Shown here in pieces: positions 1 to 64,000 of a stretch of 64,000 nt of DNA. Each line of letters begins with the position of its first letter. Positions within the stretch are counted from its first letter, which is position 1. The notes under the pieces are model-generated. The model had not been told where the DNA came from, searched no databases, and saw only the letters and a program-made list of their open reading frames with translations. The DNA comes from an uncultured Ectothiorhodospiraceae bacterium. Lineage in GTDB: Bacteria; Pseudomonadota; Gammaproteobacteria; JAABTG01. The DNA is taken from NCBI GenBank assembly GCA_937867305.1, contig CALMKJ010000156.1, forward strand, positions 12,011 through 76,010. Direction: 5' to 3'. Made by a program: the position numbers and the translations under genes.

Positions 1-1041
1 CTGCAACGGCACGACAAGGCTGGGCTGGTCACCGGAAGCAGACCGTTGCGCGACCGGTGTGTTCAACGCGCCCACCGTGGTCGCCGTCGACTTCCACATG
101 TAGATGCCCGGGTTGCGGTACAGGGCGCTGCCGTCGCTGGCCGCGACCACCGAGACCGTGACGGTGACGGTGCGCGGCGAGGTGAGCTTCCACCACATCC
201 CGAGCGTCGAGTTGGCGCCTTCGCCTGTCTCCCCGGTCTTCAAGTGGTTGTCGTAGTCGCGGCTCGTCCACGGCGCCCCGGACGGGGCCAGGTTGATCGG
301 GTGAGCGCACGCGATCATGTCGTTGTCGCATTCGATGGTGAACGTGGCCGGTGCCGACTTCGGTCCTTCGGTCCCGTCCACCGTCGCTGACACGGTCACC
401 GTGTGGTCGCCTGGAGGCACCGACGTGAGCTCGACGTTGCGAGACGCCCCGGTGGCGACCGGGATGGTCGAACCGTCCAGGTAGAGCGCGTAGTTGGTCG
501 CGCCGACCACCTCGTCCCACGTGATGATCGCGTCCACGTCACCCGGAATGACCGTTGCGGTCACGTTCGTCGGGGTCGTCGACGGGTCCGCCGGCCCCGC
601 CTCCACACCGGTCCCGTCGCAGTCGGACACGTGGTTCCCGCGACCCGAGTCCACGATCGCACCCGAGTCGGAGTCGTAGATGGCGTACGCCTTCACGATC
701 ACCCCGGCGCTGGACAGCACACAGATCCGGAACCCGTCCTCGTCGGCGTAGTAGCCGGCGATCCGCGACCCGACCGTCAGGTTGACGCCGCGGACACCGG
801 CCCCGTTGGACGCGACCGTCTCCGGGTAGGCGTCCTCATGGATCCGGTGCGCCTCGATCCCGACAGAGATCTGCTTCGCGTCCGAGACAGCCCTGGTGAC
901 GTAGGTCCGCTCACGGAACATCCCCATCGACTGGACCGCGATGACGGCCAGCAACGCGAAGATCGCCATACCGAGCAGCACGTCGAACATGGCGAGCCCA
1001 CGGTGGTCGCGGGCGGTGCCGCGGCGTCGAGGCGGAGTCAT
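1..1041 (-). CDS. prepilin-like secreted protein with fibronectin-III-like domain (N-terminus complete; C-terminus runs off window start; paralog of 62495..63469 product)
   Basis: Manual reverse-complement translation from ATG at about 1041 gives MTPPRRRGTARDHRGLAMFDVLLGMAIFALLAVIAVQSMGMFRERTYVTRAVSDAKQ... and stays open to position 1. Absent from ORF track because no stop lies in the window. The N-terminal 60 aa are closely similar to 62495..63469 (basic leader, Gly, then hydrophobic helix with Asp at +5). A class-3 motif TTTGCGCATGGTG lies about 45 nt upstream. Confidence 0.5.
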   Translation of the reverse strand, partial: MTPPRRRGTARDHRGLAMFDVLLGMAIFALLAVIAVQSMGMFRERTYVTRAVSDAKQISVGIEAHRIHEDAYPETVASNGAGVRGVNLTVGSRIAGYYADEDGFRICVLSSAGVIVKAYAIYDSDSGAIVDSGRGNHVSDCDGTGVEAGPADPSTTPTNVTATVIPGDVDAIITWDEVVGATNYALYLDGSTIPVATGASRNVELTSVPPGDHTVTVSATVDGTEGPKSAPATFTIECDNDMIACAHPINLAPSGAPWTSRDYDNHLKTGETGEGANSTLGMWWKLTSPRTVTVTVSVVAASDGSALYRNPGIYMWKSTATTVGALNTPVAQRSASGDQPSLVVPLQ

Positions 1042-1316
1042 AACGGGGTTTCCGGTCAGGTGGAGGATGGGCTTGTTTCCTTCCACCATGCGCAAAGAAG
1101 GGCCGGTTCAGGCTCCCCTCAGCCTGCTAGACCGGTTCGTCACGCCTGCGAGAAGGTCTGGGCGGACCGGTCGACCGGTGGCATGATCGTCGGCACCATG
1201 CCTGCCGCGAACCCGATTCCGAAGCCGGTGACCATCCTGGACGTGCGTTCAATCCCGGTGGACACACCGGACGAGGACGAACCGGAGGTCCCGTTGCGTC
1301 GGGCGGCGTAACGCCC

Positions 1317-1562
1317 TCAGTACGGCAGGTCGAGACCGGCGACCCACAGCACCATCAAGGTGACGAACGCGGTCGCCCCGACACCGACCAAGGCCCACCC
1401 GATGATGCGTTGACGGGCCGGGAAGTCGGTCAACGGCTCACCGGTCACCGAATGGGTTCGGCCGGCACGCACCGCCATGCCGCGGCGGGTGTTTGCACCC
1501 AGCATCGCGTTGCCCCAGGCGAGCACGAAGATGGAGCCCGCGAACGACCAGAGCCAGTTCAT
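1317..1562 (-). CDS. small membrane protein (81 aa, two predicted TM helices)
   Basis: Internal Met (MNWLWSFAGSIFVLAWGNAML...) of track ORF 1317..1829; the upstream part of that ORF is Arg-rich junk. Confidence 0.35.
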   Translation of the reverse strand: MNWLWSFAGSIFVLAWGNAMLGANTRRGMAVRAGRTHSVTGEPLTDFPARQRIIGWALVGVGATAFVTLMVLWVAGLDLPY

Positions 1563-1683
1563 GCAGCGGCCCCCGTCCAGGTGAGGCTGGTGTGGTCGGT
1601 GTGAGTCATGGTTGGTTCCCTGCGGTCGTGGATGTGCGGACGCTTCTCCTGTGCCACCACGCCGGCGCCGAGGATCCCCGGCT

Positions 1684-2157
1684 TCACGACCAGTGCTCCG
1701 GCACCGTGTCCGGCACCCGCGGCGGGACGTGACCGACCAAGGCGGCGCGCAGCTCGTCGCCGACCATCTCGGCGGCCGCGACATACAGGTCGTCGTGCCG
1801 TTCCAGGTCCGGGTCGTCGACCAGGGCACGGCACTCGGTAACCGTCAACCGCATCAGGTTCTCGACACCCTGGACGCGCGGGAACCCGAGCGCTTCCAGC
1901 CGCCGGCAACGCCACGACCAGTCGGTCGAGGCGTCCATGACAGCCAGCACCCGGTTCAGGTCCACGCCTTCGGCCCGCAGCTCGAGGACCGCGCCACGCA
2001 CCGTCATTGACGCGACAAGGTCGGCAAGGTCGTCCAACGGGGCACCGATCGTCGCAGCCACATCAGGGTCCTGGGCAGCGTCGACGGCGTGGACCGCGCG
2101 TGTCATCAACGCGACGTGCTCCGCCGTCCTGTCCAACCATGCCGGGTCGGTGCTCAC
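1684..2157 (-). CDS. hypothetical protein (157 aa), GTG start
   Basis: Track ORF with normal composition; its start is a GTGA overlap with the stop of the 2154..2297 ORF. Confidence 0.45.
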   Translation of the reverse strand: MSTDPAWLDRTAEHVALMTRAVHAVDAAQDPDVAATIGAPLDDLADLVASMTVRGAVLELRAEGVDLNRVLAVMDASTDWSWRCRRLEALGFPRVQGVENLMRLTVTECRALVDDPDLERHDDLYVAAAEMVGDELRAALVGHVPPRVPDTVPEHWS

Positions 2158-2297
2158 GACGCCCGCCTTCGGAGGGCCCGGCGCACACGCAGGTCGTACG
2201 CGTACGAGGTGGCCGCACCGAGTGCGACCCCGGTCGCGAACGTGACGAACGCGGACCCCACCGACCAGACCAGGTAGCCGAACAGGTCGTGGCTCAC
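2154..2297 (-). CDS. small hydrophobic protein (47 aa)
   Basis: GTG start overlaps the stop of 2294..4711 (GTGA), and its own stop overlaps the GTG of 1684..2157; single TM helix VSHDLFGYLVWSVGSAFVTFATGVALGAA. Confidence 0.3.
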   Translation of the reverse strand: MSHDLFGYLVWSVGSAFVTFATGVALGAATSYAYDLRVRRALRRRAS

Positions 2298-4711
2298 CGG
2301 AACGTCACCACCCTGGACTCGGCTTCCACCATGTGCCGCATCGACACCCAGCCGACGAACTTGCCCACCTTCGGCAGATGCGAAGTCCGGAACGTGGAGC
2401 CACCCGGAAGAGGCAGGTCGACCTGTTGACGGTTCGCCGACCACGGGGTCAGCACCTGTTCCAACGGCGACCAGTGCACCGGGTCACCTGACGCGAGCCG
2501 GTCCGGGGCCAACCGGTCGAACAACGCCAGATCCGCTTCCAGGTCCCGTACGCCCGCCTGGGTCAGGTACGACGTGCGAGCCACCCGGGCCGCGGAGACC
2601 CGCGACAGGACCGTCTCGACATCCTCACCGACCCGGTCAGCAACCCCGACGGCCAGTTCACGGTCACGGTCCCCGATGTACGGCAGATGCCATCCACCCA
2701 CCCCGACCAGGGTCGGGGTGGACGCCTCGTACGCGTCCCGCATCCGTTCCGCGACCATCCGGATCTCCGGTTGTGCGTCAGGGTGGCACCGTTGCGCGAA
2801 GTAGTTCTCCACCGGCCCGGTCCACACCGAGACGTGCATCATGTGCGGTTCCAGCAGCCGGTTCGTGATCGACTTGTGCACGCCCAGCTCCCGCAGCTCC
2901 GACCCGAGCTGGATCGTTGCCTCCCGGTGCAGGTCCCACTTGCGGCGAGCTACCGCTTCGGCTTCCGCGGCAACCGGGTCACCACCCTGCATGCCGGAAC
3001 GTTCACTGGCCCACACGACCGGGACAGCCGGGTGCGCACGAACATCGTCGATGACCTTCACGACAGGTCGGGCACGACTCGACGCCGAGTTCTTGGAGTT
3101 GTGCACGACGATGCCGTCGGCCACGAAGTTGTGCCACGGACCTTCTACTTCGATGTCGTAGGTCATCTGCACTCCCGCGTAACGAATCGCCTTGATCGCT
3201 ACCCACTTCCGGGCGATTCGCCGTGACCTGGCCTTCGGCTTCCAGTCAGGGTGTGGTTCCTTGTCCGCCGACGAGAAGACCGAAAGGTCGTCTCCGTTGT
3301 GCAGGGCGTCGGCGAAGCGGTCTTCGAGGTTGTTCGCATGAAGGTATCGGTGATGTGTGGCGCAGAGCGTGATGAGGTTGTCGAAGTTCTTGGCGAGACC
3401 GACGTCTTTCACCACCGGGACGATGTGATGGGCCACGAGGTCGCTGCCGCACCCTCCGATCTGGCACTTGAATCCGAACTTCTGATGTACGCGGTACGCC
3501 TCGTTCTGTGTCCAGCGTCCGATGTCGGCTCGTTCACTGGTGATGCCACCCTTCCACCAGTGGTGCTCAGCCCCACGCGCATGGCGTTGGTTTGTGCGCC
3601 GACCACGCGTCTTGGGGTTCTGGTAACGCAGACCCGTGTTCCACGGCTTGCGTCCTTTCAGGATCAGCGAGATGTCGTAGGGGATCTTGTGTCGCTGGAA
3701 CGACCGCTTGACCTGGTTGACGGTTACCCCAAGATCAGCAGCGATGGACGTCGCAGACGATCCCTCTTGCCGGCGGGCGAGTAGCCATGCCGGGTCGTCG
3801 AGGCAGGCGGGCTTCTCCGGGGCAACGCGCTTCCAGCCAAACTCGGCGTACGCGCGCTCTACGCGGTGGCGGGGGACGTCGAGACGGTCGGCGATCTGAC
3901 GGATCGTCATGCCTTCCGCCCTCAATGAGCCCACGGTCTCGCGATCAAGGAGCACCTGCCCGTTCGCTGCGAACATCGGGGAGTCTCCTTGGTAGAAGAC
4001 GAGGTCCTCACTGTTGCGGCGGAGGCCGGTGGCCTCTTCCAGCGTGAGCCAGCCCCGGTCTGTGAAGAAGAGGTGGGCCTTCGATGTTGTGATGACGTAC
4101 CCGTCGTCGAACTCAACCGTGTAGGTCTCTTTCTCACCAGACTCCCACACGTCTTTGACGTGTGTGTGGACGATCTCTCCGGTTTCCTCGTTGAGACACC
4201 TGAGCCACATCCTCGAGAGGTTGGTCCGAGTGTTGTATTCGACTTCGGGAGGGTTGGAGTACCAGCGCTTGAAGTCCGCGCCATTGATGACACGGCGGCC
4301 GTTCTCGTTGGACCGAGCAGGCAGGCCGTAGAGGCGAACGGCCTTATCGAAGCCGGTGTAGTGGGCACCGAGAAGCTTAGCCAACTCCGCGGGCCGGTAG
4401 TCGCGATCGTCGACCAGCAAGGATGTGTCGAACTTCCCGCGCTTCCGACGAGAGTGGCGTGTGCCTGAATGCCACTTCCGGAAGAGCTCGTCGATCCGCA
4501 TCTTTCCGCCGGCCGCACGACCGGCCTCAACCCCGTTAGGCCGGTCGAACCACAGCTCGACATCTCCAGCGAGGCACATGACAGCATGCGTGTTCTCCTC
4601 GGCGAGCACCCAACGGTGGTGGCGCTTCTCGAACGTGGTGATCCTGTCGCCGTCGGGACTGATCGAGTCGGCGATCACCTTCGCGTACACGAAGTCGTCT
4701 GACCTGTTCAT
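2294..4711 (-). CDS. thyX: FAD-dependent thymidylate synthase (ThyX)-like protein interrupted by an intein with an HNH homing-endonuclease domain
   Basis: Short N-extein ending ...KRHHRWVLAEENTHAVM, then an intein starting CLAGDVELWF and ending ...VVHN, with Ser at +1. The intein contains an HNH block (HHIVPV...CATHHRYLH). The C-extein has ThyX-like C-terminal blocks (HVSVWTGPVENYFAQRCHPDAQPEIRMVAERM, compared with ThyX ...VVTGNYRAWRHFIAMR...EIRRLA). Start placed at ATG of MNRSDDF, with an AGGAGG RBS and an ATGA overlap with the upstream stop. Confidence 0.55.
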   Translation of the reverse strand: MNRSDDFVYAKVIADSISPDGDRITTFEKRHHRWVLAEENTHAVMCLAGDVELWFDRPNGVEAGRAAGGKMRIDELFRKWHSGTRHSRRKRGKFDTSLLVDDRDYRPAELAKLLGAHYTGFDKAVRLYGLPARSNENGRRVINGADFKRWYSNPPEVEYNTRTNLSRMWLRCLNEETGEIVHTHVKDVWESGEKETYTVEFDDGYVITTSKAHLFFTDRGWLTLEEATGLRRNSEDLVFYQGDSPMFAANGQVLLDRETVGSLRAEGMTIRQIADRLDVPRHRVERAYAEFGWKRVAPEKPACLDDPAWLLARRQEGSSATSIAADLGVTVNQVKRSFQRHKIPYDISLILKGRKPWNTGLRYQNPKTRGRRTNQRHARGAEHHWWKGGITSERADIGRWTQNEAYRVHQKFGFKCQIGGCGSDLVAHHIVPVVKDVGLAKNFDNLITLCATHHRYLHANNLEDRFADALHNGDDLSVFSSADKEPHPDWKPKARSRRIARKWVAIKAIRYAGVQMTYDIEVEGPWHNFVADGIVVHNSKNSASSRARPVVKVIDDVRAHPAVPVVWASERSGMQGGDPVAAEAEAVARRKWDLHREATIQLGSELRELGVHKSITNRLLEPHMMHVSVWTGPVENYFAQRCHPDAQPEIRMVAERMRDAYEASTPTLVGVGGWHLPYIGDRDRELAVGVADRVGEDVETVLSRVSAARVARTSYLTQAGVRDLEADLALFDRLAPDRLASGDPVHWSPLEQVLTPWSANRQQVDLPLPGGSTFRTSHLPKVGKFVGWVSMRHMVEAESRVVTFR

Positions 4712-5154
4712 TCGGTCACCTCCTGCTGGTCGGGGCACACCCGGGCCACAGCCGGCAGGTCGCCGGTCAACACGTGACCGAACACGTCGCGGGCGTACCC
4801 GTGGGGTCGGTCGGTGAAGTGGAGCCGGTTCGGCGCCTCACCGTCACGCACGTACGAAGCCGGGTCGCCGAACTCCACGCCGGGCCGGTGGTGGTACACG
4901 CGGCGTTGCGCGTCAACGAACAGGTAGGTCTCCACCCGGTCGGTGCCGTTGTTGTACACGCGGGTCTCGTCGGTGGAGAACAGCCGCTTCACTTCGTACA
5001 GGCCCACCAGGACCGGTTCACCGGACTTGTCGAACTCGTAGCGCGACGACACGAGACGGAACGCCCACACGATCACCGGGTCTTCCGACCTGGTCAGCCG
5101 CAGCCCCACCGGGACCGGGGGTACCGGTACGTCGGCGGCGTGCTTGCCGGTCAC
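4708..5154 (-). CDS. hypothetical protein (about 148 aa)
   Basis: Track ORF 4708..5196; start moved to the internal GTG that forms a GTGA overlap with the stop of 5151..5390. Confidence 0.45.
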   Translation of the reverse strand: MTGKHAADVPVPPVPVGLRLTRSEDPVIVWAFRLVSSRYEFDKSGEPVLVGLYEVKRLFSTDETRVYNNGTDRVETYLFVDAQRRVYHHRPGVEFGDPASYVRDGEAPNRLHFTDRPHGYARDVFGHVLTGDLPAVARVCPDQQEVTE

Positions 5155-5390
5155 GAGTCCGACTCCGACGAACCGGCCGCGAACTGACGTGACCAAGCCT
5201 GGAACTCGGTGTACGTGCCGAACGGCCCGAACCTCTCCGGGTTCTCGACCCGGCCGCAGTCGACGTACTTGCCGCCCGGGAACCGCACCTGCATGCGGGG
5301 AGGCGTGTCACCGGGCACCGCCCTGAACAGCGTCACGACCGTGCCGCTCGGTAGAGAGTGGGAAGACGACCACACGTTAGGGGAGCTCAT
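5151..5390 (-). CDS. hypothetical protein (79 aa) sharing a C-terminal PERFGPFGTYTEFQAWSRQFAAG motif with the downstream dNTP hydrolase-like protein
   Basis: Internal ATG of track ORF 5151..5426. The motif is paralogous to PERYGPVGRTSAEFKAWGRRFSAG at the C-terminus of 5377..6216. Confidence 0.4.
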   Translation of the reverse strand: MSSPNVWSSSHSLPSGTVVTLFRAVPGDTPPRMQVRFPGGKYVDCGRVENPERFGPFGTYTEFQAWSRQFAAGSSESDS

Positions 5391-6216
5391 AGTCGTCCTG
5401 TGTGCGGGAAACGTCGTCGGATGCACCCGGCGCGTTCTCCGGCGTGACCGCCTCCGGCCAACCTGCGGAGAACCGTCGGCCCCAAGCCTTGAACTCGGCG
5501 GACGTGCGGCCGACAGGACCGTACCGCTCCGGTCCTTTGCCGGGCCGGTCGTCGAACTCGGGCCGGTTCTCCACGAACCAAGCCAGGTTGAGTGCGTGCC
5601 AGGCGACCGCGATCATGTGCTTGACCGCCATCTCAGGGTCGTAGTCCTCCCCCATCCAGAACAAGCTCCCGTGCCGCAGCATCGCCGAGTACGAGCTAGA
5701 CCACGGGTACCCGCGCTTCCAGTTGGGTGCGCCCGCCACATCGTCCGGGTACTTCATCTGGCCCCGTCCGTACAGGACGGCCAACTCCCACAACGGGCCC
5801 GCCGGGATCAGGTCGATCCGTGCCTCCTTCATCGACTTCGACCCACCCGAAGCGCTCGTGACCAGGCGTTCGCCGCGCTCCCGAGGAGTCGCCGGTGCAG
5901 GTGCCGGTGCGACCGGGGCGGGAACCGGGCGCAGGTCGGTGCGGTCAGTCGGTGCCGGGGTCGAAGTGACGAACACGTCCACGTCGAGCAGTTCACCGGT
6001 GAGAGCGTCCAGGACCGGAAGCCCGATACCCAACGCCAACACGACCTCGCCGCGGGCGCCACGGGAGTCCTCCCAACGAGGCAGGACCGCGACCGCGTCC
6101 GCATCCGTCGTGATGTGTGCGGCGTACCGGGAAAACTCGCCCCGTAGGTCGAACCCGATGGTGTCCGGGTGCTCCTTGCCGGTGCAGCCGGCACGGGAGA
6201 TCTGGCGCCCCGTCAC
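5377..6216 (-). CDS. dATP/dGTP diphosphohydrolase-domain (MazG-like nucleotide pyrophosphohydrolase) protein; start uncertain (alternative ATG at 5832 gives a 152-aa domain-only protein)
   Basis: Block KEARIDLIPAGPLWELAVLYGRGQMKYPDDVAGAPNWKRGYPWSSSYSAMLRHGSLFWMGEDYDPEMAVKHMIAVAWHALNLAWF matches the phage/plasmid dATP/dGTP diphosphohydrolase N-domain pattern. A long GTG start gives a GTGA overlap; the alternative ATG has a GGTGGG RBS. Confidence 0.5.
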   Translation of the reverse strand: MTGRQISRAGCTGKEHPDTIGFDLRGEFSRYAAHITTDADAVAVLPRWEDSRGARGEVVLALGIGLPVLDALTGELLDVDVFVTSTPAPTDRTDLRPVPAPVAPAPAPATPRERGERLVTSASGGSKSMKEARIDLIPAGPLWELAVLYGRGQMKYPDDVAGAPNWKRGYPWSSSYSAMLRHGSLFWMGEDYDPEMAVKHMIAVAWHALNLAWFVENRPEFDDRPGKGPERYGPVGRTSAEFKAWGRRFSAGWPEAVTPENAPGASDDVSRTQDDYELP

Positions 6217-6295
6217 CCGGTCATCGGACCCGACAGGTACACCGTGTCGATGCCGTGGTGCCGGGCCGGAAGCGGAGCGGCGGCGGGATTCGTCG

Positions 6296-6658
6296 TCATG
6301 CTGTTCCTGTGCCAGAAGCACCCAGCCAGCCGGCCAACCGGTTGTCCGGATGGTCGGCGAACTCGTTCAGGTACACGGTGTGCAGCAGCCACCCGATCGC
6401 GACCGTCGAGGCGAGCACCGTGAACGGGTACGCGGTCTGTGTCGCCACGAACAGCACCGCGAGCCACCGCCACCACCGGTAGGTGCGTGCAGGTGGCACC
6501 AGGAACCACGTCACGACGGCCGGGAGCAGGAACACGGCCAGCATGAGCGCCAACCCGCCTTGCATCAGCGCGAACGTCATGGCCCACGTGACCAACCCAC
6601 CGACGCCAACGCACGCGGCCCAGCCGGCGAGCACCGCGAACGGGTTGCGGGTCGTCAT
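6296..6658 (-). CDS. integral membrane protein (120 aa, 3-4 TM)
   Basis: Track ORF; hydrophobic throughout; ATGA overlap with upstream 6655..6852. Confidence 0.5.
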   Translation of the reverse strand: MTTRNPFAVLAGWAACVGVGGLVTWAMTFALMQGGLALMLAVFLLPAVVTWFLVPPARTYRWWRWLAVLFVATQTAYPFTVLASTVAIGWLLHTVYLNEFADHPDNRLAGWLGASGTGTA

Positions 6659-6852
6659 CGGGTCACACGCTCAGCAGTGACCACTGCCCGGTCCAACCCG
6701 AGAGCCGTGAACACGTCACGTGCCTCCGGTCCGGTGAGCTGCCGGTCCCGGACGGCCCGGGCCAGACGCAACGCGGCGTCCAACTGCATGTCCGCGGGGA
6801 CGTCGGGAACCGACCTGATCTGCTGCCAGTCCCGACCGACCTTCTGTGCCAT
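6655..6852 (-). CDS. hypothetical small protein (65 aa)
   Basis: Track ORF with second Met start; GAGG RBS 6-7 nt upstream. Confidence 0.4.
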   Translation of the reverse strand: MAQKVGRDWQQIRSVPDVPADMQLDAALRLARAVRDRQLTGPEARDVFTALGLDRAVVTAERVTR

Positions 6853-6941
6853 CACGACCTCGTCTCGCTCACGCGCGTTCGGATGCGGGTGACCCCGCTG
6901 TGGTCACGTTGTGTGCGGAGAGCTCCCGGCCGTGCACCCGT

Positions 6942-8225
6942 TCAGGCCGTCTCGACCAGCTCCGGTGCAGACGCGTCACGCATCCGGTTGAAGTCACCCG
7001 AAACCAGGTGCTCCACGGCCAGCTCCATCAGCCGTTCCTGCACCTGCTCGGTCGTCGAACCGAGAGGGGCTCCCGGGTACGCGGCAGCCTGGTTCAAGTA
7101 GGTGTGCCACCGTGACCGGGACACGACGTGGCCGCGGCGGGCCGCGGCCTGCTCTGCCTCGGAGGCGACCGTGAAGTCGCTCACCGGCTCGCATTCGGTC
7201 GCCACCCACGACTCGACGAGGACGGCAGCCAGGTTCCGCCACCGCAAGTCCAGGCGACGTTGCCCGCGCGCGTCGGTGACCTTCGACGACGCGCCGGCCG
7301 CAGCGGTCCGCATCCGTTGGATCGACTTCTTCGAGGGCCGGTCGAACGGGGCAACCGCGAACTCGGCGAGCGCCGCAGCGAACCTCGGGTCGGCGTCCAG
7401 GAGCCGTTCCACCTGGTCGGCGTCGTAGGAGTCCCACAAGGCCAGCACCCGCTCGTCGACATCCCGGGTCAGTGCGTCAGGGTGTTCGCTGTACCCGAGC
7501 ACAACGGCTGCGAACGTCTCCAGCGACCGGTACGCCAACCACGGGTCGGCCTTCAACAGCTTCAGCACCTCGGCCCGGTCCCGGTAGTCCTCTGGTCGGA
7601 CCGCGGCGGGGACACCGAGGATCTCCGCCGCCTTCTCCATGCCGAGCCGCATCCGGGGCCGGCCGCGCAGACCGTGGCATTGGGCCTCGAACTCGTCGAC
7701 CTTGTCGGCGTACTCGTGTCGTGCCGCCGTGTCGTCTCCGGGCTCCGGGTCGTAGGTGACTGTGTCGAGGACGAACCCGGACGGGTCGGTCGCGGTCCCG
7801 GTGCGGCGTTCGGCGCGGCGGACGTCGCGGATGCCTTGGACGATGTGGTTGGGGACGTGCTTGCGCAGCCACCCGCACGCTGAGGAGGTTCGGGCGATGG
7901 CGAAGTCGAAGTCGCGGCTGCCGGGGGTGAGGAGCTTGGCGGCGATCTTGGCGCGGACGTGGTCGGCGACCTCGTCGAGGATTCGGTACTCGACCTGGCT
8001 TCGGCCCAGGCTCGTGCCGATCACGTTGGTCGTCATCAAGGCGGTGGCGATGATGCTGCGTGCCGTCTGCTCGTCGAAGACGCCTTCGTCGTACGCGGCG
8101 ATGACTTCTTTCACCGCTCGGTCGATGGTGTCGGTGTCATCGAACTGGGACAGTTCGGCGGCGATGACGGCCGGGTCGCGGGTCGGGTTGAAGCAGGCGA
8201 AATGGGTCGCGGCAGGTGGGGTCAC
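6942..8225 (-). CDS. hypothetical protein (427 aa)
   Basis: Long ORF without Arg bias; GTG start lies 9 nt downstream of class-1 motif CCCCGCACACC. Confidence 0.55.
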   Translation of the reverse strand: MTPPAATHFACFNPTRDPAVIAAELSQFDDTDTIDRAVKEVIAAYDEGVFDEQTARSIIATALMTTNVIGTSLGRSQVEYRILDEVADHVRAKIAAKLLTPGSRDFDFAIARTSSACGWLRKHVPNHIVQGIRDVRRAERRTGTATDPSGFVLDTVTYDPEPGDDTAARHEYADKVDEFEAQCHGLRGRPRMRLGMEKAAEILGVPAAVRPEDYRDRAEVLKLLKADPWLAYRSLETFAAVVLGYSEHPDALTRDVDERVLALWDSYDADQVERLLDADPRFAAALAEFAVAPFDRPSKKSIQRMRTAAAGASSKVTDARGQRRLDLRWRNLAAVLVESWVATECEPVSDFTVASEAEQAAARRGHVVSRSRWHTYLNQAAAYPGAPLGSTTEQVQERLMELAVEHLVSGDFNRMRDASAPELVETA

Positions 8226-8312
8226 GGACCGCTGGTGTGCGGGGAGGCCCGTTCAGTGCTCCCTGGAACCCGTTCCAAGGCCCATTATGTGATGAGGATC
8301 ACTCTCTTGGTC

Positions 8313-10832
8313 TCAGAACACCCGGTCGAGCACCTGCGCGTCCTCGTTCACCTGGCCGGCAGCAGCCAACGCCGCCGCCGCGGCCTCACGCCTCTTGATG
8401 TCCTCGGGGTTCGTCGACGACATCGCCAAGAACTCAGGCGACAAGTCAACCCGGACCGGAACAGCACGACCCGACAAGTCGACGTAGATGCACACCGACC
8501 CTCGCAACACCTCGCCGGTCACCGGGTCACGCAACGCCTTCATCGACATCGGGTTCGGCGAGACCGCCTGAGCCGAGTTACCGCCGATCGTGGCCTTCGC
8601 CATGATCCGCTGCAAACGGGCCGGTGTCGGATCCAACTTCCACAACTCGCACGCCGCCCGCGCCTCCTTCTCGTCCTCGATCGACAAGACCAGACCACGG
8701 GAGATGTACCCGGCCAACCCGGCACTCACCGCGTCGGAGACCCGCTGAGTGAACAGCATCGGGAGCACACCCTGGCTCCGGGCCAGACGCCCCAGCCGCT
8801 CCACCTCGGCACGACCAGCCCCCAAGAACACCCACGCCTCGTCGAGCATGACCACGCCCTGACGGCCGGTCAACGCCATCGCAGACCCGAACACCATCAT
8901 CCGGACCACCGCCAACGCGACCCGTTGCGGCAACGTCTGGTTCAGCGCACCCGGCTCCGGCAGATCCAGGTAGGCGTCCCCCACCTTGATCAGGGTGATC
9001 CCGCTCGACGTACGCAGACCCTCCGTGCTCGGGTTCACCCCGACGATCGCCCGGAACATCGGCGACGACGACGCCAACGCCTCCACCCGCGACACCATCT
9101 CCGGCGGCATCGGGATCTGGTCCCGCACCGCGATCGCCAACGCCTGACCGATACACGTCGCGCCCTTGTCGACCCCGTAGGACAGGGCGTGCGTCAACGG
9201 CACCTCCATGTCGGCGACCGCGGTACCCCACGGGTTGATCGCCATGAGCATCGACGCGGCCAGCTCGGCGCCCACCTCCTTCTTCGCAGAGAACCGGATC
9301 GGGTCGAAGATGCCGTCCGCGGTCACCAGCGTGTCCAACGACGCGACCTGGCCACCGGCCGCCAACACCACAGAGGAATGGTCGGAACCCATCTTCGGGT
9401 CCACGATCACGACAGGGCGACCCATCCGGGCGTACTGGTCGGCCAACGACAACAGCACCTGGGTCTTGCCGGACCCGGTCGCACCCGCACACAACGCGAT
9501 CGGCAGCCCGTCGCTCGTCGACGCGGCCGTCGGGGACAGGTACGCCGGCTGCCGGTCCCGTTCAGTGAACCCGAGCAACGCACCGTCCGGGTCGCCCACG
9601 AACGACAACGACGGGATACCCGAACACGCGACCGTCTGAGCCGGCAGGTCATGCAGATGCGGGTTCGCGCGCAGGTGACTGCACAACCACGTCTCCGCCA
9701 TCGCACCGTGCTGCCGGAAGTCCATCATCGCCAACCGGGCCGGTGCGTCCGCGGACAACACCTGGTGCACGTCACGGAACTGACCGTCGAACCCGGCCAC
9801 GATCGACGCCGACGCCAACGTCGGAGGAGGGTTCCCGCCGGTGGCGTACAACCCTTCGACGCCTTCAAGAAGCGCCATCATCTCGACCTGCTCCGCGCGC
9901 TCCATCTTGCCCTGCTTGGTGCGCTCGTTGATGTCGTCGATGAACCGCTTCCGCTGCCGGCGCAGCTCCTCACGGGTGATCGCACCCGGTTCGATGACAC
10001 CGCGGATCGACACGGCCAACGCCCCCGCACCGACCAGGTCGGCCACCCAATGCGACGTCGGGTCGGTCGCCTTCACGAAGGACAGGTCCAGGTCCTGGAC
10101 GGACGCGAACGTGACCGCGTGCGTGCCCGGGACGGTCGTGTGCGTCCACGACGCACACTGGTCCACCCCCGCCTCGTCGGCCATCCGCACCGACTCGACC
10201 GACTCGAACACGTGCACGTGGTCCGGGTGGACCAGCATCGGGGTGTCGGCGTAGTACCCGTGGTTCCACCACGCGTTCGCCAACCGGACGTCGTCAGCGG
10301 ACACCTTCACCAGACCAGACCGGTCCATCGCGGCGTTCATCCGCTCCGTGTCCTCGTCGAAGTCCGACAACGGCACGTTCCCAGCCACCACCGTCTCCAC
10401 GACCGAGTTGACCGCGTCCAAGAGACCACCACCGCCGAGCTTGTCGCGCAACCGCACCCCGACGAGCAGCAGCCGGCGGTCGATCGCGGTGTTCGGGTAC
10501 CGCTGCCGCAGCACCTCGGACAAGGCGTGGCCACGTCCCGGCGCGAACCGCTGAGGCACGTTCACCAGCAACACATGCACCTCGCGGTACGAACCACGAG
10601 ACGTCGCCCGACGCCGCATCCCGACGTTCACCTGGCCGGCCAGCTCCTCGAAGAACGACAGCAGCGGCTCAGCCGCCGTCAACGACTCGGCCGGGTTGCG
10701 GGCATCGACGACTGGGCCCAACGGCACCGCCCGGTACATCCACAACGCCCCGTTGACGCCTTGGAGTCGCCCGTCGGCGAGCCGGGACCGCAACGTCGTC
10801 GGCCAGGCCGGCTGCTCGGAAACCTCGATCAC
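8313..10832 (-). CDS. VirB4/TrbE/CagE-like conjugative ATPase (839 aa)
   Basis: Walker A CAGATGSGKTQ followed by VVIVDPKMG; Walker B VVMLDEAWVFLG (the DEAW hallmark of VirB4-type ATPases); size and domain order fit the family. Confidence 0.6.
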   Translation of the reverse strand: MIEVSEQPAWPTTLRSRLADGRLQGVNGALWMYRAVPLGPVVDARNPAESLTAAEPLLSFFEELAGQVNVGMRRRATSRGSYREVHVLLVNVPQRFAPGRGHALSEVLRQRYPNTAIDRRLLLVGVRLRDKLGGGGLLDAVNSVVETVVAGNVPLSDFDEDTERMNAAMDRSGLVKVSADDVRLANAWWNHGYYADTPMLVHPDHVHVFESVESVRMADEAGVDQCASWTHTTVPGTHAVTFASVQDLDLSFVKATDPTSHWVADLVGAGALAVSIRGVIEPGAITREELRRQRKRFIDDINERTKQGKMERAEQVEMMALLEGVEGLYATGGNPPPTLASASIVAGFDGQFRDVHQVLSADAPARLAMMDFRQHGAMAETWLCSHLRANPHLHDLPAQTVACSGIPSLSFVGDPDGALLGFTERDRQPAYLSPTAASTSDGLPIALCAGATGSGKTQVLLSLADQYARMGRPVVIVDPKMGSDHSSVVLAAGGQVASLDTLVTADGIFDPIRFSAKKEVGAELAASMLMAINPWGTAVADMEVPLTHALSYGVDKGATCIGQALAIAVRDQIPMPPEMVSRVEALASSSPMFRAIVGVNPSTEGLRTSSGITLIKVGDAYLDLPEPGALNQTLPQRVALAVVRMMVFGSAMALTGRQGVVMLDEAWVFLGAGRAEVERLGRLARSQGVLPMLFTQRVSDAVSAGLAGYISRGLVLSIEDEKEARAACELWKLDPTPARLQRIMAKATIGGNSAQAVSPNPMSMKALRDPVTGEVLRGSVCIYVDLSGRAVPVRVDLSPEFLAMSSTNPEDIKRREAAAAALAAAGQVNEDAQVLDRVF

Positions 10833-12061
10833 CGGTTCGACTCCTTCTCAGCTTGCTTGCGGGCCTTCCGCTTCTCCTTCTTCTCTGCCTTCGACAACCC
10901 GGTGTCGGTCTCGGCCTCCGGGTCCGGCTCAGGTGCGGTCTCCGTGCCAGTCCCCTCGTCCGGGTCGGTCACGTCATCAGGCGGGGACAACGTCTCCTCG
11001 CCTGATGGGTCGGACTGCTCCGAAGGGTCGCCGTCCTCGAACGTCGCGTCGCCGGTCACCGCCGCCACCGTCCGTGACGTGATCGCGTTCCCGTGACGCT
11101 TCAGGTGGGCGCCTTCACCGGGGCCACCCCACGCCACCACTCGAGGAGCGGCAGTGTTCGCCGACTCGACGAGCACGTCGAACGTCACCTCCGGAGCCTC
11201 GTTGGCGTCCTCGATCGGTGCGACCGCCCAGTCGATGCGGGCGCTCACCCGCACGATCACCGAATCCGGAACCCGGTCGGTGCCCTCCTCAGCCGGGACC
11301 AAACTCACCACCCACGCCTCATCCGCGACCGGGTCACGCAACCGAGCACCCGACAAGGGCAAGTACGAATGCGACGCGTCCGTGTCGCCGACCGTCTGGT
11401 GCAGCAAGCTCGGGTCACCGGACGCGTACGCGTCCACCCACGCCGACACCGCGGTCACCACGTCTTCGGTCGGGGTCGTCTCATCCAGGTCCGGGTACGG
11501 GTTCGGGGCCCACGACGAGTCCGCCGGCAACACCGGCGCCAGCGACGGCGACGACGCCACGACCGCGCCGTGCGCCTCATCGAACAGGACCAGCACCGAC
11601 GCGACGAACATCGCACCGCCAGGAGCCGACAACGTGACCCGGTGAGTCTCCTGACGGAACTTGCCCTGGGTGACCAGGTCCGGGTCCGTGCCCTCAGCCG
11701 GCTTCCACGTCGACGACGTCGCCGAATCCCACCCGACCACTTCACCGCCCGGCACCGGGGACGGGTCGCCGGCCAGCCATTCACGCACCGCGACCAACGC
11801 GACCGAACGGGTCTCAGAGAACTTGTCCGGGCCAGCTTCCGCGGTCACCGCCGAACCGGAACCGGACGCGCCGGCCGTCACGACGACCCCCACGAGGGCC
11901 AACGGCAGCAGCACCAGCGACGCCCACACGTACACGCGCCACCACCGGGCCCGTTTGCGCTGCTTGTCCGCCGACGGGAGGCCAGCCCGAGGAACCTCTT
12001 CGGCCTGCTCCCACCAGTTGTTCGCCGACGACCGGGCCTTCTTCGTCTTCACCCCGAGCAC
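10829..12061 (-). CDS. membrane-anchored protein (410 aa; one N-terminal TM, acidic and Pro-rich C-terminal tail), possible transfer-apparatus component
   Basis: Track ORF. The bitopic topology of a single N-terminal TM helix with an extracytoplasmic domain resembles VirB8- or TcpC-like proteins encoded next to VirB4 genes. This is an inference only. Confidence 0.45.
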   Translation of the reverse strand: MLGVKTKKARSSANNWWEQAEEVPRAGLPSADKQRKRARWWRVYVWASLVLLPLALVGVVVTAGASGSGSAVTAEAGPDKFSETRSVALVAVREWLAGDPSPVPGGEVVGWDSATSSTWKPAEGTDPDLVTQGKFRQETHRVTLSAPGGAMFVASVLVLFDEAHGAVVASSPSLAPVLPADSSWAPNPYPDLDETTPTEDVVTAVSAWVDAYASGDPSLLHQTVGDTDASHSYLPLSGARLRDPVADEAWVVSLVPAEEGTDRVPDSVIVRVSARIDWAVAPIEDANEAPEVTFDVLVESANTAAPRVVAWGGPGEGAHLKRHGNAITSRTVAAVTGDATFEDGDPSEQSDPSGEETLSPPDDVTDPDEGTGTETAPEPDPEAETDTGLSKAEKKEKRKARKQAEKESNR

Positions 12062-12064
12062 GAG

Positions 12065-12628
12065 TCACGCCTTCTTCAGCAAGGTGACGACATCTTCGAG
12101 GTCTTTGCGCAGGTCGGCCATGTTGAGCCCGTGCACCGTCTTCGCGACCACGATCGACGCCTTCGCCGACGACGCCGGCAGGTCCGAGGACGGGGCCAAG
12201 CCCATCGACGCGAGCAGCGACCAGATCCGCTTCATCCGCTGCGGCCCGAGCTCGCCGGCCACCACCGAAGCCTCGAACACGTCCGAGGTGCTGATCTTGT
12301 CCAGGTCGCCGAGAACCTGGGTCGAAGACCGGTCCGCCGTCATGATCGCCGCGGTGAGGTCGGCCAGGTCGTTGTCGCACCCCAGTAGGTGGGACGCCAC
12401 GTCACGAGTCGACTGCTCCGCGGCCACCACGTCTGCTGCCTTCGCCGCGACCCTGCGGACCAGCCGGTTCGTGTGCGCCCGGTTCGACCGCGACGGCCGG
12501 CCGGTCGCACCGGGGTGGCTTTCGTCGCCGGTCTCCGGCGTCTCGTCGACGACGGGGTCAGCGTCGTGCAGCTCGATGTCGAGCTCCTCGACGTCCAGCG
12601 GAAACCCGGGTGAGGCGATCTCGGTCAC
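12065..12628 (-). CDS. hypothetical protein (187 aa), GTG start
   Basis: AGGAG RBS 6 nt upstream of GTG; class-3 motif about 45 nt upstream. Confidence 0.5.
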   Translation of the reverse strand: MTEIASPGFPLDVEELDIELHDADPVVDETPETGDESHPGATGRPSRSNRAHTNRLVRRVAAKAADVVAAEQSTRDVASHLLGCDNDLADLTAAIMTADRSSTQVLGDLDKISTSDVFEASVVAGELGPQRMKRIWSLLASMGLAPSSDLPASSAKASIVVAKTVHGLNMADLRKDLEDVVTLLKKA

Positions 12629-12639
12629 GAAGACTCCTG

Positions 12640-12870
12640 GAACTCAATGTGGTGGGCGGGTCGGGCACTGGTCACCATGCGCAAACCACGGCACGGGCGA
12701 CCGGTGTTACGCCCTCCCCTGTGCCAGGTGGGCCGCGTCGGGTCGCCGACAACAAGAACGCACCCGGTCCGTCTGGGCGCTGACCGGGTGCGGCGAACAC
12801 GAACCCGACGAGGGCCCTTGCTACGCCGCCAGAGGGGCGACGCCGTCTAGCCCGTGTTCGCCTTTCCCTG
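12640..12870 (-). promoter_or_regulatory. 230-bp intergenic leader carrying a class-3 motif (TTTGCGCATGGTG, about 45 nt before the 12628 GTG) and two TGGCACAGGG(G) class-2-like copies with no ORF behind them
   Basis: Seen directly; possible regulatory hub or small-RNA promoter. Confidence 0.3.
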
Positions 12871-12925
12871 TGCCACCAGCCAGCACGCGGGCCTTCAACG
12901 CGCCGCCGAGAACCGGCGCGAAGCC

Positions 12926-13378
12926 TCAGTTGTTGGGGACCCCACGGTCCTCGGTGTGCCGGACGACCCGCATCTTCTTGGTTACGTTGCCGGTCGTGAA
13001 CTCCTCGACCTCGACCCACACCAGGACACGGTGACCGATCAGCGACTTCACCTTGCGGGCCATCGCCAGCCCCTCCGGGTTGTCGGTCCGCTCGGTCCGC
13101 ACCTGCTCGCACCCGGCCGGCACACCATCGGTGGCCCGGTCGGTGCCCGTGTGCAGCGTGATCACCCCACGGGTGCTCGACTGCTCCTTCTTCACGTCAC
13201 GCACGATGCCGGAGAAGACCTTGCACTTGCTGATCTGCTCGGCAGCCTTCGCCTGCGCGACCACGAAGCCGGTCATGCTGGTGGCGAAGTACGCGTCGAG
13301 CGCGGCGGGCAGCGCAGCGGCGACAGCGGCGGCGATCTGGTCGCCCTGGGCGACGTCGGCGGGGGTCTGGGTGCTCAT
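12926..13378 (-). CDS. hypothetical protein (150 aa)
   Basis: Internal ATG (MSTQTPADVAQGDQIAAAVAAAL...) of track ORF 12926..13648, preceded by a GAAGGAAG RBS; the upstream part of the ORF is Arg/Gly-rich. Confidence 0.45.
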   Translation of the reverse strand: MSTQTPADVAQGDQIAAAVAAALPAALDAYFATSMTGFVVAQAKAAEQISKCKVFSGIVRDVKKEQSSTRGVITLHTGTDRATDGVPAGCEQVRTERTDNPEGLAMARKVKSLIGHRVLVWVEVEEFTTGNVTKKMRVVRHTEDRGVPNN

Positions 13379-13413
13379 CTGGTTCTTCCTTCGGTGGTTG
13401 GGTTGGGTGGTGC

Positions 13414-15825
13414 TCAGCCGGTGACGGCCTGCGGGCGGGACGGGGCAGCGAGAACAGCCCACGGGGGCGTGGTCGGGGCGTCGGCCTCGTACAGCCGGTG
13501 CGCCGCCAACGCCAGCGTGCGGATGTGCTTGGTTCCCAGCGCCACCCACGCGTCCCACGCGGCGGCGTCCTGACCGAACGGCAGCGGGTGCGTCTCGATG
13601 AACGACCGCAGCAGGCCACGGAGCCGCATGTTCAGCCCGTTCATCCACGACGACGAACCGGACAGCTCGTGCTGGGTCGGGCGCAGCATCACCGCGAACG
13701 TCTGCGACAGACCGTCCAGCGCGTCCTTCGACAGCGCCACGTCGGCCTTCACGATCTCCTCGTAGGCCAGCGAGACCATCCCGAACACGGCGGTCGCCGC
13801 GAAGCTGTTGCCGTTCAAGAGTCCGCGCGACTCAGGCTCCCAAGCCTTGTCCTCGGAAAACACGTGCTCACTCATCATGGCTCCTACTGCGGCCTCGACC
13901 GCGACTGGTGGGGTGGAACTGACCTTGTTGTGTGCGGAACCGTCCGGTTCATGCACCGTGTCGGCCGCCGAACCGAAGTCCTCTTCGACATAAGTCGGCA
14001 CCTCGACCCGCAACGGGCGAGCCACCGGGATCCGGAAACTGCCTTCCGGTGCGGCGTTGCCGGTCCGGTCGGTCAGACCAGCGGCTTTCGCGGCCGGGCA
14101 TGTGTTCACCAACGGGCACCACCCGCACAGCGGACCCGTCTTCGTCGGGAACGACGCCTCGGACTCGAACCGTTTCAAGTCGGCCCACGCCACCTCGAAG
14201 CCGTCCAACGTCTTCGACATGTACGGCCTGCTGATTGCGGCGTCCCGCGACTTCCCGACCGCCGTGTAGTACAGCCGGGCCTTCACGGGGCGAACCCCGG
14301 TGTCGTTGAACAGCGCCTCGTCGTACAACCGCATCTGGTCGCCGTGGTCGTCGCCGTAGAACTTCATCTTGTCCCGGGGCGGCATCTTCCCGGTGTTGTG
14401 CGTCGGAACCATCGTGGGCCCGCACAGGTACAACGAGTCGAGTGCGTCGACCTGGATGCACTGCGTCGGCACCGGCTGAGCCAGGCGCATCGAAGTGATG
14501 GTCCGGTGCACGGGCACAAGAGCCGGTTCGGTTGCCGTACTGACCCCCGGCACTTCAAGCGGGATGACCCCGGTCGGGTAGAACGCCACCAGGTGACGGC
14601 GACCGCACGGTCGAACCATCGACACCCCGAGGCTGGCGACCAGCTCGACCACCAGGGCCATCAACGCTTCGTCGGTGGAGACGAACCCGGCACCACCGAA
14701 CTCCGCGTCCCAATGCCCGCGCGCGTCCATCAACCCTTGCAGCAGCGCGATCCGCTGGGTCCGGGAACCCCGCAGGTACAGGTTCCGGATCTCATCGTCC
14801 CCGCACACGTCCGGGACCACGTCGTCCACGGACGTGCCTGCGGACCCCAACCGGACCCCGGTCACCCGTGGGTCCAACGGCAGGTCGGCGTCCGGCAAGT
14901 CCAACGCGGAAGGGTTCGACACCGTGATGGTGCCGTACTCCCCGTCGTCGTGACGCCGGCACAGCATCTCGAACAGCGTGTCCGCGTCCACCACCGACGT
15001 CACCGGTACAGGCCCGGCGCCCCGGTCCTCGATCTGCCACAGGTGCACGTTGTCGCACACCACGCGGGCACCGTCGGAGAACACGATCTCGTAGCACGGG
15101 CGGTGGTGGACCTGAGACTTCAACACCACCTCGGTCGGGGTGCCGTCCGAGCCGAGCACCTTGTCGCCCACCTGCAGCTCCCCCATCGTCGACCAGCCGG
15201 TCGGCGTCGGGATGGGGGTGTCGAGGGCCAGACCCTTGTAGTCGACGATGGCGACCCCTTCGGACCCGTCCGGCAGCGTCACGTGGTCGAGACGGTCGAT
15301 GTACCCGACGAACGGGATGCCCCGCACCGCCGAGTTCGCGGTGAACCCGACCTCGATCGCCTTCACCTGGACGTGCCGCGGGTCTTCGATGTCCCACAGG
15401 CCAGCCATCCGTTGATGGACCAGCCCGTGCCAGTTGGCTCGTTTCGCCAGCGTGGCCGGGTCGCCGGCAGGCCACAGCCGAAGCTTGTGCGCCTCCAGCA
15501 GCCGCATCGCCTCGTCGAAGCTGCGCTTGAAGTACGGCAGGGCGAACAAGTCCTCGAAGATCTTGTGGACCGCGTCCCCCAACGGGGCGGCCGCCAACGG
15601 GTCCTCGTGCCGCGGCAGCAGCCGGTCGGCGGCCCACCGTGACGGGCACCCGCTCATCGCCTTCGCGGTCGACGGTGACAACGCGGACCGCGCCACGACC
15701 CGGATCGCCTCGTCGTTGAACATGAGACGGTCGCCGTCCCACGACGCGACCAGGCGCAGGTCCGGCTTCTCAGCCGACGACCCACAGGTAGGCGCAGGGG
15801 TAGCCGCATCGGTCGGGGTGTTCAC
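13414..15825 (-). CDS. Cas4/RecB-family PD-(D/E)xK exonuclease (Fe-S, Cys4) interrupted by an intein with a LAGLIDADG homing endonuclease
   Basis: Exteins carry an N-terminal Cys (MSGCPSRW), a VAIVDYKG...TGK nuclease motif split by the insertion, and a C-terminal CGWCPLVNTC (C-x2-C-x5-C). The insert runs from ...LALDTPIPTPTGW... through LYLRGSRTQRIALLQGLMDARGHWD (LAGLIDADG block) to ...LYLCGPTMVPTHN, followed by Thr at +1. It has no Cys or Ser at intein position 1, which is class-3-like. GTG start lies 6 nt after class-2 motif GTGGCACAGG. Confidence 0.6.
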   Translation of the reverse strand: MNTPTDAATPAPTCGSSAEKPDLRLVASWDGDRLMFNDEAIRVVARSALSPSTAKAMSGCPSRWAADRLLPRHEDPLAAAPLGDAVHKIFEDLFALPYFKRSFDEAMRLLEAHKLRLWPAGDPATLAKRANWHGLVHQRMAGLWDIEDPRHVQVKAIEVGFTANSAVRGIPFVGYIDRLDHVTLPDGSEGVAIVDYKGLALDTPIPTPTGWSTMGELQVGDKVLGSDGTPTEVVLKSQVHHRPCYEIVFSDGARVVCDNVHLWQIEDRGAGPVPVTSVVDADTLFEMLCRRHDDGEYGTITVSNPSALDLPDADLPLDPRVTGVRLGSAGTSVDDVVPDVCGDDEIRNLYLRGSRTQRIALLQGLMDARGHWDAEFGGAGFVSTDEALMALVVELVASLGVSMVRPCGRRHLVAFYPTGVIPLEVPGVSTATEPALVPVHRTITSMRLAQPVPTQCIQVDALDSLYLCGPTMVPTHNTGKMPPRDKMKFYGDDHGDQMRLYDEALFNDTGVRPVKARLYYTAVGKSRDAAISRPYMSKTLDGFEVAWADLKRFESEASFPTKTGPLCGWCPLVNTCPAAKAAGLTDRTGNAAPEGSFRIPVARPLRVEVPTYVEEDFGSAADTVHEPDGSAHNKVSSTPPVAVEAAVGAMMSEHVFSEDKAWEPESRGLLNGNSFAATAVFGMVSLAYEEIVKADVALSKDALDGLSQTFAVMLRPTQHELSGSSSWMNGLNMRLRGLLRSFIETHPLPFGQDAAAWDAWVALGTKHIRTLALAAHRLYEADAPTTPPWAVLAAPSRPQAVTG

Positions 15826-16004
15826 GTTCTACCTGTGCCACCCGACCTGCCCCGGCGGCAGAGTCTTAGCAGGCCCCAGCCCTTGCCGGAGCCGGCCCGA
15901 CACAGCGGACCGTGCACGCCAACCCCAGCCGGCTCAGACCGCCGACGGCGAGAGGTAGCGCCGACGACGCGTCGAGCTCCAACCGGTACCCGGTCACCGT
16001 GACC

Positions 16005-16403
16005 TCACCCTTCGACGGGGTTCTTCTTGCGCCGCGACAACCGGGTCCACCACCCGCCGGGTGCCTCCAACACCACGTCCGCGGACTCCGACGGGGTCGG
16101 TACGGCACGGTGCTGCGCGAACCACTCGTCGACCTCCGGTGGCAGCTCCTCGACGAACACCTGACGTTCCGCCGCCGCATGGCACGCGGCCAGCACACCG
16201 GGGACCGAACCCCGGTCGGCTTCGACCAGCACCCCGTTAACCGGGACCAGGGCCTTCGCCTCGAACGCGGCCTCCACCCTCGCCATGATGCTGTCGACAC
16301 ACGTGAACGTGCCTTCAGTGCCGTCCGGGCCCGGCTGGTACATCAACCTGTACCCGTCGATCCGCACGCGCAACGGCGGCGGCGCGCCCCGGTGCCTGCC
16401 CAT
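16005..16403 (-). CDS. hypothetical protein (132 aa)
   Basis: Track ORF; GAGAGGGG RBS; immediately downstream of the sigma-factor gene. Confidence 0.4.
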   Translation of the reverse strand: MGRHRGAPPPLRVRIDGYRLMYQPGPDGTEGTFTCVDSIMARVEAAFEAKALVPVNGVLVEADRGSVPGVLAACHAAAERQVFVEELPPEVDEWFAQHRAVPTPSESADVVLEAPGGWWTRLSRRKKNPVEG

Positions 16404-16414
16404 GTGGGCCCCTC

Positions 16415-17422
16415 TCAGCTATCGACCCCGGTGATCCCGAAGTAGGTCTTCAGCACCTCCTGTGCCACCTGCTTCACCTCGGCGATCTTGCGGCGCACCG
16501 TCGGTGCTGCGATCCCGACGATGTCGGCGATGTCCGCGCTCGTCGGGGGCCGGTCGAACGACGCCGCCATGTCGGTGCCAAAGAACGCCTCGGCGACCTT
16601 CCCGTGCGACTCCGAGACCTGGTAGCAGCGCTCGATCGTCACCTTCACCAACAGGTCCCGCTCCGCCGAATGCAACACCCCGTCCTGGTCGTTCGGGTCC
16701 GGGGTGCACGACACCTGCTCGCCGTAACCGGCAGCCCCGTGCGTGCCGCGTTCGTCGTGCGGGTCCGACCGGGACTCCAAGTCCCGCAACTCCACCGCCG
16801 GCCCCGAGTTCATGACCTGGTAGTCCTCGACCGTGCACAGCATCCCTTGCCGGGCCGCGTCCTTGCGGTGGGCGCGCATCCGGCGGTTCGTCTCCTCCAC
16901 GACCTGCTCAGCGGTCGGGTCGCACACGCCTTCGACGAGCAACTGGTCGCGGGTCTGCCGCATCTGGTTGATCCGGCGCTTCAACGACACCTGGCGTGAC
17001 GCGGTGTTCATCCCGGCCGACGAGTCGACCCACACCCGGACCCGCGACTTGGCCCGGTACGACACCATCCCGGTGAACGAGGTGATCTCGTCGACGGTCA
17101 GCGTCCCGTCGCGGACGTCTTTGACGACCAGCAGGAACGCCTCGTTGACCAGCGACAGCACGTCGCCGCCGTGGGTGGTGCGGTCCAGCCGGTACGACAT
17201 GGCGATCCGGGTCGCGATCTTGCGCAGCTCCGGCTGCTGGGCACGGGCGAAGTCCTCCAAGATCGCGTCGCCTTCAGCCGGGGTGGCGGACGCGATCGCG
17301 GCCAGCCATTCGGTCGGTGCAGACGACCCTGCCAGGTCCGGGGCCGTCATGGGCACGAGCGTCGACTGCCACTCCGCGGGCGCGGGGGCCTCAGTCGCGT
17401 CGAGGCAGTCGTAGTCGGCCAT
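16415..17422 (-). CDS. sigma-70 family RNA polymerase sigma factor (about 335 aa, SigF/FliA-like size)
   Basis: Region-2-like (LSLVNEAFLLVVKDV...) and region-4 HTH (IADIVGIAAPTVRRKIAEVKQVAQEVL). Start placed at the ATG 2 nt after the stop of the mIHF-like gene (TGACCATG). Confidence 0.55.
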   Translation of the reverse strand: MADYDCLDATEAPAPAEWQSTLVPMTAPDLAGSSAPTEWLAAIASATPAEGDAILEDFARAQQPELRKIATRIAMSYRLDRTTHGGDVLSLVNEAFLLVVKDVRDGTLTVDEITSFTGMVSYRAKSRVRVWVDSSAGMNTASRQVSLKRRINQMRQTRDQLLVEGVCDPTAEQVVEETNRRMRAHRKDAARQGMLCTVEDYQVMNSGPAVELRDLESRSDPHDERGTHGAAGYGEQVSCTPDPNDQDGVLHSAERDLLVKVTIERCYQVSESHGKVAEAFFGTDMAASFDRPPTSADIADIVGIAAPTVRRKIAEVKQVAQEVLKTYFGITGVDS

Positions 17423-17424
17423 GG

Positions 17425-17931
17425 TCAACGGCCCTTCTGTGTCGTGGCGGTCGCAGGCCGCGGCGCTGAAGGGAAGCCGGGCCAAGGCACTGTGTGCGGC
17501 TTGGCGGCGTCCATCCAGGCGTACAGCCTTTTGGCCCCAGCCCGCGGGACGGTCAACCAGAGGATGTCCTTGTCACCGAGATCGTTCGGGGCCGAATCAA
17601 GTCTGACAGCCACCGCCGACAAGAACGCATCCGCGCGCACCCGGCCCACGTTCGGCTGGGCCAACACGAGTTGGTTCAGCTTGATGCGACGCAACGGCCC
17701 GCCCTCGGGACCCATCGCGGAGACCACCACGTCGAACGCGGTCACCTGCCCGGTTGCGACCATCAGCAGTGCCTCGGAGCGCGCTCGTTTCGCCTTCACC
17801 GACGCGCTACGAGCCGCAGTCGTGTCCTTCCCGAGCTGGCACACAGACGCGGTCCCCTGGTTCCCCTGACAAACTCCCGTGTCGGGGTGACCTGGCGCGC
17901 GAGCTTCGGTGGTAGTGACGGTGGTGTTCAT
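17425..17931 (-). CDS. mIHF-like (actinobacterial integration host factor) DNA-binding protein
   Basis: C-terminal block RRIKLNQLVLAQPNVGRVRADAFLSAVAVRL matches the mIHF pattern (K-V-S-A-LL-x-LP-x-VG-x-V-K-A); GAGGAGG RBS; class-3 motif 22 nt upstream. Confidence 0.5.
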   Translation of the reverse strand: MNTTVTTTEARAPGHPDTGVCQGNQGTASVCQLGKDTTAARSASVKAKRARSEALLMVATGQVTAFDVVVSAMGPEGGPLRRIKLNQLVLAQPNVGRVRADAFLSAVAVRLDSAPNDLGDKDILWLTVPRAGAKRLYAWMDAAKPHTVPWPGFPSAPRPATATTQKGR

Positions 17932-18078
17932 AGGTGCCGGCCTCCTCGGCCAGCACCATGCGCAAACCTAGTGCTACCCCAATCCGGCATAGTCTGATGC
18001 GCGGAAAGATAGTCATAACGGACTATTGAGCGTGGCGTGCTCTTCCTTTGCGTTTCCGTGTGGCCTGCGTCACACGGG

Positions 18079-19170
18079 TCAGAAACCGCCGGACAGCCAC
18101 CCGTCCGACCCGTCAGAGTCCTCATCGACGAAGTCGGAGTCGAAACCGTCCGACCTCGTCATCGACAGACACCCGCTCATCGGGTCCGGTTGCACCGACA
18201 ACGCCGCCGCCACCCGGTCCGTGGAGACCTTGTCCTTCGGGTACAGGTCCCGGACCGCAGCGACCACCGACTCCACGTCGCGCAAGTCCAGGTCACGGGC
18301 CACATCCCGGATCCTGCGCCCGATCCGCGGGTCACCGACCCGTTGCCGGATCGCCTCCGCCGCGTCGCGGCGAACCGCCCGGTTCACGTACCTCAACGGG
18401 TCAACCCGGCGCATCGACTCAGGCGTCAGAATCTTCTCCACGATCGCGTCCAGCTTCCCGATCCGGCCTTCGACCCCGTACAGGAAGTCGGTGATCACCG
18501 ACTCCAACGCCACCTCGTCCAACAGCAACCGGTCCGGCATCCCCTGGAACGCACACACCTCGTGCGACACCCCGAAGTGGGCGCGGCGCAACATCAACCG
18601 CACCCTCGGTGCCATCAACGACCGCAGCTCCCACCGGGCCATCTCGCCTTCCTCGGCGATGACGGTCAACCGTTGCCGCAGCACCCGCTCCGGCTCGGTC
18701 ACCACCGACGCGAACACCGGGACCCCGAACTCGTCCTTCTCGACCTGGTCCTCGAAGCCGACGTCGTCGAGGACGACCTTGCACACCCCGGACTCGTCGT
18801 GACCCATCGACAACGTCGACCAGACCAGCTCGGTGTTCTCGGTCAGCACCGCCAACGGCTCCGACCATTCCAGCCGGACCGGCATCGAGAGACGCTCACC
18901 GTTGCGCCCGTTGTCCTTACGCCCCACGTTGATCTTCGAGCACATCCACCCGAACGACTCCGGAACGAACAACCCGCCGGACACCGGCAGGTCACCCTCC
19001 TCGACGAGACGGGCCGCCAACCGGCCCACCACGATCCGGTGCAGCAGCTCGGTCAACGTCCACAACGACGCGTGCCTGCCGTTGACCGCCAACGCGGACA
19101 GGTTCTCGTCGTCCTCCTCGAGGACCCCAGGCTCGTCTAGGTCCAGGGCCTCGACAGGTGCGGTGGTCAT
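18079..19170 (-). CDS. hypothetical protein (363 aa)
   Basis: Track ORF with normal composition; ATGA overlap with the stop of the 19167..21236 gene. Confidence 0.5.
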   Translation of the reverse strand: MTTAPVEALDLDEPGVLEEDDENLSALAVNGRHASLWTLTELLHRIVVGRLAARLVEEGDLPVSGGLFVPESFGWMCSKINVGRKDNGRNGERLSMPVRLEWSEPLAVLTENTELVWSTLSMGHDESGVCKVVLDDVGFEDQVEKDEFGVPVFASVVTEPERVLRQRLTVIAEEGEMARWELRSLMAPRVRLMLRRAHFGVSHEVCAFQGMPDRLLLDEVALESVITDFLYGVEGRIGKLDAIVEKILTPESMRRVDPLRYVNRAVRRDAAEAIRQRVGDPRIGRRIRDVARDLDLRDVESVVAAVRDLYPKDKVSTDRVAAALSVQPDPMSGCLSMTRSDGFDSDFVDEDSDGSDGWLSGGF

Positions 19171-21236
19171 CCGCGTCCGCCGAGGCCGAAGAGCCGACGT
19201 CGTCGACGAGACGGCTGGTCCTGTTCCTCCTGGATCTGCTCAGGAACCTGGAGCCCCGGGAACACGTTGCCGAGCACCGCACCCATGAACTTGGCGAACT
19301 GCGGCACCTCGACCGGCAGGCCGCCGGCGTTCTGCCGCTCCGGGATGGCCGTATCGGCGTAGCAGACCCCCAGGAACACCGAGTGCTCGGAGATCGCGGC
19401 AGCCAAGCCGTCCTGGTAGAAGCTCAGGTTGTTCGGCACCCGGTTCAGGAACGAGAGCTGCCGTTCCCGAGGCACACCGTGCGCGGCGAACTTCTTGAGC
19501 CGCGACAGCGTGTTCGTCACCCCGGACGAGGACACGTCAGTTGAACACATGCCCCACGCGCCGGAGGCCAGCAACGGAAGCAAGAACCGGTCGACCATTC
19601 CGGAGGAGTCCTTCGCCTCCACGATCTGGGTGTCGATGACGACCAGGTCGCACATCGCTCGCGCGTCGGCGACCAGTCGCATGTACACCTCCGGGGTCAC
19701 CACGGACTCGTCGGCTAGGTGCGCCGGCGGTGCCGTGATGAGCCCGAACCGGAGCGGCGTCTGCTTCAGGTCACGCGCCTCGGTCAACGTGACCGGCGAG
19801 ATGAGCGTCTGCCGGATGTCGCCGGTGACCGCGTAGTTGTAGACCGACGGCAGCGACGCCATCCCGATGCGCAGGTAGGTGCGGATGTCGCCCTGGCCCA
19901 TGTTCGCGTCGATGAGGATGACCCGCAGGCCACGTTCGGCGGCGTGCTGAGCCAGAGAGCAGGACGCGGACGTCTTGCCGGTGCCACCTTTCGCGGCCCA
20001 ACTGACCACCACCTGGCCTTGGCCCTGGTCGGGCGAACCGGTGACCAGGTGACCGGTCCGGGACACGGGCACCAGCTCGCCGCCTGGGCTCTGCACGTAC
20101 GGGCCGTCTGTCGACACCCCGCTGTCGCGCGCCTCATGGAGCTGCTGCGTCGCGATAGCGGCGAACACGTCCTCGTCGGGCTCCGGCTCGGTCTCATCGA
20201 CCGGCTGGAGCGGCGGCGCGGTGAACACGGGCTCGACCGGAGAGGGTGCGACGGTGGGTGCCGGCTCCGGCTGAACCTCCTCGCCCGTCGGCGCGGTGAA
20301 CACGGGCACCTTGTCGGGCTCCGGCTCGTCCACGGCAGGCGCGACGAACACCGGGGTCTCCGGTACGGGCTCTACCCACGGGTCCTCGCCGACGGGCTCC
20401 GCCTCCACCGGCGGTGCGGTGAACACCGGCTCCGACTCCGGGTCAGGCTCGACCGGGGGCGCAACGAACACCGGGGTCTCCGGTGCTGGCTCGTCACCCC
20501 ACGGGTCTTCGTCGGAGTGGTGTTCCCCGGCGGCCGGAGCTGTGAACACCGGGTCGGCCGCCGGGGAAGTCTCTGAGTCGTCCTCGACCGGCGGTGCGAC
20601 GAACACCGGCTCCGGGTCGGACGGCACCTCGAACACCGGGTCGTCGACCGGCTCCGGGGCAGGCTGCACCGGCGGCGCGACGAACACCGGGTCGACGGCA
20701 GGAGGCTGGTCGCCCCACGGGTCGTCGACGACAGGCTCCGGCTGCGGTGCGGTCACCGGGACGTACGGGTGCTCCTCGACCGGGGTCGGAGGGGCAGGTG
20801 GAGCAGGAGGAGCCGGCTCCGGTTCGGCGTAGTCGCCGACGAACCCGTCGACCGTGCCCCGCTCGTCGACCTTGAACGCCGCGAACGACGGGTGGACCGC
20901 CCGGTTCGCCAGCGCGAGAAGCTCCGCCAGCGTCATCGGGACGAACGCCTCGATGACCGAGTCGTCGGCGAAGTCGACACCGTCACCGGTCACGGTGCGC
21001 ACCACCACGACCGTCGTCTCGTGCGAGAACCGGGTCGCCCAGGCGCGCAGGCCCGGCCACTTCGAGTCGGCGACGAAGATCGGGAACGACCCGAACTCGT
21101 CGGTGGCGGCCCGGATGTTGGTCGCGGTCGCCTTGTAGTCATCGGCGGTGATGACGGTGTACCCGGCCGCCGTCAAGGCGGCGGCCAGCGACGGGAGTCG
21201 CATCACGCCGATCATGTGGGCTGACGTTGTGTTCAC
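19167..21236 (-). CDS. TadZ/CpaE/ParA-family P-loop ATPase with an N-terminal receiver-like domain and a long Pro/Glu/Val-rich linker
   Basis: Deviant Walker A VVVSWAAKGGTGKTSAS... characteristic of the ParA/MinD/CpaE family. The N-terminal about 100 aa have a CheY-like alternating pattern, and about 200 aa of PEPV-type repeats follow. GTG start lies 6 nt after class-2 motif GTGGCACAGG. Confidence 0.55.
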   Translation of the reverse strand: MNTTSAHMIGVMRLPSLAAALTAAGYTVITADDYKATATNIRAATDEFGSFPIFVADSKWPGLRAWATRFSHETTVVVVRTVTGDGVDFADDSVIEAFVPMTLAELLALANRAVHPSFAAFKVDERGTVDGFVGDYAEPEPAPPAPPAPPTPVEEHPYVPVTAPQPEPVVDDPWGDQPPAVDPVFVAPPVQPAPEPVDDPVFEVPSDPEPVFVAPPVEDDSETSPAADPVFTAPAAGEHHSDEDPWGDEPAPETPVFVAPPVEPDPESEPVFTAPPVEAEPVGEDPWVEPVPETPVFVAPAVDEPEPDKVPVFTAPTGEEVQPEPAPTVAPSPVEPVFTAPPLQPVDETEPEPDEDVFAAIATQQLHEARDSGVSTDGPYVQSPGGELVPVSRTGHLVTGSPDQGQGQVVVSWAAKGGTGKTSASCSLAQHAAERGLRVILIDANMGQGDIRTYLRIGMASLPSVYNYAVTGDIRQTLISPVTLTEARDLKQTPLRFGLITAPPAHLADESVVTPEVYMRLVADARAMCDLVVIDTQIVEAKDSSGMVDRFLLPLLASGAWGMCSTDVSSSGVTNTLSRLKKFAAHGVPRERQLSFLNRVPNNLSFYQDGLAAAISEHSVFLGVCYADTAIPERQNAGGLPVEVPQFAKFMGAVLGNVFPGLQVPEQIQEEQDQPSRRRRRLFGLGGRG

Positions 21237-21322
21237 GCCGTCCCTGTGCCACACCCCGTCCACGAGGTGGCCAGAAACGATGGTGCGGAGGTAAAACCGC
21301 AGGTCAGAGCCGGTTCAGGAGG

Positions 21323-22006
21323 TCAGTCGGTGCCGACCCCCGCCCGGGTCAACACGCGCGAACGCCACACCGAGATCTCGGCGTACGACAGCGAACCGGG
21401 GGCGGACTGCCACTCGTCCAGGTCGTGCAGCTCGGGCCGGACCCGCGCCCACTCCTCCTCGGTGAGCCTGCGCCCCAGGTGGTCCTCGAACGAGCCGCGT
21501 CCCTGGTAGGAGACCGCAAGACCCGACTCGTCGGCGAGCTGGAGCAGGTCGGCAACCGCTGACGCGTGCCCGGTCTGCGCCCGGTCTTCGACATGAGACA
21601 GGAACATCCGGCCGGCCGGAGCGTCCAACGAGTCCTGGACCGCGTCCTTGATCCTGGCCTGGAGAGCTTTGCCGTAGAGGTAGACGGCGTCGAACTCGCC
21701 GTTGGCCGTACTCCACTCCTCGGTGTCCGCCATGTCGGTGCGCCAACCACGCCAGAACGTCGCGACCCGGTCGCCGGTGAGGATCTGGGTGGCGATCTCG
21801 CCGTCGTCGGTGAACCCGACCTTGAACGTCGGCTCCGGCAGATGCTCAGGCCACGAGGGAAGGCCGGCAGCCAGGAGAGGGCTCACCGGGCGTCCCGTGA
21901 CCAACGGAGCCGGTTTGACCAACGGCACCCCGGACTCGTCACGGTGCTGCTCGGCGAACCTGCCGTCACCGCCGTGTAGGCGACCGTTCGCGTCAAGGAT
22001 GCTCAT
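21323..22006 (-). CDS. hypothetical protein (227 aa)
   Basis: Track ORF, normal composition. Confidence 0.45.
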   Translation of the reverse strand: MSILDANGRLHGGDGRFAEQHRDESGVPLVKPAPLVTGRPVSPLLAAGLPSWPEHLPEPTFKVGFTDDGEIATQILTGDRVATFWRGWRTDMADTEEWSTANGEFDAVYLYGKALQARIKDAVQDSLDAPAGRMFLSHVEDRAQTGHASAVADLLQLADESGLAVSYQGRGSFEDHLGRRLTEEEWARVRPELHDLDEWQSAPGSLSYAEISVWRSRVLTRAGVGTD

Positions 22007-22067
22007 GCCCCGCCGGTGTGCGGGGGTTCGAGCAGGTGATCCCCGGGTCTCTCAGTTGCCCGGGCGG

Positions 22068-23036
22068 CTACTCGTCGTCGTCATCCTCGAGGTACGCGTC
22101 GCCGGCCAGGTCCCGGTAGGCGTCCGCCGGGATGTGGCTCAACCCGCGCAGGCTCGACTCCGTCGCGATCGGCTTGCCGGTGTTCACCCGGTCCGCCTTG
22201 GACATCCACTCGAACCCGACCGTGTGCGCGAACCCGTCATCGTCGCCACCCAGGTACTGGCGCCGGCGATGCACCAGCCACTGCACCGCCTGGCCCGCGG
22301 TCTTCAACAGCGACTCCCCGACCGTGTCGGTCGTGGCCGAGCTCAGGAAGGCCAGCATCAGGTGGTGGCACACCTCGGACAGCACGAACTGCATGGTCCG
22401 GGCGTCAGCGGACGCGAACCCGACGAGTGCCGCGGACAACGGGGCCAGGTTGACCGTCAACGACGCCATCTCCCGTGACGCGGACGGGTCGACCACATCG
22501 AGCGGCACCAGGTCGAGCGCGTCCGTGCGAGTACCGAACACTCGAGGCTGATGGCCGGGCAGCCCGACGATAGTCGCGCCGGTGTCCTCGGGCAACGGAG
22601 CCGCCCCCGCCCACACGAGCTTGCGGTCCGGGTCGCCGGACGGATGGTCCGAAGCCACCTGGTCCAGGTCGATGGTCGCCGACAAGCACGTCCACGGGTC
22701 GTCGCGAGGCAGGCTGCCGGACAGGTCGGTGAGCAGGCCGGCGAAGTACGCGCACGCCCAGTCACGGTTGCGGTTGATGAACGCCGCCATCGCCTGGTCG
22801 GTCTGCGACCTGTCGGCGGTACGCAGCAGCGGTTCGCTCAACGTCACGACCCAACGAGCCACCTCGACCCTGCGGTCGGCCGGCTGCCCGGGACCGGGGA
22901 CCGCTGAGAGCCGTGGACGTGGCACGTCTTTCACCGGCTCCGTGACGAGCGGCTGGGTCACCATGAGTCCTCCCGTGGATGTGCCCTCACCGGGGGGACG
23001 GTTTCCAGGTTCGTCGTGTTGCTCGTCGTTGCTCAT
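22068..23036 (-). CDS. hypothetical protein (about 322 aa)
   Basis: Internal ATG (MSNDEQHDEPGN...) of track ORF 22068..23345, preceded by GGTGCACG and a 7-bp hairpin (CCCACCC-GAAC-GGGTGGG); the upstream part of the ORF is low-complexity. Confidence 0.45.
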   Translation of the reverse strand: MSNDEQHDEPGNRPPGEGTSTGGLMVTQPLVTEPVKDVPRPRLSAVPGPGQPADRRVEVARWVVTLSEPLLRTADRSQTDQAMAAFINRNRDWACAYFAGLLTDLSGSLPRDDPWTCLSATIDLDQVASDHPSGDPDRKLVWAGAAPLPEDTGATIVGLPGHQPRVFGTRTDALDLVPLDVVDPSASREMASLTVNLAPLSAALVGFASADARTMQFVLSEVCHHLMLAFLSSATTDTVGESLLKTAGQAVQWLVHRRRQYLGGDDDGFAHTVGFEWMSKADRVNTGKPIATESSLRGLSHIPADAYRDLAGDAYLEDDDDE

Positions 23037-23459
23037 CGTGCACCCACCCGAACGGGTGGGTTGGATCCGTGACCGGCCGCCGACGTCCCGGCAACGGGTG
23101 TCGAATGTGGCACCTTCTGTCCCTCCAGTGGCCCTGACGGATGCCTTGCGAGGCAAGCTCATGGCGGGATGGTTGTCTGTCGTTTCGCTGACCGAGTGAC
23201 CTTCGTGGGTCCGAGCCCGGAGGCCACACGGTGCACGGGAGCATACTCCGGTCCGCGGTCCGCGGTCCGCCGGGAGTGGTCCGCTGGTTTGGTGTGGCGC
23301 GTCGCACCCGATCCGGTCGTGAGGTGTAAACAGACGCAAACGCAAGCAAACGCACGCATCTGTACGTAACTGGTCTCAACCACACACAAGACGATGCGAA
23401 CGTGGTCAGCCGGGGTCTACCGGGGTGCTCCTCCGCCAAAGTCAGATGAGGTCTCGACG

Positions 23460-23890
23460 GTGCTCGTGGCCAACTCCGTGCTGCTTTGCCACTTTGCCAC
23501 GATTGGCCCGACCGAAGTGGCGAACAGCTCCAAGCCCCTGACCTGCGGAAACAGTCCCCAGACGGGGTCGTTTTGCCAGTCTTGCCAGTTTGCCACCCGG
23601 TGGGGGATACACATATGAGGGGGAGGTATATACCTGCACCTGTGGGTATACACCTATGAGACCCCATACGTACTACTACCTCTACCTAAAGTGGTAAGAG
23701 ATCTCTACATACCTACTAAAAGGGCCTCTGACCTGCGGAAACGTGTTTGCCACTTTTTTCGGCCGTTCGTGACAAAGTGGCAAGATCCGGGGTGCTGAGC
23801 GTAAAGAACAGCCCAGAAACCGGGGGTTCTTGCCACGAACCGTTCTCGCTCGTGGCAAGACCCGGCCACCCGACTGGTGTGTGGTGGCAC
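23460..23890. repeat. putative replication origin / divergent control region: multiple direct and inverted TTGCCAC repeats, duplicated GACCTGCGGAAAC, and a locally AT-rich segment with GGTATA(T/C)ACC repeats
   Basis: tttgccactttgccacg, ttttgccagtcttgccagtttgccac, gtttgccactttttt/gacaaagtggcaaga (inverted), and cttgccacgaaccgttctcgctcgtggcaag (inverted). A relatively AT-rich segment (about 23600..23740) is unusual for this high-GC window. The region lies between divergent operons, directly upstream of the primase-helicase gene. Confidence 0.4.
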
Positions 23891-23899
23891 AGGGTGAAC

Positions 23900-26800
23900 A
23901 TGACCGACGACACCCAGCGCCCCGACCAGCACACCGACAAGGCTGCGACGGAGCCCACCTCTCCCCCAGCCGTCACCCCTGACGACCACGACGCCACCGC
24001 CAACGCTCTGGCCGAGGAAGTGAAGGAGCGGCTCGCCCGAGTCGAGTCCGACACCCGCAGCCTCGAAGGCGACCTGGACGAGATGCTGAAGTGGCCCCAG
24101 CCGTGGGCCATCGCCGACTACGTCCCGTCCGGGGTGTTCGGCAAAGGAGCCAAGAAGCTCTCCGAGAGCTACGTCGCCCCGCTGGTCGCCGCCGCTCGCG
24201 GGTACCGGGAGTTCGACGAGTCCAACGTGGCCGACATCGGTCCCGCGTTCGGGATGACCGACCGTCGCTCTCAGCAGATGCGACGCGTCTACGACGCGGC
24301 CGGACGCTCCGGCGTGCTCATGATGCCTTGGTTCGCCGTCGACACCGTGGTCGCCGCGGAGACCCGCGCCGGCGCAGCCAAGCACGACTCGGTCCAGTTC
24401 CGCCCCGGCACCCTGCCGCCGGAAGTCGAAGGGGTCAAGCAGCGCAAGTACGAGTTCGTCTCAGGCGACCAGACCCCCATCGCGGTCCACCCGTCCATCC
24501 CCGCATCCTGGATCGAAGCCTCCGGGAAGGTCCTGCTCGCCGAAGGGCTCCTCAAAGGCGACGCGGCCCTGACCGGGTACCTGCTCGACCACGGGTTCAC
24601 CAAGGACGAGCTGTCGTACGACGGTGACGGGGACGCACGCAAGCGTCTCACCGCGATGCTGAACACGATCCCCGACGACGAGCGCTTGACGATCTTCACC
24701 ATGGCGGGCGTGTGGAACTGGAAGCAGAACCACGAATGGAACGCGCTGCGGCTCATAGACCGCGAGGTGTGGCTCGGGGTCGACGGCGACGTCGCCACCA
24801 AGCCGGGCGTCTACAAGGCCACCCACGCCCTGTGGAACTACCTGACCGAGAAGAAGAAGGCGGACGTCAAGCTCCTGTCGCCGGTCATCTCGATCGAGAA
24901 CAGCCACGGTGAGACCGACAAGGTCGGCATCGACGACTACCTGGCCAAGTACGGGACCTGGTCCCAGCTCCTCGGGTGCCTGGCCGACGTGCTGCCCCCG
25001 CAGCCGGCCGACCTGCAAGCCGAGAAGGGCGAGGCCCGGATCGACTCGGACGGCTGCTCGTCGTCGCGGTACGTCATCACCGAGGAAGACTCGGTGACCG
25101 GCAAGGCACTCGACGGCAGGTGGGTGCCGTTCCTGCCGATCGGTGGACGCATCCACGCGATGGTCGCCGACCGGATCCCGACCGACAAAGAGCTCAGCAC
25201 CGGGGCGTTCGGTGCCGACGTGAGCGAAGACTCCATCTCCTGGAACGTCGAGATCGAGATCCGGTTCCGCAACGGGGTCGGTGAGGTCGAGTCGTACATG
25301 GTCTCCGGCCCCCACCACATCTTGAACTTCCTGCCCGAGAAGTGGCACGACAAGGGAGCCCACATCCCCGGCCCGGTCATGGTCCACCCTGAATGGCCTC
25401 CGCGCGGCAAGGACGCCGAGTCGTGGGTGAAGGCGGTCAAGTCGTACGCGCCGGAGCGGATGGTGCGCCGCACCCGGTGGGCGTGCATGGGCTGGGTCCC
25501 GGTGCCCGGCGGGGTCCCCGTCTACGTCGCCGGCAACCACGTCATCGGCGGCTCCGACGCCGAGTCGGACAACGAGGAGGTGCTGCCCGGTGTGACCGAC
25601 GACCTGTTGGAGCGTGCCGCGGCGTTCGGTGCCGGACCCGACTCCGGTCTCACGTTCGACTCCCAGGAGTACCGCGAGGAGGTCCGGGTCGCGATCGAGG
25701 CGGTCATGAAGGCGTACGTGACCAACAACGTGTGGACGAACCGGGCGAACGCCGCCGTGGTCGTGGCCGCCGGACTGCGCCCGGCACTGCCGATCCGGCC
25801 GAAGGCTGTCATGTACTTCGTCGGCCCGAAAGGCACCGGCAAGACGTTCTCCGGCAACGCCGTCATCGCGTTCTGGCAGTCCGCCCCCGGTTCGCTCATC
25901 CCGGTTCCGGGGTCCGCGAAAGACACCTACGCCTCGATGGAGCTGAACACGGCCAGGTCCAACATCTGGGTGGTCGACGACCTGGCGCCTGCGTCGTCGC
26001 GCCGGCAGTCCGAGGACGAGAAGGACAAGATCGGTTCCCTCATCCGCAACACGTTCAACGGTGCCGCCAGGGGCCGGTCGAACGCCAACATGGAGTCGCG
26101 GAAGAAGAACAACCCGCGGGCGCTGCTCGTCATCACCGCTGAGAACGAGCCGACGGTGTCCTCCGAACTGGACCGGCTCGTGCTGTGCGACATCGGGTAC
26201 CGGTCGCTGAACCCCGAGACGTGGCCCACCGACGCGCTTCGCGACATGGTCGAGTCCGGCGGGCGACCCGGTGCCGGTGCACCGGCCCTGGTGTCCCAGG
26301 CGATGGTGAAGTACCTGCGCTGGTGCGCGGCCCAGCCTGGGTCGTCGTGGGCGTCGGTGTACGAGCAGGTGCAGCAGTCACGTGCCACCGTCGAAGGTCA
26401 GGCCAAGCTGGCGTTGGAGACCCTCGGTGGTCGTCCGCGTCACGCGGACCTGTCCGCCGACCTGACGTTGTCCTTCCACTGGCTGCGCAGGATCGCGATC
26501 GAGGTCGGGTGCTCTGATGAGGTACTGCGGTTGCTCAACTCCGTCGACGGTCTGCCGAACGACGTGATCGGCCTGGTCGGTACCACTGCTCGGGAGAACC
26601 AGGAGACCTCGCCGGGTCGCGCCCTGGTCAACGCGATCACGTCGGTGCTGCGACGCGGACGCGCCCACATCGTGTCCGCGGACGACCCGTCGGTGCCGCC
26701 GTGCGACCCCGAGACCGAGCGCAACCAGTTGTCCGCGCTCGGCTGGGTCAGCAACGGAGGCAACAACAAGGACTGGCGGCCTGCGCACGGTTCGGAGCCG

Positions 26801-27112
26801 ATCGGGTGGCTGGTGCGGGAGAAAGGCGAGCCGGTCATCATCTTCGACCCGCACTCGGCGTTCCTGATCGCCCAGCAGCACAGCAGTCTCATCCCGCACG
26901 GTCAGGGCCAGCGCATGTCGTGGGCCTCGGTCACCGGTGAAGGGCTCGGCATCGAAGACATGCTGCGTACCGACAAGTCCGGCAAGCGCATCAACTCAGC
27001 CCGGAAGACGACGAACGGGACGCTCTACATGGGGTACCCGGTGGCGTTGAGCCAGATCCTGGACGGCGGCGCGACCCGTGACATCGACGGCGAAGACGAG
27101 GACGACGACTGA
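23900..27112 (+). CDS. replicative primase-helicase (TOPRIM-type primase domain fused to a P-loop, SF3/D5-like helicase domain)
   Basis: TOPRIM-like VWLGVDGDVATKPGVYKA (DxD); Walker A MYFVGPKGTGKTFSG; Walker B-like IWVVDDLAP. Start is the ATG of MTDDTQ, 6 nt after class-2 motif GTGGTGGCACAGG. Confidence 0.6.
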   Translation: MTDDTQRPDQHTDKAATEPTSPPAVTPDDHDATANALAEEVKERLARVESDTRSLEGDLDEMLKWPQPWAIADYVPSGVFGKGAKKLSESYVAPLVAAARGYREFDESNVADIGPAFGMTDRRSQQMRRVYDAAGRSGVLMMPWFAVDTVVAAETRAGAAKHDSVQFRPGTLPPEVEGVKQRKYEFVSGDQTPIAVHPSIPASWIEASGKVLLAEGLLKGDAALTGYLLDHGFTKDELSYDGDGDARKRLTAMLNTIPDDERLTIFTMAGVWNWKQNHEWNALRLIDREVWLGVDGDVATKPGVYKATHALWNYLTEKKKADVKLLSPVISIENSHGETDKVGIDDYLAKYGTWSQLLGCLADVLPPQPADLQAEKGEARIDSDGCSSSRYVITEEDSVTGKALDGRWVPFLPIGGRIHAMVADRIPTDKELSTGAFGADVSEDSISWNVEIEIRFRNGVGEVESYMVSGPHHILNFLPEKWHDKGAHIPGPVMVHPEWPPRGKDAESWVKAVKSYAPERMVRRTRWACMGWVPVPGGVPVYVAGNHVIGGSDAESDNEEVLPGVTDDLLERAAAFGAGPDSGLTFDSQEYREEVRVAIEAVMKAYVTNNVWTNRANAAVVVAAGLRPALPIRPKAVMYFVGPKGTGKTFSGNAVIAFWQSAPGSLIPVPGSAKDTYASMELNTARSNIWVVDDLAPASSRRQSEDEKDKIGSLIRNTFNGAARGRSNANMESRKKNNPRALLVITAENEPTVSSELDRLVLCDIGYRSLNPETWPTDALRDMVESGGRPGAGAPALVSQAMVKYLRWCAAQPGSSWASVYEQVQQSRATVEGQAKLALETLGGRPRHADLSADLTLSFHWLRRIAIEVGCSDEVLRLLNSVDGLPNDVIGLVGTTARENQETSPGRALVNAITSVLRRGRAHIVSADDPSVPPCDPETERNQLSALGWVSNGGNNKDWRPAHGSEPIGWLVREKGEPVIIFDPHSAFLIAQQHSSLIPHGQGQRMSWASVTGEGLGIEDMLRTDKSGKRINSARKTTNGTLYMGYPVALSQILDGGATRDIDGEDEDDD

Positions 27113-27122
27113 GCGGCCCGAT

Positions 27123-27152
27123 AACCCCACCCTGGGTGAGCAGGGTGGGGTT
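27123..27152 (+). terminator. intrinsic-terminator-like hairpin after the primase-helicase gene
   Basis: Perfect 12-bp stem AACCCCACCCTG-ggtgag-CAGGGTGGGGTT about 10 nt after the stop codon; no U-tract, as is common in actinobacteria. Confidence 0.4.
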
Positions 27153-27356
27153 ACAGCCTTCGTCGACCCCCGTCAGAGGACCAGCTCTGGCTTGACGTCC
27201 CAGCTCTCGGGCACCGCGACGCCATAGGCGGGATTGTAGGGCTCTGTCTATGGATCGGACACCTGCGCCGCCCAGTGATCGCATGCCGCACAGGTGCGCC
27301 GCGGACCAGGCGGCTGCGCATGGTGTGCGGTGAGAAGCCGACTGGAAGGTACGGAC

Positions 27357-27800
27357 GTGACAACGGTGAAGAACGGCACACCACCGGCCGGGTGGTACGC
27401 CACCGCCGAAGGAAGCCACGAACGCTACTGGGACGGTGAAGAGTGGTCGGCACCACGCCGGCGGGTCGTTCACGTGGTCACCCACCCGCAACCGGAACCG
27501 GACGCCGGGTCGGTCGCTATGCCCGGTCACGTGTACCGGGACCTGCCGAAGTACGCCACGGTCCCGCCGTTCGTGATCGCTGCTGAGGTGTTCCATTCGG
27601 CGTTGGGCAAGTCGGGGGTACCTGGCGCCACGCACCGGGCGACGTTCCGCGGAGGACCCCGGTCGGCGTGGCACGGTGCCGGGTTCGCTTGGTTGGCGGC
27701 ACTGTGGCCGGCGCTGTGCACGATGACGTTGCTCGTGTTGGACGCGGCCGGTGTCGCCCAGTTGGGTCCCAGGGTCCTGTGGGCGGCGTACGCCGTGTGA
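27357..27800 (+). CDS. DUF2510-type membrane protein (GWY...RYWDG..W N-terminal motif plus TM segments)
   Basis: GTG start with GGAAGG RBS; PPAGWYATAEGSHERYWDGEEWSAP motif; ends at a TGA that is in frame with the next ORF. Confidence 0.45.
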   Translation: MTTVKNGTPPAGWYATAEGSHERYWDGEEWSAPRRRVVHVVTHPQPEPDAGSVAMPGHVYRDLPKYATVPPFVIAAEVFHSALGKSGVPGATHRATFRGGPRSAWHGAGFAWLAALWPALCTMTLLVLDAAGVAQLGPRVLWAAYAV

Positions 27801-27827
27801 GTCCTGTTCGCGTTCGCCGACATCGCC

Positions 27828-28115
27828 GTGGTTCGCCGGCTGCGTGCCCGCGGCCCGTTGCGTCCCGGGTCGGACCCGCCGCCGAAGCTGTCGTGGGTGT
27901 GGGGCCTGGTGCCACCGGTGGCGATCCTGGCTCGCACGAGGGCCGCTCATTCGACCCGGCTGATCCCGTTCGTGCTGTACTGCGCGATCGCGTACCCGGT
28001 CGTGTGGTTCATGCCGGAAGAGTGGGTGTCTGCAGTCGCCGGGTCGGTGAACGGTCTGTCTTCTGGTGCCGCGGCCGCCATCGAGACGTTCATGCAGGCC
28101 ATCGGCATCAACTGA
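27828..28115 (+). CDS. membrane protein (95 aa), same frame as 27357..27800 and separated only by one TGA
   Basis: Track ORF; hydrophobic; possible separate gene, or the C-terminal part of a disrupted or recoded upstream gene. Confidence 0.3.
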   Translation: MVRRLRARGPLRPGSDPPPKLSWVWGLVPPVAILARTRAAHSTRLIPFVLYCAIAYPVVWFMPEEWVSAVAGSVNGLSSGAAAAIETFMQAIGIN

Positions 28116-28167
28116 CACCCCAGTGGCCCGGGTGCACGTACCTCGTCATCCCGCACACAGGTGCTTC

Positions 28168-28515
28168 ATGGATGACGAGCACCGCAGCCCCGGGCAAGAC
28201 CCGGTGACGACCGAGCGTGTCCTCGTGTTCCGGCTGGTGGCCGGGCCGGACGGACGTACCCCGCCACCGATCTACGTCGACCAGTTGGGGGCGTTGATCA
28301 ACCGCACCCATCCTGGGGTGCCGTTGGAGGTGCTCGGGTTCTCGACCAGGTTCGACAAGCTGACGGCCGACGTCGAGTTCGACGACGTGTGGCGTGACCC
28401 GGAGACCGCGGTCGGCAAGTACGCGGTCCTGCTGTTCCCCGGCATGGTCGTACGCACGTCGATCCATGTGACCGGGGCGGCGTCCGGGTTGACTGCCTAC
28501 CACCCGGCCCGATGA
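28168..28515 (+). CDS. hypothetical protein (115 aa)
   Basis: ATG 9 nt after class-1 motif (GGTGCACG-N12-CCCGCACACAG). Confidence 0.45.
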   Translation: MDDEHRSPGQDPVTTERVLVFRLVAGPDGRTPPPIYVDQLGALINRTHPGVPLEVLGFSTRFDKLTADVEFDDVWRDPETAVGKYAVLLFPGMVVRTSIHVTGAASGLTAYHPAR

Positions 28516-28548
28516 GCACAACGGACCGCAGCCGCACACCGTCACGAC

Positions 28549-29031
28549 ATGACGACCTCCCACACCGAAGCAGCCAGCAAGCAGCCCCGTCATTGCGACG
28601 GCCGGTTCAGTTCGTTCGCCTCACCGGAAGGCGACGCGAAGCTGGATGCCGTCCCGGTGTCGCCGTCGCGTGAGTTGGAGGGTCGGTGGTCGGCCAACCC
28701 GCGTCCCGCCGACGCGGACCCGATCACGGTCCCGTGTGCCCCGACGATCGCCCTGGTCGACGACGAGACGGCTGTGTGCCCGTTGTGCCGCGGCTCGAAA
28801 GTCACCTCGACGGCGTGGGAGCTCGACGGCGGTGAGGTCTGCTACCTGTGCGCGGGTACCGGGGTTGTGCCGGTTGTCATGGCCCGCCGGTTCGTCGCCG
28901 ACGTACACCGCACGTTCGGCCCGTTGGAGAACGGCCCCGACTTCGAGCAGATGTCCGACGACCGGGTCGAGCACCTGTACGGGCACCGGGCCGAGGTCGC
29001 GGAGTGGGCTGGGGACGACAACCCGGTGTGA
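28549..29031 (+). CDS. hypothetical zinc-ribbon protein (160 aa; CPLC...CYLC)
   Basis: Track ORF; class-1 motif CCGCACACC 9 nt upstream. Confidence 0.45.
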   Translation: MTTSHTEAASKQPRHCDGRFSSFASPEGDAKLDAVPVSPSRELEGRWSANPRPADADPITVPCAPTIALVDDETAVCPLCRGSKVTSTAWELDGGEVCYLCAGTGVVPVVMARRFVADVHRTFGPLENGPDFEQMSDDRVEHLYGHRAEVAEWAGDDNPV

Positions 29032-29143
29032 CTGGCGGGTCCGGCTACGCTGAGCATCGAAGCCCTGGGGTAACCCGAGCACCCCGGGGCTTCGCCATGC
29101 CCGGACGGTGCACGGGACGTCCGGCCCCGCACACAGACACGGC

Positions 29144-29482
29144 ATGACCACTTCTTCTGAGACGTACACGATCACCACCGTCAGCGGCCGGACCCGGGTG
29201 ATCCCGGACCGGCTCATCGACCAGGTCGTCGGCCTGGACGATGAGGGCCGCATCGTCGTCGACACGCACGGCTACCTCAACGACACGTCGAACAGCGCGT
29301 TCCTGTTCGGGCTCACCATGTGCTGCGACGCCTTCGACAAGGGCGTCGAAGACGCCGTCGTGTGCCGGGGCTGCTACTCCACCGACGACACCGGCAACTA
29401 CCTGTGGTTCAACGGCCACGAGTTCGACGGCCTCGACCCGATCTCCGCCGACCCGCACCCGACGCCGCAGGAACTGCGGTGA
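29144..29482 (+). CDS. hypothetical protein (112 aa)
   Basis: Internal ATG of track ORF 29108..29482, 9 nt after a full class-1 motif. Confidence 0.45.
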   Translation: MTTSSETYTITTVSGRTRVIPDRLIDQVVGLDDEGRIVVDTHGYLNDTSNSAFLFGLTMCCDAFDKGVEDAVVCRGCYSTDDTGNYLWFNGHEFDGLDPISADPHPTPQELR

Positions 29483-29496
29483 CCGGGCCTCGTCAG

Positions 29497-29597
29497 GTGC
29501 GAACGCAAACCGGCGCAAACAACTCACCGGGCGGAACCACGCCTGCGGGGCCGCGAACCCGCCGCCGAACGCAAACCGGCGCACACAACTCGACGAC
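29497..29597. repeat. two direct repeats GAACGCAAACCGGCGCA(A/C)ACAACTC spaced about 68 bp apart (third partial copy near 29795)
   Basis: Seen directly in sequence; lies between the 29144 and 29904 genes. Confidence 0.35.
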
Positions 29598-29903
29598 GAG
29601 GACCCGGCCCGGCACGACCGGCACGTGTTCACCGCCACCGCCCTGCTGACCAACCTGCGCGCCGACATGGCCGGCCGGCCCGGGATGCCCCTGTTCAGTC
29701 CTGACGCGCAGGCACGGCTGTCGACCGAAGCTCTCGCTCACGCGGTCCTCGCGCTCGACTCGACCCTCACCCGGTTGCTCGACCAGCACCCCGCCGCACG
29801 CAAACCGTCGCAAACTGAACAGTCCAGGACCCGCACCGCATCCGAAGGTAAAGATTGAGCCCCAGCCCGATCAGGGCACCCGTTCCCCGCACACCGACAC
29901 GAC

Positions 29904-30116
29904 ATGACCACCCAACACCCGCCGACCATCACCCGCCCCGCCTGGAACCTCACCACGCCACAACCCGACACCGTCGCCACCCGCCCCGTCCGAACCACCA
30001 ACCCGGTGCACGCCACCCCGCTGCCCGTCCTCGTCGACCGGCACTTCGCGTCACCGCGTCCCCGGCACTGCACCACCCACCAGGAGCTCACCAGGGCACC
30101 CGCCCTCACCCGTTGA
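29904..30116 (+). CDS. hypothetical small Pro/Thr-rich protein (70 aa)
   Basis: Track ORF; ATG 9 nt after class-1 motif CCCCGCACACC; low-complexity, so confidence is low. Confidence 0.3.
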   Translation: MTTQHPPTITRPAWNLTTPQPDTVATRPVRTTNPVHATPLPVLVDRHFASPRPRHCTTHQELTRAPALTR

Positions 30117-30184
30117 GCCGACAGGCTCCCCTCCCACCGGGCGACAGCCCGGACCCGACCCGACAGGGCATCTAAATAAGCTCG

Positions 30185-30365
30185 CTGGCGCTCGCTTGCG
30201 TGGCGGGTTGCGGCGTTGTGCGGCTGGTCGTTTCGTGGCTCGGCGTGTTCGTGGCGTTGCTTCGTGGTGGGGCGGTTCGTCTGGCTTGTTGTTTCTGGGT
30301 TCTTGTCGTTGTCTGTGCGGTGCTTGGTGACTTCTGAGGTTGGTGTGTTCACAGTGACCCCCGTG
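30185..30365 (+). repeat. GT-rich, A-poor noncoding tract with about 6 tandem degenerate repeats ((G)TTCGTGG(C/T)G-like, 13-15 nt period) upstream of an FtsK-like gene; candidate cis-acting transfer or binding locus
   Basis: Strong strand-compositional skew (almost no A; G and T dominate). Repeats cgtttcgtggctcg / gtgttcgtggcgt / gcttcgtggtgg / ggttcgtctggc / gttgtttctggg, flanked by two GAACGTTC palindromes (about 30378 and about 30505). Confidence 0.4.
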
Positions 30366-30544
30366 GGCCCCGTTTCGGTATCCGTTGAACGTTCCGTCAC
30401 CGGTTCGGGCCCTCATCGACCCCTGATCGCCCGGAGGGCGAAGTGTTGCGGGGGCGGGGGCGAGGTGTTGTGCGGGGTTCAGTCCGGGTGAACTGTCCGG
30501 TTATCGAACGTTCCGGGGTGCTGTTCGGCGCGTGTCGGTTGCGC

Positions 30545-33109
30545 ATGGTGTCGGGCATGAGGATCCCTGACCCGACGGTGTACGCGTTGACTCGTGTGAC
30601 GGGTCCGAACACGTTGCCGGCGACGATCGACCAGCGTGCGAACGCGTTCGCGACGACGACTGAGGACTGTGCGTGGGCGTCGTTGTGGATGACTCGTGAC
30701 GAGTCGGGGGTGCGCACGTACCTGGTGTTGGACGGCCCGGAAGGGAGCGTGTCGTCGGCGTCGGTGTCGTTGGCTCACGCGGTGGGTGCTCGTGCGGAGG
30801 TGGTGGAGTCGTTCCCGTCGCATCTGGCGCAGACTCCGGGGTTGGCCCGGATGGTGGTTCATGAGACTCGTTCGGTTGCGCGGCAGCCGATGGTGGGGAC
30901 GGATCCGGCGGAGATCGCACGCATCATGGCGGTGCATCTGCGGGTGGGCGACTGGGTGGGTGTGAGTGTTCGCCGTCCGACGGACAAGGAGTCGGTGCGC
31001 AACCAGGACTGGATCCAGCACCGGTTGACGGTGCAGGTGGGTGCGCACCAGTCGCAGTCGCGTGACGCACGCACCGTGTCGTTCTGGGCGGGGTCGTCGA
31101 GTAACCGTGCGGCCCGGTCGTTGTTGGCGCGAGCTGCGTCGGCGATGCAGGGGTTCGACTTGCAGGTGAAGGCGGAGTCGGTGACGCCGTGGGCGGGTGC
31201 GCGGGGTTGGTTGGTTGCGTCGTTGGCGGGTGTCGCGGTGTCGGTGGGGGCGGTGTTCGTGCCGAACGTTCCGTCGTCGGTGGCGTGGGGGTCGGTTGCC
31301 GCGGCGGCGGCCTTGGCCTTGGTCGGGGTGTTGCGTCTGGTGGGGGTGTTGTCGTGCCCGTCGTCGGTGGCACGGGACTTGGTGTCGGTCGGGGTGTTGC
31401 CGGTTCCGCCGAAGCGTCGTGGCCGGCCTGCTCCTCCTCGGGAGGCGGAGACGAGGCGGGACGGGAAGAAGGTTGCGGAGCGCCCTGGCGACTACCCGTT
31501 GCATCGCGCGGCGTTTCTGGTGCAACCGTCGATCTTCGTCGGGTTGGCGTCTCCGCATGCGGGGACGGATGCGGGTGCGGCGTCGGCTCAGCGTCGTTCG
31601 GTGCCGATCCCGATGACGGGCCGGATCGGTCCGTTGGTCGGGTTCGACGGGGACACACCCGCGTACTTGTCGAACACGGCGTCGTACGCGGGAGTGGCGG
31701 TGGTGGGTCGTCCGGGGTCGGGCAAGTCGGTGTTGGTGCGGTCGTTGTTCGGGTGGGCGTGCATGGAGCGGGTGCACCCGTCGGGGTTGCCGTCGGCACC
31801 GGGGGCGAACAACACGCTGATCGCGTTCGAGTCGAAGGACCATCACGCGGTGGAGGCGTACCGGGCGTGGTCCGCCGCGGCCGGTGACAAGCTGCTGGTG
31901 GTCGAGCTGGGAGACCCGGCGGCGTACGGGATCGACTTGTTCGCGACGCCTGGTTCGGTTGCGCAGCGGGCTGAGGCGTTCGTGAACGCGATGGTGTACG
32001 CGTTCGGTGACGGTGACATCCAGAACCGTTCGTTCGACGTGTTGAAGCGGATCTACACGGGTGCGTTGGCGTTGGACGAGCACCGGGACGTGTTGGACGG
32101 GGTGCCGTGGATCGACGGCGCGTCAGCGAGCGTGAACCATTTCGCGGATGTGCTGATCGGCAACCACGGCGACCCGCGGGCGGTCCAGTTGGCCCAGGAG
32201 GTGATGACCCGGTCTCGGGTTCCGGAGACGTGGTCTCCGAGTTTGGCGTTGGCTGCGGAGGCGCTGGCGTACTTGTTCGAGTCGCGGACCGAGGCGCAGC
32301 GCCGGTCGTTGGTGGAGGCGGCGCAGAACAAGGTGTCCCAGTTCGCGGCGTTGGAGCACTGGTGGGCTCCGACGAAACGGAAGGTGACGTGGGACCAGGT
32401 CTTGTCGACGACGCCGGGGCAGCGGGCTGTGGTGATCAACACGGGTGCGTCGGCGTCGGGCCCGCCGGTCGAGGACCGGTTGACCGAGCTGATGAGTGCC
32501 TTGGTCATGTTCACGTTGCAGCAGGCGATCCGCCGGTTGTGTGCCGGGTGGGAGGACGAGGGCCGGTCGGTGTCGATCTTCTCTGACGAGCTGAGCTTGT
32601 TGGCGGGCACGTCGGAGAAGGTGATCGCGTGGTTGAAGGAGCAGGGTCGGGCGTTCGGGGTGCGCCCGGTGTTGGCGACTCAGCGTCCCGCCCAGTTGCC
32701 GCCGAAGGTGCGGACGGTGATCTTGAACTTCGGCACCCTGATCTGCTTCAACCAGGATTCGGTCACGACGGCCGAGGAGGTGTCGCGTGAGATGTTCGGG
32801 GCCGACGGCCCGATCGAGGCAGCCGAGATCATGCACTTGCCGGACTACCACGCGATGGTGCGTGCGTATGTGGGGAAGGAACGGCAGCCGGCGTTCACGA
32901 TGAAGGCGGGCAACTTCGAGGCGGATCGTGCCGCGGCTGTGGAGTCGCAGGGGTACTCGGTACCGAACACGGTTCCTGGCGTGTCGCCGTTGCCTGTTCC
33001 GGCACCACCGGCACCGGTCGCGGACCCTGTTCCGGTGGTGCCGTTGGACCCGGCTGATGCTGAGGTGGACGCGAACTGTTACGGCGACCTGGACGGCGAC
33101 GGCCGGTGA
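30545..33109 (+). CDS. FtsK/SpoIIIE-family ATPase with two TM helices (coupling-protein/TraB-like), 855 aa
   Basis: Walker A VAVVGRPGSGKSVLVRSL; Walker B-like VSIFSDELSLLAG; a TM pair (WLVASLAGVAVSVGAVFV / AAALALVGVLRLVGVL) precedes the ATPase. The start ATG lies inside a class-3 motif TTGCGCATGGTGTCGGGCATG. Confidence 0.6.
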   Translation: MVSGMRIPDPTVYALTRVTGPNTLPATIDQRANAFATTTEDCAWASLWMTRDESGVRTYLVLDGPEGSVSSASVSLAHAVGARAEVVESFPSHLAQTPGLARMVVHETRSVARQPMVGTDPAEIARIMAVHLRVGDWVGVSVRRPTDKESVRNQDWIQHRLTVQVGAHQSQSRDARTVSFWAGSSSNRAARSLLARAASAMQGFDLQVKAESVTPWAGARGWLVASLAGVAVSVGAVFVPNVPSSVAWGSVAAAAALALVGVLRLVGVLSCPSSVARDLVSVGVLPVPPKRRGRPAPPREAETRRDGKKVAERPGDYPLHRAAFLVQPSIFVGLASPHAGTDAGAASAQRRSVPIPMTGRIGPLVGFDGDTPAYLSNTASYAGVAVVGRPGSGKSVLVRSLFGWACMERVHPSGLPSAPGANNTLIAFESKDHHAVEAYRAWSAAAGDKLLVVELGDPAAYGIDLFATPGSVAQRAEAFVNAMVYAFGDGDIQNRSFDVLKRIYTGALALDEHRDVLDGVPWIDGASASVNHFADVLIGNHGDPRAVQLAQEVMTRSRVPETWSPSLALAAEALAYLFESRTEAQRRSLVEAAQNKVSQFAALEHWWAPTKRKVTWDQVLSTTPGQRAVVINTGASASGPPVEDRLTELMSALVMFTLQQAIRRLCAGWEDEGRSVSIFSDELSLLAGTSEKVIAWLKEQGRAFGVRPVLATQRPAQLPPKVRTVILNFGTLICFNQDSVTTAEEVSREMFGADGPIEAAEIMHLPDYHAMVRAYVGKERQPAFTMKAGNFEADRAAAVESQGYSVPNTVPGVSPLPVPAPPAPVADPVPVVPLDPADAEVDANCYGDLDGDGR

Positions 33110-34671
33110 ACGGTCAGCCGCAGGTGGTGCGCCGGCGCCCGTCGACCCCGGCCCCTGAACCGGTCCTGGCCCCCGCCCCGCCGGCACCGGTGCCTCCTCC
33201 CCCACCTGTTCCTGCCGCGGCTGCGGTCCGGGCACCAGTGGCGACGTCGAAACGGCCGGGCGTGTTCGAGCGGGTCACCCCGCCGGAGCGTCTGGTTCCG
33301 CCGGTTGACGCGTGGCGTCTGGCGGAGTTGCGGTCGGCGTGCGGGGATGAGGCGTTGGCGGCTCCGGCCCGGTTCGACCCGTACTGGGGCGGCATGTGGT
33401 CGGGTGGGTCGTCGGCGACGTGGGTCTCACACGGGTTGGCACGGTTGCAGCACGCGTCCGGGTTGGGGGCGTTCCCGGACGAGATGGTCGCGGACCGGGG
33501 CGAGGCGTTGGACCGGTTCATGCACCAGGCGTCGAAGTCGACGTACACGTTGAACGACCGGTTGTCGTTCCTGGGTGTGGTGCACGGGTGGCGCACGTGT
33601 AACGCCCAGCAGGTGGCGGCGATGATCGGGAACGCGTCGTTGGCGAAACCGACGAGCAAGGTGGCGACGGCGGCGTTCGCGTCCGGTCTGGTGGATCTGG
33701 CGGCCCCGTCGTTGTTGCGCCGCGGTCCGGTGTTCGGTCCGGAGTCGTTGTACCGACCGGGTCGGGTGGAGGCGTTCGAGTCGTTGAACGAACGGTTGAC
33801 GTGGGCGGAGTGGTTGTCGGTGACGGGTGGCCAGGCGTGGACGTCGGGCGGTCAGTTCGACCGGCACAACCTGTTGGCGACCGAGCTGGGTCTGCGGTTG
33901 GCCGAGTACACGGAGGTGGGCACCGTGTTGGGGGAACGGTTCTCCACGGTGGACTTGCTGACGGGGTCGGGGGTGGGCCGCGCCGAGGTCCGTGGCGACC
34001 GGCGTACCGCGGACATGGTGGTGGTGCGCGGCGACGGGATGCGGGTTGCGGTCGAGGTGACGGCGACGGTGTCCCCGTACTTCGACTCGAAGGTGGAACG
34101 GTGGGCCCGGTTGTTGGCGGAGTCCCCGTTCCCGGCGACCGGGTTGACGGTGGTGTTCCTGGTGGCTCAACCGGTCGATGACGTGGACGCGACCCGGTTG
34201 CGGTCGAAGACGTACCAGGCGGTGATGCGGGCGGTGCGCAAGCACCCTGGCGTGTCGGTGGACCCGACGGCGTTGCGGATCGGGGTGGCGACGTGGCGGG
34301 AATGGTTCCCGTCGGCGCACACCGCGTCGGAGGCGTTCTTGACGTTGCGGGCTCACCGCCCGGTCGACGGGTGGTCGGACGCGGACTTCCTGGACCCTGG
34401 GTCGGTTCCGTTCGCTGCCGCCGACCCGGCGTTGATGAGGGCCGTGTTCGACAACGCGTCGATGCTGGGTCAGACACCGTATTGGTTGCGTGAGCCGTCT
34501 CGGGCCCCGTCGTTGGCGCCGGAGCTGTTGGCTGCGAACGGGTTGGCTGCGGTGCCGGCGTTCCATGCGGGCCCGGACCCGGCGACTGGTCCGGTGGTGG
34601 ACACGACGGCGAGCCGCGGCGTGACGCCTGCACCGCGGTTGCCGAAACGGCTGCTCGGGTTGTCCGGGTGA
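33106..34671 (+). CDS. hypothetical protein with Pro-rich N-terminus (521 aa)
   Basis: GTGA overlap with the upstream stop; track ORF with normal composition after a Pro-rich leader. Confidence 0.45.
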   Translation: MNGQPQVVRRRPSTPAPEPVLAPAPPAPVPPPPPVPAAAAVRAPVATSKRPGVFERVTPPERLVPPVDAWRLAELRSACGDEALAAPARFDPYWGGMWSGGSSATWVSHGLARLQHASGLGAFPDEMVADRGEALDRFMHQASKSTYTLNDRLSFLGVVHGWRTCNAQQVAAMIGNASLAKPTSKVATAAFASGLVDLAAPSLLRRGPVFGPESLYRPGRVEAFESLNERLTWAEWLSVTGGQAWTSGGQFDRHNLLATELGLRLAEYTEVGTVLGERFSTVDLLTGSGVGRAEVRGDRRTADMVVVRGDGMRVAVEVTATVSPYFDSKVERWARLLAESPFPATGLTVVFLVAQPVDDVDATRLRSKTYQAVMRAVRKHPGVSVDPTALRIGVATWREWFPSAHTASEAFLTLRAHRPVDGWSDADFLDPGSVPFAAADPALMRAVFDNASMLGQTPYWLREPSRAPSLAPELLAANGLAAVPAFHAGPDPATGPVVDTTASRGVTPAPRLPKRLLGLSG

Positions 34672-35177
34672 ACGTCCGTCAGGCCCGGCCGGGCGAGTTC
34701 CCTGCCGGGGTGCAGGTGGCGGTGGCGGCGAAACGTGCGACGGGTGTGCCGTTCGACGTCGACGAGGCCACGTTGCGGGTCGCGTTGCCGGCCCGGCAGG
34801 CGGCTGCGAACCGGGTGTGGTTGGCGTTCGACGACGGTGTGGTCATCGGGCACGCGCTGGTCGCGGTGATGACCGACGATGACCCGACGTGGGGTCCGGT
34901 GACCGACCCGGCGGTGGTGTCGGCCCGCCGAAGCGGCCGGTTGTTGGAGTTGGGCGCGTTGTCGGTGCACCCGGACCATCACCGTCGCGGGGTGGCGCGC
35001 GAACTGCAACGGGTGCGCCTGTTGTGGGCCGACCGGCACGGGCTCGTCCCGGTCGCCGCGGCGTGGGACGACTCGCCTGGTTCGACTGAGCTCTGCCGGC
35101 AGGCCGGCAGACCGGTCGGTGTTCACCCGCGGTACCCGATCACGTTGTTCGTGCTGGACCGGCGTACGGCTGCCTGA
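34668..35177 (+). CDS. GNAT-family N-acetyltransferase
   Basis: LLELGALSVHPDHHRRGVARELQ (acetyl-CoA-binding motif A, R/Q-x-x-G-x-A); GTGA coupling. Confidence 0.45.
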   Translation: MNVRQARPGEFPAGVQVAVAAKRATGVPFDVDEATLRVALPARQAAANRVWLAFDDGVVIGHALVAVMTDDDPTWGPVTDPAVVSARRSGRLLELGALSVHPDHHRRGVARELQRVRLLWADRHGLVPVAAAWDDSPGSTELCRQAGRPVGVHPRYPITLFVLDRRTAA

Positions 35178-35207
35178 CACCGGCTCCCCTGCACCCGGTG
35201 TTTGCGC

Positions 35208-35387
35208 ATGGTGCCGGGCATGGAGAACAACAGCCCCGCCGGGTTCCGGTCACGCCTGCTCTCGGACATCACGCGCGAAGAGGAAGACCTGCAGGACTGG
35301 TTCCGTAGCCCGCAGGGCCAGATCGTGTTGGGTCTGGCTGGCATCGTGTTCATCCTGGTCGCGTTGTGGCGGGGGTTCTTCGGATGA
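35208..35387 (+). CDS. small membrane protein (about 59 aa)
   Basis: Start inside class-3 motif (TTTGCGCATGGTGCCGGGCATG); single TM helix IVLGLAGIVFILVALW. Confidence 0.35.
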   Translation: MVPGMENNSPAGFRSRLLSDITREEEDLQDWFRSPQGQIVLGLAGIVFILVALWRGFFG

Positions 35388-36019
35388 GGACCCGGTCCGA
35401 GACCGGTCGGGTGTTGGGCACCCCTGGTGGTTCGTTGTCGAACCCGGACTGGTTGGGTGCGTCCGCTCGAGGGGCGGCCCGGGTGGGCCAGGCCGGTGAG
35501 GTGCGGACCGCGGCTGTCTTGGACGAGTTCGCCCGTGGTGGGTCGGTCACGGTGCTGCACGACCTGATGACCCCGTCGAAGAAGTACAAGGCGAACATCG
35601 ACCACGTCGTCGTGTCCGGTTCGACCGTCTACCCGATCGACTCGAAGGTGTGGAAGCCGGGCCGGTACTGGACGTGGGGTGGCCGGACCCGTCGAGGGTG
35701 GGAGCGGTTCACGCCGGCGGAGAAGAAGACGATGGTGGTGATCACCCAGGCGTTGGAGGCGTACCTGGCTGCCCGGGGCGTGAACGCGGTGGTCGCCGAA
35801 CCGTTGCTGTTCGTGTGGCCGTCGTCGAAACATTCGTCGTTGCGGACTGGGTTGTTGACGGTGCCGGGTGCCCGGGTGGTGCCGGGCCCGAGAGTCCAGG
35901 GAACGGTCTCGAAGCTGTTCGGGAACCGTCTGCGGGGCGGCGGTCAGGCCGCTGACGAACGGGTCGTGGACGCGTTGGTCCCGTTGCTGAACCGTCCTGG
36001 GCCGTCCGTTTTCGGTTGA
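35384..36019 (+). CDS. NERD (nuclease-related domain) protein
   Basis: VLHDLMTPSKKYKANIDHVVVSGSTVYPIDSKVWKPGRYW matches the NERD core (DIDHvvi...GvfvIEtK); ATGA overlap with the upstream stop. Confidence 0.5.
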   Translation: MRTRSETGRVLGTPGGSLSNPDWLGASARGAARVGQAGEVRTAAVLDEFARGGSVTVLHDLMTPSKKYKANIDHVVVSGSTVYPIDSKVWKPGRYWTWGGRTRRGWERFTPAEKKTMVVITQALEAYLAARGVNAVVAEPLLFVWPSSKHSSLRTGLLTVPGARVVPGPRVQGTVSKLFGNRLRGGGQAADERVVDALVPLLNRPGPSVFG

Positions 36020-36035
36020 CCGGCACAGGGAAGGC

Positions 36036-39000
36036 ATGTCGACCGCCCGCGCCCGCCCGCGTTCTCGTTCGCGTTCTGCCGCCCAGCAGCCGCAGGGCAC
36101 CGAGGCGTTCGTGGTCCTGCTGGTGGTCACCGGCCTTGTCGCCGGCCTTGCTGGCGTGTGGTTCGGGGTGCCTGGGTTCGTGTTCACCTGGTTCGCGTGG
36201 GTGGTTGCGGCGTGGGCGTTGACGCCGCCTGAGCTGACCGGCACCGACATGAACCGCAACCCGGTTCCGCAGGGTCCGCGCGAGGAGCGTGCGATGCGCC
36301 GGTTCAACTTCGCCAGGTCGGCGAAGTGGGGTCTGGTGTTCCCGTTCCACGCGTTCTGGCCGGGTTGGCCGGTGAAGGCGGCGTGGCTGGCCGGCCTGGT
36401 GGCCGGGTTGGCGGCGTTCCTGGTCCCGCACCGGGCGGTACCGGGTCGGCCGCCGTTCGCGTTGAACGTGGTGGACGGGTTGTTCGTGCTCGTTCTGGTC
36501 ACCCAGGCGGCTGCGGCTCGCCGCGACTCGGTGGTGCTCGGCGACCGGTCGCCGGGGGTGGCGGTCGACGGGCTGCGGGGCTTGTTCGCCGACGCGTCGG
36601 CGAAGCTGCCGCGTGAAGCCGCCTTCGGTCTGGTCACAGCGGCCGGTCTGTTCGGTGGGGCGGTCGGCTGGTGGTACGTGGCCCCGTTGCTGGGTGCCCC
36701 GGCACCGTTGGGTTCGTTCGCGGGCCCGTTGTGGGGTGTCGTCGGCTTGTTCACGGGTCTGGGTGCCGCGGCCGGGCCGGCGTGGGTGTCGGCGTCGTTG
36801 ACGCATTGGCGCACCGTGGTCGCGGCCCGCCGGGAGTGGGCCCCGTGCTGGACCATGTTGAAGCACGTGAACCCGCCGCAGCTCCTGGACCGGCGTACGG
36901 TCGGCCCGGCGATCGTGGACACGTTCCGAGCGGACGGGTCGATGGGGTCACAGTCGTACCTGCGGCTGGGCGAGAAGATCTTGCAGGCCAGGGGCACATC
37001 GCACCGGATCGCGGTGCACACGGTCCCGGCCCGTGACCCGCAAGGTCAACCGATCCCGGGTTCGGCGGACCCGCTCGGGTTCCTGATCGTGTCGTGGCCC
37101 AACGACGTCGCACCGGACCTGACGGACCCTTCCGAAGACCCGGCGGTCCTGCGGCTGTACGTCGAGTCGGTGTTCGCGTGGCTTGGTGAAGGGTGGGGCG
37201 CGGGCCCGGTCTTGGACGAGATGACTCTGCTGACGACTCCGGACGCCGCGGCGGCGTGGATGTTGACGCTGTTCTCTGCCGGGTCGTTGCAGTGGGACGG
37301 GTTGCGCCGCGAAGGCATCAAAGGGATGTCCGGGTACCTGGGGTGCCAGGTGTTGGTCGACCACCGGGACCCGCAGGCGAACAAGCCGACCGGGCAGGCG
37401 GTGTACGCCGGCAACCTGACACACGACCCGGAGCTGTCCGGTGAGTCCCCTGTTTCGGCCGACGACTTGGAGTACCTGCACTACGAAGACGAATGGAACG
37501 GCCGGTGGGCGGCTGCGCTGAAACGGGACTCGAACCCTCCGACCCCGTACCGGTCGACCCGGTCGACGGAGAAGCTGCCGAACGGGCAGGAGATCCACCG
37601 GATGGCGTTCGTGACCCGCCAAGGCGTCGACCCGCGCGAGTTCTTCAACCTGGAAGCGAAAGTGGCGGCGACCTTGTCCGGTGCCCCGTTCCTCACGATC
37701 ACGGGGTGGCAGTTGAACAACCGGGCCGGCGAACGGCACGCGCAGGCGTTCACTGTGTTCTGGTCGTCGGCCGCGGTGCCGGGGAACCCGGACCGGTTGC
37801 CGCCGGCACCGCCTCCTGGTCGCCCCGAACGCGGCCGTAGGGGGCGTGTCGCCCCGCCGAGCACGGATGCTCAACGATGGGTGTTGGGCGGCATCGTCAA
37901 CGACGCGTTCAAGGCTGCCCGGTTGGCTCGACCGGAGGTGCACAAGGTCCGGTGTCTGACCGACCCGGGGTCTCGCGGCCACATCTGGGCGTTGAGCATC
38001 CGGCTGTTCGACGGCGTGACGTTGGCGGACGTGCGAGGCGCTTCGCAACGGTTGCGTCAGCAGATGGGCAGCGAATGGCTGCGGGTCGAGTCCGCGGCCG
38101 ACGGCGTCACGATCGTTGCAGGGGTGTCCCCGTCGAGGGCCACCGTCGCGACCAAGCACGACTCGGACTGGCTGGTCTCGTTGGACTGGGAGCAGGCGTG
38201 GCTGGACTCGAAGGTGTCCGGTGTCGGCGGGTTCACTCCGCGTCTGGTCGAGGTGGGCAACCTGCCGGCGAACCAGCAGGTCCAGGTGCTCGACTTTTCG
38301 TTGCCGTCGGGTCTGGCTGTCGGGGACGTGAAGGCGGCGACCAGCAAGTTGGAGACGGCGACCGGGAACGCGTTCGTGGATGTGCGGATGCACCCGAACG
38401 GGAAGCCGGACATGATGCGGGTTCTGGTGTGCGAGGTGAGCCCGTTGCCCGAGCGAGTCAACTTCGACTTCGAGGCGGCTGACGCCGCTGACGGGGTGGT
38501 GTTTGCGACCGGGGTCGAAGGCGAGCCGATTGTGTTCGACTCGTCGTCGTCGCCGCACGCGCTCCTGGCTGGCACCACCGGCTCAGGAAAAAGCGTGCTG
38601 GCCCAGTGCTTCTTGTACGGGTTCTTGACGGCACCGGGTGGTGCGGACGTCTACGTGATCGACCCGATCAAGGGCGCCGCGGACTTCAAGTTCGCGGAAC
38701 CGTACGCGAAGGCGTTCGCTGTCGACACGTTCCAGGCGGCCGGGGTGTTGAAGACCGTGTACGCGGAAGTGGTGCGCCGCAAGAACGAGAACGCGAAGCA
38801 TGGTGCTTCTTCGTACCGGGAGCTGCCGGACCCGCCATTGCCGATCGTGGTCATGATCGACGAGTTCACGTCGCTCATGGGTCAGTCGCCGGTCCCGAAA
38901 CCGTCGGACGACCCAGAGATGGAACGTGAACGAGCCCTGCTGATCGCGGACAACGCGGCCCGGGTGGAGGTCGGTGTGCTGACCGGGAAACTGGCCCGCG

Positions 39001-39989
39001 AAGCGCGTTCGGCCGGCGTGACTCTGCTGCTGGCGACCCAGAAACTGACCGCCAAAATGTTGGAGGTGGTGCCGGGGTCGAGCGATCTGAAGCAGAACCT
39101 GGCCCACATTCTGCTCGGCAACGCCTCTTCATGGGACCGGCAGTCGGCGTTGACCAGGCCCGAGAATGCTCCGCCGCTGGTCGGCCACGTCCCGAAGGGC
39201 CGCGGCTTGTGGGAGTCGTTGACGTCCAACGCCGTCGTCATCCAGACGTGGTTCGCACCGCAGAACGTGATGGCTCACGAGCTGTCGTCGCGTGGGCGGG
39301 TGCTGGAGGAGTCGGAGAAGGTCGACCTGTCTCGTTTCACGGCGCCGGCTTTGGAGGTCGACGGGGAGGTCATCGGCCCGGCGAACCCGGTGTTCACGGG
39401 TCCGGCGGAGGTCGATGAGGTGATCGAGCTCGACGACCTCGAGTTCAGCTTGGACGACTTGGAGCTCGACCTCGACGACGTACCGCCTCCGGGCGAGGGC
39501 GAGTCACAGGGGCCTGATTCTCCGGTCGCTCCGGCACCTTCTCTGCCGACGGCCGAGTCGGCTGACCCGGATGTGGTGAGTGTCGGTTCGGAGGTCGTGT
39601 GGGACGAAGTAGACCCGTCGCCGTGGACCCCGGAGGTGTCCGACTACGGGTGGGACGAGGTGGACGCGTTCGAGGCGTTCTTGGCCGAGTTCGGTCATGT
39701 CGGCCAGGTGACGTGGATGGACCCGAGGTTGTTGACGCCGGGCCCGGACGGGTCGCTCCTGGTGGACACGGTCCAGGAGATCGCGGATGCGGCCGGTGTC
39801 GTGTTCACGGGTCCGGACCTCCCTGTTCCCACCCCACCGTCTCCCGCTCCGGCGGCGGCGAACCTGGTCGACTTCGACTTCGAGGAGCGTCCGTCGGTTC
39901 CCCCGCACACCTTGCCGGCAACACCGGGGGACGACTTTGACGCGCCTGCGCCGCCTCCGGTTCGCGACGAGGAGGACCCGTTCGCATGA
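36036..39989 (+). CDS. large membrane-bound FtsK/SpoIIIE-family ATPase (1317 aa)
   Basis: N-terminal TM helices (AFVVLLVVTGLVAGLAGVWFGVPGFVFTWFAWVVAAWAL); a single P-loop LLAGTTGSGKSVLAQ followed by VYVIDPIKG; Walker B VVMIDEFTSLMG; acidic repeat-rich C-terminal tail. Variant class-2 motif CGGCACAGGGAAGGC directly precedes the ATG. Confidence 0.6.
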   Translation: MSTARARPRSRSRSAAQQPQGTEAFVVLLVVTGLVAGLAGVWFGVPGFVFTWFAWVVAAWALTPPELTGTDMNRNPVPQGPREERAMRRFNFARSAKWGLVFPFHAFWPGWPVKAAWLAGLVAGLAAFLVPHRAVPGRPPFALNVVDGLFVLVLVTQAAAARRDSVVLGDRSPGVAVDGLRGLFADASAKLPREAAFGLVTAAGLFGGAVGWWYVAPLLGAPAPLGSFAGPLWGVVGLFTGLGAAAGPAWVSASLTHWRTVVAARREWAPCWTMLKHVNPPQLLDRRTVGPAIVDTFRADGSMGSQSYLRLGEKILQARGTSHRIAVHTVPARDPQGQPIPGSADPLGFLIVSWPNDVAPDLTDPSEDPAVLRLYVESVFAWLGEGWGAGPVLDEMTLLTTPDAAAAWMLTLFSAGSLQWDGLRREGIKGMSGYLGCQVLVDHRDPQANKPTGQAVYAGNLTHDPELSGESPVSADDLEYLHYEDEWNGRWAAALKRDSNPPTPYRSTRSTEKLPNGQEIHRMAFVTRQGVDPREFFNLEAKVAATLSGAPFLTITGWQLNNRAGERHAQAFTVFWSSAAVPGNPDRLPPAPPPGRPERGRRGRVAPPSTDAQRWVLGGIVNDAFKAARLARPEVHKVRCLTDPGSRGHIWALSIRLFDGVTLADVRGASQRLRQQMGSEWLRVESAADGVTIVAGVSPSRATVATKHDSDWLVSLDWEQAWLDSKVSGVGGFTPRLVEVGNLPANQQVQVLDFSLPSGLAVGDVKAATSKLETATGNAFVDVRMHPNGKPDMMRVLVCEVSPLPERVNFDFEAADAADGVVFATGVEGEPIVFDSSSSPHALLAGTTGSGKSVLAQCFLYGFLTAPGGADVYVIDPIKGAADFKFAEPYAKAFAVDTFQAAGVLKTVYAEVVRRKNENAKHGASSYRELPDPPLPIVVMIDEFTSLMGQSPVPKPSDDPEMERERALLIADNAARVEVGVLTGKLAREARSAGVTLLLATQKLTAKMLEVVPGSSDLKQNLAHILLGNASSWDRQSALTRPENAPPLVGHVPKGRGLWESLTSNAVVIQTWFAPQNVMAHELSSRGRVLEESEKVDLSRFTAPALEVDGEVIGPANPVFTGPAEVDEVIELDDLEFSLDDLELDLDDVPPPGEGESQGPDSPVAPAPSLPTAESADPDVVSVGSEVVWDEVDPSPWTPEVSDYGWDEVDAFEAFLAEFGHVGQVTWMDPRLLTPGPDGSLLVDTVQEIADAAGVVFTGPDLPVPTPPSPAPAAANLVDFDFEERPSVPPHTLPATPGDDFDAPAPPPVRDEEDPFA

Positions 39990-40540
39990 CGATTCCGAAC
40001 GACGACACCCCGGTGGTCGCTGACGTGTGTACGGGTGACGTGGTCGCCGAATGGTGGGGGTTGTACCGCGGTGACGTGCGGGCCCGCTTGGGTGACATGA
40101 CTCGCGACCACGGGTTGGCGGACGACTTGACCGTGGAGACGTTCGTGCGGCTGATCCGGCATCTGCGCTTGGGGCGTCCGACCCCGGACAACCCGAAGGC
40201 GTGGCTGCGGGTCACGTCCCGGCGGCTGCTGATCGACCATCTGCGCAGGTCGGCGGTGCGCGCTGAGGAGCCGCGGGCCGACATGCCGGTCATGGTGTCG
40301 TTCTCCGACTTCGACGCCGTGGCTCGTTCGGAGGAGGCGCGTGCGTGGCTCGATACACTCGACCCGAGACAGCGCACGATCATGGAGCTGCGCGACTTCC
40401 ACGACCTTTCGACCGCCGAAGTGGCCGGCATCTTGGGGATGACGGAGCAGGCGGTTCGGTCGGCCCGCCACAAGGCGGTGGTCCATCTGCGTGGGCGAGG
40501 TGCCCCGCACCGTGACGTTGCCGAGGAGGCGAGCGCGTGA
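39986..40540 (+). CDS. ECF-type sigma-70 family sigma factor
   Basis: Region 2 (DLTVETFVRLIRHLRLGRPTPDNPKAWLRVTSRRLLIDHLRR) and region 4 (LDPRQRTIMELRDFHDLSTAEVAGILGMTEQAVRSARHKA); ATGA overlap with the upstream gene. Confidence 0.6.
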   Translation: MTIPNDDTPVVADVCTGDVVAEWWGLYRGDVRARLGDMTRDHGLADDLTVETFVRLIRHLRLGRPTPDNPKAWLRVTSRRLLIDHLRRSAVRAEEPRADMPVMVSFSDFDAVARSEEARAWLDTLDPRQRTIMELRDFHDLSTAEVAGILGMTEQAVRSARHKAVVHLRGRGAPHRDVAEEASA

Positions 40541-40908
40541 ACACGTTGCCGGTGGTGGTCTCTGTCCCGTTGGCTTTGTTGATGGCGGCGTCGGTGACCT
40601 GGGTGATGGCGGAGTCGTTGCGCCGCACCCACGCCCGCGGTACCCGTGGCCGGTTCGTGTGGGCTTCGGTGGAACGCCCCACCAGGTACCCGGCGATCGC
40701 GTACCTGCTCGTGTCGGCGGTGTTGAACGCCCGCGTGTATGAGGACTGGGTGATGTTCCTCCTCAACTGCATGGGGGTGGGTCTTCAGGTGGCGTTGTTG
40801 CAGGAGAAGAGGCGTGATGGTGAGGATGATGACTTCTGGACGGGGTTCAGTGACAAGCTGGCTGCACTGTTCGGCCACCAGGTGGCGCAGGGTCGGGTGA
40901 AGTCATGA
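40537..40908 (+). CDS. membrane protein translationally coupled to the ECF sigma gene; candidate anti-sigma factor
   Basis: GTGA overlap with the sigma stop; two TM helices. The anti-sigma role is inferred from the standard ECF sigma / anti-sigma gene arrangement. Confidence 0.4.
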   Translation: MNTLPVVVSVPLALLMAASVTWVMAESLRRTHARGTRGRFVWASVERPTRYPAIAYLLVSAVLNARVYEDWVMFLLNCMGVGLQVALLQEKRRDGEDDDFWTGFSDKLAALFGHQVAQGRVKS

Positions 40909-41339
40909 GCCTGGTACCGCTCGCACAGAGCCCGGAGCTGATCATCGCGAACGTGGCACCGCGGTCGCGTGGCGGAAGCCGTCGCGCGGACGGTCCGGCC
41001 GTGTTGAAGGAGCCGCGTCGGGCACCTGTCCCGTCACGGTGCGCGGACCATTTCGACGGGATGGTCGTCGACGTGTTCGACGCTGCCTTGTTCATCGGTT
41101 CCCATTGCCGGATCTGGCAGTCGGAGCAGGTGTTGGCGCACATCGAGATCGTCCAGATGGCGGTGGTGGAGGCGTCGGCGTACCTGCACGGCGAGATCGC
41201 GGAGCTGGGGTGGCGCGGGTATGTGACCGTGGACGGCCGGCGGCGGTTGCGCCGGTTGAACGGTGAGTTGGCGGAGCTTGGCCGGTGTGCCCGGATCTTG
41301 TTCGACGCGCACACCGGCGGACTCATCGCGGTGTGCTGA
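40905..41339 (+). CDS. hypothetical protein (144 aa)
   Basis: ATGA coupling; track ORF. Confidence 0.4.
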   Translation: MSLVPLAQSPELIIANVAPRSRGGSRRADGPAVLKEPRRAPVPSRCADHFDGMVVDVFDAALFIGSHCRIWQSEQVLAHIEIVQMAVVEASAYLHGEIAELGWRGYVTVDGRRRLRRLNGELAELGRCARILFDAHTGGLIAVC

Positions 41340-41359
41340 GTCCGCCGGTGTGCCGGCGC

Positions 41360-41602
41360 CTAGATCATGGTGATCTGGTCGACGTACACGGTGGCCGAGT
41401 GCGGTCCGCGCCGCGGCGTACCGTTCTTCTCCCATTCGGCGCTGCACGTCTCACAGGTGATGCCGGTGACGACCCGCTCCTGCAGGTAGGCCGGACCTTC
41501 GTACTCGGTCTCGACGTACAGTTCGCCGCCGCAGTACGCGCACGCCAGGGGCCGTGTGCCGGGGAAGTGACCGTGGTCGTCGGTGGTCTGTTCGGTGTCC
41601 AT
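41360..41602 (-). CDS. small zinc-ribbon protein (80 aa; CAYC...CETC)
   Basis: Internal ATG of track ORF 41360..42121, 8 nt after a full class-1 motif; two Cys pairs. Confidence 0.45.
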   Translation of the reverse strand: MDTEQTTDDHGHFPGTRPLACAYCGGELYVETEYEGPAYLQERVVTGITCETCSAEWEKNGTPRRGPHSATVYVDQITMI

Positions 41603-41649
41603 ACCTGTTCTGTGTGCGGGGCCGGCTGTTGCGTGCACCTTGCTCTGGT

Positions 41650-42447
41650 TCAGACCTCCGCGGTGATGCGGTGCGGGTAGGTGCGCCGGTATTCGCGGAC
41701 GGCGTAGGCGACGGCGTGGCACGACATGAGGAAGTGGTGGCTGTACCCGCCGAGGTCCCATTCCCACGTGTCGGCGAACTGGAAGTTCCTGTCTGACGGC
41801 AGCCGGACCTCGAAGTCGTCGAGCAGTTCGCGGGCTTCGCGTTCGTCGGTCGGGGGCAGGTCGATGAGCCGGTTGTGGACGGCGTCCCGGATGAGAGCCT
41901 GGTTGGATTCGCTGTACCAACCGGAGGCGTCGTCGAGGTGGTTGCGGATGTGCTCTTCGTACACCTCGAAGTCGAAGTCGTCTTTGGTTTGTCCACAGAC
42001 GACTTTCTCGCCCCAGTAGCCGGGGTTGATGCCGGTCCCGTTGAAGAAGTCCATCATGTCGTGGAGCCTGCGGAATGTGTACGGGGCGAAGTCTCCGCCG
42101 ACGTGCAGGTGTCCGGGCCACGTGACGATGTCGAAGTAGTAGAACCGGCTCTTCGGGGCGGCGAACCGCAGGTGCCGGTACGGGGACCCGGCGGGGCCGG
42201 ACACGTCGTGCAGCACCGTCATGGTGTGGTCGGCGGTGACGGACTCGAAGTATGCCTGGGCGCGGACCAGCGAGGTCCAGTAGGTGGTGGCGGGCCGTTC
42301 CGTCCCGTCGACGATGACGGTGGAGGGTCGTTGGGGAGCAGGCCAGATACCGGATGCGGACCGCTTGGGGTCAGGCTCGGGGTGTTCGGTGCCGAGCACC
42401 TCGTCGACGACGGGACCGGTGACGGTCTCGGTGCGGGGTTTGGTCAT
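41650..42447 (-). CDS. hypothetical protein (about 265 aa)
   Basis: Internal ATG (MTKPRTETVTG...) of track ORF 41650..42483, directly after a class-1 motif; the upstream codons of the ORF are simply the motif translated. Confidence 0.5.
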   Translation of the reverse strand: MTKPRTETVTGPVVDEVLGTEHPEPDPKRSASGIWPAPQRPSTVIVDGTERPATTYWTSLVRAQAYFESVTADHTMTVLHDVSGPAGSPYRHLRFAAPKSRFYYFDIVTWPGHLHVGGDFAPYTFRRLHDMMDFFNGTGINPGYWGEKVVCGQTKDDFDFEVYEEHIRNHLDDASGWYSESNQALIRDAVHNRLIDLPPTDEREARELLDDFEVRLPSDRNFQFADTWEWDLGGYSHHFLMSCHAVAYAVREYRRTYPHRITAEV

Positions 42448-42455
42448 GCCCGGGT

Positions 42456-42528
42456 TGTGTGCGGGTCCGGCGGGTTGGTGCACCCGGCCGGGTGTCGATC
42501 GGTTCGGCTTCGTCCCCGCACACCATGC
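42456..42528. promoter_or_regulatory. divergent control region: minus-oriented class-1 motif for 41650..42447 and plus-oriented CCCCGCACACC for 42533..43543, sharing a central GGTGCACC palindrome
   Basis: Seen directly in the 85-bp intergenic space between the two divergent start codons. Confidence 0.4.
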
Positions 42529-42532
42529 AGGT

Positions 42533-43543
42533 ATGAGCGCATCTGTCAGTAGGGGAGCCGAGTCGGCTCGTGAAGCCGCCCGTCAGCGGAACGGCAAGTT
42601 CGGGGCCCAGCACCTCCCGGAAGGCGACGGCGTCGACTTGGTTGTCGGGTCCGACGAGTTCGCTGCGGTCGCGTCTACGGACCGGCGGGTACGTGACCTG
42701 TTGGGCGACGTGGACGACTACCTGTTGGGCACCGTCACCCGCCCCGAATGGGTGGACCGGTTGTCCGAGCGGCTGCCCGCGATCGGGGACGCGGTGGGTC
42801 ATGACCGGTCGTTCGACGAGGAGTTCCTGCGCCCGCTGGTGTTGGCCGCGGAGGCTGGCGACGTGGACGAGGCGCGCCGGATCGCACGCAAGCTCGTCGA
42901 CCTGGATGTGGCGGAGCAGGCGTACCTGGACCAGGACTGGCGTCCGCCTGGGGTGCTGGTCGAGCGCGAAGACCTCATGTACGGCAACGTGTTCACCGGC
43001 GAGCGGTACGACTCGCGGCGCCGGCTGTCGGAGACGGCGAAGCTGATGCGCGCCGACATCAAGGACGCTCAGGCTGCCGGGTACATCCCGCCCGAGTTCA
43101 CCTACCGGGTGGTGACCGACTCGGGTGGCGGCGCGGTCCGCATCGAGGTGGAAGGGATGCCGGACGAGGACGCGTTCTGGCGTGACTACCACTCGCCGTA
43201 CCGGAACGGCCGCGAGTTCGGCACCCGTCCGTCGTGGGCGCGGTACCGGTTGACCGACCGGTTGAGAGGCATCGGCCGGGCGTACGCACGGCAGCAGAAC
43301 AACAGCCAGGTCGACTACTTCAACAACTCCCACGACGTGGCCGTGACCATCCGGCAGGAGTCGGAGACGATGTACTGGCGGCACGTGAAGGAGAGGTCGA
43401 ACCTGGCCGCGGAGATCCGTCGAACCCCCGCCAGTGACCCGAACCGGACCGAGCTGTTGGCGCAAGCCGAGGCGTTGCACACCGAGCAGAAGAAGGAGCT
43501 CGCCGCGAAACAGGAAGCCGACCGGGCCTCCTGGGGTTGGTGA
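42533..43543 (+). CDS. hypothetical protein (336 aa) with N-terminal SAREAARxxNGKFG motif shared with the ArdC-like protein
   Basis: Internal ATG of track ORF 42284..43543, preceded by CCCCGCACACC. N-terminus MSASVSRGAESAREAARQRNGKFGAQH, compared with MSTIQISPGAASAREAARKPNGKFGEQ at 51333. Confidence 0.5.
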   Translation: MSASVSRGAESAREAARQRNGKFGAQHLPEGDGVDLVVGSDEFAAVASTDRRVRDLLGDVDDYLLGTVTRPEWVDRLSERLPAIGDAVGHDRSFDEEFLRPLVLAAEAGDVDEARRIARKLVDLDVAEQAYLDQDWRPPGVLVEREDLMYGNVFTGERYDSRRRLSETAKLMRADIKDAQAAGYIPPEFTYRVVTDSGGGAVRIEVEGMPDEDAFWRDYHSPYRNGREFGTRPSWARYRLTDRLRGIGRAYARQQNNSQVDYFNNSHDVAVTIRQESETMYWRHVKERSNLAAEIRRTPASDPNRTELLAQAEALHTEQKKELAAKQEADRASWGW

Positions 43544-43597
43544 CCCGGTCGGCTTGGTTATGGGGTTGGTCCCGAACGTCCCCGAGCCATAACTAAC

Positions 43598-44234
43598 TCA
43601 TCGGAGGAGTGGGTCGAGCCGGCCGGCGAGGGCTTTCGTCATGGACGACCTGACCCCGCCGGGGCCTTTCACTTCGTCGCGCCACCCGGTCCACGTCCAG
43701 GTACGGAACTCGTCGAACGTGTCGGCTCGTCCGGCGTTGACCTGCCGGTGGGCCGTCTCCCGGTTCCGGGTGTCGAGTTCGGCGGTGAGCCGTTCCCAGG
43801 CGACGGTCCGGTTCTGGTGCTGGGACCGTTCTTCGGTGGCGGTGACGACGATGCCGGTCGGCAGGTGGGTCAGCCGGACCGCGGAGTCGGTCTTGTTGCG
43901 GTGTTGCCCGCCGGCGCCGGACGCCCGGTACGTGTCGATTCGGACCTCTCGTTTGTCCAGGTGCACGGGGACCGGGGTGCGGTCGTCGTCGAAGAAGACG
44001 ACGGTGACCAGGGAGGAGTGGCGACGTCCGCGTTTCTCGGTGTCGGGTACCCGTTGGACACGGTGCGACCCGGCGAGCGCACGGTAGGCGGGGTCAAAGA
44101 CGGTGGAGGTGGAACGCGCCACCCTCGAACCGGGGCGTGGCCCGGGCGTGCTTGCCGATCGCGTCGGCCAGTTCTTGTGCGAACGCGGCAGCGTCCGCTC
44201 CACCCTCACCGGGGTGGATCTCCATGCGGGGCAT
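43598..44234 (-). CDS. peptide-chain release factor homologue (GGQ domain; lacks RF domain 1, PrfH/RF2-like) encoded in two frames joined at a CTT TGA C +1 frameshift site
   Basis: Frame A (44234 down to about 44094): [46 protein letters not shown], then stop. Frame B continues as [16 protein letters not shown]...RRHSSLVTV...[41 protein letters not shown]... to 43598. The junction heptamer CTTTGAC equals the prfB shift site. GAAGGGAGGG RBS and class-2 motif upstream. Confidence 0.5.
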
Positions 44235-44296
44235 GATGCCCTCCCTTCGTTGTCGTCTCCTGCCTGTGCCACCACCGTGTGACCGGGTGGCTGAGG

Positions 44297-44602
44297 TCAG
44301 CCTTCGCCGGGTTCCGCGACGAGTTTCATCGCGGCGTACAGGTCCAGCCAGGAGGCGAGATCCCCGTCCGTCTCGTCGGCGAGTCGCCGCCGGCATTCGT
44401 CGACTTCGGCGAGGAAGTGGTCTTCGGCGCGTCCGGCTGCGTAGCGCCACTGTTCGCCGTGGACCTGGTCGCCGGCGGCTTCGGCGCGTTCGGCTCGCGA
44501 CAGGAACCGCGCGGCCACCGACGCGTGCCGGGTCACCTCGGTCGCGAGCTTGTAGTTGTCGAGGTTCTTGGTCCTGTCGGTGATGGCTCGTTGTGTGCTC
44601 AT
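44297..44602 (-). CDS. hypothetical protein (101 aa)
   Basis: Internal ATG of track ORF 44297..44773, just after a class-1 motif. Confidence 0.45.
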   Translation of the reverse strand: MSTQRAITDRTKNLDNYKLATEVTRHASVAARFLSRAERAEAAGDQVHGEQWRYAAGRAEDHFLAEVDECRRRLADETDGDLASWLDLYAAMKLVAEPGEG

Positions 44603-44689
44603 GATGTTCCTGTGTGCGGGGAGACCCGGGCCGTGCACCCGTGGTCGGCTACGTTGAAGCGAGCACCCGTCAACGTGAAGGAGTTCCTT

Positions 44690-44929
44690 GTGGCTCAGGT
44701 CGAACATGTCGTCCTCGAATGCGACCTGTGCGGGGTTGAGGGTCCGCAGGACGGGCCGGGAGTGCATGAGCATTCACTCGCGTTCGATGGCCGGGCCGCC
44801 CGCATCGTCGACGCGTGCGAGGAGTGCTGGGTGCCGTACCGGGGCATGTTGGAACGGCTTTCCGACGCGGGGCGCAGCGCGAAACGGTCCGGCAGCAGAC
44901 GCAACCGGGTCGTGAGGGTGTCGTCGTGA
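44690..44929 (+). CDS. small zinc-ribbon protein (79 aa; CDLC...CEEC)
   Basis: GTG start with GAAGGAG RBS; internal to Arg-rich track ORF 44279..44929. Confidence 0.4.
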   Translation: MAQVEHVVLECDLCGVEGPQDGPGVHEHSLAFDGRAARIVDACEECWVPYRGMLERLSDAGRSAKRSGSRRNRVVRVSS

Positions 44930-45177
44930 GCTCCTCGACGTCGGACACGACAGCCGTTCGGAGCGACGGGTGGTCGAGCCCGTACACCCGGATGCGGTTC
45001 CTCGCGTTCGGCATCGGGTTTGGGGGTCTCGTCCTGGGCGGGATCCTGTTCACGCTCGGGGTGGTGAAGGTCGGTGCCTGGTCGTTGACGTTCAACGTGG
45101 GTCTGATGCTGCTGATGTTCGGGTACGCCGGGCTCCGGATCGCCTCGTTGGCCAAGGAGTCCCGCCGGCCAGTCTGA
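44926..45177 (+). CDS. small membrane protein (83 aa, 2 TM)
   Basis: GTGA overlap with the upstream stop; tail of track ORF 44815..45177. Confidence 0.4.
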   Translation: MSSSTSDTTAVRSDGWSSPYTRMRFLAFGIGFGGLVLGGILFTLGVVKVGAWSLTFNVGLMLLMFGYAGLRIASLAKESRRPV

Positions 45178-45783
45178 TCAAGTGCCGGCTTCGGTGTCGG
45201 CGATGAGCCGTGCCACCTCGTGCACGTTGACGGGGGTGAAGTCCCACACGTCCACGCCGACGTTCACTCCGCGCTGGCGAACCGTGTACAGGTTGTGTAC
45301 GTGGCCATGGATCAGCCATCGGCCTTCGTCGCGGACCCGGAACTGGTTGTACCGGGCGTTGTCCATGTGGTCGGCCGTGTACGGGAAGTGGCTGAGCAGG
45401 ACCCGCCGCGGCGTGGCGGACGCCTTGACGGCGGGCAGGGTCAAGGTGGCGACGTCGACGACCGCGGTGAACCCGGCGTCAAGGTAGGACCGTTGGTGGG
45501 CCCATCCGTTGGTTTCGGTGACGGACGCCCGGTCGTGGTTGCCGAGCACGAGGACGTGTTCGCCGTTCAGGGACGTGACCGTCTCTGCCATGCGCCCGTT
45601 GTCGCGGGGCCCGAACCAGAAGTCGCCGAGGTGGAACGTCAGGTCGCCGGGTCCGACGACCTTGTTGTGTCGCCGGACGATCTCGGCGGTGGCGTGCTCG
45701 GAGGTCTCGAACGGCCGGTCGCAGAGCCGGTTGATGTTGTGGTGACCGTGGTGTTCGTCGGCGGTCAGGAACACGTTCGGCAT
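45178..45783 (-). CDS. calcineurin-like metallophosphoesterase
   Basis: Motifs DEHHGHHN, GDFWFG..R, GNHD, HGHVH in canonical order; internal ATG of track ORF 45178..46053; TGATG overlap with the upstream gene. Confidence 0.6.
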   Translation of the reverse strand: MPNVFLTADEHHGHHNINRLCDRPFETSEHATAEIVRRHNKVVGPGDLTFHLGDFWFGPRDNGRMAETVTSLNGEHVLVLGNHDRASVTETNGWAHQRSYLDAGFTAVVDVATLTLPAVKASATPRRVLLSHFPYTADHMDNARYNQFRVRDEGRWLIHGHVHNLYTVRQRGVNVGVDVWDFTPVNVHEVARLIADTEAGT

Positions 45784-46277
45784 CACTGTCCTGCTTCGGT
45801 GTCGGGGTCGTCGACGTGGTCGAAGGTCGCGATCTGGATGGCGGCGAGGCGTGCACGTTGCGCGGGGTCGAGGTAGCCGCTGCCTTTCGCGACCATGACG
45901 GCTTCGCGGACGGCGAGCCAGTCGTCGTGCCGCATCACCACGATGTCGGCGGTCGCGATGTGGCTGATGTGACCTGCCGCGGGTACGGGCACGGTGTCGT
46001 CGCCGACCCGGATGGTGGACACTTCGGCGGTCGTCCCCGTTTCTTCGGCCCACACGTCCTTCGCGGATCGGGTGCCGAACCGGGTGGCGACTCGTTCGCT
46101 GTTCTGCATGACGCGACGACCGTCGGCGTATTCGACGTCGAACCAGCCGTCGTCGCTGGCCCGGTACCGGTCGAGCCGGATCTTGCCGACCCGCATCTCG
46201 TTGGTGATGACGAGGAGGTTGTCGACGATCGGGACACCGTCGGCGGTGAGTCCAAGGTCAGGGTTTGGCGTGTTCAT
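45783..46277 (-). CDS. hypothetical protein (164 aa)
   Basis: Internal ATG (MNTPNPDLGL...) of track ORF 45783..46439, 8 nt after a full class-1 motif. Confidence 0.5.
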   Translation of the reverse strand: MNTPNPDLGLTADGVPIVDNLLVITNEMRVGKIRLDRYRASDDGWFDVEYADGRRVMQNSERVATRFGTRSAKDVWAEETGTTAEVSTIRVGDDTVPVPAAGHISHIATADIVVMRHDDWLAVREAVMVAKGSGYLDPAQRARLAAIQIATFDHVDDPDTEAGQ

Positions 46278-46280
46278 GCC

Positions 46281-46312
46281 TTGTCTGTGTGCGGGGCCGG
46301 CCGGTTCGTGCA
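46281..46312 (-). promoter_or_regulatory. class-1 bipartite motif (sense: GGTGCACGAACCGGCCGGCCCCGCACACAG) 8 nt upstream of the 45783..46277 start; an identical 30-mer recurs at about 46551..46582
   Basis: Exact 30-nt duplicate within 300 bp; same architecture as at least 16 other copies in the window. Confidence 0.45.
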
Positions 46313-46333
46313 CCGGTTCGGCGGGCTGAACCG

Positions 46334-46410
46334 GGTTCGCTCCGTGACCGCGGCCGGACTTGAACCGGCGACCCTCCGTCCTCGGGACGGTGTGCACCAC
46401 CAACAGGCGA
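46334..46410 (-). tRNA. degenerate tRNA-like sequence (intact acceptor stem and T-arm, aberrant D and anticodon arms); probable pseudo-tRNA or tRNA-derived remnant
   Basis: Reverse complement reads GGCCGCG CA GGTCGCCTGTTGGTGGTGCACACCGTCCCGAGGACGGAGGGTC GCCGG TTCAAGT CCGGC CGCGGTC A. It has a 7-bp acceptor stem with one G-U pair and a canonical T-loop, but no canonical 7-nt anticodon loop. Coordinates are +/-2. Confidence 0.3.
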
Positions 46411-46942
46411 CCTGCGCGGCCACGGAGCGAGTTCCCCACGAGGGGTCGGCGTGGGTGCCGTCGAGCTGTGCGGACTCGGCGCGCGTACGTCGCGCCTCAT
46501 CCTTGCAGGCTCGCTCTGCAAGTTCTGGTTAGTCGGATCGCGGTGCGTTCACGTTCAACCTGTGTGCGGGGCCGGCCGGTTCGTGCACCGGTCCGGCACA
46601 CGCAGGCTTGTCACCCAAGCGCGACTGGCTCCGGCGGACGCCGTTCCCATCCGGGTCGCCGCGGCGCGTTGAGCCGCTTCCCTGCCTCGAGGAGGACCCC
46701 GCCCCACACACCCCATTCCTGCCGTTGGAGCCCGAGTTGCAGGCATACGAGCCGGGCGGGGCAGGCGACGCAGTACGACTTCGCGTTGGCAAGCTCGATG
46801 ACGTTGTCGGGGTCGAAGATGCGCGGGTCTGCCCCCACACACGCCCATTCGAGGGAACGGTCGTGTGGCGTCGGGTGTTGTGACGCGATCTGGTGCGCTT
46901 TCGTGGCCATGCTGACGTTCACCTCCTTCGGGTTTGCGGGTT

Positions 46943-47015
46943 GTACGCCATCGGGGACTCGAACCCCGAGCCCTCGGATTAAAAGTCCGCTGCTCTACCC
47001 ATTGAGCTAATGGCG
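46943..47015 (-). tRNA. tRNA-Lys: tRNA-Lys (anticodon UUU)
   Basis: Reverse complement reads GCGCCAT TA GCTC AATGGGTA GAGC A GCGGA CTTTTAA TCCGA GGGCT CGGGG TTCGAGT CCCCG ATGGCGT A. It has a canonical cloverleaf with U33, anticodon UUU, A37, a TPsiC loop and discriminator A. A class-1 motif lies 20 nt upstream of the 5' end, with a class-2 motif further upstream. Coordinates are +/-1. Confidence 0.75.
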
Positions 47016-47028
47016 CGTGTTGACACCT

Positions 47029-47066
47029 TGATGGTGTGCGGGGTGCCCCGTCGCGTGCACCCGAAC
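47029..47066 (-). promoter_or_regulatory. class-1 motif (GGTGCACG-N12-CCCCGCACACC) 20 nt upstream of the tRNA-Lys 5' end
   Basis: Shows that the motif also precedes non-coding genes, so it behaves as a promoter rather than a translation signal. Confidence 0.45.
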
Positions 47067-47457
47067 CAGACCTGTGCCACCACCGGGTGGCCACGTGGAA
47101 GAAGGGGCGTGGTGGCTGTTCCCGCAACCGGGTGCAGTCCCTTTCGAGGCCCGCTCCGGCACGGCCGCTAAGCCGTACCGGTCAGCCCACCACTGGCGCA
47201 CATCCTTCGCCTTGCCGAGTTGTTCGTCCTCGCTTCACCCGCCGGTGAAGTCTGGTCCGCTCGGTCGCGACGCCATCTGTGCGCCGCACCCCGGATCGGG
47301 TCCGGGTACTGGTTCCGGCTGCGTACCGGGCCTCCACCAGCAGGCGCTCCGACGAGTCGGACCGGGATGTTGAGTCCCGGCGTGCTTTCTCCCGCGCACG
47401 GCTACGGCCTCCGCCTAGTTCCCCGGTTGCGAACCGGTTCTGCATGAGGTGACGCAG

Positions 47458-47530
47458 TGGGGCTGGGGAGTCTTGAACTCCCGACCTCCTGCGCTTGCCG
47501 CAGGCGCTCTACCAACTGAGCTACAGCCTC
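47458..47530 (-). tRNA. tRNA-like sequence with noncanonical anticodon loop (GGCAAGC, G at position 33) and an A-C mismatch in the acceptor stem; possible pseudo-tRNA
   Basis: Reverse complement reads GAGGCTG TA GCTC AGTTGGTA GAGC G CCTGC GGCAAGC GCAGG AGGTC GGGAG TTCAAGA CTCCC CAGCCCC A. The D-arm and T-arm are canonical. A class-1 motif lies about 48 nt upstream. Confidence 0.35.
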
Positions 47531-47632
47531 TTCAACAGGTACTGCGTGCGGCGGCTCGGGGACCACCTTTGCTGCCGTACAACCTACCTGTGTGCGGGAA
47601 CTCCCGGTTCGTGCACCGTTACGCTGCCGGTC

Positions 47633-47902
47633 ATGGCGTTGATGCCCAACGAGCTGAGGACCTTGGACCGGCACGCGCGCGGCGTCGGTCGGCGCATCGG
47701 GCACTCGATGCGTGTCTTCGTGCCGTCGAACGAGGAGTACCTGGCGTTGACGGTGCTGCACGACGGCGTCGAATGGTCGTTGGTGGGCCCGTCCCGGGTG
47801 GACAACGACTTGGTAGCCCACGACATCGACGCGACGTTGTGGTTGCTGTCGGTTGGGGCGTGCCGGATCGAGTCGACTGACGATGGGCCCCGGATCGCCT
47901 GA
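47633..47902 (+). CDS. hypothetical protein (89 aa)
   Basis: Internal ATG of track ORF 47495..47902; normal composition (VFVPSNEEYLALTVLHDGVEWSLVG); no recognisable RBS or motif. Confidence 0.3.
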   Translation: MALMPNELRTLDRHARGVGRRIGHSMRVFVPSNEEYLALTVLHDGVEWSLVGPSRVDNDLVAHDIDATLWLLSVGACRIESTDDGPRIA

Positions 47903-47935
47903 GCGTCACCCGCCTTCCCCGCACACCTCGGGGGC

Positions 47936-48871
47936 ATGAGCTTCAATCACGCGAACACGGTGTGGCAGTCACCGGACGGCACCTGGAACCGGGGCTTCCA
48001 CCCGGTCGACTACTACGAGTGCGGCATGTCGGACGACTGCGACGACGAGACCCATGAGTGGTGCGCGGTGTTCGACGACGACTCGTTCGAGTGGGTCTCG
48101 GGCGGGCACCGGACCGTCGACGAGGCGTACGCCTCGTGGGACGGCGCCAACCCGGGCAGCGCGGAGCAACGGGCCCCGTACGCGAAGCAGGACGAGGCGG
48201 GTCGTCGTGACATCGAGCGGTTGGAGGACATGGCCGCGAGGCTGTGCGAGAGGAACCCTCAGTGGTCGTATCGGGGTCCGCGGAGGCAGCGGACGTTGGC
48301 TGCGGTCGCGGCCCAGCGCAACGAGGTCGAGAGCGCCCAGTTCGGGTACCGGTTGGGCGGCTACGCCAACGACGTGACCGAGGAGTTGAAGGCCCTGAAC
48401 GATCGTGTTGTTGAGCGGTTGACGAGTGCCACCGACGATGAGAAGCGCGCCTACTTGGATCTGCAACGCGACCGCCGGGACGGTCTGCAGAAGATGTTGG
48501 ACGAGCATCTGGACCGGCGCCGGAAGCAGATCGTCCGGGACCGTCGGTACACCTTCTCGTCGTACCCCAGCCCGGAGTCGGCGGGCCGGCTGGCCGCTGT
48601 GTCGAAGGCTGAGGACGACGTAGCGAAGCGCATCGCGGCGATCGACCGAACACGGGCGCGGCAGCGTCAGGAGTTCTTCGAGCAGCCGACACCCAAGCCG
48701 GCTACCGCACCGGCCAAGAAGACGGCCGTCAAGAAGGCACCAGCGACGACACCGGCGCCGGCGAACCGGGGGAAGACGACCGCGGCGTCGACACCAGGGT
48801 CGTTCGCACCGAAAGCACTGGGCGAGGGCGACGTGGTGCTCATCGACGACCTGTGGGACGCCCCGAACTGA
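47936..48871 (+). CDS. hypothetical protein (311 aa) with Lys/Ala/Pro-rich tail ending RGKTTAASTPGSFAPK...
   Basis: Track ORF; class-1 motif CCCCGCACACC 9 nt upstream; C-terminal tail shared with the next gene. Confidence 0.5.
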   Translation: MSFNHANTVWQSPDGTWNRGFHPVDYYECGMSDDCDDETHEWCAVFDDDSFEWVSGGHRTVDEAYASWDGANPGSAEQRAPYAKQDEAGRRDIERLEDMAARLCERNPQWSYRGPRRQRTLAAVAAQRNEVESAQFGYRLGGYANDVTEELKALNDRVVERLTSATDDEKRAYLDLQRDRRDGLQKMLDEHLDRRRKQIVRDRRYTFSSYPSPESAGRLAAVSKAEDDVAKRIAAIDRTRARQRQEFFEQPTPKPATAPAKKTAVKKAPATTPAPANRGKTTAASTPGSFAPKALGEGDVVLIDDLWDAPN

Positions 48872-48889
48872 CAACGAAGGGACACAGAC

Positions 48890-49741
48890 ATGAGCAACTA
48901 CGAGTGGGAGCGCGGCACTTTCAAGCTGCCGTCGGCGGAGTTCGCCGGGTTCCGGCAGGCGGTTCAGGAATACGACCGGGCACGCAAAGAGAAGGTGTTC
49001 GCGTTGACCCAGCGGTTCTGGAAAGGACTGACCCGTAGAGAGCAGACGGATGTGGCGGCGTACCGGGATGCGCTGAGCAGATACGTGTACGGCCACTACT
49101 CCAACGGGTCCGCGTCCTCGGTTCCTGACCCGTTGACCGAAGACGTGTACGCCAAACTGCTCGTGTTCGACACGAAGCCCCGACGGGTGCTCGCCTCCGA
49201 CATGGACTACCCGACGAACCGGTCGACCGTGTTCCGTGACGGTGAAGCGACGGTGTCGTTCGACAAGGACGCGAAGACGGTCACCTGGGACGTTGATGAG
49301 AACAACCATGCCGTGGACTCGGCTCACGAAACCGAGTTGTGGCGGGTGTTCAGCGACCGCATGGGTAAGGTGCGGTGGACTCACGGCACCGGCGGGTCGA
49401 TGGCGTACCACTCGGAGTACGACGACGACTACGAGGTGGGTGGTGGCGCCAACACGTGCTCTGGTGCGTACGGCTACCTGGGGATCGCGGAGAACCCGCA
49501 TCATGTACGCCCGTTCGTCAACGCGAAAGGCCAGAACATCGGGGTGGACGTGAAGTTCTCCCGCTACGGCACTGTGGTCGGCAAGCCTGTCGTGATGGAC
49601 CGGTTCGGGCGGCCGATCCGGAAGCCGGCGTCTCGTCCGGCCGGTGGTGGCGCCCCGGGTCGAGGCAAAACGACCGCGAAGTCGACGCCCGGGTCGTTCG
49701 CCCCGACACAGCGAGGCGAAGGCTCCGACGTCCGCCTCTGA
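48890..49741 (+). CDS. hypothetical protein (283 aa) with C-terminal RGKTTAKSTPGSFAPTQRGEG tail
   Basis: Track ORF; tail paralogous to the 47936..48871 tail. Confidence 0.5.
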   Translation: MSNYEWERGTFKLPSAEFAGFRQAVQEYDRARKEKVFALTQRFWKGLTRREQTDVAAYRDALSRYVYGHYSNGSASSVPDPLTEDVYAKLLVFDTKPRRVLASDMDYPTNRSTVFRDGEATVSFDKDAKTVTWDVDENNHAVDSAHETELWRVFSDRMGKVRWTHGTGGSMAYHSEYDDDYEVGGGANTCSGAYGYLGIAENPHHVRPFVNAKGQNIGVDVKFSRYGTVVGKPVVMDRFGRPIRKPASRPAGGGAPGRGKTTAKSTPGSFAPTQRGEGSDVRL

Positions 49742-49770
49742 CCGGGGTGACGAGGAGAAGGAGCGTGGCC

Positions 49771-50334
49771 ATGAGTGTGCGGCGAGGGGATCTCGGGCAA
49801 CCAGGCAACAAGGGCTGGTTCGCCTCGTACGCCGCACCCGAACCGACCGGTGTCGACCTGGTCGACGACTCCTCCCTGTTCGCTGACCCGGAGTCGTTGA
49901 CCCCGGACGAGGCGTTCGACATGGTCTGCGACCCGGACCTGATCGACCGGTACACGCTCGGCGACTGTGCGGTCCTGGCTGACGCGGTCGCACGCCGCAA
50001 CGGATGGGGCGTCGTGGTCGTGGGCCGGCTCGAGGAGAGCGAATGGGGCGGTGACGTCGAGTACGAGGTCGAGACGCTGATCCACGCCTGGGCACGGCGC
50101 CCTGACGGTGCCCTCGTCGACATTCGGGGCGTGCACCCGCCGGATGTCGCGGAACGCCGTGCCGCCGACTGGGGTGTGGATGTGCACACGTACACCACGG
50201 CAGACGACCACGCCGCCCAATGGGACCCCGACCAGTGGGTCGACGACGACGAGGACACGGAGGTGGCTCGACTGGTCGCCGGGCTCGTGTCCCGGTTCGG
50301 GGCCGTGTACGAGGCCGGGCACGTCGAAGAATGA
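49771..50334 (+). CDS. hypothetical protein (187 aa)
   Basis: Internal ATG of track ORF 49375..50334 with a strong GAGGAGAAGGAG RBS. Confidence 0.5.
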   Translation: MSVRRGDLGQPGNKGWFASYAAPEPTGVDLVDDSSLFADPESLTPDEAFDMVCDPDLIDRYTLGDCAVLADAVARRNGWGVVVVGRLEESEWGGDVEYEVETLIHAWARRPDGALVDIRGVHPPDVAERRAADWGVDVHTYTTADDHAAQWDPDQWVDDDEDTEVARLVAGLVSRFGAVYEAGHVEE

Positions 50335-50369
50335 CCCGGTGTTCCCGGTGTGGTGGCACAGGAACAGAC

Positions 50370-51293
50370 ATGAAGCGTTTCCTGCCTGCCCTCCTGGCCG
50401 TCTACGCCCTCACCTTGACCGGGTGCGGGGACGACGAGCCGGGGACGACGACCGTGACGTTGCCGTCTGTGACCGTGGCGCCGACCGTCGAGCCGAGCCT
50501 GCTGGACTTGGACGGCTCCGCGTCTGCGTCGCCGACCGACCCGGCCGAGACGGAGACTGAAGCTTCCGGGTCGACCGACCTGGACGCCCAGGTGCTCGTG
50601 GACGCACTCGTTGACACCCGCACCGACACCGACGGCGACCGGGTGTGGCTGGGTGCCCGGCACGGGGAGAAGGCCGCCCGTGCACTCGGGGTCTCGTTGA
50701 GCCCCGGCAACAGCGCCCTGCTGGTGGCTGACGTGGACGGGCTGCGCTTCGTGTGCGTGGAGGCCGGCGAGCAGGCCGGGTACACGTTCGTGACCGCGAC
50801 CGAGGACGCGGAGGCGTTCCGCACCGGCGAAGGCGGTTGCCCCGAGGCTGACATCGAGGCGGTTCGTTCACTGGCCGACTTGTCGTCGAGGGTCGCCGAG
50901 GCGAAGACGGACGCGAAGGAAGCCCGGCAGGCGCAGAAGGCGGCCGAAGCCCGGCAGACCCGCAAGGCGGAGCGCCGAAAGGTGGTCGAAGAGCTGGAAG
51001 CCGCGGAGGCGTTGGAGGTCGCGGTGTCCTCGGACGCCCGTATGGTCGGCGCCCTGTTGGCGTTGGACCTGCGCGACGCGAACCAGGTGCCGACTGTGGG
51101 GTCCAACCTGGCCGGCCGGGTCACCAACATGCTCTCCATGTACGGGCTCAGCCTGGCCGGCGACAACAGCCTCGGGTACGCGAAGGCGGTGCGCGCCGGT
51201 TTCGCTGTGTGTGTGGAAGCCGGGGACGAGGGGCCGTCGGCGAGCTTCACCACTGGGAACAGCCGGCTGGTGGCCAGCGAAGCGGCCTGCTGA
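50370..51293 (+). CDS. lipoprotein (lipobox LTLTGC), Ala/Lys/Glu-rich C-terminal region
   Basis: MKRFLPALLAVYALTLTGCGDDEP signal peptide plus lipobox; ATG 6 nt after class-2 motif GTGGTGGCACAGG. Confidence 0.55.
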   Translation: MKRFLPALLAVYALTLTGCGDDEPGTTTVTLPSVTVAPTVEPSLLDLDGSASASPTDPAETETEASGSTDLDAQVLVDALVDTRTDTDGDRVWLGARHGEKAARALGVSLSPGNSALLVADVDGLRFVCVEAGEQAGYTFVTATEDAEAFRTGEGGCPEADIEAVRSLADLSSRVAEAKTDAKEARQAQKAAEARQTRKAERRKVVEELEAAEALEVAVSSDARMVGALLALDLRDANQVPTVGSNLAGRVTNMLSMYGLSLAGDNSLGYAKAVRAGFAVCVEAGDEGPSASFTTGNSRLVASEAAC

Positions 51294-51332
51294 CCCGGAG
51301 CGGGCGGCGCATCTCCCGCACACCGCACCGGC

Positions 51333-52391
51333 ATGAGCACCATACAGATCAGTCCGGGCGCGGCGTCGGCCCGTGAAGCGGCCCGGAAGCCGAACGGCAA
51401 GTTCGGTGAGCAGGAGCACGACGAGTCCGGGGTCCCGTTGGACGTGCCGGGTCGGGCGTTCAGCCCGTCCGAGACGTTCACCCGCCGGTACGAGTCGGTG
51501 GACGAGAAGGTCGCGGCGTTCAAGGTCGAGATCGACCGTGCGGTGGAGTCGCTCGCCGATGACGAGAACTGGCTCGACTACCTGGACATGGCGTCGAAGT
51601 TCTACCGCTACTCCCCCACGAACCAGTTGTTGATCGCGATCCAGACCGGTGGTCGGGCAACCCAGGTCGCGGGGTTCCGGAAGTGGAAGGACGAGTTCGG
51701 CCGCACGGTCAAGAAAGGTGAGAAGGCGATCGGCATCTTGGCGCCGCGGGTCGTCAACGTGACCGAGAAGGACGCCGGTGGGGCACCGGTGAAAGGACCG
51801 GACGGCAAACCGGTGAAGCGCCGGCAGGTGGTCGGGTTCACGACGGCGTCGGTGTTCGACGTGTCCCAGACCGAAGGCGACCCGTTGCCGGAGCTCGAAC
51901 GCGAGCTGTCCGACGACCCGCCTGAAGGGTTCCTCGACGACTTGGAGGCTGCCGCGAAGGCAGCCGGGTACACGGTCGAGTACCGCGAGATGAACTCGCA
52001 CTCGAACCGTACCGCGCAGGGCTGGACGGACCCGAAGAGCAAGGTCATCGTGGTTGACTCCGCGCTGAGCCGCGGCTCCGTCGCGGCGACCCTCGCGCAC
52101 GAGATCGGGCACGTGTACGCCGGGCATTGCGACCCTGAGAACGACGGGAAGTACCACGTCGGCGAAGGCGGGTGCCGGGGCCGGTTCGAGGTGGAAGCCG
52201 ACTCGGTCGCGTACGTGGTCCAGCGCGCCAACGGGGTGTACCCGGGCCAGGCGACGAAGCTGACAGCCCAGTACGTGGCCGGGTGGTCGCGGCACGACAA
52301 GGACGCGTTGCGTGAGTCCGCCGACGCGGTCTCGAAAGCGTCGAAGGCGATCCTGTCCGCAGTCCCGTTCCGGTCCGTTCAGGACGCCTGA
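51333..52391 (+). CDS. ardC: ArdC-like antirestriction protein (N-terminal ssDNA-binding ArdC domain plus C-terminal HExxH zincin-like metallopeptidase)
   Basis: FYRYSPTNQLLIAIQTGGRATQVAGFRKWKDEFGRTVKKGEKAIGILAP matches the ArdC N-domain pattern; TLAHEIGHVYAGHCD is an HExxH motif; class-1 motif CCCGCACACC 9 nt upstream. Confidence 0.6.
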   Translation: MSTIQISPGAASAREAARKPNGKFGEQEHDESGVPLDVPGRAFSPSETFTRRYESVDEKVAAFKVEIDRAVESLADDENWLDYLDMASKFYRYSPTNQLLIAIQTGGRATQVAGFRKWKDEFGRTVKKGEKAIGILAPRVVNVTEKDAGGAPVKGPDGKPVKRRQVVGFTTASVFDVSQTEGDPLPELERELSDDPPEGFLDDLEAAAKAAGYTVEYREMNSHSNRTAQGWTDPKSKVIVVDSALSRGSVAATLAHEIGHVYAGHCDPENDGKYHVGEGGCRGRFEVEADSVAYVVQRANGVYPGQATKLTAQYVAGWSRHDKDALRESADAVSKASKAILSAVPFRSVQDA

Positions 52392-53071
52392 TGGGTTTGA
52401 CGAAGACCGCCCGCCAGGTGAACTGGTTCGCACCGTCTGCGTGCGCCCGAGAAGACGTGAGCCTCGACGGTGCGCGTCACCGGAACCGTGCCCACCTGAA
52501 CACGGTGGTCGCCTCCCCTGGTGCCGGCTCATCGTGGGGTGTGTTGGCTGCCGACTACGACGACCAGGCGACCGGGTGGCCGGAGTGGTCCGGTTCTCAG
52601 GCCGGGTACACCGACACGGTGAGGGGCGCTCTCGGGTACCTGGACTGGTTCGGGGCGCTGCCCGCGGACCCGCTGGTCCTCGAGGTGGGTGCCGGGTCCG
52701 GTGAGGCGTCGGCGGTGTTGGCTGGGCGGTTCGGCCGGCTCGTCGTCAGCGACGTGTCCGCGAAGATGCTGAACCAGGTCACGACCCCCGGTGTGCCGCG
52801 TGTGGTCGCCGACGTACGCCGGCTCCCGTTCGACTCGCAGTCGGTCGACCTGGTGGTCGGGCTGAACGCGGTCCCGCACGCTGCGGAGATCGGCCGGGTG
52901 TTGAAACCGAACGGTTGTGTCGCCTGGTGCGCGTCGTTCTGGCGCCATACCCCGCTGTACGTCGACCCGGAAGCTCTTGCCGGCGAGCTTGGCCCGCGGT
53001 GGCGTGGTGTCGCCCGCCGGGTGGGGCCTGGGTCGTGGTCCGTGTTCCACCGCCAACCGAGGAGTGTGTGA
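52391..53071 (+). CDS. class I SAM-dependent methyltransferase
   Basis: Motif I LVLEVGAGSGEAS and post-I acidic residue (VVSDVS); motif IV-like DLVVGLNAV; TGATG overlap with the ardC-like stop. Confidence 0.5.
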   Translation: MGLTKTARQVNWFAPSACAREDVSLDGARHRNRAHLNTVVASPGAGSSWGVLAADYDDQATGWPEWSGSQAGYTDTVRGALGYLDWFGALPADPLVLEVGAGSGEASAVLAGRFGRLVVSDVSAKMLNQVTTPGVPRVVADVRRLPFDSQSVDLVVGLNAVPHAAEIGRVLKPNGCVAWCASFWRHTPLYVDPEALAGELGPRWRGVARRVGPGSWSVFHRQPRSV

Positions 53072-53229
53072 TGGTCGAGGTCTACGACGAGGTCACCGAT
53101 GTGGTACTCGTGTTCGATTCGCTGGCCCGTGCCGAGACGTTCGCGTTGACCGGGCAACCGACCTGGTCGGGTACGAGGGCGCCGCACCCGGCGGACCGGT
53201 TCGTGGTCACCTTGTCGAGCGTGTACTGA
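53071..53229 (+). CDS. small hypothetical protein (52 aa)
   Basis: GAGGAG RBS, TGATG coupling; tail of track ORF 52915..53229. Confidence 0.3.
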   Translation: MVEVYDEVTDVVLVFDSLARAETFALTGQPTWSGTRAPHPADRFVVTLSSVY

Positions 53230-53273
53230 CCGGCCGGGAGCATCAACGGCCCTGACCCGCACACCAGGATGGT

Positions 53274-53654
53274 ATGAGCACCCTGATGTCCCCGGTGGCC
53301 ACGGCCGCCCGCCACTTGAACACCCGGTTCTCCGGCGCAAGCCCCGAGGACTGCGACCTGCCGATGGCTCACCGGTCGGTGTCGGTGCCCGCGTCGACGA
53401 AGCCGACGGCGGCACCGTTCCGGACCGCGAACTCGTTGGAGGCGTTGGAGCACCGGTTCCTGACGATGTCCCCGACTGACGAGTCCGGGTCGGAGTACCG
53501 GTTCCTGCGTGCCTCGTACCTGGTTCGCCGGGACGAGATCGACCCGCTGGGCGAACGCGCCTGGTGCCGGTCGTGCCGGGGCGAGACCCACGGCGTCGAC
53601 GGGGTGCCGTCCCCGCACTTGGACGCGCGCGGCCGCCGGTGCCAGAACCGTTGA
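53274..53654 (+). CDS. hypothetical protein (126 aa) with C-terminal CRSCRG...C zinc-ribbon-like motif
   Basis: Track ORF; class-1 motif CCCGCACACC 9 nt upstream. Confidence 0.45.
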   Translation: MSTLMSPVATAARHLNTRFSGASPEDCDLPMAHRSVSVPASTKPTAAPFRTANSLEALEHRFLTMSPTDESGSEYRFLRASYLVRRDEIDPLGERAWCRSCRGETHGVDGVPSPHLDARGRRCQNR

Positions 53655-53681
53655 CGCTCCGGCGTTGGCGCATGGTGTCGG

Positions 53682-55571
53682 GTGTCCACTGACCGACCTT
53701 CGAGAGGCTGCGCGTTGTCCAGCATCGAACGCATCCGCATCAACCTTCCGGACGGCTTCGACCCGGCCCGCCACCAACGGGCGTTGGAGGCGCTGATCGC
53801 GAAGAAGCACGGCGACGGTTTCGAGGTCGAGTCGATCGACCCGAAGACCAGGACCGCGATCGCGTCACGACAGGTGACGATCACGGAGGTGACCCAGGCT
53901 GAGCAGTCCGACTCGTTCGAGGTGCGTCTGGCCCGCGGCACGAAGCCCACGGACGGGGACCGGGTGGAGGCGAAGCTGATGGACTCCTACCCCGGCTACT
54001 TCATGACCCGGTTCGAGCCGTTCCTCGGCAAAGCCACGCTGACCCGGTTGACCGACGACGAGGCACGGTGCCGGGGTGCTGCGGCGGTCGCGTTGGGGGT
54101 GAAACCGTGGGACGTGCAGGTGCGGTCCCGCGTCGACGGTGGCTACGACCTGGACTTGCCGAAGTCCTACGCACCGTCGAAGAGCGAGAAGCTCGACGAG
54201 GTGGCGACCGTGGTGGTGGGCCGGCCCGGTTGGTACACCCGGATCGACGCACAGAAGCTGACCGCATCCTTGATCCCGGCGGACCCGCCGACGTTCCCGG
54301 CCATCATCCCGTTCCCGGTGAACCGGCTCGGCAAGGGCGACGTGATGAGCACCCCGTTCGGGTTCCGTCTCGCCGCTCCTGGTGAGGCGGACGGCCAACC
54401 GATCACGATCGACTGGCGTGCGTCCGGGTCGCTGCTCGTCAGTGGCCTCGCGAACGGAGGGAAATCGGTGACCATCACCGCGATCCTGGCGGACCGGGTG
54501 TCGAACGGGGCCGCACTGGCGATTGTGGACACGGCCGACAAAGCGGTCGACTTCAAGCCGTTCAAAGACTTGTGCGCGGTCGAGTCGGTCAACGGCAAGG
54601 TCATCCCGACGTGGGGGTGCGACTCGTTGGGCGCGTCGGTCGCCGTGTTGGCGATGCTGTGCGAGGAAGGGCAGGCCCGCGCGAAAGTGTTGGCCCGGCT
54701 CGGGGTGAACAACTGGCTGGACCTGCCGGACGGGCAGAAGTTCCGGCCCATCTTCATCGTCGCTGACGAGTACGAGGCTCTGGTGTCTCGGGTGCCGGAG
54801 CCGAAGGCGTTGCCGAAAGACCACCCGATCCGGGTGGAGGCGATCCGGGAGAACATGGCGCACGACCTGATCGCGCACTACATGAACCGGATCGTCAAAG
54901 AGTTCCGGTTCGTCGGGTTGAACCCGCTGATCTCGACTCAGGTGTCGAACGCGAGCACCGGGTTGCCGCCGTCGCTGAAAGGCAAGATGGGGCACTTCGT
55001 GTTGTGCGGCTCAGCCCCTTCGGACCCGGCCCGCCGGCAGGCGTTCCCTGACGAACGGTCGGTGCCGAGGGTGCCGGAGCATGTGGCGTCGGCGGGCCCG
55101 GTGGCCCGGGGTACCGGGTCGGCGAAGATCGAAGGTGGCGGCGCGTACGTGTTCAAGTCGTACTTCGCGCAGATCAACGACTACCAGGCGGCGTTGCACG
55201 GGCTGGGGGTGCAGCGGTTCACCGAACGTCAGGTGACGCCAACCCAGTCGCAGATCGACACGTACCTGCCGACGTTAGACGAAGACGACGGCGACAGCTC
55301 GCCGTCGGGTCGTGCGCGTGGCGGGGAACGTGCCCCGTCCGGTCGGTCCGCCGCTGAGGTGGCCGCGGAGATGGGCGACGAAGTGGGCGTGGCGATGCAC
55401 GACGGGTCGTACGGGTCCGGGTTCGAGAAAGCGAACGCGATGCGGAACCTGGCCGCCGGTGGCGGGGTGACCCGCAAGCAGAAAGCCGAGGCCGCGGAGG
55501 AGGCCGAGTACGCGGCCCGGTCCGGTGCCGTGACGGTGACGCATCGGGAACCGGACGCCGACGGCTGGTGA
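53682..55571 (+). CDS. FtsK/HerA-superfamily ATPase (629 aa) with atypical P-loop LANGGKS
   Basis: Walker A-like LLVSGLANGGKSVTITAIL; Walker B IFIVADEYEALV; acidic Gly-rich tail; class-3 motif just upstream. Confidence 0.5.
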   Translation: MSTDRPSRGCALSSIERIRINLPDGFDPARHQRALEALIAKKHGDGFEVESIDPKTRTAIASRQVTITEVTQAEQSDSFEVRLARGTKPTDGDRVEAKLMDSYPGYFMTRFEPFLGKATLTRLTDDEARCRGAAAVALGVKPWDVQVRSRVDGGYDLDLPKSYAPSKSEKLDEVATVVVGRPGWYTRIDAQKLTASLIPADPPTFPAIIPFPVNRLGKGDVMSTPFGFRLAAPGEADGQPITIDWRASGSLLVSGLANGGKSVTITAILADRVSNGAALAIVDTADKAVDFKPFKDLCAVESVNGKVIPTWGCDSLGASVAVLAMLCEEGQARAKVLARLGVNNWLDLPDGQKFRPIFIVADEYEALVSRVPEPKALPKDHPIRVEAIRENMAHDLIAHYMNRIVKEFRFVGLNPLISTQVSNASTGLPPSLKGKMGHFVLCGSAPSDPARRQAFPDERSVPRVPEHVASAGPVARGTGSAKIEGGGAYVFKSYFAQINDYQAALHGLGVQRFTERQVTPTQSQIDTYLPTLDEDDGDSSPSGRARGGERAPSGRSAAEVAAEMGDEVGVAMHDGSYGSGFEKANAMRNLAAGGGVTRKQKAEAAEEAEYAARSGAVTVTHREPDADGW

Positions 55572-55581
55572 GTCCAAGGCG

Positions 55582-56589
55582 GTGCCTTTGCGCATGGTGT
55601 GGGGCGTCCCCCCTGAACTGCGTGAAAGGCGCCTGTCTGCGATGGCTGTCCACCTGCACGACACCGGTTCGCTGGTGCCTGCGGTCGTCCGTGCGCTTGC
55701 CGGCGTCGGGGTGGGCCATGGTCCGTTGCACGCGGTCACCATCCCGCCGTCGTGCAACACGTTCATCACCGACGGTGAGGCCGTGTTCGTGAAGGTGACG
55801 ACCGGTCCGACCGACCACGAGTACCTGGTGGCCAAGCACCTGGTCTCCGACCGGTTCCCGACACCGGAGCCGTTGACTCCTCCGACGACCGTGTCGCTCG
55901 GCCCGGGCCGGGAGGTGTGCCTGCTGCCGTACCGCTTCCACCGTGCTCACGCGACCGCGGTGTCGGCAGCAGAGACCGGTCACCTGGCTGGTCTGTTGTG
56001 GGGCGCCCGGCCACCGGTGTCTGCCCGCGGCACCCACTGGCATGCGTTGTTGTCCGCCTCGACGCGCAACGTCGACGGGGTCACGTGTGAGGAAACGGCT
56101 GGGCTGCTGCGGGGTCTGTTGGCTTCGACGGCGGACGCGTTGACCGAGTACACCCGGGTCCGGACCCCCAAGTCGGTGTTCGCTCACGGCGACTTGCACC
56201 GCCGGAACACGATGCGTGCCGAGTCGGGCGGTGCGATGCTGCTCGACTGGGAACGGGCCGGGGTGTGGTGGCCGGAGATGGAATGTGCCAAGTTCGTGCA
56301 GACATCTCTCACTGAACGGGAACATGCCGCACCGGACGGGTCGGTGTTCACTGAGAGGTCCAGTGACGTCGAGGCGTTCCTGGTGGCTTCCGAGGAGGCG
56401 TTGGGCCGGCCGTTGGACCTGGACCTCTTGGACTTGTGTGTGCGGTTCCGGGCCGCGGGTGCTGCCGCGTACCAGGCCCGGTGGGGCGTTCGGGAGGACA
56501 GACCAGACTGGTTCGACGCGGGTGTCGCGTTGGCTCGTGACGGCGTGGCCGCTGCCGGCTCGGAGCCCGGGCAGCAGGTGCTCGCATGA
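55582..56589 (+). CDS. APH/choline-kinase-family phosphotransferase
   Basis: Catalytic loop VFAHGDLHRRN and MLLDWERAG (the HGDLHxxN ... DWE signature); start inside class-3 motif. Confidence 0.5.
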   Translation: MPLRMVWGVPPELRERRLSAMAVHLHDTGSLVPAVVRALAGVGVGHGPLHAVTIPPSCNTFITDGEAVFVKVTTGPTDHEYLVAKHLVSDRFPTPEPLTPPTTVSLGPGREVCLLPYRFHRAHATAVSAAETGHLAGLLWGARPPVSARGTHWHALLSASTRNVDGVTCEETAGLLRGLLASTADALTEYTRVRTPKSVFAHGDLHRRNTMRAESGGAMLLDWERAGVWWPEMECAKFVQTSLTEREHAAPDGSVFTERSSDVEAFLVASEEALGRPLDLDLLDLCVRFRAAGAAAYQARWGVREDRPDWFDAGVALARDGVAAAGSEPGQQVLA

Positions 56590-57059
56590 GGACCGCGCCC
56601 GCCGTTGCCGTGCACCCGACCCAGCAGTTCCCGGTTCGCGCGTTGCATGTCTTGGCTCTCGACGTGATCGTGGACCAGCCCGCGTACGCTCCCGCAGTCG
56701 TCGACGGCACCCAGACGGTCCAGCAGTGGTTGTGGACTCGGATCGCGTCGTGGCACCGGGCGCTGATGGTCTCCGAGGAGGACATGGCCGGTTACATCGG
56801 GGTGCGCACCGACGCCCCGGACGGACCGGAGTTGTCCCGTCTCCTGGTCCACCCGTCCCACCGTGACGACGGGACGGCACGGGTCCTCGTCGACTCGTCC
56901 ATCGACCGGTTCGGCCCGGACCTGCGCGCCGTGGTGGTGCCGGGGTACCCCAGCCACACGTTGCTACACTCGCTCGGCTGGGTGGAGACAGGCCCGGTGT
57001 CCGCCACGCCCGCAGTCGAGCCGATCGTGCTCGTGCACCCGTCTGCGGTGAACCACTGA
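56586..57059 (+). CDS. GNAT-family acetyltransferase (probable)
   Basis: LLVHPSHRDDGTARVLVD resembles GNAT motif A; ATGA coupling to the kinase gene. Confidence 0.4.
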   Translation: MRTAPAVAVHPTQQFPVRALHVLALDVIVDQPAYAPAVVDGTQTVQQWLWTRIASWHRALMVSEEDMAGYIGVRTDAPDGPELSRLLVHPSHRDDGTARVLVDSSIDRFGPDLRAVVVPGYPSHTLLHSLGWVETGPVSATPAVEPIVLVHPSAVNH

Positions 57060-57352
57060 TGGACGCTGTCGCAGTCCTCGGCGTCGTCGCCACGCTTGGC
57101 GGCGTCCTGCTGGGCTTGTCCCCTGTGATGCAGATGCGCGTGGTCGTGGCCCGCCGCTCGGCCGAAGGCGTGTCTTTGGGGTACTGGCTGGTCCTGGTCG
57201 TGGCGATGGGCTTGTGGTTGGCGTACGGCCTGGTTTCCCGCAACGCCGCCATCATCGTTGCGAACACCGTGTCCTGCACCGTCGGGGCGGCGATGATCGT
57301 CGTCCTCCTCCGGTACCGGAACGGTGTTTTCGAGCCGGAGGAACCGTCGTGA
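57059..57352 (+). CDS. small 3-TM membrane protein (97 aa)
   Basis: Track ORF; hydrophobic; TGATG coupling. Confidence 0.4.
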   Translation: MDAVAVLGVVATLGGVLLGLSPVMQMRVVVARRSAEGVSLGYWLVLVVAMGLWLAYGLVSRNAAIIVANTVSCTVGAAMIVVLLRYRNGVFEPEEPS

Positions 57353-58182
57353 CGACGATGTCGTTGCACGGCCTGCACACGCAGCCGCGGCAACGGTCCA
57401 CGTTGACCCCGCACGGGGTGTGTACCGCTCACTTCGGTGAGCTGCACGAACCGTTGCTGCGGTTCATCACCGCCTCGGAGGTCGTCGTCGGGTGCGTCGC
57501 CTGGGTCACGTCGTCGAAGATCCTCGACGCTCTCGCACAACGACCGGTCGCGTTGGTCGTGCAGAAGGAGAACTGGTGGAAGAAGCGTGACGCCAGGGGC
57601 ACCGCGTTGGCTCGCCGGTACGCCGCGTTGACCGGTGGGCTGCCCGCGTCCGCGTTCCCTGACCCGCTGGGTACGAAGTCGTTCCGCGGCAAACCAGTCC
57701 CCAACGACGCTGTGATGGCACCGATCGCGTGCGTCGGGTACGGGTCCGGCAGCCAGTTCCAGCCGTTGATGCACCACAAGTTCATCGTCCGGTGCGTCGT
57801 CGGCCCGGACGGGCGCCTCGGCCCGACCGCGGTGTGGACCGGGTCGTTCAACTTCAGTGCGAACGCGAACGACTCGTTCGAGAACGCGGTCGAGATCCAT
57901 GACCCGGTGGTTGCGGCCGGCTACCTGGCCGAGTTCGCGTTGGCCGCGTCGTTGTCGGAACCGATGAACTGGCGCCTGACCCGACCGAACCCGAAAGGTG
58001 CCGCGTCAGGGGCCGTCCCGTTCGCTCCGTTGCCGGCGAAACCGAAAGCGACCACGGCCCGGGTCGTAAAAGGTACGGCGAAGAAACGTGCGCGCAGCGC
58101 CACCGCTACACCACGGGCGGCACAGAGGAAGAGACCCGTGAAGATGACGACCGCCCGCACCCCGCGACGCAAGGCCGCGTAG
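57349..58182 (+). CDS. phospholipase D-family (Nuc-like) nuclease
   Basis: HKD motif PLMHHKFIVRCVVGPDG...TGSFNFSANANDSFEN (HxK-x4-D-x6-GSxN); GTGA overlap with the upstream stop; Lys/Ala-rich C-terminal tail. Confidence 0.55.
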   Translation: MTTMSLHGLHTQPRQRSTLTPHGVCTAHFGELHEPLLRFITASEVVVGCVAWVTSSKILDALAQRPVALVVQKENWWKKRDARGTALARRYAALTGGLPASAFPDPLGTKSFRGKPVPNDAVMAPIACVGYGSGSQFQPLMHHKFIVRCVVGPDGRLGPTAVWTGSFNFSANANDSFENAVEIHDPVVAAGYLAEFALAASLSEPMNWRLTRPNPKGAASGAVPFAPLPAKPKATTARVVKGTAKKRARSATATPRAAQRKRPVKMTTARTPRRKAA

Positions 58183-58199
58183 GAACAAGGAGCCGACCC

Positions 58200-58760
58200 A
58201 TGATCGACCAGAGCCACATGCTTCCCGAAGATGTGCGTGAACGTGTCCGCCGTGAGGTGACCGGCCAGATCGGCGCGGAGAACCACCGCCTCATCCGGGC
58301 GGTGGCGGTCCGGGTCCTCCTCACGTTGGCGTTGGTCAGCTACGTCCTGATCACGTTGGACACGGTGGAGGATGAGCCTGAGTTCTTCGCGCTCATGTTC
58401 GCGTCCGTGACCGCGTTGGCGGGCCTGGTCGCGGCTGATGCGTCGTTGCGGATCCCGCAACTGTTCGCCGGCGCGGTGGCGAGGCGTCAGCCGTTCGCGA
58501 TCCCGGCGGACCCGAGCCGTTGGTTGAAGTGGGCGACTGTCGGTGCGTCCGCGACGTTGTGGGTGCTGCCGTTGAGCGCGGGCACGGGGACTTTCCTTTC
58601 CGGTGTTGCGTTGGCGGTTGCGTTGCTGCCTGTCTTGTTCTTCGTTTCCAACGTGGTGTTGCGTGCGTCGTTGGCTCAGTGGGTCGGGTTGCCGGCCCGG
58701 GTCACGATGGACCTCGTGTCGGGTCGAGACGGCGACGCTGATCCGCGCACTGGTGCATGA
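58200..58760 (+). CDS. integral membrane protein (186 aa)
   Basis: Track ORF; GGAACAAGGAG RBS; 4-5 predicted TM helices. Confidence 0.45.
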   Translation: MIDQSHMLPEDVRERVRREVTGQIGAENHRLIRAVAVRVLLTLALVSYVLITLDTVEDEPEFFALMFASVTALAGLVAADASLRIPQLFAGAVARRQPFAIPADPSRWLKWATVGASATLWVLPLSAGTGTFLSGVALAVALLPVLFFVSNVVLRASLAQWVGLPARVTMDLVSGRDGDADPRTGA

Positions 58761-58788
58761 GGCGGGTCTTCCCGCACACAACCCAGCC

Positions 58789-61764
58789 ATGAATGACGGC
58801 ACCCCTGGCGACCGGATCGCCGCGCTGCGCGCCGAGATCGAACATGTCCAACGCGACGTCGCCGACCTGACCGGGCCGGACGCGGCGTCCAAGGAGGTTG
58901 TCTCGCTCGGTTCCGGTGGTGTCCCGGCGGAGGTGACGCGCGCCCAGTTGGCGCAGGTCCGGGGACGAGCGTTGAAGCAGGCTCAGCGTCTGGAGTCGTT
59001 GCGCAAGCAGCTTGTCGCCGAGTACGAGGCGCAGGCGCGCGCCGTGAGGAAAGAGCTGGACGCCCTGATCGTCCCGTTGCGTGAGCAGATGGCCCGCATG
59101 GAGGAGGGCCTGTGGACGGTGAACCTGTACCTGGGCCGCGACGAGGAGATCGTGCAGCTTCTCGACGGGGAGCCGGCACCGGTCGAATCCCCGATCTCGT
59201 TGCGCCAGCAGGTGCTGTCCATGGACGAGGAGACGGCCGCGTTCGCGGAGACCGGCGGCATCGACGCCCGCAACATCGACGTGTTCGACGAATGGGTGAA
59301 GAACCCGGCGCATCTGGCGCAGGTGTTCCCTGAGCCGAAAGGTGTCGTCGTGCTGGTGCCGCGACACCGGGGCCGCGACTATGAGGACCCGTGGGTCAAC
59401 CGGGCGATGCGGGAAGAGAACGCCTGGTCGTACTTCCTCATCCGCAACGGTGAACGGTTGTACCGGATGCGCACCGACTTCGTGGTCGGGAAGCACCTGA
59501 TTCCGACGACGACCGAGTTCACTGGCCTGTTCTCGGGGCGCCGTTTCAACCCGGAGACCCGGACCGATGAGGTGTACGAACTGACCCCGGGCACTCGGGA
59601 ATGGGACGCCGCCGCGAAGTCCCAGGACGCCCGGCAACGGCACTTCATGCGGATGGCGTTGGTCCTGCAAGGTCTGGTCGACCGGACGACCGTGTGGCAC
59701 CCGCTCCCGCCCCACGGAGTGAACCTGTTGAGCAACGACACGTACGCGCACGGCACCGCGGTCCTGGTACGGGACGCCGAACACGTGTTGACGGACGGAC
59801 GGGACGACTTCTTCACGTGGCTCTCGAAGCTGACCGACCAGATGCGCCCCGGCATGAGAATCCTCGGTGCGTTCAACACCGACGAGTTCCGTCATGCCGG
59901 CGGCTGGCGCGCCCCGTCCAGCGACGACGGGTGGCGTGGGCGTACGAGCGACCGGGTCAGCCCGAACGGGTCCGAGTTCCCCGCCACTGGTGTGATTCAC
60001 CGGTTGGAGGGCCGCAAGACGCTGCACGACGTGCAGGGGTTCACGTTCAAGTTCGAGCGGGTGCGGAAGTCGTACATCGACGACGAGTACCGGGCCCCGA
60101 AGACCCGTGGGACGTGCACGGTCCTGCCCGGCGACAAGTTCGTGTTGCCGTACGACCTGGTCACCGTCGAAGAGATGCGGTACTACCTCGGTTCGCGGCG
60201 GCAGCGAGGCGCCTACGAGTACATGTTCCCGCTCCTGCACGCCGCTATCGCAGCCAAGGAGGCGGAAGCGGCCGAGGAGGCGCCGTTCCGGGGGCTGCTG
60301 GCCGGTGAACTGGCGAAGACGGACCCGTCGTTGACGTTCGACGAGGCGACTGTCGTGGCCGACGAACTGGTGCACTGGTGGAAGTTCACGAACCGGTACC
60401 ACCGTGCCCTGAACGGCGACCCGACCCATGAGGCGCAGGCGGTTCGCGACATCGTGGCTGAGCACCGGGCTCGCAGGTCGGCGGCGTCGGTCCAGTCTGG
60501 TGATGAGCCCGCGGAGCAGGCGATGGTGGAGCGGCTGCTTGCCGAAGACCCGTCGATCATGGTGGTGGCCCGTAAGCGTGACGGCCGGTACTTGGCGTTC
60601 GCCCCGCAACCCCGGGTCTACCCGGCCGGGAAGGTGGGGCACCCGGCCACGAACGTGGCGCAGCCGCGTCCGTTGACGCCGCAGGAGGTCGAAGCGTTCA
60701 AGGCGAAGCAGCATTGGATGTTCCGTGACCGTGACCCGGAGGCGGGCCGGCTGGTGTTCGCGGCGGTCGCCGACAACGTGTGGGCCGTCGAGTACGTCGT
60801 GTCGAAGACGGGTCGTTCGACGAAGCGCCGCGAATGGGTGCAGCCCGGCAACAGGTTGGATCGGACCCGCGTCCTGTACTCCTCGCAGATGTGGGACGAG
60901 TTCGACATGCACGCCAGCGCGAACGCCCACCTGACCGACGTCGAGATCGACGACGTGATCAGCCAGGTCGTGCCCGAAGTGGAGGCGTACGCGATGGCAG
61001 GGTGGCCCACGTGGCGCAGTCGAGCCGAACCGGTTGTCCCGCTGATCCTCGGGGTGTGCCTGCGTGTCGACGGCGACACTCCCCGGTTCGAGGTTCACCT
61101 GATCTCGGACGAACTGCCTGGTCCGGTGACGGCGGAGCTCTCACCCGAGCCGTGGCGCGCAGAGATGACCGCCGGGGTGGTCATGGTCCCGTTCACGAAG
61201 ACCGTCCGCACCGGGGTCGTGCTGCACCGCGACGACGGTGACGGTGCGGCACCGTGGGGTTTGCGGTTCCGTAAGCCGAGGTACTCGACGGCGACGTTGG
61301 ACCGGCCGTGGCACTACTACTGGGACGGCCGGGCACAGGACGCGATCGCGTTGGTCACGTTCCCCGGCAACCAGGCTGTCGCCGTCGCACAGGCCGAGGC
61401 GATCAAAGCACACAACGCACGGGTCGACGACCTGTATGAGCGGGCCCGCCGACCGGTCGCCGTGGTCAAGAAGGCGTGGGAGGCCCGGGCCGAGAAGGAG
61501 GCGTATGTGCGGTTCCTCGAGGAGTACGCGGACCCCGAGCTGTGGGAGTCGCACAAGGAGACGTTGCGCGGTCTGGAAGCGAACATCCACCCGGCAGGCC
61601 GGGGCATCCCGAAGGTGCTCGACGAGGCGTTGCGCCGGTTCGTTCTCGACGGCCGGTCGTTCGAGGGGCACACGGTCCGGTCGGTGGTCGAGTCGTGCGG
61701 CCTGTTCGTGGACGGTGTCGCCGAAGACCTGCTGGACCTGCCTGTGTGGGAGGCGGGCGAATGA
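58789..61764 (+). CDS. large hypothetical protein (about 991 aa), no P-loop detected
   Basis: Internal ATG (MNDGTPGDR...) of track ORF 58603..61764, 8 nt after a class-1 motif (GGTGCATG-N12-CCCGCACAC); coiled-coil-like N-terminus. Confidence 0.5.
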   Translation: MNDGTPGDRIAALRAEIEHVQRDVADLTGPDAASKEVVSLGSGGVPAEVTRAQLAQVRGRALKQAQRLESLRKQLVAEYEAQARAVRKELDALIVPLREQMARMEEGLWTVNLYLGRDEEIVQLLDGEPAPVESPISLRQQVLSMDEETAAFAETGGIDARNIDVFDEWVKNPAHLAQVFPEPKGVVVLVPRHRGRDYEDPWVNRAMREENAWSYFLIRNGERLYRMRTDFVVGKHLIPTTTEFTGLFSGRRFNPETRTDEVYELTPGTREWDAAAKSQDARQRHFMRMALVLQGLVDRTTVWHPLPPHGVNLLSNDTYAHGTAVLVRDAEHVLTDGRDDFFTWLSKLTDQMRPGMRILGAFNTDEFRHAGGWRAPSSDDGWRGRTSDRVSPNGSEFPATGVIHRLEGRKTLHDVQGFTFKFERVRKSYIDDEYRAPKTRGTCTVLPGDKFVLPYDLVTVEEMRYYLGSRRQRGAYEYMFPLLHAAIAAKEAEAAEEAPFRGLLAGELAKTDPSLTFDEATVVADELVHWWKFTNRYHRALNGDPTHEAQAVRDIVAEHRARRSAASVQSGDEPAEQAMVERLLAEDPSIMVVARKRDGRYLAFAPQPRVYPAGKVGHPATNVAQPRPLTPQEVEAFKAKQHWMFRDRDPEAGRLVFAAVADNVWAVEYVVSKTGRSTKRREWVQPGNRLDRTRVLYSSQMWDEFDMHASANAHLTDVEIDDVISQVVPEVEAYAMAGWPTWRSRAEPVVPLILGVCLRVDGDTPRFEVHLISDELPGPVTAELSPEPWRAEMTAGVVMVPFTKTVRTGVVLHRDDGDGAAPWGLRFRKPRYSTATLDRPWHYYWDGRAQDAIALVTFPGNQAVAVAQAEAIKAHNARVDDLYERARRPVAVVKKAWEARAEKEAYVRFLEEYADPELWESHKETLRGLEANIHPAGRGIPKVLDEALRRFVLDGRSFEGHTVRSVVESCGLFVDGVAEDLLDLPVWEAGE

Positions 61765-62174
61765 CGCACGAGGCCGAGGTGCACGCCACCGGTCTCTCCG
61801 CACACAACCCGGACGTGACCAGCTTCCAGGTGTTCCGCCGCGTCGGAACCAAGAACGAGACCTGCCTGTACGGCGGCCGGCACACGGTCGTGTACGTCGA
61901 TTCGGTCTGGGTGACCCCGACGGGCGAGACCCGGCCTTACGACAACGGCTACGAGACGGGCGAGAACAAGCTGTTCGTCGACCAGGACGGCGAGGTGTAC
62001 GAGCGCGTCCAAGGCTTCGACTACTGCAGTGTCCCGCGGTGGGTCCGTGACAGCGACCGGAAGCGGTTCGAGCGCAGGTGGACCGACCCGGCCCGCGAAC
62101 TGACCGGCAACGGCTTGAACGGGTGCCCTTCCGGCGCCCCGTGGTGGGCTGTCGAAGACGAGCGCCGCCATTGA
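61761..62174 (+). CDS. hypothetical protein (137 aa)
   Basis: ATGA overlap with the upstream stop; tail of track ORF 61476..62174. Confidence 0.45.
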   Translation: MTHEAEVHATGLSAHNPDVTSFQVFRRVGTKNETCLYGGRHTVVYVDSVWVTPTGETRPYDNGYETGENKLFVDQDGEVYERVQGFDYCSVPRWVRDSDRKRFERRWTDPARELTGNGLNGCPSGAPWWAVEDERRH

Positions 62175-62416
62175 ACCGGGAGCCGAATCCGGCGGTCGGT
62201 CAGCGGTGGGTCCGCCGGGGCGACGGAACACTGTGGCGCGTCATTGGCCGGCGGCGCTCCGGATGGGTGCTGTCCAGTGGACCGGGACGTGTCCTGGTCG
62301 TCGGTCTGCACGAGTTGATCACCGACTTCGACCATGCGGGGTGCGACCACGACTACGCCTGCTGTTTCGAGCACGGGACGCACACGAACCCGCACCGAGG
62401 CTGCATGCTGCGCTGA
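62171..62416 (+). CDS. small Cys/His-rich protein (81 aa), TTG start
   Basis: Overlapping ATTGA junction; C-terminal CDHDYACCFEHGTHTNPHRGC cluster suggests metal binding. Confidence 0.3.
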   Translation: MNREPNPAVGQRWVRRGDGTLWRVIGRRRSGWVLSSGPGRVLVVGLHELITDFDHAGCDHDYACCFEHGTHTNPHRGCMLR

Positions 62417-62494
62417 GCGGTCGTCGGGGTGCGTGGAATGGCCCTCGTTTGCGCATGACCCTATGTAGAGGTTGTTGAAAGAAAAGGTCCCGTC

Positions 62495-63469
62495 ATGCGT
62501 CGACGCGTCTCGTTGTTCGTGCGTCCCAGCGCGCGCCGTCACGGGGAGTCCGGTCTTGCTCTGATGGACGTGCTCCTCGGTATGGCGATCTTCGCCCTGG
62601 TCGCTGTCATCGCCGTTCAGGCGTTCGGCATCTTCAAGCAGCGTGCCTATGTCACGCAGGCAGTCTCCGACGCCCACCAGGTGGGCATGGCGATCGCCGC
62701 AGCCATGACGGACCCCAACTTCATCCCCGGGCCTGGCATGGCGGACTCGCCGACGATCCCGACCGGGACGATCACCGACGACCAGTTGGGCGCGCTGGGT
62801 GCCAACCGGACCGCCGAGAACCGGATCGTGATCCAGGTGGACCCCGGTGTCGGGTACAACGTGTGCGTCGACAACCAGTACGCCTACGCCTGGTACGAGC
62901 AGGAGCCCGGCACCGTCACCCGGTCCGGGAAGCTGTCGGAATCCGAGCCCGGCTGCGAAGACTTCGTCAGCGGGGACCCCGTGTGCATCGACCCGAGCGA
63001 GACCCCGATCTGGATCGACCCGGAACCGGCCTACATGGAGGACTACAACCCGACCGTCAGCTACGACAGCTCCGACTTCGCTCTGCCGTGGGACGCCGGC
63101 ATCACTCAGGACTACTGGGCCGCCAACGGTCACAGCTGGTGGCAGGGCGACGGGCACACGTACACGCTCGACCCGTACAGCTCGTCCGGCGCGTGGGTGC
63201 TGCGCGACGGCGTCCAGTTCGGCAACGACTGGAACGGCGACCCGGTTCAGGTCGGGCGACTCGACAATCACTGGGTGTTCCCGTGGGACGAGTACGACGA
63301 GGCCGAGTACCAGGCATTGGTGGGCGACCGGTTCTACTGGAACGACGACGGCGCCACCTACACGGCCGACTTCGAGGGTTACGTGTACCGCAACGGCGAC
63401 CTGTTGACCCTGCAGGTGGAGGTACCGGCCGAAGACGGTCACTGGTACTGCGACTCCGGCGTCGGCTGA
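62495..63469 (+). CDS. prepilin-like secreted protein (Trp/Asp-rich globular domain); paralog of the 1..1041 product
   Basis: N-terminus MRRRVSLFVRPSARRHGESG|LALMDVLLGMAIFALVAVIAVQAFG is a class-III-signal-like leader (basic, Gly, hydrophobic helix, Asp at +5). GAAAGAAAAGG RBS; class-3 motif about 45 nt upstream. Confidence 0.5.
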   Translation: MRRRVSLFVRPSARRHGESGLALMDVLLGMAIFALVAVIAVQAFGIFKQRAYVTQAVSDAHQVGMAIAAAMTDPNFIPGPGMADSPTIPTGTITDDQLGALGANRTAENRIVIQVDPGVGYNVCVDNQYAYAWYEQEPGTVTRSGKLSESEPGCEDFVSGDPVCIDPSETPIWIDPEPAYMEDYNPTVSYDSSDFALPWDAGITQDYWAANGHSWWQGDGHTYTLDPYSSSGAWVLRDGVQFGNDWNGDPVQVGRLDNHWVFPWDEYDEAEYQALVGDRFYWNDDGATYTADFEGYVYRNGDLLTLQVEVPAEDGHWYCDSGVG

Positions 63470-63477
63470 CATCGGAC

Positions 63478-63516
63478 TGTGTGCGGGGAGCACGTTTGGC
63501 GTCTTCCCGCACACAG
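63478..63516. promoter_or_regulatory. perfect inverted repeat CTGTGTGCGGGGA-N14-TCCCCGCACACAG (two class-1 cores facing each other) between the pilin-like gene and the cvpA-like gene
   Basis: Seen directly; the right arm is the class-1 element 8 nt upstream of the cvpA-like ATG. Confidence 0.4.
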
Positions 63517-63523
63517 AACCGGC

Positions 63524-64000
63524 ATGAGCCCTTTCGACTTCGCCATCATCGCCATCATCGCCGGTTACGCGTTGGCCGGTTTCTGGAACGGTTTGCTGCC
63601 GAGCGTCGCCTCGATGCTGGGCATGCTCGGTGGCCTGGCGCTCGGGGCCGTGGTCGCCCCGCTCCTGCTGTTCGGTGCCGACCCGGGCCCCTGGGTGAGC
63701 GTCTTCACCGTCGTCCTGGTCGTTGGCATCGGTGCCACCGTGCAGGGCCTGGTCACCCATGCTGCCAACCGGACCCGGGACCGGGTCTCCTCGGACGGTC
63801 TGCGGCTCGCTGACGCCGGCGGCGGGGCCGTGGTCAACGGTCTCGGTGCGGGTGCGCTGGTCGTGTTGCTGGCCGGTGCGATGGTGAACATCCCGCACGA
63901 GGGCATCTCCGGGGTCATCCGCGAATCTTCGGTCGTGTCCGCTGCGGAGAAGTGGACGCCTTCCGGTCTCGACACGGTTGCGTCGAAGTTCGCCGACGTG
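63524..64000 (+). CDS. cvpA: CvpA-family membrane protein (N-terminal 159 aa; continues beyond window end)
   Basis: Manual translation MSPFDFAIIAIIAGYALAGFWNGLLPSVASMLGMLGGLALGAVVAPLLLF... The N-terminal FDxxIxxII...GxxxG pattern and multi-TM topology are typical of the colicin V production protein family. Absent from track because no stop lies in the window. Confidence 0.5.
   Translation, partial: MSPFDFAIIAIIAGYALAGFWNGLLPSVASMLGMLGGLALGAVVAPLLLFGADPGPWVSVFTVVLVVGIGATVQGLVTHAANRTRDRVSSDGLRLADAGGGAVVNGLGAGALVVLLAGAMVNIPHEGISGVIRESSVVSAAEKWTPSGLDTVASKFADV

Follow-up and report, generated by a model that had tools for sequence, protein, structure and literature searches.

The insertion of class 3 inteins at motif III of nucleases resembling Cas4 and RecB is already known from actinobacteriophages, in whose Cas4/RecB-like exonucleases such inteins have been described (Kelley et al. 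2016, PMC5050341; bioRxiv 10.1101/2025.01.02.630785), with some 138 actinophage Cas4 inteins now catalogued. The intein of mycobacteriophage Catera gp206, which sits at the same site and belongs to the same clade as the one discussed here, has been reported to undergo efficient splicing (Tori & Perler 2011, cited in PMC3196547). In the class 3 prototype, the Bethlehem DnaB intein, a non-nucleophilic residue 1 (Pro1) is combined with the WCT triplet, a Thr at +1 and an intact LAGLIDADG endonuclease domain within a helicase extein, and His B:10 is essential (PMC2807308). The inteins of M. smegmatis DnaBi1 and M. chimaera DnaB-1 (6BS8, 6RIX; PMC6195587, PMC7664689), by contrast, are mini-inteins that start with Ala1 and interrupt the P-loop of the replicative helicase. 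Finally, the Arth_1007 pseudogene of Arthrobacter sp. FB24 holds an intein that begins with Gly1 (PMC2807308), lacks both His B:10 and Cys F:4, retains only 66 extein residues and fails to splice even after both residues have been reverted (PMC3196547).

Here we describe a related gene in the window, the stretch of 64,000 nucleotides that was analysed. We consider it probable, at roughly 85%, that this gene encodes the 87-kDa precursor of an Fe-S nuclease belonging to an actinobacterial conjugative plasmid or ICE-like element, from which a class 3 intein that has lost its capacity for homing splices itself out. As an intein it makes a clear-cut but unremarkable case, and it leaves our knowledge of splicing mechanisms unchanged; what is new is the setting, with the same intein lineage found in a nuclease that belongs to the backbone of Actinomycetota conjugative plasmid/ICE-like elements. 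A search of the literature for a RecB family exonuclease with an intein returned no match, nor did one for Tfu2914.

The host nuclease and its genomic setting

The open reading frame has a GTG start and an intact run of 803 codons, and its product is identical to P0001, a protein already in public collections. It comprises a 523-aa nuclease and a 280-aa insert (G198-N477), which separates K197 of a DYK motif from T478 of a TGK motif (Table 1). A first-pass annotation of this DNA had proposed a Cas4/RecB-like Fe-S nuclease gene with a class 3 intein interrupting its DYK motif, a description that held on every sequence test we ran. For annotation, the lesson is that what looks like an 803-aa 'PD-(D/E)XK protein' in fact combines a 523-aa nuclease with an intein.

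Table 1. Positions in the window, strand and supporting evidence for the parts of the precursor gene
Feature	Position	Strand	Basis
Whole precursor gene (N-extein + intein + C-extein), 803 aa + stop codon, 86.8 kDa	13414..15825	-	
N-extein, aa 1-197	15235..15825	-	PDDEXK_1 match; D177, D195 and K197 invariant in family alignments
Predicted class 3 intein, aa 198-477, 280 aa, 29.9 kDa, Gly1 to terminal Asn	14395..15234	-	Intein-free alleles; 6BS8/6RIX homology; AF2/Foldseek
Intein N-terminal splicing region (blocks A, B; intein residues 1-68)	15031..15234	-	Alignments to relatives
Decayed LAGLIDADG homing-endonuclease remnant (intein residues 69-242)	14509..15030	-	Alignment to intact relatives; Pfam below cutoff
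Intein C-terminal splicing region (blocks F, G)	14395..14508	-	Alignments to relatives
C-extein, aa 478-803	13417..14394	-	Family alignments; AF2 model of the intein-free homologue P0002 + Foldseek

Both halves of the nuclease are well preserved. The VAIVDYK motif singled out in the first pass lies at residues 191-197 and T478-G-K follows the insert, while the residues of RecB motifs II (D177), III (D195-Y-K197) and IV (Q497-x3-Y501) are invariant in the family alignments. The proposed arrangement of one plus three cysteines is likewise present and conserved in 67 homologues: the C567-x2-C570-x5-C576 cysteines (14098-14127) are invariant among them and C60 (15646-15648) is found in at least 90%, fitting the C...CxxCx5C pattern of putative Fe-S cluster ligands. 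Beyond the C-extein cysteines, the protein continues with an acidic disordered linker carrying a DFGSA motif and a conserved helical C-terminal domain (~aa 650-800). When residues 198-477 are removed, the remaining protein gives one end-to-end match to PDDEXK_1 (profile positions 2-247 of 247, 84.8 bits), as against a match in two pieces (64 bits) for the unspliced precursor; aligning the spliced extein had been put forward as a check, and the joined halves prove to be contiguous with the intein-free homologues. In line with these matches, Foldseek searches with an AF2 model of the intein-free homologue P0002 retrieved AdnAB, the Cas4-family protein ACE1, Dna2, AddB and Cas4. The host protein is thus predicted to be an Fe-S PD-(D/E)XK nuclease of RecB/Cas4/AdnAB-like type. 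It shares this superfamily with the nucleases of Catera gp206 and the other actinophages but, unlike them, belongs to a distinct family of 500-600 aa with the extra C-terminal helical domain. Its nearest named extein homologues are from Nocardioides.

The resemblance to Cas4 is one of fold only. The precursor had no match in NCBIfam, Cas4 included, its neighbours are plasmid partition and conjugation genes, and scans of the window's open reading frames with Pfam, NCBIfam and PADLOC yielded no cas genes; nor did PADLOC match the nuclease family or its neighbours to a defence system. Among the genes of the window are VirB4-like, TrwB-like, FtsK-like, ParA-like and ArdC-like ones, in synteny with pACHL01, and the setting is best read from this gene content as a conjugative plasmid or ICE-like element syntenic with an Arthrobacter-type megaplasmid backbone, of which the nuclease is a backbone gene. 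An origin from a phage or prophage was rejected, since conjugation and partition genes are present and structural and terminase genes are absent. In this the replicon differs from those of the Catera and actinophage inteins. Megablast searches of the gene against phages and of window positions 1-25000 against plasmids returned no match, so that neither collection contains a close sequenced relative of the element, and a scan of genome contigs recovered only two distant relatives. The GC content is ~68%. A second intein, of class-1 type and with an HNH domain, occupies a ThyX gene of the window at 3098..4576(-); when the splicing blocks of both inteins were compared by phmmer with all six-frame open reading frames of at least 80 aa in the window, no third intein was found.

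Boundaries and class of the insert

The ends of the insert are fixed by alleles that lack it. Five of the 113 clusters of the nuclease family carry an intein, whereas in the other 108 the insert is missing and DYK runs straight into TGK; the same ungapped DYK|TGK junction is seen in intein-free homologues that share up to 67% identity with the present protein. Because these alleles place the boundary before G198, intein residue 1 is G198 and K197 is the -1 residue. The insert start quoted in the first pass, GLALDTPIPTPTGW, is indeed present from residue 198, although L199, which had been taken as residue 1, is ruled out by the same alleles. The absence of a Cys or Ser at position 1, a key element of the original proposal, is unaffected by this shift, and the quoted end of the insert, LYLCGPTMVPTHN, was found at residues 465-477 with Thr at +1 (T478, 14392-14394). 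Gly1 is common to all nine relatives collected at the DYK site.

Homology between the insert and known inteins is far beyond chance, and the insert is accordingly classified here, from its sequence, as an intein. The N- and C-terminal parts matched the closest solved structures, both class 3 inteins, with E~1e-27 in phmmer (6BS8, 6e-28; 6RIX, 7.5e-28), and blocks A, B, F and G, on whose conservation the first-pass proposal depended, are all conserved. An AF2 model of the insert (pLDDT 89.3) was matched by Foldseek to PI-SceI, the class 3 DnaB inteins, gp41-1 and Hedgehog, with TM-scores, normalised to the target, of 0.83-0.86 against the class 3 DnaB inteins. With the M. smegmatis and M. chimaera DnaB inteins the insert has in common the start LALDTP(I/L)PTP...GW, a DxxH-x-W block B, a VP.(R/Q)C(V/I).VD block F, the MVPTHN end and a Lys at -1; it departs from them in lying in a nuclease active site, in its Gly1 and in keeping an endonuclease remnant of ~170 aa. 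As in Catera gp206 and the actinophage inteins, the insertion point falls right after the motif III Lys ((D/E)-x-K | T), and the WCT triplet, Thr+1 and the bipartite HINT plus LAGLIDADG layout are shared, at 30-36% identity overall and 53-65% in the N-terminal splicing block; residue 1, however, is Gly in place of the Ser of Catera.

Every sequence signature of class 3 is present, and the insert is assigned to that class on this basis. The signature consists of Gly1, block B D258-x-x-H261-x-W263 (in the variant D258-N-V-H261, with H261 at B:10 and W263, the W of WCT, at B:12), C456 at F:4 (14458-14460), block G T475-H476-N477 with T475 at G:5, and Thr+1; Y466 also lies in the C-terminal splicing region. 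W263, C456 and T475 align with the WCT triplet of Catera gp206 and of 6BS8/6RIX. Invariance, or near-invariance, of Gly1, H261, W263, C456, T475, H476, N477 and T478 extends across 12 inteins of the same type and 44 broader relatives; among the 44, W263 and H261 are invariant and C456, T475 and D258 are at least 90% conserved, while the +1 position is T or S in relatives. In a whole-length alignment to annotated phage inteins, H261, W263, C456, T475, H476 and N477 are again invariant. The first-pass annotation was right that a block F Cys exists, but the Cys of the LYLCG that it quoted is rejected as the nucleophile, since this residue is not conserved and is Ala in Catera gp206, in CN1A and in the solved DnaB inteins. 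The predicted class-defining nucleophile is instead C456 in VPTQCIQVD, 21 residues before the terminal Asn, a spacing (C456-N477) identical to that of Cys320-Asn341 in the Bethlehem intein (PMC2807308).

A class 1 or class 2 route, for example one in which the N-terminal junction is attacked by Thr478 itself, in the manner of KlbA-type inteins, could be entertained, as a position-1 nucleophile is missing here just as in class 2, and as Thr+1 and the block F Cys lie at about equal distances from the scissile bond in a model of the Bethlehem intein (PMC2807308). Class 2 inteins nevertheless lack the WCT triplet (PMC2807308), whereas WCT, DxxH and a Cys48 equivalent are all found here; furthermore, the relatives with solved structures that come closest belong to class 3, and the prototype has an absolute requirement for its block F Cys (PMC2807308). 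We regard such a route as barely credible.

Predicted splicing competence

We infer that the class 3 intein is likely to splice from its homology to the inteins of Bethlehem DnaB, Catera gp206 and the Msm and Mch DnaB proteins, and the chemistry can be proposed along the same lines. With H261 and T475 activating it and W263 and D258 in supporting roles, C456 would attack the K197-G198 peptide bond and form a thioester branched intermediate on the intein; the N-extein would then pass to the side-chain oxygen of T478, cyclisation of N477 would release the 30-kDa intein, and an O-to-N shift would leave a nuclease of 57 kDa in which the native DYK-TGK junction is restored. The intein separates C60 and D177, D195 and K197 from motif IV (Q497, Y501) and the three remaining Fe-S cysteines, and the nuclease would therefore be assembled only after splicing. 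The early suggestion that splicing is needed to rebuild the active site is borne out by this distribution of catalytic and Fe-S residues over both sides of the insert.

The WCT triplet alone is no proof of activity, because grafting it onto a class 1 intein was insufficient for splicing (PMC7664689). It is therefore worth weighing whether the intein might be a dead relic that does not splice, leaving the gene effectively a pseudogene, or its product an inactive precursor, tolerated since the plasmid dispenses with it. In favour of this, decay of the homing endonuclease is plain, Arthrobacter FB24 provides a documented case of a class 3 intein that has decayed and does not splice, and the family can do without the intein, which only 5 of its 113 clusters carry. 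However, the reading frame runs unbroken through its 803 codons, and the exteins keep every catalytic and Fe-S residue. No catalytic or structural position for splicing has been lost either: across the 49 intein columns with conservation of 80% or more, the consensus is followed in 48, and the sole mismatch falls in the endonuclease domain. The splicing blocks are also better conserved (59-74% identity to same-site relatives) than either the middle domain (36-47%) or the exteins (40-54%). The FB24 pseudogene, which is likewise actinobacterial, of class 3 lineage and a decaying element kept in a genome, differs in having lost both His B:10 and Cys F:4 together with its exteins, all of which the present copy retains, the exteins being full-length and conserved. 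A dead relic thus seems improbable to us, and a splicing intein remains our preferred reading, under the assumption that selection keeps the nuclease active.

The endonuclease remnant and the intein life cycle

The middle domain is homologous, judging by its motifs, to LAGLIDADG endonucleases, yet is not to be filed as an active member of that group. The LQGLMDARG that prompted the earlier LAGLIDADG label is present at residues 362-370 (14716-14742), but the endonuclease is degenerate, and the label is true only historically. Motif 1 survives as VTGVRLGSAG (14836-14865), reading LGSAG for LGDG, the catalytic Asp being replaced by S328; in motif 2, MDARG stands for MDTDG and R369 occupies the position of the catalytic Asp. 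Relative to intact relatives, ~45-95 residues are deleted between the motifs and ~10 more after motif 2. Neither the two motifs with catalytic Asp/Glu nor the full, doubled alpha-beta-beta-alpha-beta-beta-alpha scaffold of an active LAGLIDADG endonuclease is thus present, and the Pfam score for LAGLIDADG_3 is 11.7 bits against a cutoff of 22.5 bits, with Hom_end, at 12.8 bits, also below its cutoff; the intact relative L007 scores 36.8 bits for LAGLIDADG_3. The domain is degenerate and truncated here, in contrast to those of Catera and the actinophages. In addition, the GC content (0.68) and GC3 (0.89) of the intein match those of the exteins, a fully ameliorated base composition that points to long residence.

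That the intein is still mobile, with an active LAGLIDADG domain and spreading among plasmid, phage and chromosomal nuclease genes, is suggested by the occurrence of the same type at DYK|T/S in nucleases of plasmid type, in the Cas4 genes of phages and in a RecB-family gene on a chromosome, and by copies (P0089/P0113, L007) that keep intact LGDG and MDTDG motifs. For the present copy this is very unlikely, given its replaced catalytic Asp residues, its deletions, its sub-threshold LAGLIDADG_3 score and its ameliorated composition. Homing is not likely from these features: with both catalytic Asp residues and much of the DNA-binding half lost, the intein would be a resident, vertically inherited element that only splices. 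The wider distribution offers a further example of inteins shared among phage, plasmid and chromosome via a common active-site motif.

Why the intein persists after the loss of its endonuclease invites a more speculative proposal, namely that it has been domesticated as a post-translational switch on the plasmid nuclease, in a lineage that might pass among phage, plasmid and chromosomal nuclease genes by way of their common (D/E)xK|T motif. The non-catalytic Cys of the redox-trap disulfide, Cys48 in Msm DnaBi1, is conserved as C244 in the N-terminal splicing region, so that C244 and C456 could form the counterpart of the redox trap that Cys48 and Cys118 make up in M. smegmatis DnaBi1. Oxidative or zinc stress would then hold the Fe-S nuclease as an inactive precursor, to be released under reducing conditions. 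We think this rather unlikely, though if true it would mean that a class 3 intein had been domesticated to control a DNA-processing enzyme of a plasmid.

Splicing-only or not, the copy in the window has its place within a single gene family that displays every stage of the intein life cycle. The site is empty in the 108 clusters noted above, is occupied by an intein with a full endonuclease in P0089/P0113 (409 aa), holds a decayed endonuclease in the window copy (280 aa), in P0072 (251 aa) and in Nakamurella L006 (279 aa), and contains a mini-intein of 142 aa in P0005. The family thereby provides a natural series for following endonuclease decay and intein retention.

A nuclease gene interrupted in motif III

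The reading frame encoding the nuclease is intact, comprises 803 codons with a GTG start, and specifies a precursor identical in sequence to a protein in the public collection (P0001); all the strings that the first-pass annotation had quoted from the nuclease and intein were found at their positions. In Pfam searches, the unspliced precursor matched the PD-(D/E)XK nuclease domain in two stretches (64 bits) with weak Hint signals in between, and removal of the insert in silico turned this into one end-to-end hit (profile positions 2-247 of 247, 84.8 bits). Using the spliced nuclease as query, we retrieved 112 homologues, with a 113th cluster (P0113) coming from a separate listing of cluster members. 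These homologues are mostly 480-630 residues long and belong to Nocardioides, Arthrobacter/Pseudarthrobacter, Paeniglutamicibacter, Brachybacterium, Glaciihabitans, Citricoccus and related genera, several being annotated as plasmid-borne. In intein-free homologues, up to 67% identical, the alignment runs through DYK↓TGK (arrow, insertion site) without a gap, and the insert therefore corresponds exactly to G198-N477. The insert previously seen in the DYK motif is thus confirmed, and the extein halves align contiguously to the nuclease family, both in the single 84.8-bit match and against these alleles; its start residue, however, had to be corrected to G198.

Motifs II (D177), III (D195-Y-K197) and IV (Q497-x3-Y501) are invariant in alignments of the nuclease family, as is C567-x2-C570-x5-C576, and the Fe-S cysteine C60 is kept in at least 90% of members. 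In the AlphaFold model of an intein-free homologue, P0002 (mean pLDDT 86.6), the nuclease domain is followed by an acidic, disordered linker that leads into a helical C-terminal domain; motif III lies on a beta-strand (191-199 in P0002) ending at the lysine, and the intein is inserted directly after this strand. Foldseek neighbours of the nuclease domain were mycobacterial AdnAB, Cas4-family ACE1, Dna2, AddB and Cas4, nearly all of which we take to be Fe-S PD-(D/E)XK nucleases. No cas genes were found among the window ORFs scanned, NCBIfam gave no Cas4 match and PADLOC no match for the nuclease family or its neighbours; on these gene-level searches the nuclease falls outside CRISPR-associated Cas4.

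The all-helical C-terminal domain is conserved, is modelled at pLDDT >95 in P0002 and is shared by the whole plasmid-type family of nucleases; it has no match in Pfam, NCBIfam or PADLOC. Within the otherwise variable linker between the two domains, a DFGSA motif (EEDFGSAAD) is conserved, is repeated two to three times in some homologues (e.g. P0010), and is suggestive of a short linear motif for interaction.

Features of the nuclease, its intein and the surrounding element (window positions)
Feature	Position	Strand	Remark
ThyX precursor ORF	2294..4738	(-)	814 aa
ThyX intein	about 3098..4576	(-)	493 aa
VirB4-like AAA_10 ATPase	8313..10832	(-)	downstream of nuclease (lower coordinates), beyond three unannotated ORFs
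Nuclease precursor ORF	13414..15825	(-)	
Helical C-terminal domain	~13426..13878	(-)	aa ~650-800
DFGSA motif	~13966..13983	(-)	aa ~615-620
Nuclease intein	14395..15234	(-)	G198-N477, 280 aa; K197 at -1, T478 at +1
ORF	16415..17485		upstream of nuclease, where pACHL01 has its annotated HTH gene; itself without domain match
ParA-like ATPase	19167..21263		upstream of nuclease, beyond one unannotated ORF
TrwB-like coupling protein	30443..33109	(+)	weak match
FtsK/SpoIIIE-like translocase	36036..39989	(+)	
tRNA-Lys(UUU)	46943..47016	(-)	
tRNA-Leu(CAA)	47457..47530	(-)	
ArdC-like antirestriction/metalloprotease	51333..52391	(+)	
FtsK/SpoIIIE-like translocase	53682..55571	(+)	

Class 3 signature and predicted splicing

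Class 3 inteins combine a non-nucleophilic residue 1 with Trp(B:12)-Cys(F:4)-Thr(G:5), His B:10, a terminal Asn and Ser/Thr at +1 (PMC2807308, PMC5050341, PMC7664689). The window intein carries Gly198, D258-x-x-H261-x-W263, C456 and T475-H476-N477, followed by T478. When the sequence is aligned to annotated phage inteins (Catera gp206, Traft412, Frankenweenie, CN1A, Rollin), residues H261, W263, C456, T475, H476 and N477 are invariant. Across 44 aligned database relatives the block B His and Trp are likewise invariant, and conservation is at least 90% at each of C47, D61, C259, T278, H279 and N280 (numbered from the start of the intein); all the class 3 relatives collected have Lys at -1 and Ser/Thr at +1. 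In phmmer searches of PDB sequences, both splicing halves matched 6BS8 (M. smegmatis DnaBi1, E=6e-28), and the splicing halves also matched 6RIX/6RIY (M. chimaera DnaB-1, E about 1e-27). The AlphaFold model of the intein (pLDDT 89.3, pTM 0.87) superposes overall on PI-SceI, and on 6BS8/6RIX at a target-normalised TM-score of 0.83-0.86.

Every signature on which the class 3 assignment had been based (no Cys or Ser at position 1, a block F Cys, Thr at +1) held, but the nucleophile is predicted to be C456 of VPTQCIQVD rather than the Cys originally quoted. C456 aligns with the block F Cys and lies 21 residues from N477, equal to the Cys320-Asn341 spacing of the class 3 prototype (PMC2807308). The Cys of LYLCG (C468) was rejected as nucleophile because Catera, CN1A and the solved DnaB inteins all have Ala there.

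Among 49 intein columns at least 80% conserved in 43 relatives, the window intein has the consensus residue at 48, the sole mismatch falling in the endonuclease domain. Identity to same-site inteins is highest in the splicing blocks (59-74%, versus 36-47% in the middle domain and 40-54% in the exteins), which fits purifying selection on splicing. Efficient splicing is reported for the intein of Catera gp206, which interrupts a nuclease of this kind at the same site (PMC3196547). In the sole documented dead relative, from Arthrobacter FB24, His B:10, Cys F:4 and the exteins are missing (PMC3196547), whereas the window intein has none of these losses. We infer that it probably splices. C244, at a position at least 90% conserved among relatives, aligns with Cys48 of DnaBi1, which is needed for splicing and under oxidative stress is linked to the catalytic Cys by a reversible disulfide that pauses splicing (PMC6195587). 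By analogy, conditional splicing of the nuclease is conceivable, as a lead only.

Endonuclease decay and relation to known inteins

Intact relatives carry ...DPxxLGxWLGDG... and ...LLRGLMDTDG..., whereas the window intein reads ...DPRVTGVRLGSAG... and ...LLQGLMDARG..., so that both catalytic aspartates are replaced (S328, R369). Relative to them it also lacks ~45-95 residues between the two motifs and ~10 after the second, and it scores 11.7 bits against Pfam LAGLIDADG_3 (cutoff 22.5), compared with 36.8 bits for an intact intein from an uncultured actinobacterium (L007). The LAGLIDADG block noted by the first-pass annotation belongs to a domain homologous to LAGLIDADG endonucleases, but the endonuclease itself has decayed. 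With its start residue, nucleophile identity and endonuclease state corrected, the original interpretation is supported. GC and GC3 of the intein equal those of the exteins, which indicates long residence.

The intein occurs in 5 of 113 clusters of the plasmid-type family, always at DYK↓T/S, and spans the whole decay series: endonuclease motifs are intact in P0089 and P0113 (409 aa), decayed in the window copy (280 aa) and P0072 (251 aa), and lost in the mini-intein of P0005 (142 aa). Further copies fall outside this census: one of 279 aa, in a homologue from a Nakamurella MAG (L006), has a decayed motif 1, and an intact one of 377 aa occupies the same site (DYK↓TG) in the L007 gene (5935..7953 (+)), which encodes a chromosomal RecB-family nuclease of ~295 aa.

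Class 3 inteins at the PD-(D/E)XK motif of Cas4/RecB-like exonucleases form the second-largest mycobacteriophage intein group, with 40 cases in cluster C1 (PMC5050341). A recent preprint counts 138 intein-containing Cas4 exonucleases in actinobacteriophages and describes the insertion site as RecB motif III (EFK↓T); those class 3 inteins whose LAGLIDADG domain is canonical are nearly confined to Cas4 and terminase genes (bioRxiv 10.1101/2025.01.02.630785). The present case thus falls within a known class, and differs from the phage examples in its replicon type (a conjugative element), its nuclease subfamily (with an extra C-terminal domain) and its degenerate endonuclease. In Pseudomonas phage Rollin (OR577172.1, 1108..2835 (+)), a gene annotated 'hypothetical protein' specifies a Cas4-like nuclease into which the same class 3 intein is inserted (FDLK↓G...THN↓TGK), which extends the occurrence at this site beyond Actinobacteria. 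Broader relatives, all inserted after Lys, lie in dCTP deaminases (EGK↓A...HN↓SS), DnaB/terminase P-loops and DYK nucleases, and the closest database relatives (P0116-P0187) are mostly the dCTP deaminases.

The surrounding element and a second intein

Gene order across window 8313..21263 (-) is shared with the megaplasmid pACHL01 of Pseudarthrobacter chlorophenolicus A6 (NC_011879.1 326624-346156): ParA-like ATPase, hypothetical, HTH protein (pACHL01 annotation), PD-(D/E)XK nuclease, three hypotheticals and VirB4-like ATPase. MOB-suite types pACHL01 as non-mobilizable, and this backbone module is thus poorly characterised. The ArdC-like, TrwB-like and FtsK-like ORFs point to a conjugative element of actinobacterial type. 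No phage structural or terminase genes were present among the window ORFs scanned with PHROGs and Pfam, and no near-identical relative was found for the nuclease gene among sequenced phages or for window 1-25000 among sequenced plasmids. The two tRNA genes lie near a switch of coding strand and GC skew.

A second intein interrupts a flavin-dependent thymidylate synthase (ThyX, Pfam Thy1). It is class-1-type (...VM↓CLAGDVEL ... GIVVHN↓SKN), and the domain inserted in it combines HTH motifs with an endonuclease of HNH rather than LAGLIDADG type; one plasmid/ICE-like element thus harbours two unrelated inteins.

Follow-up and report, generated by a model that had tools for sequence, protein, structure and literature searches.

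Sigma factors of the FliA/SigD/WhiG kind (group 3, sigma-28 type) are found in flagellar or sporulation loci, and sigma-28/WhiG promoters follow the consensus TAAA-N15-GCCGATAA with its 8-bp 'long -10'. A sigma factor may also be carried by a plasmid. SigN of pBS32 reportedly steers the host RNA polymerase to promoters on the plasmid and also drives its own. Two papers describe SigN (ZpdN) of Bacillus subtilis pBS32 as a plasmid-encoded sigma factor (PMC6751061, PMC10601692). How does the present locus compare with these systems? The stretch of DNA analysed here, 64,000 nucleotides in length and called the window below, encodes two sigma-70-family proteins, as a sequence-only reading had claimed. 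One is an ECF sigma factor, the other a three-domain, FliA/WhiG-like protein; they were identified by profiles, a family profile and Foldseek. Both sigma ORFs and the 123-aa ORF next to the ECF gene are found at the coordinates given below with coding-type GC3 (0.84-0.93). The interpretation built on them in that reading is partly supported. On balance we think it probable, taking this statement jointly with the whole explanation developed below, that the window belongs to a plasmid-like, actinobacterial element of 79 kb and high GC, which would supply the host RNA polymerase with two subunits of the sigma-70 family. A near-identity DNA search with positions 13000-20000 gave no match among plasmids, and the related-loci search gave no relatives for window queries A4 and A5 in genome contigs or for A4 in metagenome contigs. 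No capsid or terminase genes are seen in the window, where PHROG terminase matches fall only on the intein of a nuclease. The Sigma70_r4 matches of ORF 2294-4738 belong to the HTH of an intein/HNH homing endonuclease in a ThyX gene and were rejected as the mark of a third sigma factor.

The larger sigma gene stands in the following string of genes, given in the order in which they are read.

21323..22006, minus strand: 227-aa protein, first gene of the string (GC3 0.87; without Pfam match)
19167..21263, minus strand: ParA/MinD-type P-loop ATPase, 698 aa, N-terminal half repeat-rich (Pfam CbiA 6.8e-8; PHROG ParA-like 2.8e-8)
18079..19170, minus strand: p363, a 363-aa backbone protein conserved at the same position in the related loci L001-L006 (29-49% identity), with no match in Pfam or PHROG
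17425..17931, minus strand: mIHF-like small DNA-binding protein (actino_IHF match), with its stop 2 nt before the sigma start
16415..17422, minus strand: large sigma, 335 aa, a divergent three-domain sigma-70-family protein nearest FliA/WhiG (family profile and model)
16005..16403, minus strand: 132-aa protein encoded just behind the large sigma gene, conserved in position
13414..15825, minus strand: PD-(D/E)XK nuclease with intein (Pfam PDDEXK_1 2.7e-17, in two stretches)

The sequence-only reading had given no strand for the large sigma gene, which is on the minus strand. A TTG at 17485 was considered as its start and rejected: it would give an overlap of about 60 nt with the mIHF-like gene, and the public gene call is the ATG at 17422.

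Is the 335-aa protein a sigma factor? Searched alone, it is above cut-off in none of the curated sigma models of Pfam and NCBIfam: Pfam Sigma70_r3 gives E 0.021 (15.3 bits, cut-off 25.3), TIGR02937 gives E 0.045 (13.4 bits, cut-off 42.9), and TIGR02479 FliA_WhiG gives no match. The PHROG families did not match it, and tblastn against 50,697 phage records returned nothing. The claim that both proteins have recognisable sigma regions 2 and 4 was directly confirmed by profiles for the ECF protein and failed for the 335-aa protein alone, in which regions 2, 3 and 4 were recovered by deeper tests. When a profile of 139 homologs was compared with the PDB, FliA (1rp3) came out on top with E 1.5e-5 and the other matches were nearly all sigma factors; the family profile also aligned to region 3.0 of SigA, FliA and SigF. 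Sigma70_r3 is matched in 32 of the 139 family members (best 5.8e-7) and the sigma70-ECF model in 16, and FliA_WhiG, matched in 18 (E <= 0.01; best 9.8e-7), is the commonest NCBIfam match in the family. The structural model places sigma2 at about residues 36-133, the helices of sigma3 at about 141-218, a disordered linker at about 209-250 and sigma4 at about 252-328. All of the top 50 Foldseek matches of this model in the PDB are sigma factors (about 290-320 aligned columns), with B. subtilis SigD first, and the viral structure library returned phage sigma factors. An hhalign comparison of the family with a 4-sequence ECF alignment is weak (E 0.028) but in register. In the large protein, sigma2 (regions 2.1-2.4, the part for core binding and -10 recognition) and sigma4 (regions 4.1-4.2, with the -35 HTH) are both present, and a sigma3 domain lies between them. 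The description 'SigF/FliA-sized' was loose, because the protein has 335 aa and about 280 aa is typical of the family. We infer that it is a highly divergent sigma factor nearest FliA/WhiG, and binding to core polymerase is predicted from the geometry of the motif described below and its co-occurrence with the family. The clade escapes curated HMMs altogether and comes to light only through family profiles and structure prediction.

The family comprises 436 representatives and is unannotated, its homologs bearing no public name other than 'HTH domain-containing protein'; a literature search on motif strings, pACHL01 and actinobacterial plasmid sigma factors found nothing on it. The string ParA-like, p363, mIHF-like, sigma is common to Arthrobacter, Pseudarthrobacter and Curtobacterium plasmids of 375-608 kb, and the ParA-like gene is upstream of p363 in all relatives. 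The longer order ParA-like, p363, mIHF-like, sigma, p1121, PD-(D/E)XK nuclease shows 24-42% identity with L001-L004 and 39-62% with L005 and L006. In the latter two loci the 132-aa protein also follows the sigma homolog (35-40% identity), and this protein has no match in Pfam or NCBIfam. Judged by gene order, the large sigma gene is a fixed part of the ParA-like/p363/mIHF-like/sigma backbone string. As had been noticed from the letters, the sigma gene comes directly after the mIHF-like gene, and this position is kept in relatives (the mIHF-like protein is 36-42% identical in Arthrobacter and Curtobacterium plasmids, and about 50% identical in L005 and L006). The likeness to mIHF is weak, below the actino_IHF (NCBIfam) cut-off: E 1.1e-5, 25.9 bits against 60, over residues 37-110. 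The intein of the nuclease is seen from PHROG terminase-intein matches at residues 197-334 and from the split alignment to intein-less homologs. The proposal that nuclease and sigma are in the same operon is only partly right, because the nuclease gene is preceded by a 179-nt gap with a promoter-like motif of its own, TGGCACAG-N7-GTG. The place of the sigma gene within a ParA-like gene string, the public name of its homologs and the failure to pass any curated sigma model would also suit a protein with the sigma fold that is no RNA-polymerase subunit. It might be a stand-alone DNA-binding regulator or a centromere-binding adaptor for the ParA-like ATPase next to it, with the CGCACAC blocks as operators or centromere-like sites. 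We consider this quite unlikely and prefer the sigma factor.

What could such a factor read? One bipartite motif is strongly over-represented in the element: GTGCAC or GAGCR, N14, CGCACAC, 9 nt, ATG/GTG. Sites with the -35-like GTGCAC are called class A and those with the -35-like GAGCR class B; the -10-like block is CGCACAC(A/C) in both. Exact class-A sites (GTGCAY-N14-CGCACAC) number 14 in the window against 0.22 expected, and class-B sites 7 against 0.21. The -10-like half together with the start codon, CCGCACAC-N9-RTG, was observed 19 times against 0.24 expected, and every one of these 19 sites leads to a downstream start codon on the same strand, mostly of ORFs with coding-type GC3. The following sites were singled out.

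29107..29146, plus strand: class-A promoter-like example, GGTGCAC, N13, CCGCACACA, N8, ATG
47034..47061, minus strand: class-A-type site (GGTGCAC -35, CCGCACACC -10), 17 nt upstream of tRNA-Lys(UUU)
47590..47617, minus strand: class-A site; tRNA-Leu(CAA), 47457-47530, lies about 60 nt downstream of it
22015..22043, minus strand: promoter-like site with class-B-type -10 (CCGCACACC, N8, ATG), heading the string 227 aa/ParA-like/p363/mIHF-like/sigma
17953..17965 (approximate), minus strand: third motif, TTTGCGCATGGTG, upstream of the mIHF-like gene and about 22 nt from its start; a GAGGAGG ribosome-binding site lies in the interval

The tRNA-Lys(UUU) gene occupies 46943-47016, and a WhiB-like gene comes next, at 46611-46910. 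Two motif sites precede tRNA genes, and therefore the signal is transcriptional. The third motif, TTTGCGCATGGTG, is also found before the genes starting at 12628 (minus strand), 53682 (plus strand) and 62495 (plus strand). The geometry GTGC-N15-CCGCACAC parallels that of the sigma-28/WhiG consensus. The likeness is one of geometry alone: the enriched motif is GTGCAC/GAGCR-N14-CGCACAC, and it is not a sigma-28-type promoter in its letters. Classes A and B have one -10 block and different -35 elements, for which one sigma factor alone gives no obvious explanation.

Does the motif go with the sigma gene? A 50-kb stretch of the sigma-bearing plasmid pACHL01 holds 26 copies of CGCACACA, with 22 of these in a wider scan (-10-like block, start codon 6-8 nt downstream); the corresponding counts in a 50-kb stretch of the co-resident pACHL02, a plasmid with no homolog of the large sigma, are 0 and 1. 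In each relative, related motifs precede the genes for the ParA-like protein, p1121 and the nuclease. Both motif classes are found again on metagenome contigs, the fragments of which are without sigma, ECF or backbone homologs as far as these fragments extend, and a scan of viral contigs gave nothing. The exact class-A hexamer GGTGCAC occurs only in the element and in the metagenome contigs L011-L020, and a near variant of it, GGTGCGT, in L005 and L007, both of which have large-sigma homologs. In L005 the motif CTGTGCCA, about N18, TGGCACAG forms a perfect inverted repeat of 8 bp, which is what a dimeric binder would lead one to expect; it would be compatible, too, with the operator of a dimeric regulator, in line with the non-polymerase role considered above. 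The idea of element-specific promoters, put forward from the sequence-only reading, is supported by the enriched motif with its -35, -10 and leaderless-type parts, by the tRNA sites and by a -10-like core that follows the large-sigma family on to distantly related plasmids.

Another factor might read these promoters, either the ECF protein (at least for class A, a class specific to this sub-lineage) or the host SigA with an activator encoded by the element, for example the WhiB-like protein; only a few genes would then be left to the large sigma. Two -35 classes beside two sigma genes, the restriction of exact GGTGCAC to the element and the metagenome contigs, and a WhiB-like gene that is itself headed by the motif all speak for such an arrangement. 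However, both classes have the same 8-9 bp -10 block, and this block recurs on large-sigma plasmids showing no homolog of the window ECF (in pACHL01, tblastn at 1e-5 returned none related to it). Other ECF sigma factors may be present on pACHL01. The CGCACAC-type block also lacks the actinobacterial SigA -10 pattern TANNNT, which tells against SigA. ECF sigma factors are without sigma3 and their -10 elements are typically short, which counts against the ECF protein as the reader of the motif. We regard a different reader as unlikely, and the large sigma remains our preferred candidate.

The second sigma gene lies in a different string, on the plus strand.

36036..39989, plus strand: FtsK/SpoIIIE-type membrane ATPase, 1317 aa (Pfam FtsK_SpoIIIE 7.6e-12)
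39885..39911, plus strand: complete class-B promoter-like site (GAGCG, N14, CGCACACC) within the end of the FtsK-like gene, about 75 nt before the ECF start
39986..40540, plus strand: ECF (group 4) sigma, 184 aa (Pfam, TIGR02937, PHROG)
40537..40908, plus strand: 123-aa membrane protein, an anti-sigma candidate by position (GTGA overlap with the ECF gene)
40905..41339, plus strand: p144, a 144-aa soluble Cys/His-rich protein, last gene of the string (ATGA overlap)

The ECF protein consists of sigma2 and sigma4 only, within the usual ~170-200 aa: Pfam Sigma70_r2 is matched at 9e-12 (residues 27-89), Sigma70_r4_2 at 1.9e-13 (119-168) and Sigma70_ECF at 8e-6. TIGR02937, the sigma70-ECF model, is passed with 73.3 bits (cut-off 42.9), and the PHROG sigma match is 4.4e-16. 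The best subgroup model is SigE-fam_strep (68.1 bits against a cut-off of 141.55), and the equivalog models are all far below cut-off. By these matches it is a standard, ordinary ECF sigma factor. The stop of the FtsK-like gene overlaps the ECF start (ATGA), a junction kept in the related locus L010, and further overlaps join the ECF gene to the 123-aa ORF (GTGA) and the latter to the 144-aa ORF (ATGA). The order ECF, membrane protein, p144 is kept with its overlaps in L010, where p144 is 67% identical; the Pfam matches of p144 are sub-threshold (E 0.035, 0.072), none of them meaningful. The function of the class-B site before the ECF gene is uncertain, because it is not kept in L010.

There is a further question of concern, is the 123-aa protein an anti-sigma factor? 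The junction and the two clear hydrophobic segments (about residues 1-27 and 70-89) are as the sequence-only reading described. The anti-sigma label is not supported, and only the conserved coupled position favours it: the gene is immediately downstream, co-transcribed by its GTGA overlap and in the same order in L010. The first helix begins at residue 4-6, so that the N-terminus is a TM helix with no cytoplasmic anti-sigma domain before it. The HxxxCxxC zinc motif is absent, the protein having a single Cys (C78) and two His, and neither Pfam nor NCBIfam gives a match. Four homologs show 52-67% alignment identity, and the AF2 model is all-helical with pLDDT 65.6, too weak for a fold search. 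The protein may instead be a part of a transfer or envelope module (accessory, exclusion or anchoring) that is merely co-translated, with the ECF regulated by transcription alone; to this we give an even chance. The lack of any anti-sigma domain or zinc motif and the TM helix at the start agree with it, as does the location of the gene at the end of a long FtsK-like and TrwB-like string. Also, the closest plasmid ECF genes, those of Micromonospora and Verrucosispora, head transfer strings and have Lsr2 and GGDEF genes behind them, without a membrane partner. On the other side stand the coupling of ECF, membrane protein and p144 by 4-nt overlaps in L010, and an invariant basic loop HARGTRGR[YF]VWASVERPTRYP and a GEDDDFW tail, conserved beyond the need of a passive anchor. 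Very short anti-sigma segments exist, for example CnrY. We therefore describe it as a conserved, translationally coupled membrane protein and, by position, a candidate anti-sigma factor.

These observations fit a scenario in which the large sigma would bind host core polymerase and read the element's own promoters. Such a promoter would consist of the -35-like hexamer (GTGCAC or GAGCR), 14 nt, and the long -10-like CGCACAC(A/C) at about -16 to -9. With the start codon 9 nt past CGCACAC, leaderless mRNAs are implied, and the class-B-type -10 site before the sigma-containing string suggests positive autoregulation. The ECF protein, coupled in translation to the last part of the FtsK-like transfer-type gene and to the pair of genes behind it, most probably governs a smaller set of genes tied to the transfer module, and the membrane protein may tether or gate it. 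If the large protein works as a sigma factor, an entire set of large plasmids of actinobacteria, annotated with 'hypothetical' or 'HTH protein', would gain an identifiable regulatory logic: the element encodes its own sigma, the promoters follow a recognisable consensus and the transcripts are leaderless. Regulons could then be read straight from sequence, elements could be delimited in assemblies, and an orthogonal sigma/promoter pair would be at hand for high-GC hosts. A wider proposal, which we put forward tentatively and with some doubt, is that the large sigma represents a hitherto unrecognised plasmid-borne, FliA/WhiG-derived family and is the master specificity subunit of a superfamily of transcriptionally semi-autonomous actinobacterial elements, from ~80 kb up to 'megaplasmids' of 600 kb whose gene content is phage-like. 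Dedicated leaderless promoters (hexamer, N14, CGCACAC, 9 nt, ATG) would serve nearly all transcription units, those of tRNAs too, and the two promoter classes and the ECF would form a cascade.

Among known systems, FliA/SigD/WhiG are alike to the large sigma in the sigma2, sigma3, sigma4 architecture, and their promoters are alike to the element motif in pairing a short -35 core with a -10-type block of ~8 bp some 15 nt away. The large sigma shares 12-16% identity with the PDB sigma factors to which it aligns, no partner of the FlgM or RsiG type was found for it, and its gene, unlike those in flagellar or sporulation loci, is plasmid-borne in the ParA-like/mIHF-like backbone string. Phage sigma factors (Bacillus phage SigF/SigE-like, T4 gp55) are structural neighbours of the model, and the concept in common is a mobile element supplying its own promoter-specificity subunit. 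SigN, although of a different phylum, is comparable as a plasmid-encoded sigma factor; unlike SigN, the large sigma belongs to a conserved maintenance-type backbone, and its putative regulon covers many genes and tRNAs. For the ECF, the closest plasmid relatives are those of pVMKU and NZ_CP054924 (Micromonospora, Verrucosispora), with 34-35% identity over 90% of the length of the window ECF. They adjoin conjugative-transfer genes on plasmids of 58-77 kb, and the window ECF likewise lies by transfer-type genes. The relatives, however, head their strings, with Lsr2 and GGDEF behind them, whereas the window ECF is distal, overlapping the FtsK-like gene and followed by the membrane protein and p144.

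The ORF at 16415-17422(-), a public gene call of 335 aa that starts 2 nt past the stop codon of the upstream gene, encodes the larger of two proposed sigma factors. Scanned alone, this large sigma gives sub-threshold matches to Sigma70_r3 (E 0.021, on the C-terminal HTH) and TIGR02937 (E 0.045). Word-indexed searches recovered 5 homologs by single sequence and 27 by profile, none of them bearing a precomputed Pfam domain; an exhaustive profile search collected 436 cluster representatives, typically about 280 aa long, 354 of which fall below 1e-10. The sigma signal grows with profile depth, since the E-value of the top PDB-sequence match, FliA 1rp3, falls from 0.015 with 9 sequences to 0.0016 with 28 and 1.5e-5 with 139. 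The remaining PDB matches of the 139-sequence profile are almost all sigma factors, namely FliA, SigA region 3.0, SigF, SigE and RpoS region 4. When family members were scanned singly, Pfam placed Sigma70_r3 in 32/139, r2 in 3/139 and r4 in 3/139, and NCBIfam placed FliA_WhiG in 18/139 and sigma70-ECF in 16/139. An AF2 model built from 28 sequences (pLDDT 79.6) has helical blocks at residues 36-133, 141-218 and 252-328, with residues 209-250 disordered, where region 3.2 is expected. Its top 50 Foldseek matches in the PDB are all sigma factors (SigD, SigA, RpoS, RpoH, SigB), aligned across about 290-320 columns with low TM-scores that reflect domain arrangement, and in a viral structure library it matched phage sigma factors. 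From the family profiles and the predicted fold, we conclude that the large sigma is a genuine member of the sigma-70 family, though a very divergent one, that has sigma2, sigma3 and sigma4 domains and stands nearest to group 3.

The second factor, the 184-aa ECF protein at 39986-40540(+), is a new but routine member of a very well-known kind. Its residues 27-89 match Sigma70_r2 (9e-12) and residues 119-168 match Sigma70_r4_2 (1.9e-13) in Pfam; it also matches Sigma70_ECF and, at 4.4e-16, a family of PHROG sigma factors, and it passes TIGR02937 (73.3 bits, cut-off 42.9), whereas none of the ECF subgroup models reaches its cut-off. The claim of two sigma factors made in the sequence-only reading is supported for both, although the large one passes no curated model alone and is recovered only by family profiles and structure. 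That reading also placed the larger gene directly after an mIHF-like gene; the adjacency holds, but the mIHF label depends on a sub-threshold actino_IHF match.

Is the ECF factor coupled to an anti-sigma factor? Its start codon forms an ATGA overlap with the stop of a 1317-aa FtsK/SpoIIIE-type gene, its stop a GTGA overlap with the GTG start of the 123-aa ORF at 40537-40908(+), and that ORF an ATGA overlap with the 144-aa ORF at 40905-41339(+). The GTGA-overlapping ORF with two TM segments noticed earlier was found, with a hydrophobic helix from residue 4-6 and a second clear TM segment at 70-89. In the related locus L010 the three genes follow one another in the same way, with 4-nt overlaps; its ECF (197 aa), membrane protein (141 aa) and 144-aa protein are 57%, 74% and 67% identical to their window counterparts, respectively. 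The 123-aa protein has no match in Pfam, NCBIfam or the plasmids and only 4 homologs among 5.8 billion proteins (alignment identity 52-67%). It carries an invariant basic loop (28-52), HARGTRGR[YF]VWASVERPTRYP, an acidic GEDDDFW tail (90-123) and 1 Cys, HxxxCxxC being absent, and its AF2 model is all-helical and weak (pLDDT 65.6). Because the coupled position is conserved but neither an anti-sigma domain nor HxxxCxxC is present, the positional argument for an anti-sigma factor stands and the domain argument fails; with no family match and an N-terminal TM helix, the proposed anti-sigma function is unsupported beyond gene position.

The G+C content is 68% along the whole window. The ORFs whose third-position GC is of coding type lie on the minus strand as one block at 1-23345 and then, from 23747, as a second block mainly on the plus strand. 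In public data, a single contig of 79,428 bp carries the exact window proteins. The gene content is plasmid-like and transfer-like: the window encodes one AAA_10 and two FtsK-like ATPases, a TrwB-like coupling protein, proteins of ArdC-like, WhiB-like and RF-1-domain type, a methyltransferase, a dATP/dGTP diphosphohydrolase, an intein-containing ThyX and two tRNAs. No structural genes of phages turned up in the window, and PHROG terminase matches were rejected as a phage terminase, as they fall on the nuclease intein. The ThyX gene contains an intein that includes homing-endonuclease parts of HNH and HTH type, and the PD-(D/E)XK nuclease contains one too; in the related locus L005 the AAA_10 ATPase bears a LAGLIDADG intein instead. 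In the 698-aa ParA-like ATPase, the N-terminal half (20200-20730(-)) is made up of degenerate repeats of about 40-80 nt, apparently Pro-/Val-rich, grouped by repeat finding into families D4, D8, D10, D14 and D15. The genes that the following paragraphs refer to are:
2294-4738, 5377-6321 and 13414-15825, minus strand: the intein-interrupted ThyX and PD-(D/E)XK nuclease genes and, nearby, a dATP/dGTP diphosphohydrolase-type gene
23747-27112, plus strand: 1121-aa unannotated protein, 32-38% identical over about 1000 residues to a plasmid 1050-aa 'hypothetical' protein
46611-46910, minus strand: WhiB-like gene (Pfam Whib 1.8e-10), directly after tRNA-Lys and equipped with a separate ribosome-binding site
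46943-47016, minus strand: tRNA-Lys(UUU), downstream of a site with a GGTGCAC -35 hexamer
47457-47530, minus strand: tRNA-Leu(CAA), downstream of a site with a GGTGCAC -35 hexamer

By tblastn the large-sigma family is found on 8 PLSDB plasmids, 375-608 kb in size, whose hosts are Pseudarthrobacter, Arthrobacter, Paenarthrobacter and Curtobacterium and where the homologs are annotated 'HTH domain-containing' or 'hypothetical'. In all four inspected plasmid loci a ParA-like ATPase of about 690-780 aa is encoded first, proteins of about 325-360 aa and then about 135-170 aa come next, and the sigma homolog comes after these. The 1050-aa gene, adjoining the sigma homolog, and the PD-(D/E)XK nuclease gene follow on the three Micrococcaceae plasmids; on the Curtobacterium plasmid the 1050-aa gene is upstream in the opposite orientation, and the inspected locus showed no nuclease homolog. 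The window backbone proteins are 24-42% identical to their plasmid counterparts, the 1121-aa protein, which has no Pfam or PHROG match, being the best conserved. Two closer relatives, L005 and L006, are fully collinear with the window and have sigmas 48-49% identical to its own. A 'peptidyl-tRNA hydrolase' gene lies near the ParA-like-to-sigma string on Arthrobacter plasmids, and a WhiB gene lies within it on the Curtobacterium plasmid. In actinobacteria, WhiB proteins bind SigA region 4, so the WhiB-like protein would be the element's third transcription-machinery protein.

A bipartite motif was first exposed by repeat finding. In the window, GTGCAY-N14-CGCACAC is observed 14 times against 0.22 expected, always at exact spacing, GAGCR-N13-15-CGCACAC 7 times against 0.21, and CCGCACAC-N9-RTG 19 times against 0.24; all 19 of the last have a same-strand start codon downstream, mostly of ORFs with coding-type GC3. 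Two promoter-like classes vary in a correlated manner, class A being GGTGCAC, N13, CCGCACACA and class B nGAGCR or GATCA, N13, CCGCACACC, with the start codon exactly 8 nt past the 9-mer in both (19 sites). Numbered from the start codon, CGCACAC(A/C) occupies about -16 to -9, and the hexamer ahead of it about -36 to -31. Such a placement would be the geometry of a sigma-70-type promoter giving leaderless mRNA, and the predicted sites imply leaderless mRNAs for much of the element. Motif sites also precede untranslated genes, 17 nt from tRNA-Lys(UUU) and about 60 nt from tRNA-Leu(CAA), hence the signal acts at the transcription level. The UUU and CAA anticodons read A/U-ending codons, which are rare in a 68% GC host. 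Representative sites, and those near the sigma genes, are:
29107-29146, plus strand: class-A example site
47901-47938: class-B example site
41600-41638, minus strand: class A/B example site
58753-58791, plus strand: class A/B example site
about 17953-17965, minus strand: third motif, TTTGCGCATGGTG, core CGCATG, ahead of the mIHF-like gene
22004-22043, minus strand: site with a class-B-type -10, ahead of the 227-aa gene opening the large-sigma string
39885-39911, plus strand: complete class-B site, about 75 nt before the ECF start codon

The last of these is not conserved in L010. The third motif also stands ahead of 3 further genes, at 12628(-), 53682(+) and 62495(+), and resembles the CGCATAGA -10-like block of Arthrobacter plasmids; a GAGGAGG ribosome-binding site lies between it and the mIHF-like start, so these transcripts would have leaders. 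A full class-A site, 13930-13956(-), falls inside the 3' part of the PD-(D/E)XK nuclease ORF, about 520 nt before the stop, and L005 has a class-A-type site at the equivalent position (about 7426), which suggests a promoter within the ORF or a C-terminal product that is expressed separately. A class-A-headed small gene precedes a 225-aa RF-1/PCRF-domain protein (ArfB or release-factor-like) at 43598-44275(-). The 65-nt stretches 42546-42610 and 51349-51413 are 80% identical and encode the N-termini of different proteins, 42533-43543 and the ArdC-like 51333-52391, each with a class-B site ahead.

Is the motif a feature of the host or of the element family? On Arthrobacter and Curtobacterium plasmids, GAC(A)CCCGTC, about N11, CGCATAGA, N6-8, ATG stands ahead of the ParA-like, 1050-aa and nuclease genes, and CCG[CT]ACACAT..., N5-7, ATG ahead of other genes. 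The 50 kb of pACHL01 280000-329999 hold 26 copies of CGCACACA; a scan for a broader -10-like block with a start codon 6-8 nt on gives 22 sites, mostly CGCACACA or CGTACACA and mostly with a -35-like GGTGAGC or GGGCAG. This region looks phage-like, with dozens of small same-strand hypothetical genes, and also encodes LigA, an RNA ligase, an oligoribonuclease and an HNH endonuclease. Its co-resident pACHL02, a conjugative plasmid with no large-sigma homolog, has 0 copies of CGCACACA and 1 broader-scan site in positions 1-50000 (50 kb), and two Micromonospora-type plasmid loci have 0-1 such sites. Among the relatives, L005 and L007 carry GGTGCGT, N13, C[CA]GCACACA sites, and the ParA-like and nuclease genes of L005 and L006 are headed by CTGTGCCA, about N18, TGGCACAG, N7-8, GTG, the window nuclease gene having the same TGGCACAG form. 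Since the motif is present on sigma-bearing plasmids and near-absent on pACHL02, it is specific to the element family rather than a host feature, and it is found together with the large-sigma family over a range of about 25-50% protein identity.

Then which factor reads these sites? A tblastn search at 1e-5 with the window ECF found no match on pACHL01. Sigma-28-type recognition, which involves sigma3, typically uses a long -10 block, and ECFs typically do not. For these two reasons the three-domain sigma is the more likely reader, and we lean, with slightly better than even confidence, to the large sigma as the probable reader of the element-specific promoters; it would read sites made of the hexamer, N14, CGCACAC and a start codon 9 nt on. 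Against its being the sole reader, one -10 block is common to two -35 classes. The ERZ1645187 metagenome contigs carry both class A and class B in several copies, and the fragments of them contain no backbone genes. Sites of the exact window type occur several times on NODE-54 (106 kb; L012, L013, L017) and NODE-1346 (22.7 kb; L018), and, judged from their fragments, these two are probably the closest relatives of the window element. The L005 motif is moreover an inverted repeat and could serve a dimeric regulator. With the large sigma still preferred, the earlier idea of element-specific promoters gains comparative support from enrichment and family co-occurrence, although the pairing of sigma and motif is inferred only.

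A literature search for the large-sigma family or the CGCACAC motif found nothing; the divergent sigma family appears undescribed, as do its conserved backbone context and the putative leaderless promoter consensus. The closest plasmid relatives of the window ECF, at 34-35% identity, are on Micromonospora and Verrucosispora plasmids of 58-77 kb, where the ECF gene comes first in a string of transfer genes and is succeeded by Lsr2 and GGDEF genes, not by one for a membrane protein. SigN of B. subtilis pBS32 reportedly reads plasmid promoters, its own included. It is the nearest functional precedent for an element-encoded sigma, and phage sigma factors are a further one; two papers describe SigN as plasmid-encoded (PMC6751061, PMC10601692). 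In structure and sequence the nearest family to the large sigma is FliA/SigD/WhiG, but the large sigma fails the score thresholds of the curated FliA/WhiG family and the promoter consensus of its putative sites also differs, so it is best regarded as representing a new clade of sigma factors that are group-3-like.

Follow-up and report, generated by a model that had tools for sequence, protein, structure and literature searches.

A repeated bipartite element of a Micrococcales-type megaplasmid as a predicted promoter for leaderless transcripts, with a divergent sigma-like protein as its candidate reader

What does a short bipartite element do when it recurs in both orientations upstream of genes and tRNAs, and which protein reads it? 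In the window, that is, the whole 64-kb stretch of DNA analysed here, the CCCGCACAC core occurs 23 times on both strands versus 3.0 expected, a count reached by 0 of 100 shuffles. The repeated element reported in the earlier note is therefore real, and all positions listed for its copies are confirmed, with cores within ~10 nt. Copies also lie outside the range given there, at 5400, 6911, 8235, 13930 and 22016. A directional element, GG-(T/A)GCA(C/T)-N14-CGCACAC, is made up by 23 copies. The pattern GWGCAY-N12-CCCGCACAC has 14 perfect copies and, at ≤2 mismatches, 20, versus 1.6 expected; the 12-nt spacing between box and core described previously holds, whereas the pattern given in the accompanying title, G[TA]GCAC-N12-(T/C)CCCGCACAC, is one base too long and yielded 1 match only. 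Two classes can be distinguished: class 1 copies combine a GTGCAC box with A at -9, and class 2 copies have a (T/C)GAGC(A/G) box displaced by 1 nt and C at -9. The GTGCAC box is palindromic, and box and core are partly complementary (GUGC/GCAC).

The distance from the element to start codons is fixed to the single nucleotide. The core had been placed 7–10 nt from start codons; instead, the gap between CGCACAC and ATG or GTG is exactly 9 nt in 19 of 47 CGCACAC copies (p = 8e-17), these 19 being among the 23 copies of the element. All but one of the 19 start codons spaced in this way begin ORFs whose GC3 pattern is that of coding sequence. In every window copy (23/23), the predicted +1 base is a purine and the -1 base a pyrimidine. 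Mean pairing with the anti-SD is -2.7 kcal/mol at motif starts versus -7.3 at operon-internal starts and -4.3 at random sites, so that motif genes indeed lack the Shine-Dalgarno (SD) sequence that operon-internal genes have.

Class 1 copies with the predicted +1 on the first base of a start codon are located at 28131–28167 (+; A of ATG 28168, 115-aa ORF), 29107–29143 (+; ATG 29144, 112-aa ORF), 41603–41639 (-; ATG 41602, 80-aa ORF), 44603–44639 (-; ATG 44602, 101-aa ORF), 58752–58788 (+; GTGCAT, ATG 58789, 991-aa ORF), 5391–5427 (-; GTGCAT, ATG 5390, 79-aa ORF) and 61778–61814 (+; core TCCGCACAC, GTG 61815, 119-aa ORF). The class 2 copies are 28512–28548 (+; TGAGCA box lying one nt farther upstream, C at -9, ATG 28549, 160-aa ORF), 29867–29903 (+; CGATCA box, ATG 29904, 70-aa ORF), 47899–47935 (+; TGAGCG, ATG 47936, 311-aa ORF), 51296–51332 (+; GGAGCG, ATG 51333, ArdC/metallopeptidase-like protein of 352 aa) and 22007–22043 (-; GGATCA, ATG 22006), the last of which heads an operon running from 21323–22006 through a ParA-like gene to a sigma-like gene. 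Further copies with a start codon at the predicted +1 are 53237–53273 (+; GAGCAT, C at -9, ATG 53274, 126-aa ORF followed by an FtsK-like gene), 8226–8262 (-; GAGCAC, C at -9, GTG 8225, 427-aa conserved backbone ORF) and 63487–63523 (+; GAGCAC, A at -9, ATG 63524, CvpA-like). The core of this last copy forms an inverted repeat with the reversed core at 63477–63487; the repeat (63477/63506) is perfect, as claimed, but spans 11 bp rather than 13.

Several copies are arranged in pairs or precede products other than long ORFs. A divergent pair, 42448–42484 (-; class 1, ATG 42447, 265-aa ORF) and 42496–42532 (+; non-GTGCAC box, ATG 42533, 336-aa ORF), occupies the entire 85-bp intergenic region 42448–42532; the GGTGCACC palindrome assigned to both (42457(-)/42515(+)) is in register for the minus copy, but the box of the plus copy differs. 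Class 1 copies 46278–46314 (-; ATG 46277, 164-aa ORF) and 46553–46589 (-) share an identical stretch of 33 nt (46285 and 46560) rather than 30; the predicted +1 of the latter, 46552, falls on a GTG followed by a 7-codon ORF, and its product has no Rfam match. The copy at 47025–47061 (-; class 1 box) has its predicted +1 at 47024, 8 nt before tRNA-Lys(UUU) (46943–47016), and lies with its core 17 nt, not 20 nt, from the tRNA; a gene for a WhiB-like transcription factor (46611–46922, -) comes next. The class 1 copy at 47581–47617 (-) has its predicted +1 at 47580, 50 nt before tRNA-Leu(CAA) (47457–47530), which lies 59 nt downstream of the copy and accounts for one of two sequences previously called tRNA-like; Lys-UUU and Leu-CAA are the only tRNAs in the window. 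At 6902–6938 (-; class 1, core TCCGCACAC) the predicted +1, 6901, has no start codon, consistent with a leadered or non-coding transcript. Finally, the copy at 13921–13957 (-) is located within a PD-(D/E)XK nuclease gene, and its orthologous position is kept in six other elements.

The window derives from a member of a Micrococcales-type megaplasmid family, and its relatives contain homologous elements of identical geometry with lineage-specific boxes. Arthrobacter has ~130 copies per 375 kb of GGTGAGAG-N-CCGCACACATAG-N5-ATG, and the A. caoxuetaonis plasmid has 133 of CGCACACAT at a modal distance to the start of 9 nt. Variants are found in Curtobacterium (CCGCGCATAG) and Aeromicrobium (CCGCNTACCTAG), and same-geometry elements also in pACHL01, Nocardioides and sister metagenome contigs. 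By contrast, pACHL02, an unrelated plasmid in the host of pACHL01, has 0 elements in 50 kb, and the boxes track the element lineage across differing host orders. The start signature is shared as well: independent sister contigs display Y(-1)/R(+1) in 29/31 copies, and Arthrobacter copies without a start codon at +1 have a purine there in 65 of 68 cases (p = 2e-16).

The fixed distance to start codons and the GUGC/GCAC complementarity of box and core might also suit an element acting at the RNA level, either as a processing site for leaderless mRNAs and tRNA precursors or as a non-SD translation signal. However, the two divergent copies together take up the whole of the intergenic region between their genes, so that no upstream transcript can feed both. 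Furthermore, positions -33..-31 of the box shift from CAC to AGA between lineages and the core does not change to compensate, implying that the two do not form a stem. The element also lies upstream of tRNAs, and the +1 purine is kept even without a start codon. We therefore give action at the RNA level a very slight chance. A translational role is reportedly assumed for the start-associated sequences (SAS) of Cluster K mycobacteriophages, described by Pope et al. in 2011, which have an SD-like GGAG core; like the window element, they are short conserved sequences a few nt upstream of many starts in an actinobacterial mobile element. The window element, however, shows no complementarity to the anti-SD, has two parts spaced as in a promoter and is found before tRNAs as well.

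Alternatively, the core could be the operator of a plasmid-wide repressor or activator and overlap ordinary sigma-A promoters. Global operators exist on other large plasmids (KorA/KorB of IncP), and the palindromic GTGCAC could be put forward as an operator feature. A parallel is pMP7017, a Bifidobacterium breve megaplasmid in which a conserved 34-bp motif, absent from chromosomes, overlaps the -10 region of 19 promoters, controls ~24% of the coding capacity and was interpreted as a transcription factor site (PMC10832533). This plasmid is a distant relative (VirB4-like protein ~29–30% identical) and shares with the window a plasmid-specific repeated motif in promoter regions. However, its motif is AT-rich, differs in sequence and occurs together with a canonical TATACT -10, an RBS and transcripts that have leaders (PMC10832533). 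It is not found in the window. Window copies have no TANNNT-type -10 between core and start codon, so that the core itself must serve as the -10, and the region tested yielded no canonical sigma-70-type promoter. Moreover, a one-nucleotide register with Y(-1)R(+1) is typical of core promoter elements and not of operators. An operator thus seems improbable.

We conclude with high confidence that the element serves as promoter of leaderless transcripts, which are predicted in silico to begin with the start codon itself; the leaderless or near-leaderless promoter proposed in the earlier note is supported by every in silico test. Its GG(T/A)GCA(C/T) box would span -37 to -31 and C-CGCACAC would span -17 to -10, placing an A at -11; transcription would begin 10 nt past the core, on a purine that follows a pyrimidine. 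For most copies this purine would be the first base (A or G) of the start codon, in which case the mRNA is leaderless and translated without SD, while the remaining copies would drive tRNAs or leadered transcripts. In M. tuberculosis, the measured preference is likewise for a start on a purine that follows a pyrimidine, and leaderless sigma-A promoters of Actinobacteria have TANNNT ~7–12 nt upstream of a transcription start on the start codon (PMC3898074). The element resembles these promoters in its predicted start on ATG/GTG, lack of SD, R(+1) and Y(-1), close divergent promoters, A at -11 and, directly before the -10, a C/G-rich extension (CCGC, compared with CGN in M. tuberculosis) (PMC3898074). 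However, its -10 reads C-CGCACAC in place of TANNNT and lacks T at -7, and it carries a strongly conserved -35-like box, of which the M. tuberculosis promoters showed none (PMC3898074). It is also, unlike the promoters of M. tuberculosis, limited to one mobile-element family and near-invariant over dozens to >100 copies.

Which sigma factor, then, would recognize this sequence? The earlier note had counted two in this DNA and proposed one of them, or an element-specific regulator, as the reader of a sequence that does not fit the sigma-A consensus. Standard models detect one in the window, the canonical ECF-type sigma of 184 aa (39986–40540, +), and another apparent sigma match, in the ThyX intein, is only an HTH. 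Profile and fold comparison was needed to recognize a cryptic divergent sigma-70 family protein, P0009 (335 aa; 16415–17422, -), whose gene belongs to the conserved backbone of the megaplasmid family and lies outside the coordinates of that note. P0009 falls below Pfam and NCBIfam thresholds, and 19 of 96 family members match Pfam Sigma70_r3. Two hhalign comparisons with bona fide sigmas gave 93% and 96.4% (E = 1.4e-9), the aligned parts keeping the same order across regions 2 through 4.2. The best hit of a PDB profile search was FliA (E = 8.7e-4), followed by at least 15 other sigmas, and the best 50 Foldseek matches of the AF2 model were all sigma factors, at low TM-scores (~0.2). The gene is found in exactly the 8 PLSDB megaplasmids with the common backbone and is syntenic in L119, although none was detected in several related loci where conserved gene order predicts it, e.g. 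L038 of A. terrae. No other sigma is common to the window and the Arthrobacter plasmid. The P0009 gene is translationally coupled to one for a small conserved protein with weak similarity to actinobacterial IHF (17425–17931, -).

The sigma-like protein is the best candidate reader. Its region-4.2 helix has three forms matching the three -35-like boxes, although with only three lineages this match is inseparable from shared ancestry; a forecast of GTGCAC-type boxes on the P0011–P0014 contigs was borne out in 3/3 copies. Most likely, the protein would guide host RNA polymerase to the motif, region 4.2 reading the lineage-specific upstream box and region 2 the conserved CCGCAC-type box. We hold with moderate confidence that the promoter is read by the element's own divergent sigma.

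The ECF sigma is a candidate rival or secondary reader, specific to its lineage. It is the only window sigma found by standard models, its orthologs (57–74% identity, L020–L022) lie on syntenic contigs bearing window-type copies, and ECF (group 4) promoters are similarly bipartite, highly conserved and tightly spaced. Two sigmas could also account for two promoter classes, the ECF sigma reading one of them. However, the gene is missing from the Arthrobacter and Curtobacterium megaplasmids despite their homologous core and geometry, and is thus not conserved alongside the motif; the motif lacks the AAC (-35) and CGT (-10) hallmarks of ECF promoters; and a regulon of >100 promoters per replicon, as in relatives, is far above the usual. 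Moreover, the gene is operon-internal, translationally coupled to an FtsK-like gene with its own conserved SD, and the core copy that lies near it, at 39904, is not kept in L020, leaving no sign of the usual ECF autoregulation. The ECF sigma, for all copies or for one class, is therefore an unlikely reader. Another sigma, located beyond the window or encoded by the host, is doubtful but conceivable. The window is part of a 79-kb contig from a replicon presumably much larger, so a further conserved sigma could lie outside it. One candidate is an ortholog of the primary-like sigma that all five Micrococcaceae megaplasmids encode, in three of them directly behind a motif copy. Yet its region 2.4, 3.0 and 4.2 residues are canonical (WWIRQAISR, RERIRQ), which predicts recognition of TTGACA/TANNNT and not CGCACAC. 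A host alternative sigma is at odds with the absence of the motif from the co-resident pACHL02 and with boxes that follow the element lineage across host orders.

A private promoter of the megaplasmid family, read by the divergent backbone sigma, is thus the explanation that we consider, on the whole, probable. It draws on the motif, its geometry, the TSS-like signature, lack of SD, conservation, element-specificity and the sigma fold of a backbone protein, all observed in silico. Mobile elements are known to encode sigmas with a private consensus, for example, SPO1 gp28 and gp33/34 in a B. subtilis phage, T4 gp55 at late promoters and SigN of pBS32; like T4 gp55, the sigma-like protein of the window is too divergent for routine annotation. 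In these systems, as proposed here, a mobile element redirects host RNA polymerase through a divergent sigma and an un-host-like consensus. The present case differs in involving conjugative megaplasmids of Actinomycetota, leaderless translation, tRNAs driven along with ORFs and a -35-like box re-coded in at least three lineages; no earlier description was found.

Two promoter classes on one -10-like core are beyond the account of a single sigma. The class 1/class 2 split suggests a second layer of control, by timing, strength or a second factor such as the ECF sigma or the WhiB-like protein, a possible accessory factor that is not conserved in Arthrobacter plasmids. Overall, the element would provide a family of large actinobacterial (Micrococcales-type) conjugative megaplasmids with the core promoter for a self-contained transcription system of their own.

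The CCCGCACAC core occurs in 23 copies on both strands of the 64-kb window, against a mean of 3.0 in 100 dinucleotide-preserving shuffles, none of which reached 23. Together with its upstream box, as GWGCAY-N12-CCCGCACAC, it gives 14 perfect matches and 20 with up to two mismatches (1.6 expected), which bears out the 12-nt separation of box and core described in the text of the earlier note; the pattern in that note's title has one base too many and finds a single match. Measured to CGCACAC, the spacing GWGCAY-N14-CGCACAC is invariant in 17 window copies. All 23 copies point at a downstream gene, and ATG or GTG lies exactly 9 nt after CGCACAC in 19 out of 47 copies (~1.5 expected; p = 8e-17), not at the looser 7–10 nt suggested before. 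With one exception, the ORFs opened by these 19 spaced starts show the GC1/GC2/GC3 signature typical of real genes at a GC content of 68%. Further copies at 5400, 6911, 8235, 13930 and 22016 fall beyond the range first described. With the A or G of the start codon taken as +1, the core occupies positions −16 to −10, with an invariant C at −17 and A at −11, and the upstream box −37 to −31, positions that read as ordinary promoter geometry. At the level of the sequence the initial observation is confirmed with small corrections: the stretch common to the copies at 46287 and 46562 is 33 nt long rather than a 30-mer, the core sits 17 nt and not 20 nt from tRNA-Lys, and the GGTGCACC palindrome thought to be shared by the divergent pair at 42457/42515 is in register for the minus copy, and for that copy only.

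The element had been interpreted as a leaderless promoter, and this reading holds up on the fixed 9-nt spacing, the Y(−1)R(+1) signature, the weak anti-SD pairing, the tRNA copies and the divergent pair. A purine occupies the 10th nucleotide after the core, with a pyrimidine directly before it, in 23/23 window copies and in 29/31 copies on the sister contigs of assembly ERZ1645187. Moreover, among 68 Arthrobacter copies without a start codon at +1, the purine is found in 65 (p = 2e-16) and the pyrimidine at −1 in 51, so that translation cannot explain the purine preference there. The same start-site preference has been measured in M. tuberculosis, a quarter of whose genes are leaderless (PMC3898074). 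The mean anti-SD duplex energy is −2.7 kcal/mol at motif starts, compared to −4.3 in random sequence and −7.3 at 20 operon-internal starts. Furthermore, tRNA-Lys, with a predicted 8-nt leader, and tRNA-Leu are each preceded by a motif copy, which rules out a purely translational signal. The 85-bp gap between 41650-42447(−) and 42533-43543(+) consists of two back-to-back copies and nothing else, hence the promoters must lie within the copies. A role in RNA structure is unlikely, since positions −33 to −31 of the upstream box change from CAC to AGA between lineages without a compensatory change in the core. Finally, no TANNNT hexamer is present between core and start codon in the window copies, and the core itself must therefore supply the −10 function. 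From these sequence features, we consider it very probable that the element is a promoter initiating at the start codon.

Several individual copies are of interest. Where tRNA-Lys and two tRNA-like sequences had been reported, only two tRNAs are present, tRNA-Lys(UUU) at 46943-47016(−) and tRNA-Leu(CAA) at 47457-47530(−). Both read codons that end in A/U, in a replicon of 68% GC, and a separate promoter copy precedes each of them; relatives carry whole tRNA arrays. The idea of tRNA-like RNAs downstream of 46562 was rejected, because Rfam detects only these two tRNAs. The copy at 46553-46589, which belongs to the first of two promoter classes discussed below, would yield a transcript of ~250 nt (46300-46552(−)) that matches nothing in Rfam and whose 5′ end carries just one ORF of seven codons. 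This RNA may function as an sRNA or as the leader of an extended isoform of ORF 45783-46439. The PD-(D/E)XK nuclease gene contains a full copy at 13921-13957(−), in frame and lacking a start codon at +1. This copy is kept at the orthologous position in seven elements (the window and L017 16803, L018 16750, L034 1144, L038 6811, L119 7446 and L122 4537), each with the −35 box of its own lineage, and is probably an internal promoter for downstream genes. At 63477-63516, directly after the stop codon of 62495-63469, a reversed and a forward core (63477/63506) form a perfect inverted repeat, CTGTGTGCGGG / CCCGCACACAG, with an 18-nt loop; it measures 11 bp, shorter than the 13 bp originally given. 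The reversed core has neither a −35 box nor a coding ORF, and the repeat could be a combined terminator hairpin and promoter.

Gene content places the window in a conjugative megaplasmid. Pfam searches identified a VirB4-like AAA_10 ATPase, a TrwB/FtsK-like coupling protein, two more FtsK/SpoIIIE proteins and a ParA-like ATPase, as well as the PD-(D/E)XK nuclease, a NERD domain protein, an ArdC-like protein, GNATs, a methyltransferase and a kinase; the remainder includes ThyX with an intein, a MazZ-like domain, an RF-1-like protein, a WhiB-like protein and one ECF-type sigma (39986-40540), in addition to the two tRNAs. The VirB4-like protein is 50–58% identical to proteins of eight megaplasmids of 375–608 kb from Arthrobacter, Pseudarthrobacter, Paenarthrobacter and Curtobacterium and ~30% identical to those of Bifidobacterium megaplasmids, e.g. 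pMP7017; its best match among GTDB representatives is 57%. This identity and the conserved gene order ParA-like, PD-(D/E)XK, VirB4-like indicate that the window is part of a member of this megaplasmid family. Proteins shared with the Arthrobacter plasmid are limited to the conjugation, partition and FtsK backbone, and megablast returned no close DNA match in phage or plasmid collections. A phage origin was considered and rejected: scanning IMG/VR for the motif gave single chance matches only, and phage matches to the FtsK-like protein are weak. Likewise, a search for an element-encoded RNA polymerase found no convincing DxDGD-type signature. Neither of two large proteins, 23747-27112(+) (1121 aa) and 58789-61764(+) (991 aa), matches a Pfam family or a PDB sequence; the former has a conserved counterpart on the Arthrobacter plasmid (36% identity over 1016 aa).

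Other genes of the replicons deserve mention. The ThyX-like (Thy1) gene at 2294-4738(−) is split by an intein with HNH and HTH domains; a marginal Sigma70_r4_2 match that might have indicated a sigma factor there corresponds to the HTH of the intein. The product of 5377-6321(−) combines a dATP/dGTP diphosphohydrolase N-terminal domain (MazZ-like, E = 4e-24) with DUF4406, which hints at unusual nucleotide metabolism on the plasmid. Judging by its RF-1 domain and PCRF fragment, the 225-aa class-I release-factor-like protein encoded at 43598-44275(−) is a putative plasmid-borne translation-rescue or termination factor. The gene set of the A. caoxuetaonis plasmid (NZ_CP099467.1, loci L023–L030) is unusually ‘cellular’, with SecY/SecE/SecG, ClpX, DnaE, NrdEFI, LigA, thymidylate synthase and DHFR along with RtcB, RNA ligase, two type IV pilus/T2SS clusters, Lsr2 and a tRNA array.

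The motif is found throughout these relatives. The complete A. caoxuetaonis plasmid (374,851 bp) has 212 CGCACAC sites, followed by AT in 133 and by ATAG in 109, and the consensus is cGG(T/G)GAGAGa-N11-(T/G)C-CGCACAC-ATAG-(G-rich)-T-ATG. Here too the modal distance from core to ORF start is exactly 9 nt, and pACHL01 displays the same pattern; the motif is sparse at 1–29 kb and 45–62 kb of NZ_CP099467.1. Corresponding forms are GGGGAGGATC...CGCACAC-N9-ATG in a Nocardioides MAG, TGAGCAA-N16-CCGCNTACCTAG-N5-ATG in an integrated element of Aeromicrobium and (T)CCGCGCATAG-N7-ATG in Curtobacterium (34 copies in ~105 kb). Scanning metagenomes with the window-type pattern led to contigs of one assembly, ERZ1645187, with 31 further copies, 23 of which have a start codon at +9; having the GC content of the window and almost no genes in common with it, these contigs serve as an independent test set. 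On one of them (L078 4596-5927(−)), a TnpB / IS605 OrfB gene with a Cas12f-like TNB domain stands directly behind a class-1 copy with leaderless spacing. In related loci, codon signal overwhelmed a de novo search for enriched k-mers, and a start-anchored k-mer count, which worked on the window, was too noisy for 20-kb loci. The element is a property of the plasmid family rather than part of the general promoter repertoire of the host: across 50 kb of pACHL02, an unrelated conjugative plasmid from the host of pACHL01, neither CCGCACACAT nor a core-plus-start copy occurs, whereas 42 kb of pACHL01 contain seven and four, respectively. Separately, the Aeromicrobium integrated element (L032 17499-17745, chromosome of Aeromicrobium sp. 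CTD01-1L150) packs seven GTGAGTAA repeats, facing both ways, into 250 bp, an arrangement reminiscent of iterons or a partition site.

Two promoter classes can be defined in the window and the sister contigs. In class 1 copies, whose box is GWGCAY at N14, position −9 tends to be A (23 out of 30); in class 2 copies the box is (T/C)GAGC(A/G), 1 nt farther upstream, and position −9 tends to be C (association of box type and −9 base, Fisher p = 1.5e-6). Class 1 is found upstream of the tRNAs and of numerous small ORFs, class 2 upstream of larger genes, among them the operon of the sigma-like gene described below. The difference might simply reflect promoter strength, or else the action of a second factor, for instance the ECF sigma or WhiB-like protein.

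As for the protein that reads the motif, the earlier note had pointed to sigma factors encoded in the window, of which the one that standard models detect is the ECF sigma (39986-40540(+), 184 aa). As the conserved reader, this candidate does not survive comparison with relatives: it has orthologs in close relatives only, neither tblastn nor an HMM finds it on the Arthrobacter plasmid, and no conserved motif copy lies upstream of it. The gene is operon-internal and preceded, at 9 nt, by a conserved GAGGAGGA (SD). Autoregulation was likewise discarded, because the core copy at 39904 upstream of the gene is not kept in orthologous loci. ECF promoters typically contain AAC in the −35 and CGT in the −10 element, and the sigma gene is usually autoregulated; by contrast, our motif contains neither AAC nor CGT, and the ECF gene has no conserved upstream copy. 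The WhiB-like factor as a conserved reader fails with the ECF sigma, both being missing from the Arthrobacter plasmid even by profile search. Its gene, 46611-46922(−), lies downstream of tRNA-Lys, and on Curtobacterium pS16 a WhiB gene (L123 18069-18440) is part of the operon of the sigma-like gene. Arthrobacter plasmids encode two other sigmas, FliA-like and primary-like, neither of which has a homolog in the window. The FliA-like one is missing from pACHL01 and pYJN5-1; the primary-like one is found on all five Micrococcaceae plasmids, is often motif-driven and has canonical DNA-recognition residues. The primary-like gene encodes ~990 aa in L114 (pACHL01 377249-380221) and L116 (pYJN5-1 45591-48560), nearly three times the 370 aa of its orthologs, which suggests an intein or a large extension.

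A further candidate is the product of the conserved backbone gene 16415-17422(−) (P0009; WP_012623363.1 on pACHL01), whose orthologs are annotated as ‘hypothetical’ or ‘HTH domain-containing’. P0009 matches no Pfam family at E ≤ 0.01 and does not pass the curated thresholds of Sigma70_r2/r4 or NCBIfam TIGR02937; within the family, 19 of 96 members hit Sigma70_r3 and three hit r2 or r4_2. Sub-threshold Sigma70_r3/r4 matches are consistent across three orthologs, and the ortholog alignment reveals blocks resembling regions 2.1–2.4, 3.1 and 4.1–4.2. Profile comparison with bona fide sigmas (hhalign) gave 93% with 8 sequences and 96.4% (E = 1.4e-9) with 96, spanning 211–219 collinear columns from region 2 to 4.2, and a PDB profile search returned FliA first (E = 8.7e-4), then >15 other sigmas. 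The AF2 model (mean pLDDT 71, domains 85–90) retrieved only sigma factors among its top 50 Foldseek PDB hits, with ~300 columns aligned at probability 1.0; the TM-score of ~0.2 is due to domain arrangement. By profile and predicted fold the protein thus appears to be a member of the sigma-70 family, and it is moderately supported as the reader. It belongs to a small, well-delimited family: 1.84 billion representatives yielded 282 clusters at E ≤ 1e-3. In PLSDB the protein is found in exactly the eight megaplasmids that share the backbone, and the gene is syntenic in the metagenomic relative L119. It was not detected by HMM in loci L031–L043, where gene order may differ or flanks may be too short. 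In the window the gene lies in an operon headed by the motif copy at 22022 and is translationally coupled to 17425-17931(−), whose small, conserved product shows weak similarity to actinobacterial IHF (NF041260, E = 1e-5, below cutoff).

The putative DNA-recognition helix of region 4.2 varies together with the box. In the window lineage (P0009–P0014, 41–65% identical overall) the helix is VGIAAPTVRRKIAEVK and the box GTGCAC; in Micrococcaceae they are VSRSTARSYVRKIK and GGTGAGAG, and in Curtobacterium IRQDRAADLLADVR and CxCACA. The GTGCAC-type boxes predicted for the contigs of P0011–P0014 agree with all three full copies recovered; two of these represent the orthologous site inside the PD-(D/E)XK gene, which in Arthrobacter reads GGGAGAG. 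This co-variation fits the sigma-like protein as reader, with three lineages in which it is inseparable from common descent. On this sequence evidence the cryptic backbone sigma is, on balance, the likelier reader, and we lean to the same degree towards the combined view that the motif is a leaderless promoter read by it.

Comparison with known systems helps to delimit what is new. Canonical sigma-A leaderless promoters carry TANNNT 7–12 nt upstream of the TSS (PMC3898074). Our motif similarly has the start codon at the predicted TSS and lacks a Shine-Dalgarno sequence, but its positions −12 to −7 are CACATA in Arthrobacter and, in the window, CAC followed by variable bases, with no T at −7. 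The 34-bp motif of pMP7017, AWAYATGYTATACTGAATATGTCCACATAAAAWA, overlaps a canonical −10 and gives leadered transcripts (PMC10832533); it thus differs in sequence as well as in both of these properties, and its 24-nt core has no match in the window with up to four mismatches. Literature searches brought up no account of the motif, of the sigma-like family, or of transcription or TSSs in these Micrococcales megaplasmids. Another start-associated signal, the SAS of Cluster K mycobacteriophages, has an SD-like core complementary to 16S rRNA a few nucleotides upstream of the start. Our motif, unlike the SAS, has no SD-like core, and its anti-SD pairing is weaker than that of random sequence. Overall, the element appears to work like an alternative-sigma promoter of mobile elements combined with actinobacterial leaderless expression. 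The mobile-element sigma/promoter kind is known; the promoter consensus, the unrecognised sigma family and the systematic leaderless output would be new.

We tentatively propose, as a possibility slightly short of even, that this megaplasmid family of Micrococcales, Propionibacteriales and possibly Acidimicrobiia has an orthogonal expression system of re-coded sigma/promoter pairs with a second class for control. A divergent, unannotated sigma family and a matching promoter code, insulated from host promoters, would launch >100 leaderless transcription units and tRNA genes per replicon. The −35 specificity would have been re-coded at least three times together with the region-4.2 helix of the sigma, yielding a set of natural orthogonal sigma/promoter pairs, and the second promoter class of the window lineage would make expression dependent on time or conditions. 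If this is confirmed, the motif would mark true start codons and transcription units, improving the annotation of these replicons, and would offer a simple signature for spotting family members in metagenomes. The sigma catalogue would then gain a new family, naturally diversified sigma/promoter pairs would become available for orthogonal expression in high-GC Gram-positive hosts, and there would be a clean system for studying sigma recognition of a −10 element without the canonical T at −7. Above all, confirmation would explain gene expression in a widespread, almost unstudied family of 200–600 kb actinobacterial megaplasmids, which carry tRNA arrays and replication, secretion and conjugation genes and whose ORFs are mostly hypothetical: a private promoter, a sigma invisible to current annotation, and leaderless translation by default.
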